NCBI RefSeq assembly: GCF_036588685.1
Contig: NC_086374.1
Location: 71,176,001-71,240,000 of the forward strand
Direction: 5' to 3'
From: Mytilus trossulus
Taxonomy: Eukaryota
Length of the DNA stretch: 64,000 bases
Each line of letters starts with the position of its first letter. The first letter of the stretch is position 1. The position numbers and the translations under genes were made by a program. The notes under the pieces were generated by a model that did no database searches, was not told the origin of the DNA, and was given only the letters and a program-made list of their open reading frames with translations. Shown one piece after another: positions 1 to 64,000 of the stretch.

Positions 1-196
1 TTTGAAAACTACCATGGTGTAACATCAATTCGTAATTAGTAAAATCAATGACAAATTAAATATAAACAGAGTAAATATTTGACTATCTAGTAATGTTAAT
101 ACTACACTGCACTTGTTACATTTGTAAATTTGTATATAAGTGTGCATATTGTTTCTAAAAACTTGATTTCTGTACTCCATAATAATTTTTTAATGT

Positions 197-1889
197 TTAT
201 GTTATGTTATACAAAAAGGCTGCACCACTCAAGTTAGTAACTAAAAGTAAGTTTCTGCTTTGGTCAAAATGAATACCATAAGGCATTTTTATCCCATTGT
301 CTTCTCCTAACAATGGACGGGCATCCTTTCCATCTGGTGACAGTACGACGACACTGTTATTGCTATTGGATGCCACATATACATTATGATCTTTATCAAT
401 TGTGACTCCACGGATCCCTTTAAAAATTGATTTGTCTTTTAATTCCCAAACTGTCTGTCCGGTAACTGTAGAGCATATGACGGTACTTGAATGTTGGTCT
501 GTACGGTATATCTTGTCTTTTGATGATGTAACATAGTTCCAGTAATGGTCGCTATCGACTTTAACTACTGTAATGGCGGTATTTTCATCAGTAACGTCTA
601 CTGTTTTAATACCACTCCCCCTTTCATAATATACTAATCTTCCATTAATATTTGTAATGCCGTAGCACGGTTTTGATGTTTTGACCTTGTTAGTAATCTT
701 TTTATTTTCGATATTGACTATTTCTATATGATGCGGTGGCCAATTATGGGTAACAGCGACAGTCTTTTCATCAATACAAGTAACTTCTATAGGCTGCTGT
801 GATATAGGTATTTCACTATCAAATAATCCGTTCTCATTGTAGATTAGAAGACGCTTATTTCCATTATCTACGAAGACCATTTTCCCAGAAGGCATGATAG
901 TGCAGCCACTAATTCCATTTATATATTCCCCTTCTGGTATCTCAATTTTTTTCAATAAAGTAGGATTGATGTAATTTATTGTTTTTGGTGTCGTCAGAAC
1001 TACCTGTTGAGCTTGTTTGTCCCTATCCATCGTCAATTTAATGGTTGGTGTGTTTGTTATAACTGATATCTCTCCAATCCTTTTCATGGCGAGTATGTCA
1101 GACAATCTGTCATCAATTCTGCATAGTAGGTTTATTTGTTGTAAGCTTCCATTTTCTATCAAAGACTGAATAAACATCTCTTCTTTTTGGATCTCGGCCT
1201 CAACGATTTTACCTCCAAAAAATGATTGGAGGTCAGTTGCAAAACTTTTCGTAGCGGAAACATTCTCCTGTAGCTCATCTACTGATTTCTCATGATCGGA
1301 AACCATAGACAGTAGTCTTTCTATTTGTGATTGGTTTGTTCCGCTGCTTGGATATCCTGCTGTATTTCATTTTCAACCTTGTTTAGGTGCTTGTTTATTT
1401 TCTCTCGTATCTCATGTATGTCTGTCTGGAAACTTTGCCGCTGTTGCTGAATGTTCCCTAAATTCTTTGTTCTGTCTTCAACTATTTTGTTCATGTTCCT
1501 CTTCATATCTTTTAAACTTTGTTCCATAATGTCAAATGATGCTGAAGTGTTCGACGTTTTGACAATATCTTCAATTGCTGTCAAATCACATGTTTTGTGA
1601 TTTCTTGTAATACAAAGCGGACAACAGAGTTTTCATGCCGGGAACAGTAGTGCTGATATTTTCTCTCATGGTCTGAGCAGTATTGGTTTATGCTTGCAAT
1701 AGTGTGTGGTAGTTTTTGATAATTATTCATTGAAATAACTTCATGATTTCTTGAGGCTTTGGAGGCACGATGGTGTTTTTCGCATGATGAACATAACCCC
1801 TCATCGCATTCAGAACACCAGAAGATTGCCTCTCTCACTGTGTGCTGGGTTTCACACACACCACAGATTGTTTCAGTGACTGATTCCAT
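197..1889 (-). pseudogene. RING-less TRIM-like B-box/coiled-coil/NHL beta-propeller gene, copy A, frameshifted
   Basis: Three consecutive ORFs (1581-1913, 1321-1584, 197-1306) rebuild one paralog: CGVC-x10-CSEC-x4-CSSC..H B-box, coiled coil, NHL-like blades. There is a 1-bp loss in a T-run at 1630-1633 and a 4-bp loss near 1335. Restoring 5 bp gives 1698 nt, the length of copy A'. ATG at 1889 follows TTTTCAG|TTTTTA. Confidence 0.88.
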
Positions 1890-3467
1890 TAAAAACTGAA
1901 AAGCAAATTTCAAAATTCTGTAATTGAATTCAAAACTAGCTTACCATAAGAACAAACCTTTTCTATTATCATACTTAAAAAAATGTATATAAATTTTAGA
2001 TAGAGAATAGTTAAATTCGAACTGCTTCCTTCTCTTGTAAAATATACCACTTTTACCTTTATTATAATCATTAAGTTTGCTCATTTGTTAGTTTCATTTA
2101 GTGATATTTTTGTAGATAATTTTTCAATTAGAGTATGTGTATTAGTGATCCTTTCACTATTAATAGTATTTACATATCTTTAGTCTTTTTGAAAAAAATT
2201 GGCAAATTATAAAAAATAACAAATCCTGAATAAAGGGTTATCATATCAGTTGAAAAAGAGGCCGTGTTGACAAAATTGTAGATCTTTATTTGCTGATCTT
2301 TATCGCTTCAAAATTTCTATCAATCTACTTTTGGGTGGGATGGGGGAAAACAAAAGGTCGAAAAACTTAAAAAAAACTTAAATTTATTATTTATCGGAAA
2401 TTATCCTTTTAATTTTGTCGATGACAGTTGCAGTCGTGTTGTCTGATTTGAAGATCGCATTGCGCTGAACAATTTTGTCGTCTTGTCTTTTGATATATAT
2501 GTTTTATCAACAACAACAAAACGTTAAAATTGGTGAGAATCATCTTACAAGGTCCATTACTCCTCTCCGGGTTACATGATTGATTTCGAACAGGTCAACA
2601 AGGTTTTACGTTGCTACTTTTTTCGTATATTGTTGCATACCATCTTCAAATATTTTACATAAAATATTATTTAATTGATAAAATATTTCATGCAAAATAA
2701 CTCCTATAGTTACAGTTTCACTCATTTCCAATTACTTGTAGATAATGAGTTTTAACAATTTGTTGCATTAATTGTGGTTTCTGCACAAAAACTTATAAAC
2801 TTAAGTAAAAAACATTCTGAAGTACATACAAAAAGACAATTTTAGCAATGTGACTAATATTTACATCCTTTTATAATCACCATTTTTTATATGTTATTAT
2901 TAAGGATAATAACTCCTTTTAGGGTTTACTGACGCTTTTATCAGTAACATATAGACTTTCTCTACCTGTTTATCATTTCAAATCCTGTCAGGTTTTCTGT
3001 AATTGCTTTTTATTAGTTTAAATATTATGATGAAGCCTAAACCTGCATTTTATTCATAGGTTCAATTTTTAGTAACAGCAATTATGTTTGTTCAACTTCT
3101 CTTTGGGACTTTCCGGTAAAGTTTGGTAAAACTAAGCTGCAGTTTTAGAGAAGGATTTTTTTCTGTAAAATTTACTATAATGAATACAAACGACGGACAC
3201 AAAACAATGACAAAAGCTAAGATAGAGGTATTCTAACAGGAAAAGTAAAAAACATTCATTAAGGTGTCTTCAACTTTTCTGTTTTAAACACAAACTTGTC
3301 TATACATACATTTCATGGTGTTAAACACGGTCTTACTTCCTTAAAGTTTAAGAGCAACTATAATTCGTTCCGTTTTATCCATCGAACAAAGTCCCCCTAT
3401 TTATTTACCTGAAAGCAATACCATTATTTATGTACCTCAATATAAGTTATGTAAAATGTCTTTAAAC

Positions 3468-3610
3468 AATAAAAAATAAAAACACAAACATACTGAACTG
3501 CGAGGAAGATTCAAAAAGGAAAGTCCAAAATCAGAAGGCAAAATCAAAAGTCCAAACACATCAAACGAATGGATAACAATTGTCATATTCCTGACTTGGT
3601 ACAGGCATTG
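3468..3610 (-). repeat. Short interspersed repeat inserted in unit A only (related copy 38525-38722 on plus)
   Basis: The empty site in A' is tgtctttaat|caataagtga (~42770). Confidence 0.7.
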
Positions 3611-3839
3611 ATTAATAAGTGATCGAAAAATTCGGAACGTATAGCAGCCACAACAGCAAAAGCTGAAATATGTAAACAATTCTCAAATGGATTAATATAT
3701 GTGTATCAAGGTGTTTACATAGCAGGTCCCAACTGTTACAATGAATTTGAAAGTACTTTTGATTTACTCATCAATTCCGTAATAAGAGTCATTTGCTTAC
3801 ACATCGATTTGTAGATATATAAAAAATTTCAGTGATTTT

Positions 3840-4010
3840 ACCTTAAAGTATTGCTGTTATCGGGTTAAAATCTATATCAAAACTTTCCATGTCTTCTTAC
3901 GTCTTACGAGGTCAATATATCAACCCGGATGTATAAAGGCGATAAACACGTAATACAGATATAGTCTTCATACAAAACAACGCAGCATATGAACTACAAA
4001 TTGACTGCTG
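3840..4010 (-). promoter_or_regulatory. Candidate non-coding exon 1 / core promoter of copy A
   Basis: Block conserved upstream of all five genes. Minus-strand TAAG|GTAAA donor-like site (GT at 3841-3840) and ETS-like CCGGATGT at 3925-3932. Confidence 0.5.
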
Positions 4011-5816
4011 CTTTTATTTTTATATACAGCCTGTCCCTGTCGTGTGTTACACCGAACTCTCAAAATGAATCAAAAAATATGAAGACAAAGGAATATTGTA
4101 TACGTGTCCTGTCCCCTTTAATATTTGTTGTCGTGTGTTGTATTTTATTTCTGTTTTCTTTATCTATGTTTGGAGAATTTGATGTTGTTAACCTATCTTT
4201 TATTGTTTCTTTTGCAGACTCAGGACAATTTGTAGCATAAAAGAAAAACAAAGGATATTGCATATTGGATATTCATCCATGAATCAAAATTAGTATATAT
4301 GCAAATAAAAAAAAATATAAATTAAGCAAAGAAATACATGTAGCGCTTGAAGTGCTTCTCATAATCTCAAAATCACATGTCTTAATTATGTCTTTGGGGT
4401 TTGTTTATTTTGGGGTTGTTTTTTTTGTATTCTTTGTAAAAAAAAATGTATGTTACAGCTTCGTTGACTTTTCTCTAACTAAACCTTTTATCAATATTGC
4501 TATGCAATTTCACCTTCAACATTTCACAATTATCGATATGTACATATGCACAGCTTATTCTATAGTTTTCTATATTGTGTCATCTGTACTATTGTTTGTC
4601 TATTTGTCTTTTTCATATATAGCCATGCGTTGTCAGTTTATTTTCGATTAATGAGTTTGACTGTCCCTCTTGCATCTTTCGTCCCTCTTTTCTTAAACAG
4701 GGTATTATTATGATTAAGTTTTTTATTATTTATTTTTCTGTTTCTGTAAGAGCGTTAATATATTCCTCTATAACTGGTACTCCCAATTACACCCCTGAAT
4801 GCAATCAGTATGGAATATGTTTTTGTTACTTTTGAAAGTAAGGATTCCCATGTTGGACGGATTTGAACTGTTTTTATGAGAAATTAAATTTGAAAATCAC
4901 TATATTGTTATATCTTTATTATACCGAATAATTATTCTCGTTTATAATAATTTGAAAACACGAAATGACAAATATAATTATCATACTTAAGATATAATTT
5001 TTATTATCTGTGTGCTCTTAATATTTGTATAAGAAACCAAATAAATTTAAAATTGAAAGAATTTCCTTATAACACATTACAAAAGAAAAGCGCAATATAC
5101 CAATAAGATTTCAAAATTTATAAGTGGAAAGTCAGCTGACAACGCCATAGCAATAAAAACGAAAAACTTCCAAAGACCTACAATATTACTACCCTTTAAA
5201 ACGGGTAAAGTATGTTATAACGATAGAGCTGCACTAATCAACAAAATAAACAAGGCCGTATCAGATCAAAATAATCAGGTCATCTAACTTCCCTCAACCT
5301 AACAAACAAAAATTCAAAAAATCACCTAATCTAATTTATATAATAATATCTACTAAAACATCTCATGATCCTCTCAGTCGTTTTCAAAAATAGCGTCGGA
5401 CTAGAGGAAAGGTCTGATTGTCATTTTCAGCTGATGATTACCCAGGAGTGATTGTCAGTGAACATGGTGAAGCTGTAAGATGAAAAACAAAGATATTTTA
5501 TTTGATAGAGGTATAAATACATTCATTGCTATCATTGTTGTTCATGTAAAAATGTCCCAGCTTTATGACAGTGAGAGCTCCTAAGTTTATCTTTTATTCC
5601 ACATCTTAGCCAACACGTTATTACAAGACATGCTTTTACGCATTCCATTTGAGATTAATTATATAGAGGTATGATGTGGCTAATGAAAAACAAAAATGGG
5701 AAACTAAACTGAATATATTGAGTTAAATATGACGAAACAAAGGCAAAATTATAGTTTAATAATTTGCCATTATGCAAGTTTTTCAACATATATAGATAAA
5801 TATATCTAAATATACA

Positions 5817-6150
5817 TAAACATTGACTAGAGGTATAGGGAAGGGTTGAGATCTCAAAAATCATGTTTAACCCCGCCGCAATTGTCCACCTGTCATAAGG
5901 CAGGAGCCTCTGGCCTTAATTGGTCTGGTATCATTTTTAATTTTAGTTTCTTGTGTATAATTCGGAGTTTATTATGAAGTCCATTATCACTGAACTAGTG
6001 TGCATACCTGTTTAGCATGTTCAGAGGACGGCTGAAAGACGCCTCCGGGTGCGGGAGTTTCTCGCCCGTTGGTGGACTTCGGCTGTTGTATTTCTATGGT
6101 CGGGTTGTTGTCGCTTTGACACATTCCCCATTTCCATTCTCAATTTTATA
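5817..6150 (+). repeat. Short interspersed repeat ending cattccccatttccattctcaattttat (duplicate 46097-46408)
   Basis: Shares the tttaa.cccgc.gcaa..tgcacctgtc.taagtcagga core with the family above. Confidence 0.7.
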
Positions 6151-7136
6151 AACGGTCACATTATATATCTATAGATGAATCATCTTGATAAAGTATTCAA
6201 ATTTTACGAAAATCTCCTCAAAACATAAACTTTTAAGATTAGCAATTTATTAATGTCCGATGCATCATTTTCTCACAAATTGAATAGAAATCAAGTTCAG
6301 ATGTCAAACTGTTGGTAAAATGTAGAGAAATAAATCAATGCATCAGTTATTCGATTTAATACAGATTTTGATTCAAGGATGGATTCAATTTTGTTACTTT
6401 TAATTCAATAATTTTGAATGTTAGTTTTGACTACATTTTTTATGAATAAATATTAAATTAATTAATTTGGTCGAACTACATTACATGTATAAGGTAATTA
6501 AAGGTAAATTAACAAAATAAACACAGAATAAAAACGTTTTCAACGTGGATTTAAAAGCTGTCACCATAGGTGTTATCTGAATACCCATCACCTTAAACAT
6601 GTATAATTCTCAATTTTAATTATGTAGATTATCCTATGCACACTTTGAAATTTCCATAATCGTGTTGGCAAATATATCAATTTATTCATAATAAGGTTAA
6701 AAACACATATAAATAATAGAAAAACCAAAAACTATCATGTCTCATGTTTGTTCGAAACGTGATGCAACATTTCAAACTAGTTGTCAGTAAATGCGAGTAC
6801 TGTGAAATTTGTACTAAGTGTCTTTCTGGTGTGGTGCTGTAAAAGAACATGACTACGTCATCTCTTTGTTTTTTATTATTTATATACCTATTTGTATCCA
6901 TCTGATAAGTTTAGCTCTTTTCAACTGATTTTTATAGTTCGTTGGTATATATGTTGTACTTTTTTTCCACTGTCCAAGGTTTGGCAGAAAGTGGGGATTC
7001 CGGTAACATTTTAGTAAATTTGTAATTCTTTTATAATGTAAAACATTGTCCCTTTTTTACATTTATAATTTCCTTGAAATGTTTACCACACATATTTTAA
7101 ATATTATCAACAAGAAAAGTTAAAACACAAATGTCA

Positions 7137-8822
7137 TTAAATGTTATACAAAAAGGCTGTTCCACAAAGGTGGTTACTAACAAGTAGAATTTTTCTTCCT
7201 TGGTCAAAATAGACACCAACAGGCTCATCAACCCCGTCTTCTTTTCCTAACAATTCACGGGCGTGCCTTCCGTCTGGTGAAAGTCCGACGACATTGTTTC
7301 TCCCCTTAGATGCCACATACAAATTGGAATCGTTGTCAATTGCTATTCCACGAATTATTTTCAAAATTGGTTCGTTTTTTTCCCAAACCTTCTGTCCTGT
7401 GACTGTGTAGCATGTGACGGTATCTGTGACGGGGTTTGTATGGTAAATTTTGTCTTTTGCAGCTGTAACATAGTTCCAATGCTGCTTGACATCGACTTTA
7501 ACTACTGTAGTGATAGTACTTTCATGATTGACGTCTACTGTTAAAATACCACTTCCTGTTTCATAATATATTAATTTTCCATTGTTATTTGTAATGCCGT
7601 AGCAGACATTTGATGTTTTAATCCTTTTAACAATCGTTTTATTGGCGATGTTGATTATTTCTATATAATAAATCCATTCATGATGCGTTACAGCGACGGT
7701 ATTTTCATCAATACATGTAACATCTACAGGCCTACGTGCTACAGGTATTTCAAAATCAATTAATCCGTTTTCATTGTGGATTACAAGACGATTATTGTCA
7801 TTATCTACAAACACCATTTTCCCAGTAGGCATGACAGTGCAGCCCGTGATTCCACTTGTTATCCCCTCTTTTACTATCTCAAATAAAGTAGGATTGATGT
7901 CATTGATTGTTTTTGATATCGTTTGTACCATTTGTTGAGCTTGTTTGTCTCTAGTCATCGTCAAGGTGATCGTCGGTGGATTTGCTATAATTGATATCTC
8001 TCCAAACTTGATGATTGAGAGTATGTCAGATATCTTGTCATCAATTATACATTGTAATTGTATTTGTTGTAGGCTTCCATCTTCTATTAAAGACTGCATA
8101 ATCATCTCTTTTCTTTGGATCTCTGCCTCTAACATTTTACCGCCAAGAACTGTTTGAAGGTCAGTTGCAAAACTTTTCGTCGCCAAAATATTCTTCTGAA
8201 GCTCATCTAATGACTTCTCATGGTCGTAAAATGTCGAAAGAAGTCTTTCTATTTGTGATTGGACTTTCTTTTCCGCTTCTCGGATATCCTGTTGTATTTC
8301 ATTTTCAAGTTTATCTAGGTGCTTGTTTATTTTATCACGTATCTTTTGTATATCTGTCTGGAATGTCTGTCGCTGTTGTTGAATTTTCTCCATATTCAGT
8401 TTCCGGTCTTCTACTATTCTTCCTATGTTTCCCTTCATATCTTGTAAACTTTGTTCCATAATGTCAAATAATGCTGAAGTCTTCGACGTTTTGACAATAT
8501 CATCAATTGCCACCAATTCACATGTTTTGTGATTTCTTGAAATACAAAGCGGACAACAGAGTTTTTCATGCTGGGAACAGTAGAGCTGATACCTTTTCTC
8601 ATGGTCTGAGCAATATTGGGTTATACTTGTTATGGATGACGGTATTTGTCGATAATCCTTTACTGAAGTTATTTCATGATTTTTTGAGGTTTTGGAAGCT
8701 TGATGGTGCTTTTCACATGATAAGCATAATCCTTCATCGCATTCAGGACACCAGATGACGGCTTCTTTCACCACGTATTGGGTTTCACATACACCACAAA
8801 ATGTTCCACTGGCTGAAGCCAT
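7137..8822 (-). CDS. RING-less TRIM-like protein (B-box1, B-box2, coiled coil, NHL-type beta-propeller), copy B, 561 aa
   Basis: Intact ORF. The likely start is MASASGTFCGVCETQ at 8822, 6 nt after acceptor TTTTGTTTTCAG. B-box2 is CSDH..YCSQHEKLCCPLC..NH..C. NHL-like blades include IRGIAIDNDSNLYVAS and PVGVYFDQ. Confidence 0.93.
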   Translation of the reverse strand: MASASGTFCGVCETQYVVKEAVIWCPECDEGLCLSCEKHHQASKTSKNHEITSVKDYRQIPSSITSITQYCSDHEKRYQLYCSQHEKLCCPLCISRNHKTCELVAIDDIVKTSKTSALFDIMEQSLQDMKGNIGRIVEDRKLNMEKIQQQRQTFQTDIQKIRDKINKHLDKLENEIQQDIREAEKKVQSQIERLLSTFYDHEKSLDELQKNILATKSFATDLQTVLGGKMLEAEIQRKEMIMQSLIEDGSLQQIQLQCIIDDKISDILSIIKFGEISIIANPPTITLTMTRDKQAQQMVQTISKTINDINPTLFEIVKEGITSGITGCTVMPTGKMVFVDNDNNRLVIHNENGLIDFEIPVARRPVDVTCIDENTVAVTHHEWIYYIEIINIANKTIVKRIKTSNVCYGITNNNGKLIYYETGSGILTVDVNHESTITTVVKVDVKQHWNYVTAAKDKIYHTNPVTDTVTCYTVTGQKVWEKNEPILKIIRGIAIDNDSNLYVASKGRNNVVGLSPDGRHARELLGKEDGVDEPVGVYFDQGRKILLVSNHLCGTAFLYNI

Positions 8823-11393
8823 TCTAATCTGAAAACAAAAAGTGAAGTAGTAACTGACTTCCGCAATGATTTTCATTATCATTGATTACTTTATATCTCA
8901 ATATTGGACAAAAGATATTCAAACAAAATGCTCTCAATAAGATGAATTACTCACCTGTTAAAATGATTAAACTTTGTCACTATTTTCATATTCATTGCAT
9001 TAGTTATGATTTTATAATTTGTGAGTATTTTCATAGTAATTGTGTACCAATTGTCATGTTACCGCTGATATATTATGCATAACTATTATGAGATAAATAT
9101 AAATATTATACAAGAAAAAAATGATTAATTGAAAAGACACATGACCGTACCAAAATCAATTTGGGCATGTTGACTCTTTAACGTTTTTTTTTTTTACTAT
9201 CTCATGTGCTTCAAAGTATTCTCAATATACTTTTTATTTACAAAAATGCAGAAGGAAAAACCCATATTTCGGTTTATAGTTACAGCCGCGTTGGTTTATT
9301 TGTAGATGTTAATGTGCTGAACACTTTGCTATATATTGGTTCTGTCTTTGTTGTAGTCTTTGCATCAAAAAGCGTAAAAATGTACAATCCAATTACTCCT
9401 GTAAAGTATCAGCTTACAATATCGATAATGTTGAATTATAAATTGAATATTTTATGCTGAACATCTTTGTTATAAATATTTTCTCTCCATGCAACATGGT
9501 AGGTGCAAAAAGCGTAGAATATTTTTTTTCAACCATGTTTATTTGTTTTAAGAATTTTTTTCGTAAATTTTTTTTGTTTTTTTTATTTATCAGTTTTTTC
9601 TATCGATTATGAGGTATTCCAAAATTGGAATAAAAGAACATCATTCAATGGCAATAACTTCTATTAGGTTTCCATCGACTATTTCGACCATTTGCCATAA
9701 TTATATATCGCATTTTGCAGAAGATTTTGTTCTTTCTAGGGCAATAATTCCTTAAATGAGTTAATTGATGATTTCATTTATGTTGACTTATTATTGGATT
9801 TCATAGAAAATTGTTGTTACTGACAGTTTCTTTCTACCATGGTTTCTACTCAATTGGATAAAAAAAGATTATAGTTCAATTTTTATGAGGTTTTTTTTTT
9901 TTATTTTTTTTTTTTTTTTTTGCTGAATTCTTGGACAGTTTTTGAGATGTAATGAAACAGGATTTAACCAAAATATTGTAATTTAGAAAAAAAAATATGC
10001 CTGTTCATTTGTCAAATCCCCGATTCATGTTAGGACTCCCTACGAAATATTTAGGTGCAATTAGATATCTTGTAGTCTTAGAGGAGAAGTGTATTTTTTT
10101 ACGATCACAATAGACAATGAAATCGGACAATGACGACAGACACAGAATGACCGACAGCGAGTGAAGGCAAACGTTGACATGCAGGTATTCTCGTAGAAAC
10201 ACAAAAACAACAGTCATATTTTATAAAATCTATTATACATCTACTATGCCCACGTCTTAACTTTTCCAGAACATAATTGTCTGTACATTAAACAAATTTG
10301 CACGTGTAAGCATGGTCCTATTTCCTTTAAAGAGTTGATGAATGTTAAATTCATTTCGCATTTTTGTAAGTTATAAACACAATAAACCATTGAGGAAAAT
10401 CTCCCTTTTAATATTAACAAGAAAGTAATATAGTTATTTGTAGTCCTGTAAATTATCTATGATATTTGTATTTATCATATACTTAGACTAAATAACATAT
10501 GATTTTACTGCATGGTAACAGCATTTAATTAACGTAAATTCCATATTTTTCAAATTGGTGCTTAGTGGGCTGATATGGAAAGTTTATCACATGCTTCGAG
10601 TGTTATCACATGCCTTTTCGTAACGTTATCGCATGGCATTCCTGTGAAACTCGGCAAATTCCGGAAAATACACCTCAATGCTACGTTTTCACTGAAAAAC
10701 ATTACAAAGTAGTGTACAAAACAATTATTTGGATACTGGAAAGTATATTTTGTAAAATAATTAAAAAAACAAGAACAAAACAAAATCAATCAAATTATTA
10801 AATAAATGCATTTTTTAAAAGTTTCAAACATAATTTAGAAAGTCACTTCTCAAAAAAGTTGATTTTTCCAAACAGTGTTCATTATGTATATTTTTGAATT
10901 ATCTTTTTGTCGTTTCGTCAAAATTTAAATGTTTTTCTTCTCTGTTGAGGCATACGATAGAAAGATTTCATATTAAACCTATTAAAGTGGTTCGACGTCC
11001 GTGAACTTTTCACTCTTTCAACTTCTATTTGGGAATCACGTAAAAGGATCAATATATGAATCTGTAATTTTTCTCCATCGTTGAAGCATATGCGGCTCTT
11101 GTGCTGATTTTGAACCTAGGGCTGATAATACATGCGATATGAAAAATATCATGTAATAATCTGATAATATTATCTGTGTAATATATGTTATGAATGACAT
11201 AACTAATTGCGACAATCAAATGGCAGGAGAAAAAATATGTAAACAACTAGCAAAATAATAATATGTTTTTATCAAGATTTTTCAATAGCTGGTCTTGTCA
11301 ATTAATTCAAAAGTAGTACTTATGATGTACTCTGAAATTCCAAAAAAAACCTTGAGTTATTAATACTTAGATATAAAAATAATAAGTACGTTT

Positions 11394-11530
11394 ACCTTAA
11401 TATATCATACAGAAATTGATATCCATCATTTTAGGTCTTATCACATGGTCAATAAATTTATCTGAATGTTTAAAGTCCACAAACATGTGACATATACTTT
11501 GTATAAACAAAAACGCAACAAATTTACGAA
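11394..11530 (-). promoter_or_regulatory. Candidate non-coding exon 1 / promoter of copy B (duplicate at 51631-51770 for B')
   Basis: TTTACCTTAA at 11391-11400 is homologous to the A and C donor. The downstream aaaaacgcaaca motif is conserved. The ETS-like site is altered to TCTGAATGT. Confidence 0.45.
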
Positions 11531-12465
11531 AACCTACTAATGTTTTTTTATCTAGTTTTTTTTAGAAAAAGCAGCATAATATAAAGCTATGAAGATGTGG
11601 TATGATTGCCAATGAGCCCAAATGCCATAGAACTTAATTACTATATGTCAATGAATGTCCCCCAAAAATAAGCAAAACCTATTCACAACACACAAAAGTA
11701 CTATGTATAGATATAAACGTATTCCTAGTAACAGATAGCTATTTTGTGAAATTTGATAGAATCATAATTAATATCAATGAAAATTATTGTAAAAGATCGA
11801 ATTACAGTGTTGTATCGATTACCCTTACGAATAGATTTTTTTACAAACGATCAAACCGAGATCAGGTAGTATGTAATGAAGAATTAGAAACGACACTGGT
11901 ACAGGAACTTTGACATTAAAATGAAAGATAAAAGATCATAGACAGTTAGCACTAGGTATGTCTTTCCGAAGTAGTTGACATATGACTTATTTTTAATGTT
12001 TTTCTTTGATTCTTAGATCTTGTAGCGTTTCTGCAACTTTTAAAGACTCGGAACAATTTGCAGCGTGTTTAAATACAAAGGACACTGTCTGCTATTGAAG
12101 ACTGTATATAAGACAGGGAAATATATCAAACTGACTTTCAACTTCATTCGTCGAAGACAAAATGACAGTTCAATTCCATGGCAAAAGAATGAATCAATCA
12201 AAGGACAAACAACTGGAAACAAAACAAAGACAAAGCAACTAAAAAATCACAAAACCTCGAGGGTGATCTCAGTGCCTGCGGAACGGTTAAAAGACCCTTC
12301 ACCATATGCGACATCCGTCGTATTACTCCTATAAAATACGTTGATAATTATATCAAGTGTCTATAGGTCAATGTTGTGGTTGGTTGCGGTTTCATTGGGT
12401 TATACCTCATACCACCTTTTATTCCTCTTGCTTAACATCATTAATGGCCTCGGTAAATACGTAGA

Positions 12466-13215
12466 TAAGTAAGTAAGTAAGTAAGTAAGAAAGTCAATAA
12501 GTCATTCAATAAGTCAATCAATAAGTCAGTCAGTACATTGTTAGTAAGTGATGTCAATAAAACAACGAACAAAATAAATCAAAACTTTTCAAATAAAACG
12601 TTGTTTTTTTTTCTTACTTAAAGCTTGCAATAGATTTTCTCAGATGTTGACATAATAAATATTTAAACTCCTTATCTTTTGATAGTATACATAAGTGAGA
12701 AATGTTGAAGTCGTAGATAATTGTAAAATTTACAGTTTATATGGAAATGAAATTCGTTTTTCCACACAGTTATCATTTCACATCTTACTCAACCGGTCAC
12801 CTTCGCCTTCACCTACAAAACGACCAGTTTCTAACATAAGTGGAAGAATGCCACACCTGAGTTGCGCTATTATGGTTCTTTCGTTACGGTAAAGATTAAG
12901 TTCTATGTCATGTTCACAGCTGTATTCAGATTTTAAGACCCTGTATGTAAGTAGTTACGGAAAATTTCGTTAAACCTTTCTGCGAATCTGCGGAGCACCT
13001 ATTTTTAGCAATGTTTTGCACTCCAATAAGTCGCAGGTGTTTTTTGTAATATATTTTCTCTTTAATCCTATAACTGACATAATGTTTTTCACTTTAGATG
13101 ACCAATTGTTTGTATATTTTTCGTAGTCCCAATTGGAGACGAGTTTAAATACACGAATGTCGTCCATTGATACAAGTTCGGTCCAATACTTTATAATATT
13201 GCACCACCGTCGTTC
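12466..13215 (-). mobile_element. Degenerate 3' fragment of a related LINE with an (ACTT)n tail
   Basis: Minus strand reads YWTELVSMDDIRVFKLVSNWDY..NWSSKVK and ERTIIAQLRCGILPLMLETGRFVGE (12805-12885), with stops and frameshifts. (aagt)n tract at 12466-12550. Confidence 0.75.
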
Positions 13216-13511
13216 CTTTGCGATCCTTTTTGTAATTATAAGCAATTATAAGTGCAGACTTTGTTGTGTCTGGTGTATCCTTTGTGTTAAGTTCGATGCG
13301 ATAGGAAATATAACGCGATATATAAAAACACCCAATTATTTGCACTTTAATATGGACTAGCTATTCTGCTTTTGCAATTTGTTTGTAAGGATCATATTCT
13401 TGTTTTCATACCATTGTAAAATAAATAATATTAAAAAATTATAAAATGCAGCCTTCAAACTGTTCATAAAAGTAATATAACAGAATTTTAAACTTTAAGC
13501 ATTGTGCATTA

Positions 13512-13725
13512 GATAAAGACAACAGTAGTATACAGCTGTGCAAACGTCATAAATCGATTAAGTAAAAACACAACCAAACCAAAACAGAGGGAATCACATC
13601 AACTATAAGAAGAAAACAAAAGACACTGAATTGCTTCATAAACAAACGCTAACATAAATAGAAACGGACCATTTTATTACAACGGGACATTTTAAGAATA
13701 AATGGTGGATTGAACCTTGTTTTTA
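13512..13725 (-). repeat. Short interspersed repeat (related copies 17735-17920 on plus and 33955-34085 on minus)
   Basis: Shared aaaac.gagggaa.cacatcaac.ataag sequence. Confidence 0.6.
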
Positions 13726-14363
13726 TGACAACAGTACGTGACAGGAATACAGAACAAACAAACGCATGAATACTCAGGAGAAAGAAATACATACATAAAT
13801 GATATAAAAAGTTCTTTACAACATGTAATAATACAGAATAACAACGGTCACTTATCGGGACTTTGCGACAGTACATTGTCAAGACCTAAATCGCCAAATT
13901 CAGATCGTGAATTTAAACATTTTAAAGAGAAATGAAATTCAGAATCCAAATTTACCCCTTAAAATTAAATTTCTACAACGATTTTTTGTACAATTTTCTT
14001 CAACTAAACATTTAGATGAATAATAGAAATTATTTCGATTTCTAAGAGCAAATTATCGACTCGTGTGAAATGAAGCAAGGTTCATCTTTGATATAACTGC
14101 TGTTTTTCTGTCGGAAATAAGTTTTTAATGTTTCGGCACATACGTTTAATTTTTGAAACCAGTAAGGCATTGCTCGTCACGGTTTATTCCTTGAATGCCA
14201 ACATTCTTTGTTATACCGACAATTTACCTGTAAAATTGTGTTGGCGTTCAAGGAATAGGTGCAAGTAGTTATCACAACAAAAGTGCATGCTTATCAAAAC
14301 AATCATATTAATTAAACAAATAGGTAAATACAGGTAGCTAAATCTAGTTCATGTTAGTTAAGT

Positions 14364-16400
14364 TGAATGAATGAATGAATGAATACTTTATTGCAAAAAG
14401 CATATATATGCTATAGCAACGAAAAACATATTTACAAATGATAAACAGCAGAGAACAATACATATAAATCATTACAAGAAAGCAAATAACATTAAGTAAC
14501 AATATGTGATCTGATTGACCACGCAGATTTTATGTAGTTACACAATTTTTTAATATGTAAAACAGACTTTGATTTAAATAGATACTGTAATTTAGTAAGG
14601 TTTGGCCAAGAACAATAGAATTTTGGCAAATATATAGGCCTAATTGATCTATAGGCAGGGCATACTAGTAAAAAGTGGTATTCGTTTTCAACACACTGCA
14701 TATTACAACATTTACATAAACGTAATTCTCTAGCCATGCCAGTATATCTTCCTGTTTCAATATTCAGTTTAAATGTACCACTTCGCAATTTAGTTAAAAA
14801 GTGTGAATTATAACAAAAATCTAAATAATCCTCAAACCTAAATTCTAACTTTATATCCTTATAAATACTAAGTTTTTCGCTCTTTTCTACATATGATAAC
14901 CAGCTTTGTATATACTGATCTATAATTCTATTTTTAATTACATAAAAAAATTCAGTAGTATGTATTTCAGATTGTTGATACCATATATAATTGAGACCAC
15001 TATCAAATAGTAAGTCACGTACATTAGAAGCCCAGTTTTTTTTGCCATTATTGGCATCATCAAGTAACAATTTATAAACATCATAAACAATAGGTGTTTT
15101 GTTAGATAAGATATTCAACCAATATTTCAAAATTTTAAATTTTCTCATAATGTACATAGGAAAATGGCCCAATTCTCCATATAAAAAACAATTTGGGACA
15201 GATTTGCCAACTTTTAAAATATATCGACAGAAACGATTGTGAATAATCTCAACATCTTTACCTCGATTGAAACCCCATATTTCCGAAGCGTAATTAAGAA
15301 CAGAGGCCACCATACTGTCAAATAGATCAAGTTGTTTCTTCTTTGACAAGAACAAATCTTTCACTGAGTTTAACAATGACGATAGAGCTAGTGATCCCTG
15401 TTGAGACACACGTTTCTGAGTCTGTAAGAATTTTCCATTAAAATAAAACATCATGCCAAGATATATACAGGAATTTACAATTTTTAGCTCTTTATTGTCG
15501 TAGCAGAATCTGGCACTTACTGGTTGCCATCCATTTCTAAATACTATAACTTTTGTTTTTTTAGTATTAACTTCAATGTTCCACTTATGACAGTATTTCA
15601 ATAATTTATCTAAAAGTTCTTGCAATAATTCTGGTGATTTTCCAAACAACACAGTGTCATCCGCAAAAAGAATAAGATATATAAGAATATTATTCACAGT
15701 AACGGCATCATCCCGCATATCAATATGAATGTCCTCAATCAAGTCATTGATGAAGAATAAAAACAAAAGAGACGACAAGGGCTCCCCTTGTTTTACTCCC
15801 ATTAAATTATCGAACGAATCGGATAAAATACCACCAGATCTAACACGCATTTTAACAGAAGAATAGACAGATTTTACAATAGTAACAAATTTGGAGCTTA
15901 TTCCACTTTTAATGAGTTTATACATTAGTATTCTTCGGTCCAGGTTGTCAAACGCTTTACGGAAATCTACGAATGAACAGTACAGTTTTTGCTTTTGTTG
16001 AAGAGTATTAGTTATAATTCCATGTAATACAAATATTGCATCTATAGTAGATCGTCCGGGTCTGAAGCCAAATTGATTGTTGATGAGTTTTTCTTCTTCC
16101 TCTGACCACGACAATAAACGATTGGTTAAAATAGTAGTGAATAGTTTGGATAAAACACTAACTAAAACTATTGGTCTATAGTTGTTTGGATCTGATAAAT
16201 CACCAGTTTTAGGAACCGCTATGACTAAACATTCTGTCCAGTGATCAGGATATATTCCAGATGAAAAAATATAGTTAAACAAAATTTTCAAAATTGGTGC
16301 ATATAAGATTGGACAACAAGATACCATTTCGCTAATTATGCCATCATTTCCCGCACTCTTTCTTGACTTCATTTTATGTATCGCGGCTTTAATTTCATCC
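14364..16400 (-). mobile_element. 5'-truncated LINE (probably RTE-X or CR1/L2 group); RT plus C-terminal Cys/His motif in ORF 14492-16372
   Basis: RT motifs NYRPI, QFGFR, FVDFRKAFD, GVKQGEPLS and LFADD, then YGELG and ETGRY..CKCC..ENEYHFLLVC. The 3' end is AATAAA plus (ATTC)n at 14364-14391. The frame begins abruptly at ~16400 with no APE domain. Confidence 0.92.
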
Positions 16401-18561
16401 TAAATTGTTAAAAATCATATTTTGCCGCCCCTGCTTGAACAAATATGGATTCTCTTAAAATGAAACTTTCAAAAGTGTTGCATCACAAAGTGAGGACTGT
16501 AAAGATTCCAGTTTGCACAAATTCTACAATAAACTCTTTGGAGTTTGAAGCTGTTTTTTTTCAATATTTCTGTAGTTGTGTGTGCTGTAATATCCTACCA
16601 TATTACTGTTTTAATTTCTTGAAACATTTGTAGAGTTTCCCGCTTAGAAGTAGATTTTTTTTTTAATGTCATTAATTATACAACTGAAATCTTCATATAG
16701 TTTATATTAACTAATAAAATATTCAAACTGATATGGAACTAAACAAATCTCAAATATCCTTTATTTAGTTTGAAATAATTGTATTAAACTAAAATTTCAT
16801 TAAATTTTTTTAATATTTCTTATATTGTTAACATATATTCATTCCAAACATATTTTTTTTTATAAAAAGTAATAAAACGGTTTCTCGTTTCTCGTTTTGT
16901 TTATATAGATTAGACCGTCGGTTTTCCCGTTTGAATGGTTTTACACTAGTAATTTTGGGGCCCTTTATAGCTTGTTGTTCGGTGTGAGCCAAGGCTCCGT
17001 GTTGAAGGCCGTACTTTAACCTATAATGGTTTACTTTTTAAATTGTTATTTGGATGGAGAGTTGTCTCATTGGCACCCACACCACATCTTCCTATATCTA
17101 ATTTTCTTTATTTCTTTAAATTCATAATTTTACCCTTAAAATCTTCTATTTTTCCTTATGAGAAAGTGATAAAATGTGGCATTTCTATAAAGTTCATTAA
17201 TTATTTTTTACAGTTAAATACTTAATAAAAACACCTATTGTTATTATATAAACATCTATTGAAATATTTTTGTTGGCATTCAAGGAATATGTAACATATA
17301 AAATGTTGGCATTCGAGGAAGACACCCTCATCACCAAAGATGGTTTGTTTATAGGAAAAACTAATACTTAAATTATTTTTTTTTATCGTTTTGCGCTGTA
17401 TCAACAAAAATAGAAATTGTTTTGGTTGTGATTAAAAAAATCATTTAAAAAAAAATTGTATTTGTCTTCTGCACCAAAGAGTTTTATTTTAAGTATTCAC
17501 AATTGAAAGTGAATGTTTAAATATGAATGGGAAAGTATAAAACCGGGGCCAACACTTTAAGATTTGGGATATTATGTGTGATGCGTCCGAAATAGGACCT
17601 GGTAAACAAAATCGAGACAGAAATAATATTATTTAGGCTTTTCGTCCTTCTTCTTCTTTTTTTCTTTCTTTTTTTTCTTTCAGAAATGTCAAATATCTTT
17701 TCAAAGTTCTTTCAATCTACAAAATTTTATTTCCTTGCTGTTAAGATTTATTATAGTTCGTTTATGTGTGTGTTACATTTCGGTGTTGTGTCTCTGTCGT
17801 GTCGTAGTTTTCTTATAATTGATACCTTTCCCTCAGTTTTAGTTTGTAACTCGGATTTGTTTTTTCTCTATCGATTCAGGAATTTTGAACAGCGGTATAC
17901 CACTGTTGCCCTTATTTCTAACCAGTTCTAAATTATTATTTTTTTAAAGATAAAGCCTTTGAGGGTTGATGCTTATTTCTTACAAGGCAATGCATACCAA
18001 AATTGCTATCCTTTCGTTGTTTCAGTATTCTCCGTTATCACATAGTTCTATAACACAAGACCATGTAGGTGACCCGCTAATTCATTGTTGGTAAAAATCA
18101 AAGATAAATTAATTGAAAAATAAGCCGCGAGTTGTTTTTTTTTGTTTTTTTTCAGGTTGCTTTGTCATTAACGTACTCCCCATGTTTAATTTATTCACAA
18201 TAGAAATCAAATTAAGAAGTAATTCAAATATGTGCATAACACAAACTAATAACTAACATGGTTTCAATATTTCCAGGTTTTTTTTCATACAATAATGGAA
18301 GATTCTAATAATTCAGCGTACAGTGGCGTATATATGTAGCTGACAGGATTTATATCTACAGAATTTACACATGAGTGTTCAGTACTATGACAAACTCTTC
18401 TCAGCTAAAACAGCAACTACTGATATTCATTAAATATACACGACCAAACAAACAAATAAGAACAGCTCATGTTCACTGTATTTGTTTTATACACACATGG
18501 AGATATACAATCAGATCGGGGATATGAAATACTTTTCATCATCTTTTAAATGTTTTGTATC

Positions 18562-19055
18562 GGAGATGTAAAGTCCAGCGCTGGAGATCTAAAGTCTAGC
18601 GCTGAAGATGTAAAGTCTAACGCTGGGGATGTAAAGTCTAGCGCTGGAGATATGTAAAATATAGCGCTAGAGATATGCGAAGTCTAGCGCTGGAGATGTA
18701 ATGTCAAGCGATGGAGATGTAAATACAAGCGCTGGAGATGTAAAATCAACTGTTGGAGATGTAAAGTATAGCGCTGAAGATGTAAAATCAAGCGCTAGAG
18801 ATGTAAAGTCAAGCGCTGGAGATGTAAAATTAAGCGCTGGAGATGTAAAGACCACCTATAAAGATGTAAAGTAAAGCGCTGGAGATATAAAGTCTAGCGC
18901 TTGAGATGTAAAGTCAAGCGCTAGAAATGTAAAGTCCAGCACTGGAGATGTAAAGTCCAGCGCTGAAGATGTAAAGTCTAGCGCTGAAGATATAAAGTGT
19001 AGCACTGAGGATGTAAAGTCGAGCGCTGGAAATGTAAAGTCTATTGCTAGAAATG
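18562..19055 (-). repeat. 21-bp minisatellite array, left inverted arm (truncated duplicate 52393-52710)
   Basis: Tandem ctggagatgtaaagtc(t/a)agcg units, the reverse complement of the right array. Confidence 0.95.
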
Positions 19056-19100
19056 AAAACCGTGTTTTATAGCGTGTTGCAAATAAGGATGCAAGAAAAG

Positions 19101-20339
19101 CCTCGGTCACACCTTACCGGATAGCTCGAATGGACGCCTAACGGATAACTTTTTTTCAATCCGTTCATGTCCGTTAGACGTCCGTTCTTATCTGTTAGAC
19201 GTCCGTCCATATCCGTTGTATGTCCGTAAAGGGGGCTCGCGGGTCTAAATCGATATATTTTTTAATATAGGATTTCGCTATATTTTTTCTATAACTGAAC
19301 TTCATCTTATTCTCAAAATGAAAATAAAATAAAAAAATTGGGGTCACCGTTAATTTACGCTCACAATCTGCCTTCGAAAGAAGCATACGTTTTTGTAAAG
19401 TTACTTTTTTCTGTTGAACTAATAGATGAAATAGAGGTAATATCGAAATAAAAAAGCCTAATTACAGAAATCGCTTAAAGTTTACAATTATTTAGTTTAT
19501 GTACAGCTTAATTGAAAACAATCATGACAATAATGAAAAATATAGGTCACCGATGTGTAAAAAAGATATTTCAGTGTAATGCCTAAAAAGGGATTTTTGA
19601 ACCAAAGGGAGATAATTTGGAGCTTTTTCGATGATATAAACATTTTAAAAGTCATCTGGGGGCAAACGGAATCGATTTTATTGGTTGATTTTTGCACCAT
19701 ATCATAAAGTCATCACTAATAGTGTAATTAACAAAATTTGTAAAGAAAAAAAAACAAATGTTTGATTTTTTTGCTGAAATTTTGTACCCGCGAGCCTCCT
19801 CAAGCGTACGTTTTATCCGTCGACGTCCGTTCTTTCCGGTTGGAAATTTTGAGCATGTTTAAAACTTTGAACAGACGTCCAATGGATAAAATGTCTGTAG
19901 AACGTCCGTGAGGCGTCCGTTTTGTACGGTACTCGTCCGTTTCGTTTCCATTTTGTATCCGTTGCGTGTCCGTTATACATGCCAGACACTGCCAAAACCA
20001 GTTACACAGAAACATTTTGAATATTTATGTGATTTACATGTATTATTATTGTCGCCTTTGATTTTTTTTTATATCTTGTTCATCCGTTTTATACGCTACG
20101 CTTCCGTTAGGTGTCCGTTTTATGCGATACTCGTCCGTTGGATGTACGTTCGACATCCGTTCTGTCCCGTACGTTTCCGTTTCTCGTACGTTGCATATCT
20201 GGTGTATGTCCGTTATGCATCCGTTACACGTCCGTTTTATTCGGTCAGTATATCAACGGACGCCCAACGGATAACAATTTTGTCAACGGACAACTTTTAT
20301 TTTCATCCGTTAGTGCTATACGGTAAGGTTTGACCGAGG
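19101..20339. mobile_element. Non-autonomous TIR element, PIF/Harbinger-like MITE (duplicate 52752-54050)
   Basis: TIR cctcggtcacaccttaccg(g)atagctcgaa.ggacgcctaacgg; the complement is clearest at 54007-54050. The interior is rich in tccgtt motifs. Superfamily is inferred. Confidence 0.8.
19230..19800. mobile_element. Nested MITE, Kolobok-like (duplicate 52867-53411)
   Basis: TIR agggggctcgcgggt / acccgcgagcctcct. Flanks taaa/tcaa resemble a decayed TTAA target. AT-rich interior. Confidence 0.75.
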
Positions 20340-20372
20340 ATAAGGGATTAACTTTTTTTTTTTACATTTTCA

Positions 20373-21322
20373 TCGCTTGACTTTACATCTCAAGCGCTAG
20401 ACTTTATATCTCCAGTGCTTGACTTTACATCTTCAGCGCTGGATTTTCCATCTCCAGCGCTTGATTTGACATCTCCAGCGCTTGACTTTACATCTCCAGC
20501 GCTTAATTTTACATCTTCAGCGCCAGACTTTACATCTCCAGCGCTTGATTTTAAATCTTCAGCGCTTGATTTTACATCTCCAGCCTCAGACTTTACATCT
20601 CCAGCCTCAGACTTTACATCTCCAGCCTCAGACTTTACATCTCCAGCGCATGACTTTACATCTCCAGAGCTAGACTTTGGATATCTATAGCGCTAGATTT
20701 TATACATCTCCAGCGCTAGACTTTACATCCCCAGTGTTAGACTTAAATCTTCAGCGCTTGACTGTACATCTCCAGCGCTAGACTTTAGATCTCCAGCGCT
20801 GGACTTACATCACCAGTGCTAGACTTTACATATCCAGCGCTATACTTTACATCTCTAGCGCTAGCCTTTTCATCTCCAGCGCTTGACTTTACATCTCCAG
20901 CGCTTGATTTCACATCTCATGCGCCAGACTTTACATCTCCAGCGCTTGATTTCATATCTTCAGCGATTGACTTTACATCTCCAGCGCTTGACTTTACATC
21001 TCCAGCGCTTGACTTTACATCTCAAGCGCCAGACTTTACATCTCCAGCGTTTGACTTAACATCTCCAGTGCTAGACTTTGGATTTCTCCAGCGCTAAATT
21101 TTATACATCTCCAGCGCTAGACTTTACATCCCCAGCGCTAGACTTTAGATATCTCCAGCGCTAGATTTTATACATCTCCAGCGCTAGACTTAACATCCCA
21201 AGCGCTATACTTAAATCTTCAGCGTTTGACTTTATACATCTCCAGCGCTATACTTTACATCTCTAGCGCTAGCCTTTACATCTCCAGTGCTAGACTTCAC
21301 ACATCTTCAGCGTTGGACTTTA
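20373..21322 (+). repeat. 21-bp minisatellite array, right arm (duplicate 54084-55030)
   Basis: About 45 tandem cgct(a/t)gactttacatctccag units, which give the spurious DFTSPAL and LHLQR ORFs. Confidence 0.95.
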
Positions 21323-21364
21323 AAATACACTATATAATCTGTGTGAGACCGACAGGGCTCCGTA

Positions 21365-24060
21365 CTTATGCACTAAAGTATTCTCAATATGATTTTTGTT
21401 TACAAAAATGCAGAAGGAAAATACATCATCCAAGCGATAAAACACCTATATGTGGCCGGTTAACAGTAACAGCCGTGCTGGCTTATCTGTAGATCTTATT
21501 GTGCTGAACACTTTGCTATTTGTTTGTTCTGTCTTTGTTATAGTTTTTGCATCAAAAAACTTTTAAAGTACAATTTGCACCTGTCCTAAGTCACGAATCT
21601 GATGTACAGTAGTTGTCGTTTGTTTATTTTATATACACGTGTTTCTCGTTTCTCGTTTTTTTATGTAGATTAGACCGTTGGTTTTCCCATTTGAATGGTA
21701 ATTTTTGGGCCCTTTATAGCTTGTTGTTCAGTGTGAGCCAGTGCTCCGTGTTGAAGGCCGTACATTGACCTCTAATGGTTTACTTTTTTTTAAATTGTTA
21801 TTTGGATGGAGAGTTGTCTCATTGGCACTCACACCACATCTTCCTATAACTAATCAATGTCAATACTCCTTTAAGAAGCCAATTGACGATTTCGACAAAA
21901 CTGACTTATTTGTAGATCCTATTTTGCTCAACATTTTTATATCTTTACCATTCCTCTTTACCTATAAACGGTTTAGCAAAAATATATTGTTGGGTAAGAA
22001 TTATTATTCAGGGGCATTTACTCCTATAAAGTATCAGTTTAAAATATCGGCAATGTTGATCTATTAGTTGATTGTTTCATGTTTAAAATCTCTGTTATCA
22101 ATATTTTTTCTCCATCCATGGTTTCTGCAAATAGAGCACAAGATTATCGACGATTTCAGCCATTTTTATTCATTTTGAGATTTTATTTTCGTAAACTTTT
22201 TTTTTATAAAAACCGTTTCTCTCTATCGATTATGGTGTATTCCCAAATTAAAAAAAAAATAACATCTTCCAGTTGTAACAACTCCTTTTAGGTTGCAATT
22301 AACTATTTCAACCATTTGACATATAATTCATAGATCGTATTTTGTAAAGATTTTTTTTTTTTAAGGCAATATCACTTATAATAAATTATATGATGATTCT
22401 ATTTATGTTGTCTTATTACTAGACTAGATCTCATTGAACATTGTTGCTATTTACAGTTTCTTTCAATCATGGTTTCTGCTAAATTGCATAAAAATATATT
22501 TTAATGATTATAAATCAAACTTGTTTTTTTTTTTTTTTTGCTTTATTTGACAGTCTTTTAGTATTTCTCTTAACTGATTGCACTTCTTTTTTTTTTAAAC
22601 GATAATTTTACCAAAATATTTTATTTTTGACAAGCTTAAGGTAACCATGTCTTTTCATTGGACACATCCCCGGTTAATCTCTTTAAATAGGACTCCTTAA
22701 ATAATATCCAGGTAAGAGAAGATAACATTTATCTATGTAGATTCAAAGAATTATTTTTTTTAAACGTCACAATAGACAAAGTCGGGCAATGACGACAAAT
22801 GAAAAACGACCGTCTGCGAGTGGAGGCAAAAGCTGAAATGGAGGTTTTATCATTGAAATACACCAAAAAAAACAAAGTCATGCATGGATATAATAAAACT
22901 TTTTATATATTAACTAGACCAATATCTTAAACTTTTCAGGAACACATATGTGTCTGTGTATAGAACAAATTTGTATGTGTAAATACGGTCCTATTTCATA
23001 ACGTGGATTGGTAAATGTTCAATTCATTTCGTAATTTGCTAAATTATAAACTACAAAACAACATTGTGGAAAATCTCCCTTTTATTATTTACAAAAAAGT
23101 GATATAGTGTATTCCTGTAATTTTTCTATTATCCCTGTATAATATCTGTCAAAAAAATGTCAGGAACTTATGGCGACCATCAAACGACAAGACAGATCTA
23201 GAAATATGTAAACAATTATCAAAAAGATAATATGTTTTTATTAATTTTTTTCAATAGCGGGTCTTAATTGTTATTTGGATGGAGAGTTGTCTCATTGGCA
23301 CTCACACCACATCTGCCTATATCTACTTAAGAATGAGTGATATTTTATCGGGTGTTTTTCTATGTTGAAATGTTTTGCTATTGTTTCAGAAAAAGGGAGA
23401 AGGTTTGGTACCATTAACACGTTTAATCCCGCTGCAAATGATTGCACCTGTCCTAAGTTAGGAATCTGATGTACAGTAGTTGTCGTTTTTTTTTATGTAA
23501 TTTATACGTGTCTCTCGTTTCTTGTTTTTTTTATATAGATTAGACCGTTGTTTTTTCAGTTTGAATGGTTGTACACTAGTAATTTTGGGGCCCTTTATAA
23601 CTTTTTTTTAAGTGAGCAAGGCTCCGTGTTGACGGCCGTACATTGACCCTTTAATGGTTTACTTTTTATAATTTTTTATTTGGATGGAGAGTTGTCTCAT
23701 TGACACTCACACCACATTTTCCTATATCTGTCATAAGGTTTTTTAAATGAAGATTTTTTTGGGAGATACTAAGTAATCTTTAAGAATGGGGTTGTTCAAA
23801 TGATCAACAAGTATACCCAGATCGATTAGTATGTAATGAAAAATGAAAACGACACTCGATAAATATGTACACACCCTTTAAAATAAAATATAAAAGATTG
23901 ACACTTAGTCTGTCCCTCCCAAGATCTTTTTCGGATGACGTTTTTTTAATGTTCTTCTTTTTTCAAGAATTTTATGTTTTCGGTTGAGCTTTGATCTTCT
24001 CAACTTTATAGACTCGGAAAAACTTCGTCTTGACTAAATATAAAGACAGTATATAAAGGT
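21365..24060 (-). pseudogene. Relic gene unit D: upstream/intron scaffold paralogous to that of copy B, coding exon absent (duplicate ~55070-57770)
   Basis: Colinear diverged matches to 9205-12110: aaagtattctcaatat..acaaaaatgcagaaggaaaa (21375 vs 9213), tcacaatagacaa..caatgacgaca (22767 vs 10106), tagtatgtaatgaa (23827 vs 11867), agactcggaa (24010 vs 12043). Confidence 0.75.
23266..23730 (+). repeat. Abundant short interspersed repeat ending ttggatggagagttgtctcattggcactcacaccacatct
   Basis: Copies at 16880-17100, 21574-21848, 55281-55546 and 56953-57402, and on minus at 41450-41550. Related subfamily at 32905-33265, 42125-42222 and 11590-11680. Shared 3' end with variable 5' truncation. Confidence 0.85.
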
Positions 24061-25094
24061 GGCATGCCAAAAAAGTCCGTATAACACTTGTCAATTAAAA
24101 ATTTTAAAAGTTTTAAAATTCTAAATATTGTTTTTAAATTTGATCTTTTAGATATCTGTTCAAACTTTGAAAGTACAAAACTTAACGTGCAGTTTAAATC
24201 ATTTTTCTCTTTTTGATTGAATTTCGATTTTTGTATAAAGATATTAAAAAATAGAAAAGGGGCAAAAAGATCGAGCGGTACTTAAAGGTCGAAAAAAATA
24301 AAAACGATACAAAACAAAAGAAACAAAATAAAATAAAATGAAATGAACAAACTGTTACTTAAAGATCAGAGGTAGACAGTTGCTAGCGTTGAAAACTTGG
24401 ATAACAAAATAAACTGAGAATTCATTATAAACAAGAAGCACGGCTCGAATTATAAGTATTCTTTTGCCCAGCAAGTAAAATAACTTTTAAAACAAATCTC
24501 TAGTAAAAGCTTGGCGATTCAGATCAATAGTTCAGAGCTATTTGGTTTCCCCAGCGCATAAACATTTAATAAATTATTTCAATGGTTTTAATTTCTTGAC
24601 CATCAATTATTCCGCCTTTGAGCGATCCTGGTGAAGTTAGATCCAGAAAAAGAGTTTCGGTAATAGGCCTGTAGCCAGAAAAATCCCTACATTTGGCGGG
24701 TTACATGGACGTACTAGGCGGATATTTTAAAAATTACAATTCACACAGATCGTCAACTTTAATAGTGCTTATTTGTTTTTCAAGATTGGAGAGGGAGGGG
24801 GTTAGAACTTCGAAAACTCAAACAACCCCTGGCTACTGGTGTTGGTAGCATGCAATTTGTAATGTTTTGTTTTAAAGTTTGATCGGTTACAAGACAATCA
24901 TATATTGTCTCTTATCATTGATTTCAGTTCAAAGTATTAATACGGAGGGAATGCTGAATGTATGGTTTGAACATTGTGCTAGATACGAATGTTGACATCT
25001 ATTTTACACGGCTACCTGCTTTACACGCAGAATTTTAGTTTAAGAATTATATGAAATATGAGTAGCTTGGAACCAGGATACTGTTTAAATATAT

Positions 25095-26750
25095 TCAACG
25101 TTAACATCCAACTGATCGTGCTGGTCTTGTTTAAGCTGAATACATTCATATTATATAAACGTGGTGAACCATAAACATTATTTTAAGCTTGCATATTTAA
25201 GTAATTGTTGCCACTGTACATTAAGCGCCCATCTATCCATTTGTAGATGTCGGCCGTCATTTTGAAGTAGTTATTTGAAATTATTTCAAAAAGTTCATAT
25301 CAACGAACAAACAATTGATCAAGTTAAAATGACCAATCGAGTTATCAACAATATGGCAATCGGAAATAAAAATATTGTCACTTAGGTGACACTACATTGG
25401 ACTTGGATACCTGCACAAAGGGCCACACTAATGGTATATTTTTCAGGTGCGGATCTATGAATTTGAAAATATGGAGGTTTAGCTAGACAATGCTAGGACC
25501 TATGCTTCTAAATGATATGCATTTATCGTATATTATGTAGCTCTGTTATGAGTAGGCGGCCCCCTAAATCCTGCACTATCAAGGGATAGTTTCGTATTTA
25601 TTATTTGCGCATGTTTAAGTTATCGCACGACAATCAACTGTGAGCAAAGTAAAAGTACGCGCTACGTCCAGTCTGAATGTGGCTTGTAAAGAGTGTCGCC
25701 ATCTCTGCACGATGGATTTTGCCATTTTAGACATAACCAATGCTGCTCAAGATAAACCAGGACAATGTAAAACGCTGAATTTTGAGTGAGGCATTTACCT
25801 ACAGTACGCTGAAAATTTAGAACTTTTGAAAGTCAGGGAAATACCAAAACCACAACAATTGAAGACGTGTTTGGACAAAGGAAAAGTTAAACCTTTCAAA
25901 ATCCATCTACTGGCTCCTTTGCCCTAGGGAGAGGAAACGTAAGTTTCTTTGTAAAAAGACCTATTTTAAATGATTGTTAGTTGCCAGTTTCATGCTAGTT
26001 CAAGACGATTACAAACTTGTAGAGAGCTCGGTACTCTTTCTACACGCATCATTTTGACTATACTTTGCTGCGTTCTTTTACTTTGCTGAAAGCGGATTGG
26101 CGTAACTTTAAAAGGTACAACAAAACGTTGTCAAAGGGAGCCAACATTTAACTTCAAAAGGGAGAGGATTTTTGTCAAGTGAAAAAAAATATTTTCGCGC
26201 TAACCGCAAACAATTCAGTACGGTTTTCCATGATATCAATCAAATCATTTTGTTCAAAATTTAACACAATCATGAGGTATTAGGAAAATCTGGAGATCGA
26301 ATATTTTTGTACACTGCATAAACAAAAATTATTATTTTTCGTGAAATTGTGGATCATAATACTTTTTAGGGGAAATCATACCCCCTTTTGTTGAGTTTAA
26401 TGTTCGCTATCTGACTAGGCTCTTACCTTTTCAAATTCAGTGTTCAGCACCTGAAAATGAATCATTATTTAAGCCTCTCATGTAAAGTATACTAGTCAAA
26501 TTTAGTGTTACCTCAGTGACAATAGTTATATTTCCTAATTCCAGATAGATTACCGTTTATCGTTGATATAAACTTTTTAAATTTACATTTTCAAATGCCG
26601 ACACCTACAAATGGATAGATCAGCGATGAATGTACAGCGGCAACGATTACATACATTTGCTGGCTGGAAATAATGTGGTGATTGTTTATATGATATGAAC
26701 GTATTGAGCTTTTGCCAAACCTGAACGATGAGGTAGATATTAACGTTTAC
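25095..26750. repeat. Old long inverted repeat (arms ~25095-25255 and ~26597-26750) around a 1.3-kb interior
   Basis: gtaattgttgccactgtacatt..atctatccatttgtagatgtcggc (25201-25255) is the reverse complement of gccgacacctacaaatggatagat..aatgtacagcggcaacgattac (26597-26650). Confidence 0.75.
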
Positions 26751-26769
26751 TTTATATGACCTTTTCTTA

Positions 26770-26883
26770 TTTGACTTTATTTGGACTTTTTAACTTTATT
26801 TGATTCGAGTCTAACTATTGGGTCTTTTGTCGATGAAACACGCGTTTTGCACAAAAAACAAATTTTCCATTCTGGTAAATATC
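26770..26883 (+). ncRNA. Degenerate hammerhead/retrozyme relic; its tail continues after the MITE at 28137-28157
   Basis: gagtctaa CTATTGG gtcttttgtcgat GAAAC acgcgt aligns with the same motif family. Confidence 0.45.
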
Positions 26884-28136
26884 TGTTACAAGGATTTGTA
26901 TAATCAGTGATTATGTAGAATCCCTGAAATTTTCAGGGATTATGTAGAATCACTGGCTAGTTGAGTGATTATGTAGAATCCCTGAAATTTTCAGAGATTA
27001 TGTATAATCACTAGAAAAAAAATAAGGGATTCTACATAATAACTGAGATGAAGAAATAGTTGTATTTATAAAAAAAGTTAATAAAAATAAAATAATTAAT
27101 TCTATAAAATCACAGAAAAACATCATAATAAAGTAACAAAAATTGTAACAATATATCAAAATGATAAACCCATTTTTTTCTAAAGTTGGGCACACTATAT
27201 TAAAATGTTAAATATAGTTTCCTTTTCCTTCACATATCGAATCAGATTCTAACAACACGCCGAAGAGAAATAAAAAGTTCAGTAAAAACATACGAAGGTA
27301 CCCCCCCCCCCCCCCACACACACACAAAAAATTAAAAACAAAATGAATGGGAATTTGCAATCTTGAACTGGTACGAGCTAGAAAGATAAAGATGCCCTTG
27401 TTTTGTGGTCAGGCAATATCCTTTTTTATACCTTTTTTTAAGAATTGCCATTATGTTTTTGGGGTTTCCCTTTCCTTTTTTATCCTGTCGAATTGCTATG
27501 AGAATATGCAAGCTTCCTCTTACAGTTTGTTCTATTTGTCAATCCCAAGTGCTGCCTGTTTTTCTTTTCATTTAGATGTCTAAGTTCTCACAGTTTGAAT
27601 TTCTTGCAAATTGTTCTTTGAACAAAAAAAAACACACAAAAAAGTTGTTCTATAATCTACTTCACCATTTACTTTACATGTATCACAAATAACATGCTTG
27701 TGGATTTACAAATAGAGCATGAATATCCATTTGACGATGGCTTTTAATAAACAAACAATACATGTAAAGCTATCGTTATAAAGGGAAGGTTAATATTAAT
27801 ATTATATATTCTTCAACTAAACCTTGTGTTGGTTATATCTTTTAGAGCATCCCCTGTGTTTAAAAGCTAAATTATTTCATCTGGCAAGGAAAATGAAAGA
27901 AACTTAAAAGTCTATATCAATTTTGTTTATAAAACAAAGGACCATTAAATTATTCATAATCCCTGAAATCATATTAGGGAATTTGTAGAATAATTATTAA
28001 AATGATCAGAGACTATGTAAAATCACTGGTCATTTTCAGGGATTATATATAATTACGAATGATTTTAATGATTCTACATATTCCCTAAAAATCAGGGATT
28101 CTACATAATCCTTGATTATACAAATTCACTGTAACA
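26884..28136. mobile_element. MITE with TGT...ACA ends and a 4-bp TSD (TATC), Ginger-like; left-truncated duplicate 61166-62394
   Basis: ~45-bp TIR tgttacaaggatttgtataatcagtgattatgtagaatccctga / tcagggattctacataatccttgattatacaaattcactgtaaca. Subterminal gattatgtagaatc repeats. TATC at 26880-26883 and 28137-28140. Confidence 0.85.
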
Positions 28137-30754
28137 TATCTATGATAAGTTTATTTAAATACGTTATAGCAGTATCCTGGCTCCAAGCTACTCATATTTT
28201 ATCTTACTCTAACATTCAGCGTGTATATCGGGTAGCAGTGTGAAAAAGATAACAACAACCTCCCATATTCGTGGCTAGCACAACATTCATTGCGGCACCA
28301 TAAATTCAGGTCACCAATGATAAAAGGCGAGATATGATCCATTTCCAATCGAAAGAAAAAAGAAAAAAAAATGTTAAAAAATTGCATCAGGAAACATTCA
28401 AAGCCGAAATAAGGTTGAAGGTGATCGTTCAATATGTAATTTAATTATTCTTCTGCTGTAATGATTACAGATAGGAAGAAGTGGTAAAGCAAAACAAAAC
28501 AATTTGAAATCAAATTTTAGATAATACACGTGAATCGAGCCTTTTTATTGCTTAAAATTCAGTAGAAAATGTATATACATACCCAACCGTGTTCACTATT
28601 TCTCTTAAATGATAAGCACTGGGAAAACGAAATAGTTCTGAATTATTTATCTGAAACGTTAAGCTTTAAGAGATTTTTTAAACGTAAATAAACTTCTGGT
28701 GGATGCAGTTTCAAATAAGTTTAATCTTTTTCTTTCAAAAGATGTAAACCTTAAACATGTGAGGATACTGTTGTCTTATGTGATGATCAATCTTTAAATT
28801 ATTTATTTTGCAATTAAAAATGATTTGATATAGTTCGTGCTTTTTATTCTTAACTAAGAATGATAATAATCATAGCCTTACTTCTTGTTTTATAATGAAT
28901 TCTCCGCTTTTGAGAAACATTTATTTTGTATCCAATATTTCACTGCTTACAGCTCTCTGCCTCTGATCTTATTTTATACAAATTATTTTCAATAAGTAAC
29001 AGTAAATGTTTATTTCATTTTGTTTCCTTGCATCCCGCTTTTATTCCGTTTCGCAGTTTACAGGTCCACCTCTTTTAGCTCCTTTTCTATTTTTAATATT
29101 TTCATCAAAAATCTTTAAAAAAAAATCAAACTTTTAAAAAGCGAAATAATGAAAGCTGAACGTTAAGTTTTAGTACTTTAAAAGTTTTATTAAACATCCA
29201 AACTATCAATTTTACAAAAGATATTTAGAATTTTAAATTTTTAATTATTTGGTGGAAAATTTGAAAATTTGAAAAATATTGCAATTATGATATTTTAAAA
29301 ACACAAATTCCTAATATTTTTGTGTTGTTAACCAATTAAAGTAGTCATTATCCATCGTACACACAAGAAAAACTATTTCATTTCAAACTTTCACAATTGG
29401 TCAAATTTTAGATACTTTTCACGTTTTAAATTTGGTGATAATAGATATGACTCATTATGCTATTTAAACAAAAGCATCTAGGCAACTGACCCTTTTTCAG
29501 CACTTGTGATCATCTCTTATTTTATGAGGGGTTTGTGTTGCTCAAATTTCAAATTTTTGAGCAGAGATTTCTTCTTTGTAATAAATATCCAATAGTGTAT
29601 AAGCCATTTACACAAGAAGTAGTACAACGAATAAAAACGAATAAAAACCATTTTCTAACCTACAGCTTTCATATGTTTATATGGTGGATTCAATATTGTT
29701 ACTTGCTATATTCATTTCTGAACTCCATATCTATATATATACTGTATTTGTGCGATATTATGAATAACATTCAATTCGATTGCTCAATCTTCTCTTTTAA
29801 AAAGTGTGTAATTCTACTCATGGCATGATCTACTTTTACCATTTTTAAATCACGTTTTCAACACGTGAACTGTATATATCCATAAATTCTCACAAGGGTA
29901 CATAGATTATAAAGATGAAAAATGTTAGGATCATTGAATAAGCAGTATAATTACACTTATAGACATCAAAAGAAACATTCTCTTAACTATCTCAAATCAA
30001 CATGCCCAATTCAATCAAAAGTGTTACATATCAGACGGGTTAAGTGGACTCAATTTCTACTTATAAATTCATTTTTTGATTGTAACATTAATTTCACCAG
30101 AGTCTCGTTCTCAATAAAAATTATGTTAAGATGTTTGTTTCAGAAGGAGTCGTGGAAATGTCTTGTTTATGATGAATGACAGTCTAATAAAAAATTCTGC
30201 TGTTTGCTTAAAACTATATTTCCTTGATTGAAAGCAATGGTGTGATAAAATTTGTTTGCCCAGTTCCATTGTTTCGATTTAGCATCAGAAAAAAGCAACC
30301 AGTGATAATTGATACATGTTACGAAAAACAGACTATACATTACTGTAATGTATTAATAGAATGTCGAATGATAGTAACAGATTTGATCTCTTCATAAAAC
30401 ATTGTTAAATGCAAACTGATATATAAAAGCGGGTGGCAATTTGTTTTGGTTTAAATGCGTACTAAAGGTGGCTCGAGGGGATGAATTCATTTTTTTAAAC
30501 ATAGGCTTTAGTTTGGTTCCTTCTATACAGTGTTCGAATATCAAAGTTGAATTGAATTTCTTATAGTTTATAAAAGTAAGGTCGAAAGAATTTTTTAAAA
30601 CTATCATGATTTGAAATGAGTTCATTGTTCATTTGTTTTACCTTAGATAAATGCTCATTCAAAAACTGAACATGAACAAAGTAAATGTATGACTATGGAT
30701 AATAGCTCTTCATCGTTTAAATAAGCTTTGGATTTCAAATATTTTGGCCACGAG

Positions 30755-30796
30755 CATCACTGAAAAGACATGAATTGTCGAAATGTGCATCTGGTG
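30755..30796 (+). ncRNA. Minimal type I hammerhead ribozyme motif with a G8>A change
   Basis: catca CTGAAAA gaca tgaat tgtc GAAA tgtgca TC tggtg. Stems I and II pair fully and the cleavage triplet is AUC. One core mismatch. Confidence 0.65.
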
Positions 30797-30934
30797 CAAG
30801 AAAATTGGTACCGTTAATTTTAGTATAGTAAAGGCCATAATATTCTGCACTATTTACAATTATATATTTTTTTTATATATACTGTTTCTAACCAATGATG
30901 GTTTTTTTTTCTTCCTTTGTGTCTATATACACAG

Positions 30935-32641
30935 TTAAAAAGATGATAAGTTAATGTTATACAAATAGATAGTTCCCAGCATGTTAGTAAAGAGAAGAAT
31001 ATTTCTGTCTTGGTCAAAATGTATACCCATAGGAAAATATATTCCGTTATTTTCTAACAATCGACGGGCATGCTGGCCATCTGGTGAAATTACGACAACA
31101 CTGTTATCTGCGTGGGATGCCACATACACATTGGAATAGTTATCAATTGCTACTCCACGAATCATCTTCAATATTGAATCGTCTTTGTATTCCCAAACCT
31201 TCTGTCCTGTGATTGTGTAGCATGTTACTGTATTTGTGGTATCGTTTGTATAATACATCTTGTCTTTTGATGTTGTAACATAGTTCCAGTTATGCTTGCC
31301 ATCGTCTTTAACTACTGTGGTGACAGTACTTTCATCCGTAAATTCTGTTGTTTTGATACCACTTCCAGTTTCATAATATATTAGTCTTCCTTTATTATAT
31401 GTAATGCCGTAGCAACGGTTAGACGTTTTGATACTTTTCACAGTCTTTTTATTGACGATGTGGATAATTTCTATATGAAAAGGCTCTTTATTGTGGGTGA
31501 TAGCAACGGTATTCTCACCAATACATGTAACATCTAACGGTTGGTGTGATACAGGTATTACACACACAAATGATCCATTTTCCTTGTAGATAACTAGACG
31601 GTCATTGGTTAGATCTACGAAGACCATTTTACCAGTTGGCATGATGGTGCACCCCGAGATTCCAACTACCTCTCTCCCTTTCGGTATCTCAAATGTTTTC
31701 AATAAAGTAGGATTGATGTGATTGATTGATTTTGATATCGTCGGTAGCATTAGTTGAGCTTGTTTGTCTCTAGTCATCGTCAGGGTTATAGTGGGTGGAT
31801 TTTCTATAGCTGATATCTCTCCAATCTTTGTCATAGACAGTATGTCAGACATCTTGTTATCAATTCTGCATTGTAGGTTTATTTGTTGTAAGCTTCCATC
31901 TGTTATTAAAGACTGCATAAATATCTCTTCTTTTTGGATCTCGGCTTCAAACATTTTACCACCGAGAAATGTTTGAAGGTCAGTTGCAAAACTTTTCGTT
32001 GCGGAAATTCTCTTCTGTAGCTCATTTAGTGATTTATCATGGCATAAAATTTTTGAAAGAAATCTGTCTATTTGTGATTGGACTTTCTGTTCAGCAGCTT
32101 GGATATCTTGTTGTATTTCTTGCTCAAGATTATCTAGGTGTTTGTTTATTTTCTTTCGTACCTCTTTTATATCTGTCTGGAATCTCAGTCGCTGTTGGTG
32201 AATTTTCCCCAAATTCTGCTTTCTGTCTTCAATAATTTTTTTCATGTTGCTCTTCATATCCTTTAAAATTTGTTCCATAATGTCAAATAATGCGGAAGTC
32301 TTCGATGTTTTGACAATATCATCAAGTGCCATCAAATCACAAGTTTTGTGATTAGTTGTTATGCAAAGCGGACAACATGGTTTTTCATGTTGAGAACAGT
32401 AGAGCTGATACTTTTTCTCGTGGTCTGAGCAATATTGGTTTATACTTGCTATTGCTTGTGGTATTTTTTTATAATTATGCACTGAAATGACTTCATGATT
32501 TCGTGAGGATTTGGAGGCACGATGGTGTTTTTCGCATGATGAGCACAATCCTTCATCGCATTCAGAACACCAGAAGGCGGCCTCTTTCACCAAGTGTTGA
32601 GTTTCACACACACCACACAATATTCCACTGGATGAAGCCAT
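30935..32641 (-). CDS. RING-less TRIM-like protein (B-box1, B-box2, coiled coil, NHL-type beta-propeller), copy C, 568 aa
   Basis: Intact ORF. The likely start is MASSSGILCGVCETQH at 32641, 6 nt after acceptor TTTTTGCAG. Same domain order as the paralogs. Confidence 0.93.
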   Translation of the reverse strand: MASSSGILCGVCETQHLVKEAAFWCSECDEGLCSSCEKHHRASKSSRNHEVISVHNYKKIPQAIASINQYCSDHEKKYQLYCSQHEKPCCPLCITTNHKTCDLMALDDIVKTSKTSALFDIMEQILKDMKSNMKKIIEDRKQNLGKIHQQRLRFQTDIKEVRKKINKHLDNLEQEIQQDIQAAEQKVQSQIDRFLSKILCHDKSLNELQKRISATKSFATDLQTFLGGKMFEAEIQKEEIFMQSLITDGSLQQINLQCRIDNKMSDILSMTKIGEISAIENPPTITLTMTRDKQAQLMLPTISKSINHINPTLLKTFEIPKGREVVGISGCTIMPTGKMVFVDLTNDRLVIYKENGSFVCVIPVSHQPLDVTCIGENTVAITHNKEPFHIEIIHIVNKKTVKSIKTSNRCYGITYNKGRLIYYETGSGIKTTEFTDESTVTTVVKDDGKHNWNYVTTSKDKMYYTNDTTNTVTCYTITGQKVWEYKDDSILKMIRGVAIDNYSNVYVASHADNSVVVISPDGQHARRLLENNGIYFPMGIHFDQDRNILLFTNMLGTIYLYNINLSSF

Positions 32642-32710
32642 TTTAAACTGCAAAAATAAATTATTGATCCCAAAACATGATGAAGAGTAAAACTTATTAA
32701 TTTTCAATAA

Positions 32711-32834
32711 CTTTTTTTCATATACCTTACTTGTAAATAAAACAAGTTAAACTAGAGACTCTGAAGACCCGACTTTTTTCATATACTTTACTTTTAAATA
32801 AAAAAAAGTTTAACTAGAGGCTCTGAAGACCCGA
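32711..32834 (+). repeat. Tandem duplication of ~62 bp just upstream of the copy C acceptor
   Basis: cttttttcatatac.ttactt.taaataaaa..aagtt.aactagag.ctctgaagacccga occurs twice. Confidence 0.8.
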
Positions 32835-35010
32835 ATCGTTTACCTGGTTAAAATTACCTCTTTAATATTAATTGTGTACCTTTATTGCAATTAGCTAATA
32901 TAAAAAAAGAAGATGTGGTATGATTGCCAATGAGACAATTATCCACAAAAGACCAAAATGACACAGACATTAACAACTATAGGTTACCGTAAGGCCTTCA
33001 ACAATAAGCAAAGCCCATACCGCATAGTCAGCTATAAAAGGCCCCGATAAGACAATGTAAAACATTTCAAACAAAAAAACTAACGGCTTTATCAATGTAA
33101 AAAAATGAACGAAAAACAAATATGTTACACATAAACAAAAGACAACCACTGAATAACAGGGTCCTGACTTGGGACAGGCACATACATAAATAATGTGATG
33201 GGGTTAAACATGTTAGCGGGATTCCAACCCTCCCCGTAACCTGGGACAGTGGTATAACAGTACACAATTTGCATATCGTTAAAAAAAAAATTAGTGATAT
33301 TTTTGTTGATCATGTTTCAATTAGAGTATGCATAATCAAACACGTCATAGATATTACTTGATTTATTTCACTTGACTGGGCGGAGTTCGCTTATTATAGA
33401 ATATAACATCTAGAGACAGGTAATTTGTGATATATTAATTGATAAAATGTTCAGTTATGGTCATCAATCTGGTTCAAATATGTAAACATGTGTATTCGCA
33501 AAATAAATAATGATTCACAGACGTTGATTCTCTTGTGTGGCGGAGTTAACATGTTTTTCAACTCCGCCACACAAGTAAAACTAACGACATCAGGTGTTAA
33601 ATCTAACAATGGAAATCATGAAATCCGTAATAATTATAACGGCAATCATCCTTATCAGACAAATCTTCGAATAGACTGTCCTTATGCAAATTGAAACGTA
33701 AACTCTGCTCGATCAGTTTAAAACACAGGATTGAAATTAAAAGTTTAGACACACGCACGTTTCGTCTAGAAAAGACGCATCCTTGACGCTCGACTCGTTT
33801 GAGAATGATTTCACCGTTTATAGTTTATATAAATTTCATTGCTGTTTTTGGAAAAACTGGCAAATTTAATATCAGATGACAATTAGGCCATTTTGACTAA
33901 ACTGTAGATCTTTATTAGTTGATCTCTTACTCCGCACTCTATTAGACATTATTAGTATACGACTCTTCAAAAGACAGAAATCGGTCGACAGAAAACAAAT
34001 CCGGGTTGCAAACTAAAACTGAGGGAAACACATCAACCATAAGAGGAAAACAAAAGAACAACACAACACTGAAATGCAACAAAATCATCAAAATATAGTC
34101 GTGTTGATTTATTTGAAAATCTTATTGTGATTAACAATTTTGTCGTTAATTGATTCTTAATTGTAATCTGTGTATTATACTTTTTGCATTCAAAAACATA
34201 ACGAAAAGAGGGTGAAAACACAAGGACAATTATTCATCGAAGAGTCAAATTATTGGTTTTGACCTGGTTGACCTACTTGTAGGTCTTATTTTGCCTCACA
34301 ATTTTCCATATCTTGTTGCATTCTATGTATAAGCGTTTCGGCAAAAAAGTAGAAAAGTCATATAGGGACAATAATTCCTATATTGGGTCAGTTATCAATA
34401 TCAGTAATGTTGGTTTTTTTTTGTATATATTTGATAATGCTTAACATCTTTGCCATTTACCAATATAGTTTTCTAATTCTTTTTTTGGGGGAGGAGGGTC
34501 TGCTCAAAATGCATATATTTAAGTAAAAGTTCACCAATCTTGGAATGGCAATAATTCTTTTACAAAGGCCAATAGTTGATTTCAGCCATGATGACAAATG
34601 TTTAGATCGTTTTGTAATTATCATTTTATATTTTCACAATATATGAGTATCTTTTATGTTTCCAGCACAAACATCATAAAAAAATAAGATTTCATGCTCC
34701 TTATTGCAATTTTTACAATATCTTTTAGTCCAAATAGTTATGACGTCTTGAAAGACTTTTTTTCTGTGACGGCTTAAATTGGGAAAACTCGTCTTCTAAT
34801 ACAGTGTACCTCATATAAGGTACTCAATTTATTTGTACGATTTTTAAGAAATAGACCTTCTTGGCCTGTTTAACATTTAAACCCTGACAGTTTTGATCTT
34901 ACTGTTTTCCTTTTTTATATATAATTAAAATTTAAAAAAGATCTCTTTCGAACAACATGGCCCATGTTTGTTCAACATATCTCAGGAACATTCAGTTATC
35001 AGGTTTGTTA
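32811..35010. mobile_element. Old Helentron/HINE-like relic in the putative intron 1 of C (homologous relics ~2030-3225, ~8945-10200, ~21365-22845, ~41250-42510)
   Basis: aactagaggctctgaagaccc..tcgtttacct end motif, degenerate internal ~150-170-bp repeats (ttatttgtagatctt..tgctgaaca), and a gacggac..atgacaaaagctaa..aagctaaaa end in A and A'. Family assignment is recalled, not searched. Confidence 0.45.
33748..33791 (-). ncRNA. Degenerate hammerhead/retrozyme relic
   Basis: Reverse complement reads gagcgtca AGGATGC gtcttttctagac GAAAC gtgcgt, homologous to the 36110/37014 motif with a mutated CUGAUGA. Confidence 0.5.
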
Positions 35011-35390
35011 TCATTTACCGCCATACGAAGAAAGACGTTTCATTGTGTAAACACACCTATATTTACATTAAACATTAAGATAGATATAAAACTAGTTTTC
35101 CATTATTGTAACTTATAAACAACAATACAAAATTGATGAAAGTCCCCCTATTTTGTTGACATGAAATTATTTCCATCATTCATATACCTCAATACTTATA
35201 ATTAAACCTTAAAAGAATTACAAGCAAAATAATCATAATAATAAAATAGATCAATATATTTATGTCAAGGTGATTCTAAACCAGATCATAACAATGAATT
35301 CAAAAGTATTATTTTAATACCATGCAACTCTTAAATTATATCTGTTGCTGATGCATCGGTTTGAAGATATATAAACATATTAGTAAGTTT

Positions 35391-35550
35391 ACCTTAAACT
35401 GTGTATGTCTTCATAAATACCAGTATCAAAACATATTATGTCTTCTCACAAGGTTAATTATAAACCCGGATGTCTATAGGTCACTAAAACATAACACCGA
35501 TATACTTTTCATAAAAACAAACGCAACACATGTACCCCAAATTAACTGCT
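35391..35550 (-). promoter_or_regulatory. Candidate non-coding exon 1 / promoter of copy C
   Basis: Donor-like TTAAG|GTAAAC (GT at 35392-35391), CCGGATGT at 35466-35473, and aaacgcaacacat...aaattaactgct shared with A and A'. Confidence 0.5.
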
Positions 35551-35997
35551 TGGTGCTCGTTGCTGTGGAAAAAGTTTAAGTATGGCGGATGGACAACAGA
35601 CACTCGAAAATAACAAGCATTTTCATAATAAAACAGAACAACTAATAAGTTTAAATGTGTCCTGTCCCAGGTCAAGAACCTGAACAGTTATCGTCTTGTG
35701 ACTTACTTTAATGTTGTTTTCTAATTCTATGCTTTGGAAAATTTGAGCCTTGGTTTTCGACGAACAGCAAGATATAAAGGGCACCAAAATGACAAACGAA
35801 ATTTTATTTATCGAAAACTGCAACCACACATCAGTATCCAATCTATAATAAATATGTTTTTGCAACTTCTGAAAATAAGGATTACTATATTGTAGGACTT
35901 CGGTGTTAACATGAATATCAATTGTATGGTCATTTTTGTAAAAAAAAAATGGTTTAAAAAGTATGAATTAATCGAATTAATAATGATTGGCTTATGC

Positions 35998-37060
35998 CAG
36001 TCATAGATTACCTTAGTTGTATTTGGCACAACTTTTTAGATTTTTTTATCTTTCATGCTCTTCAACTTTATACTTGTTTGACTTACTAACTACTAGTATT
36101 TGATCAGTGCGTCACTGATGAGTCTTAAGTGAACTAACTGTGCCCTCTTCTTGCCGACTTGTTTCTTTATTATTATGAGGTTAACTTCATACAGGAAGTT
36201 AGCAATATCCTTTAAATTTACTTTCCGCTATATAGATAACGTTATCTCACTAAATAATTCAAATTTGGCTGACCATGTTTAATGCATCTATCCCATTAAA
36301 CTAGAGATAAAGGATACAACAAATACAGGTAAGTCGGCCTCAAATTTTGACATACATCCAGAAATTGACAATGAAGGAGCGGTGGAAAACAAAACTTTAC
36401 GAAAAAAGAGATGATTTCAGCTTCACAATTGTGAACTTTCCATTTCTAAGTAGCCACATTCCAGCAGCACCTGCATACGGGGTATATATCTCCCAATTGA
36501 TAATATTCCCGTGCTTGTATTTCCTATCATGACTTTCTTGATAGAGGGTTGCTGCTCACAAGGAAGCTATTAAACCAAGAGTTTAAAATGGTGAAGTTGA
36601 AATCATCCCTTCGAAAATTTTACGTACGCCATAACGATTTCGTTGACCGTTATGGAATAACCGTTAAACAGATGAAATATAATATGTTCCTTCAACCATA
36701 ACTACAATCCCCTCACCTTTAATGAGTGAGATCTACCGAATTAGACTATTTACCGGATTTGTTATATATAATGAGCAACACGACGGGTGCCAAAAGTGGA
36801 GCGGATCTGCCAACCCTTCCTTAGAACCTGAGATAACCTCAGTTTTCGGTGAGGTTCGTGTTGCCTATTTTTCAGTTTTCTATGTTGTGTCATGTGTACT
36901 ATTGTTTATCTGTTTGTCTTTTTTTTCATTTTTAGCAATGGTGTTGTCATTTCATTTTCGATTTTTGAGTTTGACGGTCCCTCTAGTATCTTTCGCCCCT
37001 GTTTTATGTAAACGAAACGCGCGCCTGGTGTATCAAATTGCACCTTTGATAACTATTTAC
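35998..37060 (+). ncRNA. Retrozyme-like repeat with a type I hammerhead motif, split by the PLE insertion; probably inactive
   Basis: Joining the flanks gives cgtca CTGATGA gtc tta|tgta aac GAAA cgcgcg cc tggtg. Core 36115-36121, GAAA 37014-37017, palindromic stem III, stem I cgtca/tggtg. U16.1 is C. Confidence 0.7.
36128..37006 (+). mobile_element. Penelope-like element 3' fragment (degenerate RT core/thumb plus 3' UTR, no C-terminal GIY-YIG)
   Basis: With frameshifts it reads TNCA-LLADLFLYYYE..FTFRYIDNVISLNN..IYPIKLEIK..KLYEKRDDFSFTIVNFPFLSSHIPAAPAYGVYISQL..DRYGITV, which is characteristic of PLE RTs. Confidence 0.85.
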
Positions 37061-37959
37061 CTTAGATAGTTTTGCTTCTCTTACATTTCGTTTATATCGA
37101 AGTTTTCTTGAAAGAATGAATTAACATTTAGAGGGTGTACGTTAATGTCATAAAGATAGTCATATATATCATCGAAAATAAATGCATTTCAGGGTCAGAT
37201 TATTTCCCGACTTCTGCAACATACAATGTGCATGTATAAAAGCGTCTAGGAAAATGGTAAATAAATGAACATAGACTACAAAGATTAGCAAGGTTCATGA
37301 GACCACACAGACACATACTCATGTTTATGAATATGCTAATGAATATGCAAATGCTGATCACTAAAAATTCAGAAAAGATATATGTGTCTGGATAGTTAAT
37401 TGTTATGTCTTCATGGATCACAATCATGTTTTATACAAATATTGCCTCTGTCCACAGGTAAAGAGGAAAGTTTGACTCAAAGTTAGTGTATGTCTAAGAA
37501 CAAGGTTTTACATGCATGCCTATTATCTGTAGTCGATATTTTTTTCTCTGCCATTTTTAATTCTAATCAACCTTTTAAAAAATAGTTGCCATTGAACAAG
37601 TTTTGGCTGAACACTTTTTAACAGTTATATGTTGATGGAGAGATTAATTGCTGATATCATGTTTTGAGAAAAGCGTCCCGTGCTATTCTTGATTCCTTTG
37701 CTTGCACCTCGGTTATTACCCTTCTTCAGAAGAATTAAAAATTATCATTTTAAAACAAATCAGGGATTACTTATTTGAAATTTAAATCTAAATGATTGAT
37801 TATTAGATTTATTTACGTCTTGTGGAAAATGTAACATGTTTGTTCAGGGTGAGAAAAAGAAAGTTGAACAACTTCAAAAATAAGATATTATCATAAGAAA
37901 TTGTCCATGCACTTTAAGCCCATTATTGTTGAAAATGGTGGTGTTTACGTTGGAAGGAC

Positions 37960-38165
37960 AACTCGGTGCCACATGTGGTGTAGGATATGCTTAAGTTTCC
38001 GGAGAACCTGAGATAACCCCTAGTTTTTGGTGGGGTTCGTGTTGTTTATTGTTTCGTTTTCTATGTTGTGTCATGTGTTCTATTGTTTGTCTGTTTGTCT
38101 TCTTTCATTTTTAGCCAGGCGTTGTCAGATTATTTTCGATTTTGGGTTTGACTGTCCCTCTTTTA
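37960..38165 (+). mobile_element. Short 3'-UTR fragment of the same Penelope-like family (also 4550-4692, 43705-43811, and 12135-12330 on minus)
   Basis: Shared ggtgccacatgtgg..cctgagat..ccc..tttgactgtccct sequence. Confidence 0.7.
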
Positions 38166-39179
38166 TCCATGTCCCTGTAGCTTTCAATGTTTATCTCCTC
38201 AATTTCAAGCAGACATATCTCTTTTGTCCTAAATGACAATTATTTCAGGGTAAAGCAGCACCTTCTGATATAGTTTACTAAGAAGTTAAACAACATATCT
38301 TTAATGGCATATAAGAGAGAACTCGTTCCCAGAACGTCGGATGTATCAACGCATGTACTTCAGATCTGACAAACAGACAAAATGTCCCTGACATTTTACA
38401 TTTCCTGTAGTGCCCATTAGTTTCGGTCTCGGAAGTGGGATTCCATGTAATCGAAGTAGAATTAAAATTAAAAAAAAGTATGTGCGCTACTTCAATATAA
38501 TGGACTTTTGTTTATGCGGCTGTCTTTAAAATGAGAGATTAAGCTAGCTACAAAACCAGGTTTAATCCACCATTTTCTACATATCGAAAGTAAGGAATGA
38601 GACAGTTGTTTTCAATTCATGTTTAATTTGTTTAATGTGTTTGATCTTTCGATTTTGTTACTTGATACAGGAATTTCCCGTTTTTTCAATTTTTATGGAG
38701 TTTGGTATTTCTGTTATTTTTCTTTTTAAATTTTCTGTTGTTTTTAGCAAAATATAATGATGTCTAAATAATCTCTTTCAGATGGTTATGAAGTAATATT
38801 AAAACAAAATTTTGGAATCAATTGAATAACTCTAAATGTTGTATTAGAAATAAACAGCTAAATAACTTGTCTAATTAGGGAAACTAAGCATCTATGTCCA
38901 ATTTAATAGAAAACCACTATTGAACACTTTTAATCCAGTTTCATTCTTAATAGAATGATAGATGGAGAAGCGTTCAGCTTTTAAAAGTTAAAATTACTAG
39001 TATTGCATAGAGAGAAGGTGCGTTTCTTCTGTTGTTTTAGTATTTTAAAATTCACGCTATTTCAAAACCTACAAAGGTATCAGTGAAAACACATATATAT
39101 AATAATTGGGATCGAAGTGAACCGACCATATAAGCAGCATAATTAAAAAAAAGTCTTGTGTCTATCGTTATAAGATATA

Positions 39180-39320
39180 CTAGAACACACCCGTAATATC
39201 ACGGATCTGTGACTGAATTTAAGAATATAACTATGCGTAAGCCTTATCTTAGTATTGCATACTGAGTCATCTGTTAAAGTCATGCCGATTATAAGATGTA
39301 CAATTTTCTCTGCTTTTAAA
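39180..39320 (-). mobile_element. Helitron-like 3' terminus
   Basis: Minus strand reads ccgtgatattacgg (hairpin), gtgtgtt, then CTAG|T. The 5' extent is unknown. Confidence 0.55.
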
Positions 39321-39431
39321 CAGAGTAAACAGATGTTCTTAATATTCTGCACTTTTTACATCCATTGTTTTGTAAAAGTCTGCACACTGTTTCAAACAGC
39401 TTGATTTTTGAATCTTCATTCTTTAAAAAGT

Positions 39432-41129
39432 TCACGTAATTTTATACAAAAAGGCTGTACCACGCGAGTTAGAAATTAGAAGAATATTTCTGTTTTGGTC
39501 AAAATGAATACAATAAGGCTCTTCAATTTTATGTTCTCCTCCTAACAGTTCACGGGCGTACTTTCCATCTGGTGAAATTACAACGATACGGTTATTCTCC
39601 CTGGAAGCCACATATACATTGGAATCGTTATCAATAGTTACTCCACGAGGCTCCTTCAATATTGATTCGTCTTTGTATTCCCAAACCTTCTGTCCTGTGA
39701 TTGTGTAGCATGTGACGGTATCTGAATAATAGTTTGCATGGTATATCTTGTCTTTTAATGTTGCGACATAGTTCCAATGATTCTCGTCATCGATCTTAAC
39801 TACTGTATTGATAGTACTTTCATTATTGACATCTACTGTTTGAATACCACTTCCTGTTTCATAATATACTAATTTTCCATTTCTATTCGTGATGCCGTAC
39901 CACTGTCCGGACGTTTTAATCATTTTAACAATCTTTTTATTTCTGATGTTAAAGATTACTATATGAGAAGGATTTTCACTACGGGTGACAGCAACGGTAT
40001 TTTCATCAATATATGTAGCATCAACCGTTAAAGCAGATACAGGCATTTCACAATCGAATAATCCGTTTTCATTGAAGATTATTAGACTATCAGTGTTATC
40101 ATCTACCAAAACTATTTCCCCAGTAGGCATGATACTGCAGCCCGTGATTATATTTCTTCTTCCTAGGTTTGGAATCTTATTTTTTTTCAAAAAAGTAGGA
40201 TTGATGTCATTGATTGATTTTGATATTGTCGATATCATCTTTTGAGCTTGCTTGTCACTATTCATCGTCAAAGTAAGAGTTGGTGGGTTTGCTTTAATGG
40301 ATAAATCTCCAATCTTTGACATGGAGAGTATGGCAGACAGCTTGTCATCAATTCTACATTGTAGGTTTATTTGTTGTAAGCTTCCATCATCTATTAAAGA
40401 CTGCACAATTTTTTATTCATTTTGGATCTCGGCCTCAAACATTTTGCAATCCAAAAAAGTTTGAAGGTCAGTTGCAAAACTTTTCGTCGCGAAAATATTG
40501 TATTGTATCTCATCTATTGCCTTACCGTGGTCGGAAAATTTAGAAAGAAGTCTTTTGATTTGTGATTGGACTTTCTGTTCCGCTGCTTGAATATCCTGTT
40601 GTAATCCATTTTCAAGTTTATCTAGGTGCTTGTTTATTTTCTTTCGTATCTCTTTTATTTCTGTCTGGAATGTTTGTCGCTGTTGCTGAATTTTCCTCAA
40701 ATTTTGTGTTCTGTCATCAACTATTTTAGCTATGTTGCTTTTCATGTCTTTTAAACTTTGTTCCATTATGTCAAATAATGCTGAAGTCTTCGACATTTTG
40801 ACAATATCATCAATTGCCATTAAATCACATGTTTTGTGATTTCTTGTTATACAAAGCGGACAACAGAGTTTTTCGTGCTGGGAACAGAAGTGCTGATATT
40901 TTTTTTCATGGTCTGAGCAGTATTGGTTTATACTTGCAATAGTGTGTGGTAGTTTTTGATAATTGTTCATTGAAATAACTTCATGATTTCTTGAGGCTTT
41001 GGAGGCACGATGGTGTTTTTCGCATGATGAACATAACCCTTCGTCGCATTCAGAACACCAGAAGCTAGCCCCTCTCACTGTGTGCTGTGTTTCACACACA
41101 CCACAAATTGTTCCACTAGTTGCAGCCAT
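39432..41129 (-). pseudogene. RING-less TRIM-like gene, copy A', with one in-frame TAA after codon 238
   Basis: ORFs 40413-41129 and 39432-40406 are in the same frame. EAEIQNE*KIVQSLI aligns with EAEIQKEEIFMQSLI of copy C, i.e. GAA>TAA at 40413-40415. The frame is otherwise open. Confidence 0.88.
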
Positions 41130-42992
41130 TTCAAACTGAAAACAAATTTCAAAATGTTATAATTGAATTCAAAACAAAGCTATTCATATGTTTTTTTTGT
41201 TGTTTTTAGATAGGGAATAGTTAGATTTGAGCTGCTTCCTTCCCTGATAAAATATACCAGTTTGACCTTTATTATAATCATTTTAGTTTGCTTATATGTG
41301 AGTTTCAATTGGTGATTTTTTTAGATCATGTTTCAATTAGAGTATATGTATTATTGATCATCTCACTATTTTTAGTTTATACATATCTTATTAAAAAATA
41401 ACAAATCCTGAATTAAGGGTGACAATTCATATCATGTAAATGAGACCATAGATATAGGAAGATGTGGTGTGAGTGCCAATGAGACAACTCTCCATCCAAA
41501 TAACAATTTAAAAATTAAACCATTATAGGTTAAAGTACGGCCTTCAACATGTTGACTAAATTGTACATCTTACTTTGTTGATCTCTATCGCTTCAAATTC
41601 TCTCACGATCTACTTTAGGAAATTGTTTTAAAAGGTTAAACTAACATTGTGCTGAACAATTTTGTCGTCTTGTCTATTATTATTTATGTTTTACTAAAAT
41701 ATAATATACTCCTTTCGTTAAATGATTGGTTTAGAACAGTTCAACTTACTAGAAGGTCTTACGTTGCTACTTTTTTCGTACATGTATATTGTTTCATACT
41801 ATTTAAGTGTTACACATAAAATATTATTTAATGGATATAAAAGAACTCAGGGAAAATAACTTCTGTTGGGGGTCAGTTTACAATTTCGGTCATTTTTTAT
41901 TATTTGTAGATAATGCATTCATAATTTCTCGCATTAATCTTGGTTTCTGCACACAAAAAACGCATAAATTTTAGTAAAACACATTTCTGAAGTACATACA
42001 AATCATTTGACAATCTTAGAACTGATGACTAATGTGTACATCTTTTTATAATCAACATTTTTTATATGATATTAATTGGCTTTCCGGGAAAATAACTTCT
42101 ATAAGACGATTTTTTTTCTTCAAATATAAAAAAGAAGATGTGGTATGATTGCCAATGAGACAACTATCCACATAAGACCAAAATGACACAGACATTAACA
42201 ACTATAGGTCACCGTACGGCCATCAAAAATTCGAAATCAGTAAGATATAGACTTTCTCGACCTGTTTATCATTTAAAATACTGTCAGGTTTTCTCTGTCT
42301 GCTTTTCATTAGTTCTTGATATATGATTTTATTCATAGGTGGGGTTTTTTAGCACTAGCATTTATTTTTGTTCAACTTCTCTTTTGAACTTTCATGTAAA
42401 GTTTGGTAAAATTATGTTTTAGAGAAGATTTTTTTTTGTAATATTTACGATGACAAAGATATACGATGGACGCTAAACGATGACAAAAGCTAACATGCAA
42501 GTAAGCTAAAAGGAAAAGTAAAAATCACAAACAATATCAATTAAAAAAACATCTACTAGGTTTCTGTAACTTTTCTGTTTACACCAACTTGTCTTTACAT
42601 ACATTTCATGGTATAAACACGGTCTTACTTCCCTAAATTTTAAGATAAATTAAAATGCGTTCCATATTATTCATCGAACAAATAATTAATTGATGTCCCC
42701 CTTTTTATTTACTTGAAAGCAATATCAGTATTTATGTACCTCAATAAAAGTTATGGAATTTGTCTTTAATCAATAAGTGACAAAAAGCTCGGAACGTATA
42801 TCAGCCCCAACACAGCAAAAGCTGAAATACGTAAACCGTTCTCAAATAGATTAATAAATGTGTATCAAGGTGTTTCCATAGCAGGTCATGACAACGATTT
42901 CGAAAGTACTTTTGATTTACAAATCAATTCCGTATTGAGAGTCATTTGCTAACACATCAACTTGTAGATATATAACAATTATCAGTGATTTT

Positions 42993-43160
42993 ACCTTACA
43001 ATATTGATGTCATTAGGTTAAAATTTATATCAAAACATTCCATGTCTTCTTACAAGGTCACTATATCAACCCGGATGTATAAAGGCGACAAACACGTAAT
43101 ACAGGTATACTCTATCAACAAAACAACGCAACACATAAACTACAAATTGACTGCTGCTTT
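42993..43160 (-). promoter_or_regulatory. Candidate non-coding exon 1 / promoter of copy A'
   Basis: Donor-like TAAG|GTAAAA (GT at 42994-42993) and CCGGATGT at 43071-43078. Confidence 0.5.
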
Positions 43161-43884
43161 CATTTTTTTATACAGTCTGTCCCTGTCATGTAAGAGTTTA
43201 TGTATGTTACACCGAACTTTCAAAATGAAACCAAAAAAGTTAAGACAAAAAAATTGTAAACGTGTCCTGTCCCCTTTAATATTGTTGTCGTGTGATGTAT
43301 TTTATTTCTGTTTTCTTAATCTATGTTTGGAGAATTTATGTTGTTTATAACATATCTTTTAATGTTTTTTTATAGACTCTGGACAATTTGAAAGAAAAAC
43401 AAAGGATATTGCATATTGGATATTCATCCATGAATCAAAATTAGTATATAATTATGTAAATAAAAAAAAATATAAAAAGCGATGGAATAGCGCTTGAAGT
43501 GCTTCTCATATACTTAAATCACATGTCTGAACTATGTCTTATAATCCTGGTACCTTTGATAACTATTTGGGGATGGTTTTTTTGTTGTTTTTGTATTTTT
43601 TGTTTTATATGTTACAGCATCATTGACCACTCAAACACATCCTTTTATCAATATTGCTATGCAATATCACCTTCAACATTTGACAATTATCGATATGTGC
43701 ATTCACAGTATTGTTTGTCTGTTTGTCTTTTTCATATTTAGCCATGCGTTGTCAGTTTATTTTCGATTTATGAGTTTGACTGTCCCTCTGGTATCTTTCG
43801 TCCCTCTTTTCTAAAACAGGGTATTAGTATAATTAAGGTTTTGAGCTTTGATTTTTCTATTTCTGTAAGAGCGTTAATACATCA

Positions 43885-45110
43885 CTTAAAAATCTTTTAA
43901 GCATATTATACTAAATGGAAGTTGAAAGTGAACTTGAATAAAACGAAAGTTGTAACTTTTTGCAAGAGACCATTCAAACATAACCAAATTTTAAAACTTT
44001 TTGGCAAAAATCAAGATATAGAAGATTCTTATTCTTGTTTAGGAGTAATTTTAAGTTACAATGGTTCTTTTGTTAAAGCCAAGAAAATATTAGTCCAGCA
44101 AGCGCAAAAAGCATAATTCAGTTTATACAAAAAAACACGCAATATAACTACCTGTTGATTTACAGATTAGCTTATTCGATACTCTCATACTTTTCATCCT
44201 GACTTATGGTGCGAGGTGTGGGCATTTGAAAACATTCAGATGATAGAAAAAAATCACCTACAATTTTTCAAAAAATATACTTACGATAAGAACCACTTCT
44301 CCTACTCCTAATTTCATGTCTTATGGAGAACTTGACAGAACTCCAATTGAGGCAGCTATTAACTTAAAAATTGTCTGCTTTTGAAATAAACTTATTGTCA
44401 ATCAAAACAAATTAAGCAGTGTTTTATATAGAGTAATGTATAATCTAGTCTTCAATCAGGTAATACTAGTTTTAAGTGGATGAATCATTTAAAGTCTAGT
44501 TTTGATAACACGGGACTCAGCTATGTATGGACTCAGCAATTTCCAGTTAATTCATTCCAATTAAAAGTTACTGTAAAACAAAGGCTCGTAGATCGGTTCA
44601 TCCAAAAATGGTATAGCCAAATAGAAAATTCATCAAGAGGAAAGTTTTATGGTCGATTTAAATTAGAATTTAATCTGGAAAACTACCTTCTAAAATTATT
44701 TCCAAGAGAAAGACAATTATTAAAAACAAAAACAAATATTATTTTTTTTGAAATACCCATAGAAACCGGAAGGTGGACAAACATTCCAAAAGAAGAAAGA
44801 ATATGCCACTTATGTCATGTAGGAATTGGCACTAAATTTTCTGACCGTCGTAAAAATACGAAACAAACATACATTATTCCTATTTACTTTACTAGATATC
44901 CATGTATCAAAAAATGATAGGCTTATTGACACTGAGTAATGAAAAAGTAATAAGAACAAAATAACTGTATATTTTTTTATGTTTGTTTTTTTTTTCTTTG
45001 TTATACCCATCATTGTTTTGTTTTGTTTGTCTGTATGTAAATATTGTATTCATCGTGTTACACGTATGTATTGTGTCTGAGAGATCAAATAAAAGTTGAG
45101 AGTTGAAGTC
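43885..45110 (+). mobile_element. Degenerate 5'-truncated LINE, absent at the homologous site (~4760-4770) of the first copy
   Basis: KWKLKVNLNKTKVV, YGELD and IPIETGRW..EERICHLC motifs with frameshifts. Ends AATAAAAGTTGAGAGTTGAAGT. Confidence 0.85.
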
Positions 45111-47373
45111 TTAACTGGGACTCCCAATCACATCCCAGAATGCAATCAATATTGAATATGTTTTTGTTAATTTTAAAAGTAATGATTACCATGTTGAACG
45201 GATTTGTATTGTATTATGAGAAATTAAATTTGATAATCAATATATTGTTTTATAATAATTTGAAAACACAAAAAGACATATATAATTATCATACTTAAGA
45301 TAGAGTTTTTATTATCTGTGTGCTCTAAATATTTGTATAAGAAACCAAATAAATTTGAAATTGAAAAAAAAAGTTATTTCTTTATCCAGACACATTACAA
45401 AAGAAAAGCGCAATATATCAATAAGATTTCAAAATTTATAAGTCGAAATTCAGCTGGTAACACCATAGCAAAGAAAACGAAAAACTTCCAAAGACATTCA
45501 CTATTATATATAATTACTACCATTTAAAACGAGGGATACATGTTATTAAGATAGAGCTGCACTTATCAATAAAATGAACAAGGCCGTAGCAGATCCAAAA
45601 TAATCAGGTCATCTACATTGTAACTTCCCTCAACCTATCAAACAAAAATCCAGAAAATCACCTAATCCAATTGATATTATAATATCTACTATAACATCTC
45701 ATGATCCTCTCAGTCGTTTTCAAAAATAGCGTCGGACTAGAGGAAAGGTCTGGTTGTCATTTTCAGTTGATGATTACCTCGGAGTGATTGTCAGTGAAGC
45801 TGTCAGATGAATAACAAAGAAATTTTAATCAATAGAGGTATAAATACATTCATTGCTATCATTGTTATCATGTAGACATGTCTCAGCTTTATGACAGTGA
45901 GAGCTGCTAAGGTTTTTTTATTACATATTACACATCACGTTATTACAAGCCATGCTTTTTCGCATTCCATTTGAGATTGATAGAGGTTTGATGTGGCTCC
46001 TGAAAAACAAAAAAGGGAAACTTGACTTTATATATTGAGTTATATATGACGAAACAGAAGCCAAATTATAGCTAAATATATCTAAATATACATAAACATT
46101 GGCTAGAGGTATAGGGAACGGTTGAGATCTCAAAAATTATGTTTAACCCCGCCGCAATTTTGCACCTGTCATAAGTCAGGAGCCTCTGGTCTTAATTTAG
46201 TTTCTTGTGTATAATTCGGAGTTAAGTATGACGTCCATTATCACTGAACTAGTATGCATATTTGTTTAGGAGACAGCTGAAGGACGCCTACGGGTGCGGG
46301 AGTTTCTCGCTACATTGAAGACCCGTTGGTGGCCTTCGGCTGTTGTCTTTTCTGTGGTCGGGTTGTTGTCGCTTTGACACATTCCCCATTTCCATTCTCA
46401 ATTTTATAAACGGTCACATTATATATCAATAGATGAATCATCTCGATAAAGTATTTCAATTTTACGGAAATCTCCACAAAAATAAACTTTAAAGATAAGC
46501 AATTTATTAATGTCCGATGCATCATTTCTCACAAATTGAATAGAAATCAAGTTTAGATGTCAAACTGTTGGTAAAATGTAGAGAAATAAATCAATGCATT
46601 AGTTTTTCGATTTATTACAGATTTGAATTAAAGGATGAATTCAATTTAGTTATTTCTGAAGAATTTTGAATGTTAGTTATGACTACATTTTTTATGATTA
46701 AATATTAAATTAATTAATTTGGTCGAACTACATTACATGTATAAGGTTATTAAAGATAAATTAACAAAATGAACACAGAACAAAAACTTTGTCAACGTGG
46801 ATTAAAAAGCTGTCACCATAGGTGTTATCTGAATACCCATTACCTTAAACATGTATAATTCTCAATTTTAATTATGTAGATTATCCTATAGTCTGCACAC
46901 TTTGAAATTTCCATATTCGTGTTAGCAAATATATCAATTTATTCATAATAAGGTTAAAAACACATATAAATTATAGAAAAAACAAAAACTATCATGTCTC
47001 ATATTTGTTCAAAACGTGATGCAACAACATTTTAAACTAGTTGTCAGTAACTGCGAGTACTGTGAAATTTGTACTTTGTGGTGCTGTAAAAGAACATCTC
47101 TTTGTTTTTTATTATTTATATACTTTTTTGTATCCATCTGACGAGTTTAGCTCTTTTCAACTGATTTTTATAGTTCGTTGGTATATATGTTGTACTTTTT
47201 TACCACTGTCCAAGGTTTGCCAGAAAGTGGGGATTCCGGTAACATTTTAGTAAATTTGTAATTCTTTTATAATATAAAACATTGTCCCTTTTTTACATTT
47301 ATAATTTTCTTGAAATGTTAACAATAAATATTTCTATATTTTCAAAACAAGAAAAGTTAAAACACAAATGTCA

Positions 47374-49058
47374 TTAAATGTTATACAAAAAGGCTGTTCC
47401 ACAAAGGTGGTTACTAACAAGTAGAATTTTTCTTCCTTGGTCAAAATAGACACCAACAGGCTTATCAACCCCGTCTTCTTTTCCTAACAATTCACGGGCG
47501 TGCCTTCCGTCTGGTGAAAGTCCGACGACATTGTTTTTCCCCTTAGATGCCACATACAAATTGGAATCGTTGTCAATTGCTATTCCACGAATTATTTTCA
47601 AAATTGGTTCGTTTTTTCCCAAACCTTCTGTCCTGTGACTGTGTAGCATGTGACGGTATCTGTGACGGGGTTTGTATGGTAAATTTTGTCTTTTGCAGCT
47701 GTAACATAGTTCCAATGCTGCTTGTCATCGACTTTAACTACTGTAGTGATAGAACTTTCATGATTGACGTCTACTGTTAAAATACCACTTCCTGTTTCAT
47801 AATATATTAATTTTCCATTGTTATTTGTAATGCCGTAGCAGACATTTGATGTTTTAATCCTTTTAACAATCGTTTTATTGGCGATGTTGATTATTTCTAT
47901 ATAATAAATCCATTCATGATGGGTTACAGCGACGGTATTTTCAGCAATACATGTAACATCTACAGGCCTACGTGCTACAGGTATTTCAAAATCAATTAGT
48001 CCGTTTTCATTGTGGATTACAAGACGATTATTGTCATTATCTACAAACACCATTTGCCCAGTAGGCATGACAGTGCAGCCCGTGATTCCACTTGTTATCC
48101 CCCCTTTTACTATCTCAAATAAAGTAGGATTGATGTCATTGATTGTTTTTGATATCGTTTGTACCATTTGTTGAGCTTGTTTGTCTCTAGTCATCGTCAA
48201 GGTGATCGTCGGTGGATTTGCTAAAATTGATATCTCTCCAAACTTGGTGATTGAGAGTATGTCAGATATCTTGTCATCAATTATACATTGTAATTTTATT
48301 TGTTGTAGGCTTCCATCTTCTATTAAAGACTGCATAATCATCTCTTTTCTTTGGATCTCTGCCTCTAACATTTTACCGCCAAGAAATGTTTGAAGGTCAG
48401 TTGCAAAACTTTTCGTCGCCAAAATATTCTTCTGAAGCTCATCTAATGACTTCTCATGGTCGTAAAATGTCGAAAGAAGTCTTTCTATTTGTGATTGGAC
48501 TTTCTTTTCCGCTGCTTGGATATCCTGTTGTATTTCATTTTCCAGTTTATCTAGGTGCTTGTTTATTTTATCACGTATCTTTTGTATATCTGTCTGGAAT
48601 GTCTGTCGCTGTTGTTGAATTTTCTCCATATTCAGTTTCCGGTCTTCTACTATTCTTCCTATGTTTCCCTTCATATCTTGTAAACTTTGTTCCATAATGT
48701 CAAATAATGCTGAAGTCTTCGACTTTTTGACAATATCATCAATTGCCACCAATTCACATGTTTTGTGATTTCTTGAAATACAAAGCGGACAACAGAGTTT
48801 TTCATGCTGGGAACAGTATAGCTGATACCTTTTCTCATGGTCTGAGCAATATTGGGTTATACTTGTTATGGATGACGGTATTTGTCGATAATCCTTCACT
48901 GAAGTTATTTCATGAATTTTTGAGGCTTTGGAAGCTTGGTGGTGCTTTTCACATGATAAGCATAATCCTTTATCGCATTCAGGACACCAGATGACGGCTT
49001 CTTTCACCACGTATTGGGTTTCACACACACCACAAAATGTTCCACTGGCTGAAGCCAT
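47374..49058 (-). pseudogene. RING-less TRIM-like gene, copy B', 1-bp frameshift near the 3' end (may be a homopolymer error)
   Basis: Near-identical to copy B. T6 at 47612-47617 versus T7 at 7375-7381 shifts the frame after VWEK. The rest of the C-terminus is in ORF 47374-47715. Confidence 0.85.
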
Positions 49059-52000
49059 TCTAATCTGAAAACAAAAAGTGTATAGTAACTGACTTCCGCA
49101 ACGATTTTCATTATCATTGATTACTTTATATCTCAATATTGGACAAAAGATATTCAAACAAAATGCTCTCAATGAGATGAATTACTCACCTGTTAAAATG
49201 AATAAACTTTGTCACTATTTTCATATTCATTGCATTAGTTATGATTTTATAATTTGTGAGTATTTTCATAGTAATTGTGTACCAATTGTCATGTTACCGC
49301 TGATATATTATGCATAACTATTATGAGATAAATATAAATATTATACAAGAAAAAATGATTAATTGAAAAGACACATGAACGTACCAAAATCAATTTGGGC
49401 ATGTTTACTCTTTAACGTTGTTTTTTTTACTATCTCATGTGCTTCAAAGTATTCTCAATATACTTTTTATTTACAAAAATGCAGAAGGAAAAACCCATTT
49501 TTCGGTTTATAGTTACAGCCGCGTTGGTTTATTTGTAGATGTTAATGTGCTGAACAATTTGCTTTTTATTGGTTCTGCCTTTGTTGTAGTCTTCGCATCA
49601 AAAAACGTAAAAATGTACAATCCAATTACTCCTGTAAAGTATCAGCTTACAATATCGAAAATGTTGAATTATAAGTTGAATATTTTATGCTGAACATCTT
49701 TGTTATAAATATTTTCACTCCATGCATCATGGTAGGTGCAAAAAGCGCAGAAATTTTTTTTTCAGCCATGTTTATTTGTTTTAAGAATTTTTTTCGTAAT
49801 TTTTTTTTGTTTTTTTTTATCTATCAGTTTTTTCTATCGATTATGAGGTATTCCAAAATTGGAATAAAAGAACATCTTTCAATGGCAATAACTTCTGTTA
49901 GGTTTCCATCGACTATTTCGACCATTTGCCATAATTATATATATCGCATTTTGCAGAAGATTTTGTTCTTTCTAGGGCAATAATTCCTTAAATGAGTTAA
50001 TTGATGATTTCATTTATGTTGACTTATTATTGGATTTCATAGAAAATTGTTGTTTCTGACATTTTCTTTCTACCATGGTTTCTACTCAATTGGATAAAAA
50101 AGATATTATAGTTCAATTTTTATGAGGTTTGTTTTTTTATTTTTTTTTTTTTTTTTGCTGAATTATTGGACAGTTTTTGAGATGTAATGAAACAGAATTT
50201 AACCAAAATGTTGTATTTTAGAAGAAAAAAAATATGCCTGTTCATTAGTCAAATCCCCGATTCATGTTAGTACTCCCTAAGAAATATTTAGGTACAATTA
50301 GATATCTTGTAGTCTTAGAGGAGAAGTGTATTATTTAACGATCACAATAGACAATGAAATCGGACAATGACGACAGACACAGAATGACCGACAGCGAGTG
50401 AAGGCAAACGTTGACATGCAGGTATTCTCGTAGTAATACAAAAACAACAGTCATATTTTATAAAATCTATTATACATCTACTATGCCCATGTCTTAGCTT
50501 TTTCCAGAACATAATTGTCTGAACATTAAACAAATTTGCACGTGTAAACATGGTCCTATTTCCTTTAAAGAGTTGATGAATGTTAAATTCATTTCGCATT
50601 TTTGTAAGTTATAAACACAATAAACCATTGAGGAAAATCTCCCTTTTAATATTAACAAGAAAGTAATATAGTTATTTGTAGTCCTGTAAATTATCTATGA
50701 TATTTGTATTTATCATATACTTAGACTAAATAACATATGATTTTACTGTATGATTATAGCATTTAATTAACGTAAATTCCATATTTTTCGAATTGGTGCT
50801 TAGCGGGCTGATATGGAAAGTTTATCACATGCTTCGAATGTTATCACATGCCTCTCCGTAACGTTATCGCATGGCATTCCGGTGAAACTCGGCAAATTCC
50901 GGAAAATACACCTCAATGCTACGTTTTCACTGAAAAACATTACAAAGTAGTGTACAAAACAATTATTTGGATACTGGAAAGTATATTTTGTAAAATAATT
51001 AAAAAAACAAGAACAAAACAAAATCAATCAAATTATTAAATAAATGTATTTTTTAAAGTTTCAAACATAATTTAGAAAGTTACTTTACAAAAAAGTTGAT
51101 TTTTCCAAACAGTGTTCATTATGTATATTTTTGAATTATTTTTTTGTCGTTTCGTCAAAATTTAAATGTTTTTCTTCTCTGTTGAGGCATATGATAGAAA
51201 GATTTCATATTGAACGTATTAAAGGGGTCCGACGTCCGTGAACTTTTCACTCTTTCAACTTCTATTTGGGAATCACGTAAAAGGATCAATATATGAATCT
51301 GTAATTTTTCTCCATCGTTGAAGCATATGCGGCTCTAGTGCTGATTTTGAACCTAGGGTTGATAATACATGCGATATGAAAAATGTCATGTAATAATCTG
51401 ATAATATTATCTGTGTAATATATGTTATGAATGACATAACTAATTGCGACAATCAAATGGCAGGAGAAAAAATATGTAAACAACTAGCAAAATAATAATA
51501 TGTTTTTATCAAGATTTTTCAATAGCTGGTCTTGTCAATTAATTCAAAAGTAGTACTTATGATGTACTCTGAAATTCCAAAAAAAACCTTGAGTTATTAA
51601 TACTTAGATATAAAAATAATAAGTACGTTTACCTTAAAATATCATACAGAAATTAAAATCCATAATTTTAGGTCTTATCACATGATCAATAAATTTATCT
51701 GAATGTTTAAAGTCCACAAACATGTGACATATACTTTGTATAAACAAAAACGCAACAAATTTACGATAACCTACTAATGTTTTTTTATCTAGTTTTTTTT
51801 TAGAAAAAGCAGCATAATATAAAGCTATGAAGATGTGGTATGATTGCCAATGAGCCCAAATGCCATAGAACTTAATTACTATATGTCAATGAATGTCCCC
51901 CAAAAATAAGCAAAACCTATTCACAACACACAAAAGTACTATGTATAGATATAAACGTATTCCTAGTAACAGATAGCTATTTTGTGAAATTTGATAGAAT

Positions 52001-53661
52001 CATAATTAATATCAATGAAAATTATTGTAAAAGATCGAATTACAGTGTGTTGTATAGATTACCTTTACGAATAGATTTTTTTACAAATGATCAAACCGAG
52101 ATCAGGTAGTATGTAATGAAGAATTAGAAACGACACTGGTACAGGAACTTTGACATTAAAATGAAAGATAAAAGATCATAGACAGTTAGCACTATGTATG
52201 TCTTTCCGAAGTAGTTGACATATGACTTATTTTTAATGTTTTTCTTTGATTCTTAGATCTTGTAGTGTTTCTGCAACTTTTAAAGACTCGGAACAATTTG
52301 CAGCGTGTTTAAATACAAAGGCAACTGTCTGCAATTGAAGACTGTATATAAGACAGAGAAATATACCAAACTGACTATAGGTATATAAGTATAAGTATAG
52401 CGCTGAAGATGTAAAATCAAGCGCTAGAGATGTAAAGTCAAGCGCTGGAGATATAAAATCAAGCGCTGGAGATGTAAAGACCAGCGATGAAGATGTAAAG
52501 TCAAGCGCTGGAGATATAAAGTCTAGCGCTTGAGATGTAAAGTCAAGCGCTTGAAATGTAAAGTCCAGCACTGGAGATGTTAAGTCCAGCGCTGAAGATG
52601 TAAAGTCTAGCGCTGAAGATATAAAGTGTAGCACTGAAGATATAAAGTGTAGCACTGAAGATGTACAGTCAAGCGCTGGAAATGTAAAGTCTATTGCTAG
52701 AAATGTAAAATCGTGTTCTATAGCGTGTTGCAAATAAGGATGCAAGAAAAGCCTCAGTCACACCTTACCGACGCCTAACGGATAACTTTTTTTTAATCCG
52801 TTCATGTCCGTTAGACGTCCATTCTTATCTGTTAGACGTTCGTCCATATCCGTTGCATGTCCGTAAAGGGGGCTCGCGGGTCTAAATCAATTTTTTTTTC
52901 TAATATAGGATATCGCTATATTTTTTCTATAACTGAACTTCATCTTATTCTTAAAATAAAAATGAAATAAAAAAATTGGATCACCGTTCATTTATGCTCA
53001 CATTCTGCCTTCAAAAAAAGCATACATTTTTGTAAAGTTACTTTTTTTCTGTTGAACTAATAGAAGAAAAAGAGGTAATATCGAAATAAAAAAAGATTCT
53101 AATGACAGAAATCGGTTAAATTTTACAATTATTTAGTTTATGTACAGCTTAATTGAAAACAATAATGAAAAATATAGGTCACCGATGTGTAAAAATAGAT
53201 ATTTCAGTTTAATGCCTAAAAAGGGATTTTTGAACCAAAGGGAGATAATTTGGAGCTTTTTAGATGATATAAACATTTTAAAAGTCATCTGGGGGCAAAC
53301 GGTTCGATTTTATTGGTTGATTTTTGCACCATATCATAAAGTCATCATTAATAGTGTAATAAAAAAAAATTGTAAAAAAAATTGCTGAAATTTTGTACCC
53401 GCCAGCCTCCTCAACCGTACGTTTTATCCGTCGACGTCCGTTCTTTCTGGTGGGAAATTTGAGCATGTTTAAAACTTTGAACAGACATCAAATGGATTAA
53501 ATGTCCGTAGAACGTCCGTGAGGCGTCCGATTTATACGGTACTCGTCCGTTTCGTTTCCATTTTGTATCCGTTACGTGTCCGTTATACAGGCCAGACACT
53601 GCCATTTGGCGGAATTACGAAGACCAAACCAAAACCAGTTACACAGAAACATTTTAAATAT

Positions 53662-53745
53662 TTATGCGATTTACATGTATTATTATGCGATTTACATGTA
53701 TTATTATGCGATTTACATGTATTGTTATGCGATTTACATGTATTA
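53662..53745 (+). repeat. Four tandem copies of ttatgcgatttacatgtatta (21 bp)
   Basis: Only one copy at the homologous position ~20025-20045. Confidence 0.9.
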
Positions 53746-56700
53746 TTAATGTCGCCTTTGATTTTTTTTTATATCTTGTTCATCTGTTTTATCCGGTACG
53801 CTTCCGTTAGGTGTCCGTTTTATGCGGTACTCGTCCGTTGGCTGAACGTTCGACATCCGTTCTGTCCGGTACGTTTCCGTTTCTCGTACGTTGCATATCT
53901 GGTGTATGTCCGTTATGCATCCGTTACACGTCCATTTTATTCGCTTAGTACTTCAACGGACGCCCAACGGACAACAATTTTGTCAACGGACAATTTTTAT
54001 TTTCAACCGTTAGGCGTCCGTTCGAGCTATACGGTAAGGTGTGACCGAGGATTAGGGATTATCTTTTTTTTTTACATTTCCATCGCTTGACTTTACATCT
54101 CCAGCGCTAGACTTTATATCTCCATTGCTTGACTTTACATCTTCAGCGCTGGACATTACATCTCCAGCGCTTGATTTTACATCTCCAGCGCTTGACTTTA
54201 CATCCCCAGCGCTTGATTTTACATCTTCAGCGCCAGACTTTACATCTCCAGCGCTTGATTTTAAATCTTCAGCGCTTGAATTTACATCTCCAACGTTTGA
54301 TTTTACATCTCCAGCCTCAGACTTTACATCTCCAGCGCTTGACTTTACATCTCCAGCGCTAGACTTTGGATATCTCCAGCACTATATTTTATACATCTCC
54401 AGCGCTAGATTTTACATCCCCAGTGTTAGACTTAAATCTTCAGCGCTTGACTTTACATCTCCAGCGCTAGACTTTAGATCTCCAGCGCTAGACTTTAGAT
54501 CTCCAGCGCTGGACTTACATCTCCAGCGCTAGACTTTACATCTTCAGTGCTAGACTTTATATATCCAGCGCTATACTTAACATCTCTAGCGCTAGCCTTT
54601 TCATCTCCAGCGCTTGATTTTACATCTCACGCGCCAGACTTTACATCTCCAGCGCTTGATGTTATATCTTCAGCGATTACCCTTACATCTCCAGCGCTTG
54701 ACTTTACATCTCCAGCGCCAGACTTTACATACCCAGCGCTTGACTTTAAATCTCCAGCGCTAGACTTTGGATTTCTCCAGCGCTAGATTTTATACATCTC
54801 CAGCGCTAGACTTTACATACCAAGCGCTAGACTTTGGATATCTCCAGCGCTAGATTTAATACATCTCCAGCACTAGACTTTACATCCCCAGCGCTAGACT
54901 TAAATCTTCAGCGCTAGACTTAAATCTTCAGCGCTTGACTTTACATCTCCAGCGCTATATTTTACATCTCTAGCGCTAGCCTTTACATTTTCAGCGCTAG
55001 AATTTACACATCTTCAGCGCAGGACTTTAAAATACACTTTATAATCTATGTGAGACCAACAGGGCTCCGTACTTATGCTTTAAAGTATTCTCGATATGAT
55101 TTTTGTCTACAAAAATGCAGAAGGAAAAAACATCATCCAAGCGATACAACACCTATATGTGGTCGGTTAACAGTAACAGTCGTGCTGGCTTATCTGTAGA
55201 TCTTATTGTGTTGAACACTTTGCTATTTGTTTTTTATGTCTTCGTTATAGTTTTTGCATCAAAAAAACTATAAAAAGTACAATTTGCACCTGTCCTACGT
55301 CAGGAATCTGATGTACAGTAGTTGTCGTTTGTTTATGTAATTTATACGTGTTTCTTTTTCCCGTCTTTTTATGTAGATTAGACCGTTGGTTTTCCCGTTT
55401 GAATGGTTTTACACTAGTAATTGTTGGGGCCCTTTATTGCTCCGTGTTGAAGGCCGTACAGTGACCTCTAATGGTTAACTTTTTTTATATTGTTATTTGG
55501 ATGGAGAGTTGTCTCATTGGCACTCACACCACATCTTCCTATATCTAATCAATGTCAATACTCCTTTAAGAAGTCAATTGACGATTTCGACAAAGCTGAC
55601 TTATTTGTAGATCCTATTTTGCTCAACATTTTTATATCTATACCATTCCACTTTACCTATAAACGGTTAAGCAAAAATATATTGTTGGGTAAGAACTATT
55701 ATTCAGGGGCATTTACTCCTATAAAGTATCAGTTTAAAATTTCGGCAATGTTGATCTATTAGTTGATTGTTTTATGTTTAAAATCTCTGTTATCAATATT
55801 TTTTCTCCATGCATCATAGTTTCTGCAAATAGAGCACAAGATTATCGACGATTTCAGCCATGTTTATTCATTTTGAGATTTTATTTTCGTAAACTTTTTT
55901 TTTTTATAGAAACCGTTCCTCTTTTTCGATTATGGTGTATTCCCAAATTAAAACAAAAAGAACATTTTCCAGTTGTAACAACTCCTTTTATGTTGCAATT
56001 AACTATTTCAACCATTTGACATATTCATAGATCGTTTTTTGTAAAAATATTTTTTTTTTAAGGCAATATCACTTATAATAAATTTATATGATGATTCTAT
56101 TTATGTTGTCTTTGTACTAGATCTCATTGAACATTGTTGCTATTTACAGTTTCTTTCAATCATGGTTTCTGCTAAATTGCATAAAAATATATTTCCATGA
56201 TTATAAATCAAACTTTGTTTTTTTTTTTGCTTTATTTGACAGTCTATTAGTATTTCTCTTAACTGATTGCATTTTTTTTTTAAACGATAATTTTACCAAA
56301 ATATCTTATTTTTGACAAGCTTAAGGTAACCATGTCTTTTCATTGGACACATCCCCGGTTAATCTCTTTAAATAGGACTCCTTAAATAATATCCAAGTAA
56401 GAGAATATAACATTTATCTATGTAGATTCAAAGAATTATTTTTTTTAAACGTCACAATAGACAAAGTCGGGCAATGACGACAAATGAAAAACGACCGACA
56501 GCGAGTGGAGGCAAAAGCTAAAATGGAGGTTTTATCATTGAAAAAAAAAAAAAAAAAAAACCAATGTCATGCATGGATATAATAAAACTTTTTATATATT
56601 AACTAGCCCAATATCTTAAACTTTTCAGGAACACATATGTGTCTGTATATAGAACAAATTTGTATGTGTAAACACGGTCCTATTTCATAACGTGGATTGA

Positions 56701-57773
56701 TAAATGTTCAATTCATTTCGTAATTTGCTAAATTATAAACTACAAAACAACATTGTGGAAAATCTCCCTTTTATTATTTACAAGAAAACGATATAGTGTA
56801 TACCTGTAATTTATTTATAATCCCTGTATAATATCTGTCAAAAAAATGTCAGGAACTTATGGCGACCATCAAACGACAGGAGCAGAAACATGTAAACAAT
56901 TATCAAAAAGATATAATATGTTTTTATTAATTTTTTTCAATAGCAGGTCTTAATTGTTATTTGGATGAAGAGTTGTCTCATTGGCACTCACACCAAATCT
57001 GTCTATATCTATTTAAGAATGAGTGATATTTTATCGGGTGTTTTTCTATGTTGAAATGTTATGCTATTGTTTCAGAAAAAGGGAGAAGGTTTGGTACCAT
57101 TAAAACGTTTAATCCCGCTGCAAATGTTTGCACCTGTCCTAAGTCAGGAATATGATGTGCAGTAGTTGTCGTTTGTTTATGTAATTTATACGTGTCTCTC
57201 GTTTCTTGTTTTTTATATAGATTAGACCGTTGGTTTTCCAGTTTGGATGGTTGTACACTAGTAATGTTTGGGCCCTTTATAATTTGTTTTTTGGTGTGAG
57301 CCAAGGCTCTGTGTTGAAGGCCGTACATTGACTCTTTAATGGTTTACTTATTTGGATGGAGAGTTGTCTCATTGACACTCACGCCACATCTTCCTATATC
57401 TATGATAAGGTTTTTTAAATGAAGTTTTTTTTGGGAGATACTAAGTAATATTTAAGAATGGGGTTGTTCAAATGATCAACAAGTTTTCCCAGATCGATTA
57501 GTATGTAATGAAAAATGAAAACGACACTCGATAAATATGTACACACCCTTTAAAATAAAATATAAAAGATAGACACTTAGTCTGTCCCTCCCAAGATCTT
57601 TTTCGGATGACGTATTGTTAATGTTTTTCTTTATTTCAAGAATTTTATGTTTTCGGTAGAGCTTTGATCTTCTCAACTTTATAGACTCGGAAAAACTTCG
57701 TCTTGATTAAATATAAAGACAACTGTCTATTGTTGAAGACAGTATATAAAGGTGGCATGGCAAAAAAGTCCGT

Positions 57774-58620
57774 GAATATGGTGAACTTGGACGATATCCC
57801 ATTAATTTAGATATTAAAGTCCGTATGGTATCATTTTGGCTGAAATAAGTATGTGGTAAACCGATTAAATTATCAGCGACCATTTATAAACTACTGTTTA
57901 AACTGTCAAATGAAAATGATGTAAAGTTTAAATGGTTAAACCATGTTGAATCTATTTTTAATGAAACAGGATTATCTTTTGTGTGGTTATCTCAAACATG
58001 TATTAGTGACATTTGGCTAAAGAATACAATCAGAACATCACTCCAAGATCAGTTTCAACAAACATGGTTTTCAAATGTGCAAGCATGTTCGAAGACATTA
58101 AATTATCGAATTTTTAAGGATACTTTTGGGTTTGAGAACTATTTTGATATTTTAGAATTTCGTGATATTTATACTTTATGCAAATTTTGAACCATCAACC
58201 ATAAATTACCCATTGAGATAGGGAGATGGACAAACATTCAGAGAGATAGTCGAAATTGTAACTTATGTAACTCTAAAGATCTTGGAGATGAGTATCATTA
58301 TATTATGATGTGCACAGAGATGTCAATAAAAAGAAAAGAATGTATTGATAAACAATATTTAAATCGTCCAAATATAATTATGTTTAAAAAAATTATGAAT
58401 TTAAATATAAAATCTAAATTGAGAAAGCTGTGTACTTTCATTAGATTTATAAATTCACATGTGTGCCCTCCTGGCTAAATACTATCAGTATAATTGTAAA
58501 TAGTGTACATATTTTGCTTTGTGTATTCATGTATTTATGTCTGTATTATTGATGTCATGTAGTGCCTGTATACCATTGTAACTGCAAAGGTTTGACAGAA
58601 TAAAGATATATATATATAAA
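57774..58620 (+). mobile_element. 5'-truncated LINE 3' fragment with a (TA)n tail, absent at the homologous site ~24080
   Basis: Starts at YGELGRYP and contains LPIEIGRW..CNLCN..DEYHYIMMC. Ends AATAAAG(AT)n. Confidence 0.87.
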
Positions 58621-61600
58621 AGAAACACTTTTCAATTTAACATTTTAAAAGTTTTAAAATTCTAAATATTGTTTTTAAATTTGATCATTTAGATATCTGT
58701 TCAAACTTTGAAAGTACAAAACTTAACGTGCAGTTTGAATCATTTTTCTCTTTTTGATTGAATTTCGATTTTTGTATAAAGATATTAAAAAATAGAAAAG
58801 GGGCGAAAAGATCGAGCGGTACCTAAAGGTCGAAAAAAATAAAAGCGGAACGAAACGAAACAAACCAAAAGAAACAAAATAAAATGAAATGAAATGAACA
58901 GTAACTGTTACTGAAAGATCAGAGGTAGACAGTTGCTAGCGTTGAAAACTTGGATAACAAAATAAACATTTCTTAAAAACGAAGAATTCATTATAAACAA
59001 GAAGCACGGCTCGAATTATAAGTATTCTTATTTTGGAATAAAAAGCACACAATATATCAAATCATTTTAAACTGCAAATTAAATGATTAGAAGGAGTTTT
59101 TTTTTTTCAACAAATTGGAGATAACAGTATTCTGAAATTTTTCAGGTTTTGCGTCTTTTGAAAAAAATATATTTAAACCTATTTAGCGCAGCAAGTCAAA
59201 TAACATTTAAAACAAATCCCTATTAAAAGCTTGGCGATTCAGATCGATAGTTCAGAGCTATTTGGTTTCCCCAGCGCATAAACATTTAATTAATTATTTC
59301 GATTGATTTAATTTCTTGACCTTAAAATATTCCGCTTTTGAGCGTTCCTGGTGAAGTTAGATCCAGAAAAAGAGCTTCGGTAAAAGGCCTGTAGCCAGAA
59401 AAATCCCTACATTTGGCGGGTTACATTGACGTACTAAGCGGATATTTTAAAAATTACAATTCACACAGATCGTCAACTTTAATAGTGCTTATTTGTTTTT
59501 CAAGATTGGAGAGGGAGGGGGTTAGAACTTCGAACACTCGAACAACCCCTGGCTACTGGTGTTGGTAGCATGCAATTTGTAATGTTTTGTTTTAAAGTTT
59601 GATCGGTTACAAGACAATCATATCTTGTCTCTTATCATTGATTTCAGTTCAAAGTATTAATACGGAGGGAATGCTGAATGTATAGTTTGAACATTGTGCT
59701 AGATATGAATGTTGACATCTATTTTACACGGCTACCTGCTTTACAAGCAGAATTTTAGTTTAAGAATTATATGAAATATGAGTAGCTTGGAACCAGGATA
59801 CTGTTTAAATATATTCAACGTTAACATCTAACTGATCGTGCTGGTCTTGTTTAAGCTGAATACATTCATATTATATAAACGTGGTGAACCATAAACATTA
59901 TTTTAAGCTTGCATATTTAAGTAATTGTTGCCACTGTACATTAAGCGCCCATCTATCCATTTGTAGATGTCGGCCGTCATTTTGAAGTAGTTATTTGAAA
60001 TTATTTCAAAAAGTTCATATCAACGATAAACAATTGATCAAGTTAAAATGACCAATCGAGTTATCAACAATATGGCAATCGGAAATAAAAATATTGTCAC
60101 TTAGGTGACACTACATTGGACTTGGATACCTGCACAAAGGGCCACACTAATGGTATATTTTTCAGGTGCGGATCTATGAATTTGAAAATATGGAGGTTTA
60201 GCTAGACAATGCTAGGACCTATGCTTCTAAATGATATGCATTTATCGTATATGTAGCTCTGTTATGAGTAGGCGGCCCCCTAAATCCTGCACTATCAAGG
60301 GATAGTTTCGTATTTATTATTTGCGCATGTTTAAGTTATCGCACGACAATCAACTGTGAGCAAAGTAAAAGTACGCGCTACGTCCAGTCTGAATGTGGCT
60401 TGTAAAGAGTGTCGCCATCTCTGCACGATGGATTTTGCCATTTTAGACATAACCAATGCTGCTCAAGATAAACCAGGACAATGTAAAACGCTGAATTTTG
60501 AGTGAAGCATTTACCTACAGTACGCTGAAAATTTAGAACTTTTGAAAGTCAAGGAAATACCAAAACCACAACAATTGAAGACGTGTTTGGACAAAGGAAA
60601 AGTTAAACCTTTCAAAATCCATCTACTGGCTCCTTTGCCCTAGGGAGAGGAAACGTAAGTTTCTTTGTAAAAAGACCTATTTTAAATGATTGTTAGTTGC
60701 CAGTTTCATGCTAGTTCAAGACGATTACAAACTTGTAGAGAGCTCGGTACTCTTTCTACACGCATCATTTTGACTATACTTTGCTGCGTTCTTTTACTTT
60801 GCTGAAAGCGGATTGGCGTAACTTTAAAAGGTACAACAAAACGTTGTCAAAGGGAGCCAACATTTAACTTCAAAAGGGAGAGGATTTTTGTCAAGTGAAA
60901 AAAAATATTTTCGCGCTAACCGCAAATAATTCAGTACGGTTTTCCATGATATCAATCAAATCATTTTGTTCAAAATTTAACACAATCATGAGGTATTAGG
61001 ATAATCTGGAGATCGAATATTTTTGTACACTGCATAAACAAAAATTATTATTTTTCGTGAAATTGTGGATCATAATACTTTTTAGGGAAAATCATACCCC
61101 CTTTTGTTGGGTTTAATGTTCGCTATCTGACTAGGCTCTTACCTTTTCAAATTCAGTGTTCAGCACCTGAAATTTTCAGGGATTATGTAGAATCACTGGC
61201 TAGTTGAGTGATTATGTAGAATCCCTGAAATTTTCAGAGATTATGTATAATCATTAGAAAAAACATCAGGGATTCTACATAATAACTGAAATGAAGAAAT
61301 AGTTGTATTTATAAAAAAAAAGTTAATAAAAATAAAATAATTAATTCTATAAAATCACATAAAAACATCATAATAAAGTAACAAAAATTGTAACAATATA
61401 TCAAAATGTTAAACCCATTTTTTTCTAAAGTTGGGCACACTATATTAAAATGTTAAATATAGTTTCCTTTTCCTTCACATATCGAATCAGATTTTAACAA
61501 CACGCCGAAGAGAAATAAAAAGTTCAGTAAAAACACACGAAGGTACCCCCCCCCCCCCCACACACACACACACACACACAAAAATTAAAAAAAAAATGAA

Positions 61601-63240
61601 TGGGAATTTTCCAATCTTGAACTGGTTCGAGCTAGAAAGATAAAGATGCCCTTGTTTTGTGGTCAGGCAATATCCTTTTTTATACCTTTTTTTAAGAATT
61701 GCCATTATGTTTTTGGGGTTTCCCTTTCCTTTTTTATCCTGTCGAATTGCTATGAGAATATGCAAGCTTCCTCTTACAGTTTGTTCTATTTGTCAATCCC
61801 AAGTGCTGCCTGTTTTTCTTTTCATTTAGATGTCTAAGTTCTCACAGTTTGAATTTCTTGCAAATTGTTCTTTGAACAACAAAAAAACACACAAAAAAGT
61901 TGTTCTATAATCTACTTCACCATTTGCTTTACATGTATCACAAATAACATGCTTGTGGATTTACAAATAGAGCATGAATATCCATTTGACGATGGCTTTT
62001 AATAAACAAACAATACATGTAACGCTATCGTTATAAAGGGAAGGTTAATATTAATATTATATATTCTTCAACTAAACCTTGTGTTGGTTATATCTTTTAG
62101 AGCATCCCCTGTGTTTAAAAGCTAAATTATTTCATCTGGCAAGGAAAATGAAAGAAACTTAAAAGTCTATATCAATTTTGTTTATAAAACAAAGGACCAT
62201 TAAATTATTCATAATCCCTGAAATCATATTAGGGAATTTGTAGAATAATTATCAGAAAATGATCAGAGACTATCTAAAATCACTTGTCACTTTCAGGGAT
62301 TATATATAATTACTAATGATTTTAATGATTCTACATATTCCCTAAAAAATCAGGGATTCTACATAATCCTTGATTATACAAATTCACTGTAACATATCTA
62401 TGATAAGTTTATTTAAATACGTTATAGCAGTATCCTGGCTCCAAGCTACTCATATTTTATCTTACTCTAACATTCAGCGTGTATATCGGATAGCAGTGTG
62501 AAATAGATAACAACAACCTCCCATATTCGTGGCTAGCACAACATTCATTGCGACACCATAAATTCAGGTCACCAATGATAAAAGGCGACATATGATCCAT
62601 TTCCAATCGAAAGAAAAAAGAAAAAAAAATGTTAAAAAATTGCATCAGGAAACATTCAAAGCCGAAATAAGGTTGAAGGTGATCGTTCAATATGTAATTT
62701 AATGATTCTTCTGCTGTAATGATTACTGATAGGAAGAAGTGGTAAAGCAAAACAAAACAATTTGAAATCAAATTTTAGATAATACACGTGAATCGAGCCT
62801 TTTTATTGCTTAAAATTCAGTAGAAAATGTATATACATACCCAACCCTTCCATACTATTCAGCCGTTTGCGAGTTTTTCCGTGTTCACTATTTCTCTTAA
62901 ATGATAAGCACTTGGAAAACGAAATAGTTCTGAATTATTTATCTGAAACGTTAAGCTTTAAGAGATTTTTTAAAACGTAAATAAACTTCTGGTGGATGCA
63001 GTTTCAAATAAGTTTAATCTTTTTCTTTCAAAAGATGTAAACCTTAAACATGTGAGGATACTGTTGTCTTATGTGATGATCAATCTTTAAATTATTTATT
63101 TTGCAATTAAAAATGATTTGATATAGTTCGTGCTTTTTATTCTTAACTAAGAATGATAATAATAATAGCCTTACTTCTTGTTTTATAATGAATTCTCCGC
63201 TTTTGAGAAACATTTATTTTGTATCCAATATTTCACTGCT

Positions 63241-63650
63241 AAATCATCCATTCGTAAATTTTACGGACGCCATCACGAGTTGGTTGACCGTTATGGAATA
63301 ACCGTTTCACAAATGATATCGGATATGTTCCTTACGTCGTAACTACAATCCCCTTCCCTTTCATGAATTTGACCTACCGAATTAGACTATTTACCGGATT
63401 TGTAATCACATAAGCAACACGACGGGTGCCGCATGTGGAGCAGGATCTGCTTACCCTTCCGGAGCACCTGAGATCACCCCTAGTTTTTGGTGGGGTTCGT
63501 GTTGTTTATTCTTTAGTTTTCTATGTTGTGTCATGTGTCCTATTGTTTTTCTGTTTGTCTTTTTCATTTTTAGCCATGGCGTTGTCAGTTTGTTTTAGAT
63601 TTACGAGTTTGACTGTCCCTTAGGTATCTTTCGTCCTTCTTCTCTTCTTT
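63241..63650 (+). mobile_element. Younger 3' fragment of the same Penelope-like family, absent at the empty site 28947/28948
   Basis: Matches 36600-37000 (KSSIRKFYGRHHELVDRYGITV). The empty site is cactgct|tacagctc with no clear TSD. Confidence 0.85.
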
Positions 63651-64000
63651 TACAGCTCTCTGCCTCTGATCTGGTTTTATACAAATTATTTTCAATAAGT
63701 AACAGTAAATGTTTATTTCATTTTGTTTCCTTGCATCCCGCTTTTATTCCGTTTCGCAGTTTACAGGTCCACCTCTTTTAGCTCCTTTTCTATTTTTAAT
63801 ATTTTCATCAAAAATCTAAAAAAAATAATCAAACTTTTAAAAAGCGAAATAATGAAAGCTGCACGTTAAGTTTTAGTACTTTAAAAGTTTTATTAAACAT
63901 CCAAACTATCAATTTTACAAAAGATATTTACAATTTTAAATTTTTAATTATTTGGTGGAAAATTTGAAAATTTGAAAAATATTGCAATTATGATATTTGA

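Follow-up and report, generated by a model that had tools for sequence, protein, structure and literature searches.

Organization of the locus

The analysed window, a 64-kb stretch of the Mytilus trossulus genome (C2:71.176-71.240 Mb), contains five tandem single-exon genes on the minus strand, all encoding the B-box/coiled-coil/NHL arrangement (Table 1). The fifth copy, B', had not been named in the first-pass annotation. The proteins of copies B and C were identical to NCBI/UniRef models, that of B being a Mytilus trossulus model, and on the basis of these exact models and the intact frames B and C appear to be real genes. Copies A and A' had earlier been treated as working genes, which was not borne out, as both were found to be disabled. 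The frame of copy A is broken twice, in B-box2 by a 1-nt deletion in an A-run (about 1630-1633) and in the coiled coil by the loss of 4 nt at about 1334, only a 369-aa C-terminal ORF at 197-1306 remaining open; the lesion of A' is an in-frame stop codon. In B', a 1-nt deletion in the A-run at 47612-47617 results in a premature stop at 47598-47600. In the assembly as it stands, three of the five copies, including two of the four used in the comparisons below (A/B/C/A'), are disabled. Assembly errors may account for the homopolymer frameshifts in A and B'.

The duplicated A-B-C segments showed a mosaic pattern of identity: about 79% round A/A', 93% round B/B' and 96-98% ahead of C/C'. The counterpart of C, a 98% identical duplicate designated C', is situated just past the window end (G000:C2:71241687-71243375). 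The dS values along gene pairs were also mosaic, which indicates that segments have been exchanged between paralogs. Between B' and B, 17 nonsynonymous and 7 synonymous codon differences were detected, with an omega of about 1 in both the coiled coil and the propeller. The dN/dS of C/C' was 0.15, indicating that constraint still acts on these young intact duplicates. In the genome, 79 or more full-length single-ORF paralogs were found, arranged in arrays on several chromosomes, and none of the four other Mytilus proteomes contained a relative of B with an identity above 70%. The family has thus expanded in tandem in a lineage-specific manner, with birth and death of copies, as is seen in germline-diversified families of immune recognition such as TRIM5/finTRIM, bivalve C1qDC and the expanded TLRs.

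Table 1. Positions of the gene copies, the domains of copy B and the positively selected codons. Nucleotide positions are those of the window; residues are numbered as in the B protein.
Feature	Position	Strand	Description
Copy A	197..1889	-	Disabled; two frameshifts
Copy B	7137..8822	-	Intact single-exon CDS, 561 aa
Copy C	30935..32641	-	Intact single-exon CDS, 568 aa
Copy A'	39432..41129	-	Disabled; one in-frame TAA at 40413-40415 (codon 239), full length otherwise
Copy B'	47374..49058	-	Disabled; 98.5% nucleotide identity to B
Tandem segmental duplication of the A-B-C unit	93..63636	.	Pairs 93-12136/39333-52376 and 18764-28947/52393-63240
B-box1 of B	8673..8801	-	Residues 8-50; PF22586, ANCHR-like B-box
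B-box2 of B	8508..8615	-	Residues 70-105; PF00643
Long helix of B	8082..8471	-	Residues 118-247; predicted antiparallel homodimer coiled coil
L2 linker of B	7890-8081	-	Residues 248-311; flexible, low confidence, after the helix
Six-bladed NHL propeller of B	7140..7889	-	Residues 312-561
Selected codons in B, D-A/B-C loops			Residues 319, 324, 342, 364, 383, 406, 464, 465, 489, 506, 507, 533, 552, 553
Selected codons in B, top ends of strands			Residues 317, 326, 491, 535

Domain composition and predicted structure

Both B-boxes were recognized by Pfam, PF22586 with E-values of 3e-7 to 3e-6 and PF00643 with E-values of 4e-10 to 5e-5. The Cys/His residues C9, C12, C25, C28, C33, C36 and H49 of B-box1 and C71, H74, C82, H85, C90, C93, H98 and C101 of B-box2 were invariant in 34 relatives. 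In profile searches against the PDB, the region of the B-boxes and the coiled coil matched TRIM28 (8e-11) and TRIM25, with MID1 and TRIM63 found in addition as B-box matches, and the propeller matched TRIM3 (1.5e-11), TRIM2 and Brat (1.4e-10). In the profile alignments to the PDB chains, the blades were out of register.

From single sequences the Pfam NHL match was marginal, one repeat with 16.7-21 bits. The propeller modelled by AlphaFold consisted of 24 strands with a pLDDT of 91.8 and a pTM of 0.90, and its best Foldseek matches were the NHL domains of Brat, Thin, NHL-2, TRIM2, Mei-P26, TRIM71 and TRIM3 (E 6e-15 to 6e-12, TM 0.75-0.82). In the full-length AlphaFold model, a helix of about 130 residues spans residues 118-247.

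An oligomerizing stalk had been proposed in the first-pass annotation, and the modelling is in line with this proposal. The homodimer prediction for residues 62-300 resulted in an ipSAE of 0.72, the best of the 3 controls reaching 0.00, although the prediction may reflect TRIM coiled coils solved before. In the benchmark, the mark of 0.72 was reached by 21 of 30 solved same-chain pairs and by none of 23 solved single chains. At least 90% of the contacts were shared between the runs, the partner pLDDT was at least 81, and predicted contacts such as 165-169 and 154-180 suggest an antiparallel arrangement.

The absence of a RING domain, claimed in the first-pass annotation, was upheld by several searches. 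No Pfam RING match was obtained in any copy or in four relatives (one of 837 aa), and no open C3HC4 or C3H2C3 pattern was detected by regex in the six frames of the 64-kb window. In all 79 paralog matches the open frame was too short for a RING in the same exon, and the NCBI models identical to B and C begin at B-box1. By the strict definition of TRIM/RBCC proteins, the N-terminal RING is missing while B-box1 and B-box2 are present; the C-terminal six-bladed propeller that characterizes TRIM-NHL proteins (class VII, or subfamily C) is present as well. Judging from the sequence, which contains neither a signal peptide nor a membrane segment, the protein is probably cytosolic.

Sequence variability between copies

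The top surface of NHL propellers is formed by the D-A and B-C loops (Loedige et al. 2014, PMC4015489). The conserved motifs noted earlier (GC..MP.G, TVA.T, YGIT, YYE.GSGI, WNYV, RG..ID, SPDG and FDQ) were all recovered from the translated minus-strand ORFs, and so were the eight sets of loop variants, every one of which corresponds to a D-A or B-C loop of the top face.

The mean pairwise amino acid identity of A/B/C/A' was 0.35 in the top loops (62 columns), compared with 0.74 in the bottom loops, 0.69 in the strands and 0.73 in the N-terminal part. All four copies differed from one another in 16 of 62 columns of the top loops, 2 of 47 of the bottom loops and 1 of 139 of the strands, and the permutation test of the top loops against the rest of the propeller gave p=5e-5 for the same copies. 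Over 21 genome paralogs, the mean column entropy was 2.21 bits in the top loops, 1.33 in the bottom loops and 1.28 in the strands (Mann-Whitney, top vs bottom p=1.5e-7, top vs strand p=5e-13). Conservation across the copies is strong in the bottom loops (A-B and C-D) as well as in the B-boxes, the helix and the blade cores. Blade 3 is an exception, with a conserved top loop (B3-C3, TGS) and a variable bottom loop (C3-D3). Several top loops contain indels of 1-3 residues. The reported restriction of the variability to one propeller face was confirmed, with 35% identity on top vs 74% at the bottom.

Site-model analysis

The omega values of the individual classes, determined with IQ-TREE by fitting each partition on a common tree, were 0.97 for the top loops, 0.27 for the bottom loops, 0.51 for the strands and 0.29 for the N-terminal part. 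Site models were run with a custom codon likelihood, the lnL of which agrees with IQ-TREE; branch lengths were taken from M0 and held constant except for a global scale, and sites were identified by NEB posteriors. The likelihood ratio (LRT) of the M1a vs M2a-type models was 51.0 for the propeller and 0.00 for the N-terminal half. The latter value, together with the omega of 0.29, bears out the earlier description of a constant scaffold. In the parametric bootstrap, the highest null LRT among 60 simulations was 6.85. About 9% of the propeller codons fell into the M2a-type class with an omega of about 3.5. For the whole gene, the LRT of M2a vs M1a was 27.5 with the 9 intact copies and 61 after the addition of four disabled copies (13 sequences).

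Selected sites were found at 12 of 63 top-loop positions, none of 47 bottom-loop positions and 3 of 143 strand positions, all of the strand sites being at top ends. The selected residues form rings round the propeller axis and are distributed over all six blades. Positive selection is focused on the putative ligand-binding surface, as the earlier proposal of a germline-diversified family had implied. With an average omega of about 1 in the top loops, much of the face may be unconstrained, a minority of the sites being positively selected.

Segment exchange among paralogs can inflate the LRTs of site models, a problem lessened but not abolished by segment-wise trees; with separate trees, the LRT was 26.7 for blades 1-3 and 27.7 for blades 4-6. 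After removal of the columns within 2 positions of a gap, the LRT was 34.7, and 8 of 45 top and 0 of 43 bottom positions were selected. The signal recurred in weaker form in two independent clades from another chromosome, both of small size (n=6 and n=4), with LRTs of 8.0 and 7.2 (p about 0.02-0.03) and with sites again mostly in top loops.

The net charge of the top loops, determined as a crude count of charged residues in 25 paralogs, ranged from -8 to +5 with a median of about -2. As the top loops are not electropositive by this count, a pure RNA-binding reading was down-weighted, and the RNA-binding precedent of Brat and LIN-41, invoked in the first-pass annotation, is not directly transferable. 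In Brat and the other TRIM-NHL proteins, it is the top face, built from the D-A and B-C loops, that serves as the functional surface (PMC4015489).

Discussion

The locus is best explained as a birth-and-death array of RING-less Brat-type genes, the selected top face of which probably provides a diverse repertoire against non-self. The mussel protein shares its domain order, two B-boxes followed by a coiled coil and a six-bladed NHL propeller, with Brat and the other members of Marin's subfamily C (TRIM2, TRIM3, TRIM32/Thin, TRIM71/LIN-41, Mei-P26 and NHL-2). Brat, listed as TRIM-like without a RING (PMC3503706), is also similar to the mussel protein in the absence of a filamin domain. The sequence identity to the known TRIM-NHL proteins is, however, only 13-17%. 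The known TRIM-NHL proteins are conserved developmental regulators encoded by single-copy, multi-exon genes, and the top surface of the canonical members is electropositive and binds RNA (PMC4015489, PMC5908797). In contrast, the mussel paralogs are tandem single-exon genes, at least 79 in number, congeners contain no close orthologs of B, and the top face is positively selected and, by the crude count, not electropositive.

A different likeness is found among the B30.2/SPRY TRIM proteins. TRIM5alpha, the primate TRIM5/22 genes and the fish finTRIMs evolve fast and form tandem lineage-specific clusters with pseudogenes. In both the TRIM5/finTRIM proteins and the mussel family, a constant scaffold of B-box and antiparallel coiled coil (the latter predicted in the mussel) is combined with positively selected surface loops of the C-terminal domain. 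The C-terminal domain of TRIM5/finTRIM is an analogue of the mussel propeller and not its relative, since the variable domain of the mussel proteins is NHL instead of SPRY; in addition, without a RING the mussel proteins have no intrinsic E3 activity. In databases, relatives of the mussel family are named TRIM71-like, TRIM2_3 and wech-like. According to PMC9892467 (citing He 2015 and de Lorgeril 2020), many TRIM transcripts of the oyster, mainly TRIM2/3-like, differ between disease-tolerant and sensitive animals. The oyster reports on TRIM2/3/45/56/71-like genes are annotation-level lists, and their likeness to the mussel family is one of database names. The combination of a RING-less architecture with face-specific positive selection on an NHL propeller was not found in the full-text literature search, which yielded TRIM and TRIM-NHL papers of a general kind as well as oyster transcriptome reports; TRIM, NHL and B-box are not mentioned in the main text of two Mytilus pan-genome papers, nor are TRIM genes in the oyster immune-expansion paper.

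The pattern on the top face might be achieved due to relaxed constraint only, the exposed loops drifting neutrally after duplication without adaptation or receptor-like function while many copies become pseudogenes. The A-B and C-D turns are structurally constrained in any NHL protein, and the about neutral omega of the top-loop class (0.97), the three disabled copies out of five and the divergence of B/B' at an omega of about 1 agree with drift. Yet the model with omega restricted to 1 or less was rejected for the propeller (LRT 51.0; at most 6.85 in the null simulations) as well as for each propeller half and the gap-masked set, a class at an omega of about 3.5 was detected, the signal holds with the intact copies alone, and purifying selection acts overall on C/C', a pair both young and intact (dN/dS 0.15), which makes drift alone improbable. 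The weakest candidate is an analytical artefact, in which misaligned indel-rich loops and gene conversion breaking the single-tree assumption would generate omega values above 1. Indels of 1-3 residues do occur in several top loops, and both the dS along gene pairs, indicating segment exchange, and the identity along the segmental duplication are mosaic. Against this, the LRT was still 34.7 with the same site distribution after gap-adjacent columns were removed, and about 27 in blades 1-3 and in blades 4-6 with separate trees; the N-terminal half, equally exposed to conversion, gave 0.00, and recombination does not explain sites at 12 of 63 top and 0 of 47 bottom positions. An artefact is therefore very improbable.

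A somewhat stronger alternative, though still an unlikely one, is that each paralog is an endogenous post-transcriptional regulator with RNA or protein targets of its own, for example in germline or larval development, the divergence of the top face reflecting subfunctionalization instead of defence. Among solved structures, the nearest ones all belong to RNA-binding TRIM-NHL proteins with developmental roles, the NHL top face is an RNA platform whose specificity varies between relatives (PMC4015489, PMC5908797), and Brat likewise has no RING (PMC3503706). However, regulators of the housekeeping type normally have 1:1 orthologs, whereas no relative in four congeneric proteomes exceeds 70% identity to B; copies die frequently, at least 79 full-length members are found in tandem arrays, and the top loops are not electropositive by the crude count. 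The same positions were selected repeatedly in several clades, which fits an arms race better than one episode of subfunctionalization.

An immune receptor or sensor role of the family is hypothetical, and the interpretation given in the first-pass annotation is, as a whole, partly supported. In a repertoire directed against non-self, the helix would mediate a TRIM-like antiparallel dimer presenting two identical variable propellers, each paralog binding a different ligand via the top face. An arms race with non-self would uphold the diversity of the repertoire, the target being most plausibly a viral or transposon-derived protein or nucleic acid. As the RING is absent, action through ubiquitylation of its own would be impossible, and sequestration, assembly or a partner recruited on the constant parts would have to mediate the effect. 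More tentatively, mussels may possess a germline-encoded repertoire of at least dozens, perhaps hundreds, of cytosolic NHL receptors built on a dimeric RING-less Brat-like scaffold, with the top face co-evolving with viruses, transposons or other intracellular parasites; this extension is possible rather than probable.

Bivalves lack adaptive immunity yet resist many pathogens. Hundreds of TRIM-like genes in their genomes are poorly described and recur in the transcriptome lists of disease resistance. For one such family, the architecture was determined to be RING-less and Brat-type with recurrent positive selection on the NHL top face only, which makes the receptor hypothesis testable; candidate specificity-determining residues are now named and a bivalent dimer is predicted. 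The locus is also a compact case of repertoire turnover, with segmental duplication, segment exchange and three of five copies dead. The results suggest that recognition modules able to evolve fast can be built from NHL propellers, as they are elsewhere from SPRY and LRR domains. If mussels do hold a large repertoire of NHL receptors, the family would be the propeller counterpart of TRIM5/SPRY or NLR/LRR, and NHL would be a third hypervariable recognition module of innate immunity.

Architecture and predicted fold of the encoded proteins

In the 64-kb window (G000:C2:71176001-71240000, from a 1.3-Gb assembly of Mytilus trossulus), five homologous genes, A, B, C, A' and B', were found, all on the minus strand and each with a single-exon CDS (see table). 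The proteins of B and C matched NCBI/UniRef entries exactly, on one contig only, which belongs to the species' own genome. Pfam detected B-box1 (PF22586) and B-box2 (PF00643), the NHL repeats being marginal on single sequences. A 34-sequence profile matched the propellers of TRIM3 (1.5e-11), TRIM2, Brat (1.4e-10), Thin, TRIM71 and NHL-2 among the solved structures, and its N-terminal half matched TRIM28 (8e-11), TRIM25, MID1 and TRIM63.

The AlphaFold model of residues 301-561 (numbering of copy B throughout) had a pLDDT of 91.8 and a pTM of 0.90, with 24 strands arranged as six four-stranded blades and the ring closed by the N-terminal strand. The best Foldseek match in the PDB was Brat (4zlr, 1q7f; E 6e-15, TM 0.78), followed by Thin, NHL-2, TRIM2, Mei-P26, TRIM71/Lin41 and TRIM3. 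The full-length model comprised two B-boxes, a single helix (118-247), a linker of low confidence (248-303) and the propeller. The absence of an own RING domain, claimed in the first-pass annotation from the sequence alone, was confirmed: the copies had no Pfam RING match, no RING pattern was open in any frame across the window, and none was present in the four relatives checked, one of which has 837 aa. Since B-boxes, helix and propeller are present and RING is absent, the architecture is, as judged from the sequence and the models, that of Brat, which is likewise RING-less and was placed by Marin among the "TRIM-like" members of subfamily C (PMC3503706).

The homodimer prediction for residues 62-300 scored 0.72 (best of 3 controls, 0.00). 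In the calibration, 21 of 30 proteins with a structure of two copies of one chain attained this mark, against 0 of 23 with a single-chain structure. The runs agreed in at least 90% of contacts with a partner pLDDT of at least 81. Predicted contacts such as 165-169 and 154-180 indicate an antiparallel arrangement in which residues 251-291 pack against the middle of the rod. The prediction supports, without proving, a TRIM-like dimer, and may echo solved TRIM coiled coils.

Organization of the array

Features of the window and its downstream flank (window coordinates unless stated)
Feature	Position	Strand	Remarks
A	197-1889	-	disabled: 1-nt deletion in A-run (about 1630-1633), 4-nt deletion (about 1334)
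B	7137-8822	-	intact, 561 aa
C	30935-32641	-	intact, 568 aa
A'	39432-41129	-	disabled: a single TAA stop within the reading frame (40413-40415)
B'	47374-49058	-	98.5% identical to B; disabled: 1-nt deletion in A-run 47612-47617
TTTTCAG	about 1893-1899; about 8829-8835		equivalent sites at C, A', B'
62-bp unit	32713-32834		two tandem copies
Duplicated unit, part 1	93-12136 / 39333-52376		
Duplicated unit, part 2	18764-28947 / 52393-63240		
6.6-kb stretch	12136-18764		missing between 52376 and 52393
Reverse-transcriptase ORF	14492-16372	-	intact, 626 aa; PF00078, E 2e-34
21-bp satellites, first unit	18562-19043 / 20361-21322		about 23 / 45 copies
21-bp satellites, second unit	52393-52709 / 54071-55029		about 14 / 45 copies
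170- and 190-aa ORFs	52233-52745; 53518-54090		translated satellite
L013 (paralog locus)	G000:C2:71249455-71251314		about 9.5-11.3 kb past window end

The tandem array described in the first-pass annotation was recovered, but it consists of a duplicated A-B-C unit, which had been overlooked; moreover, A and A', which had been taken as working genes, are disabled as assembled by frameshifts or a stop, as is B'. The duplicate of C, C', lies a short way past the window end. Identity between the units (93-63636) was mosaic: about 79% around A/A', 93% around B/B' and 96-98% ahead of C/C'. An acceptor-like TTTTCAG was kept 5-8 nt upstream of the ATG, and its conservation in all five copies suggests that the first exon is non-coding and that an intron interrupts the 5'-UTR. 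The tandem 62-bp unit lies directly upstream of the C start region.

The 6.6-kb stretch with the reverse-transcriptase ORF occurs in the first unit only; it probably represents a non-LTR retrotransposon of recent origin that integrated once the units had duplicated. In both units, 21-bp satellite arrays are paired in opposite orientation about 1.3 kb apart, an arrangement reminiscent of a foldback-type element or of satellite blocks in inverted orientation. Two ORFs in the second unit were rejected as genes, being merely translated satellite.

Variability and positive selection on one propeller face

Each loop was labelled from the predicted strands and the definition of Loedige et al. 2014 (PMC4015489), in which the b-c and d-a loops form the top surface and the a-b and c-d loops the bottom. 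All eight loops listed as hypervariable in the first-pass annotation were D-A or B-C loops. Among A, B, C and A', the top loops had an identity of 0.35, compared with 0.74 for the bottom loops, 0.69 for the strands and 0.73 for the N-terminal part. All four copies differed from one another at 16 of 62 top, 2 of 47 bottom and 1 of 139 strand positions (permutation p=5e-5). Among 21 paralogs, mean entropy was 2.21 bits in the top and 1.33 bits in the bottom loops (p=1.5e-7), and each top loop, except in blade 3, exceeded its neighbouring bottom loops in variability. The one-face hypervariability is real and statistically strong.

Site models in the form of M1a- and M2a-like mixtures were run on nine intact close paralogs, whose dS of 0.3-0.8 is informative and unsaturated. 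Our own GY94/F3x4 pruning likelihood gave an M0 lnL equal to that of IQ-TREE to two decimals, and branch lengths were those estimated under M0, with only a common scaling factor left free. The M2a vs M1a LRT was 27.5 (p=1e-6) for the whole gene, 61 when four disabled copies were added (13 sequences), and 51.0 (p=8e-12) for the propeller on its own tree, with omega about 3.5 at 9% of codons. Blades 1-3 and 4-6 gave 26.7 and 27.7, respectively, and the N-terminal 300 codons gave 0.00, with no signal of positive selection. The largest LRT in 60 simulations under M1a on the same tree was 6.85. Maximum-likelihood omega on a common tree was 0.29 in the N-terminal part, which bears out the constant stalk proposed earlier, 0.51 in the strands, 0.97 in the top loops and 0.27 in the bottom loops.

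Propeller sites with posterior >0.8, which are indicative only as the NEB posteriors rest on 9 sequences, comprised 12 of 63 top, 0 of 47 bottom and 3 of 143 strand positions. The strand sites 317, 326 and 535 also lie at the top end, each either closing a D strand or standing second in an A strand. The sites recur from blade to blade, at the final D-A loop residue (324, 364, 406, 489, 533) and at B-C loop residues 1-3 (342, 383, 464/465, 506/507, 552/553), and therefore should ring the propeller axis on the top face of the model. A FUBAR/FEL-like grid with synonymous-rate variation reproduced the enrichment (top vs strands and bottom loops combined, Fisher p=6e-6).

Recombination was weighed as another source of the signal. 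The dS of A/A' was 0.24 in the B-boxes, 0.33 in the linker and 0.47-0.49 in the coiled coil and propeller; among further paralog loci, L006/L011 differed in the same direction (0.17 vs 0.52) and L008/L009 showed the reverse. Judged from this mosaic dS, paralogs exchange segments, and together with the mosaic identity of the units it points to exchange over part of the unit after its duplication, by unequal crossing-over or by gene conversion. Such exchange can inflate site-model LRTs; it cannot explain the face specificity or the N-terminal null. When columns within 2 positions of a gap were masked and one near-identical duplicate was dropped, the LRT was 34.7, with sites at 8 of 45 top and 0 of 43 bottom positions. 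The top-face selection appears to be weakly repeated in two unrelated clades on another chromosome: one (n=6) gave an LRT of 8.0 (p=0.019), both sites in top loops and an N-terminal LRT of 0, and the other (n=4) an LRT of 7.2 (p=0.027), with sites at 10 of 56 top, 1 of 46 bottom and 2 of 139 strand positions.

Family turnover

From a loose first pass of 2584 candidates, at least 79 full-length single-ORF paralogs were obtained in the genome (E <= 7e-97 for 78 of 79 matches). Further copies lie downstream on the same chromosome, including L013, which matches in two pieces about 140 nt apart. No relatives of B/B' above 70% identity were found in the searched proteins of M. edulis, M. galloprovincialis, M. 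coruscus and M. californianus. In the protein tree the window copies reached congeners via long branches only, unlike other clusters, with paralogs on other chromosomes, which had short-branch orthologs. This may be explained by a locus that diverges very fast or is subject to presence/absence variation. Between B and B', 17 codons showed nonsynonymous and 7 showed synonymous differences, and omega was about 1 for the coiled coil and propeller, which fits a dead B'. The dN/dS of C vs C' was 0.15.

Ligand and function

The electropositive top face of canonical TRIM-NHL proteins binds RNA (PMC4015489, PMC5908797), whereas the top loops of the mussel family have, by a crude count, net charges between -8 and +5 with a median of about -2. 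This argues against a generic RNA-binding face; proteins or other ligands are possible. No signal peptide was found at the N-terminus, and the proteins are therefore presumably cytosolic. Without RING, they cannot themselves be E3 ligases. In oyster studies (PMC9892467), many TRIM2/3-like transcripts are among the genes differing between disease-tolerant and sensitive animals, the likeness to the mussel family being one of annotation name.

The structural and evolutionary reading, a RING-less protein with a constant stalk and a single hypervariable face, holds, and a receptor role is hypothesized by analogy. The literature searched contained no description of TRIM-like genes of the Brat type that serve as TRIM5 or finTRIM do; in the mussel, such genes may have been put to a like use.
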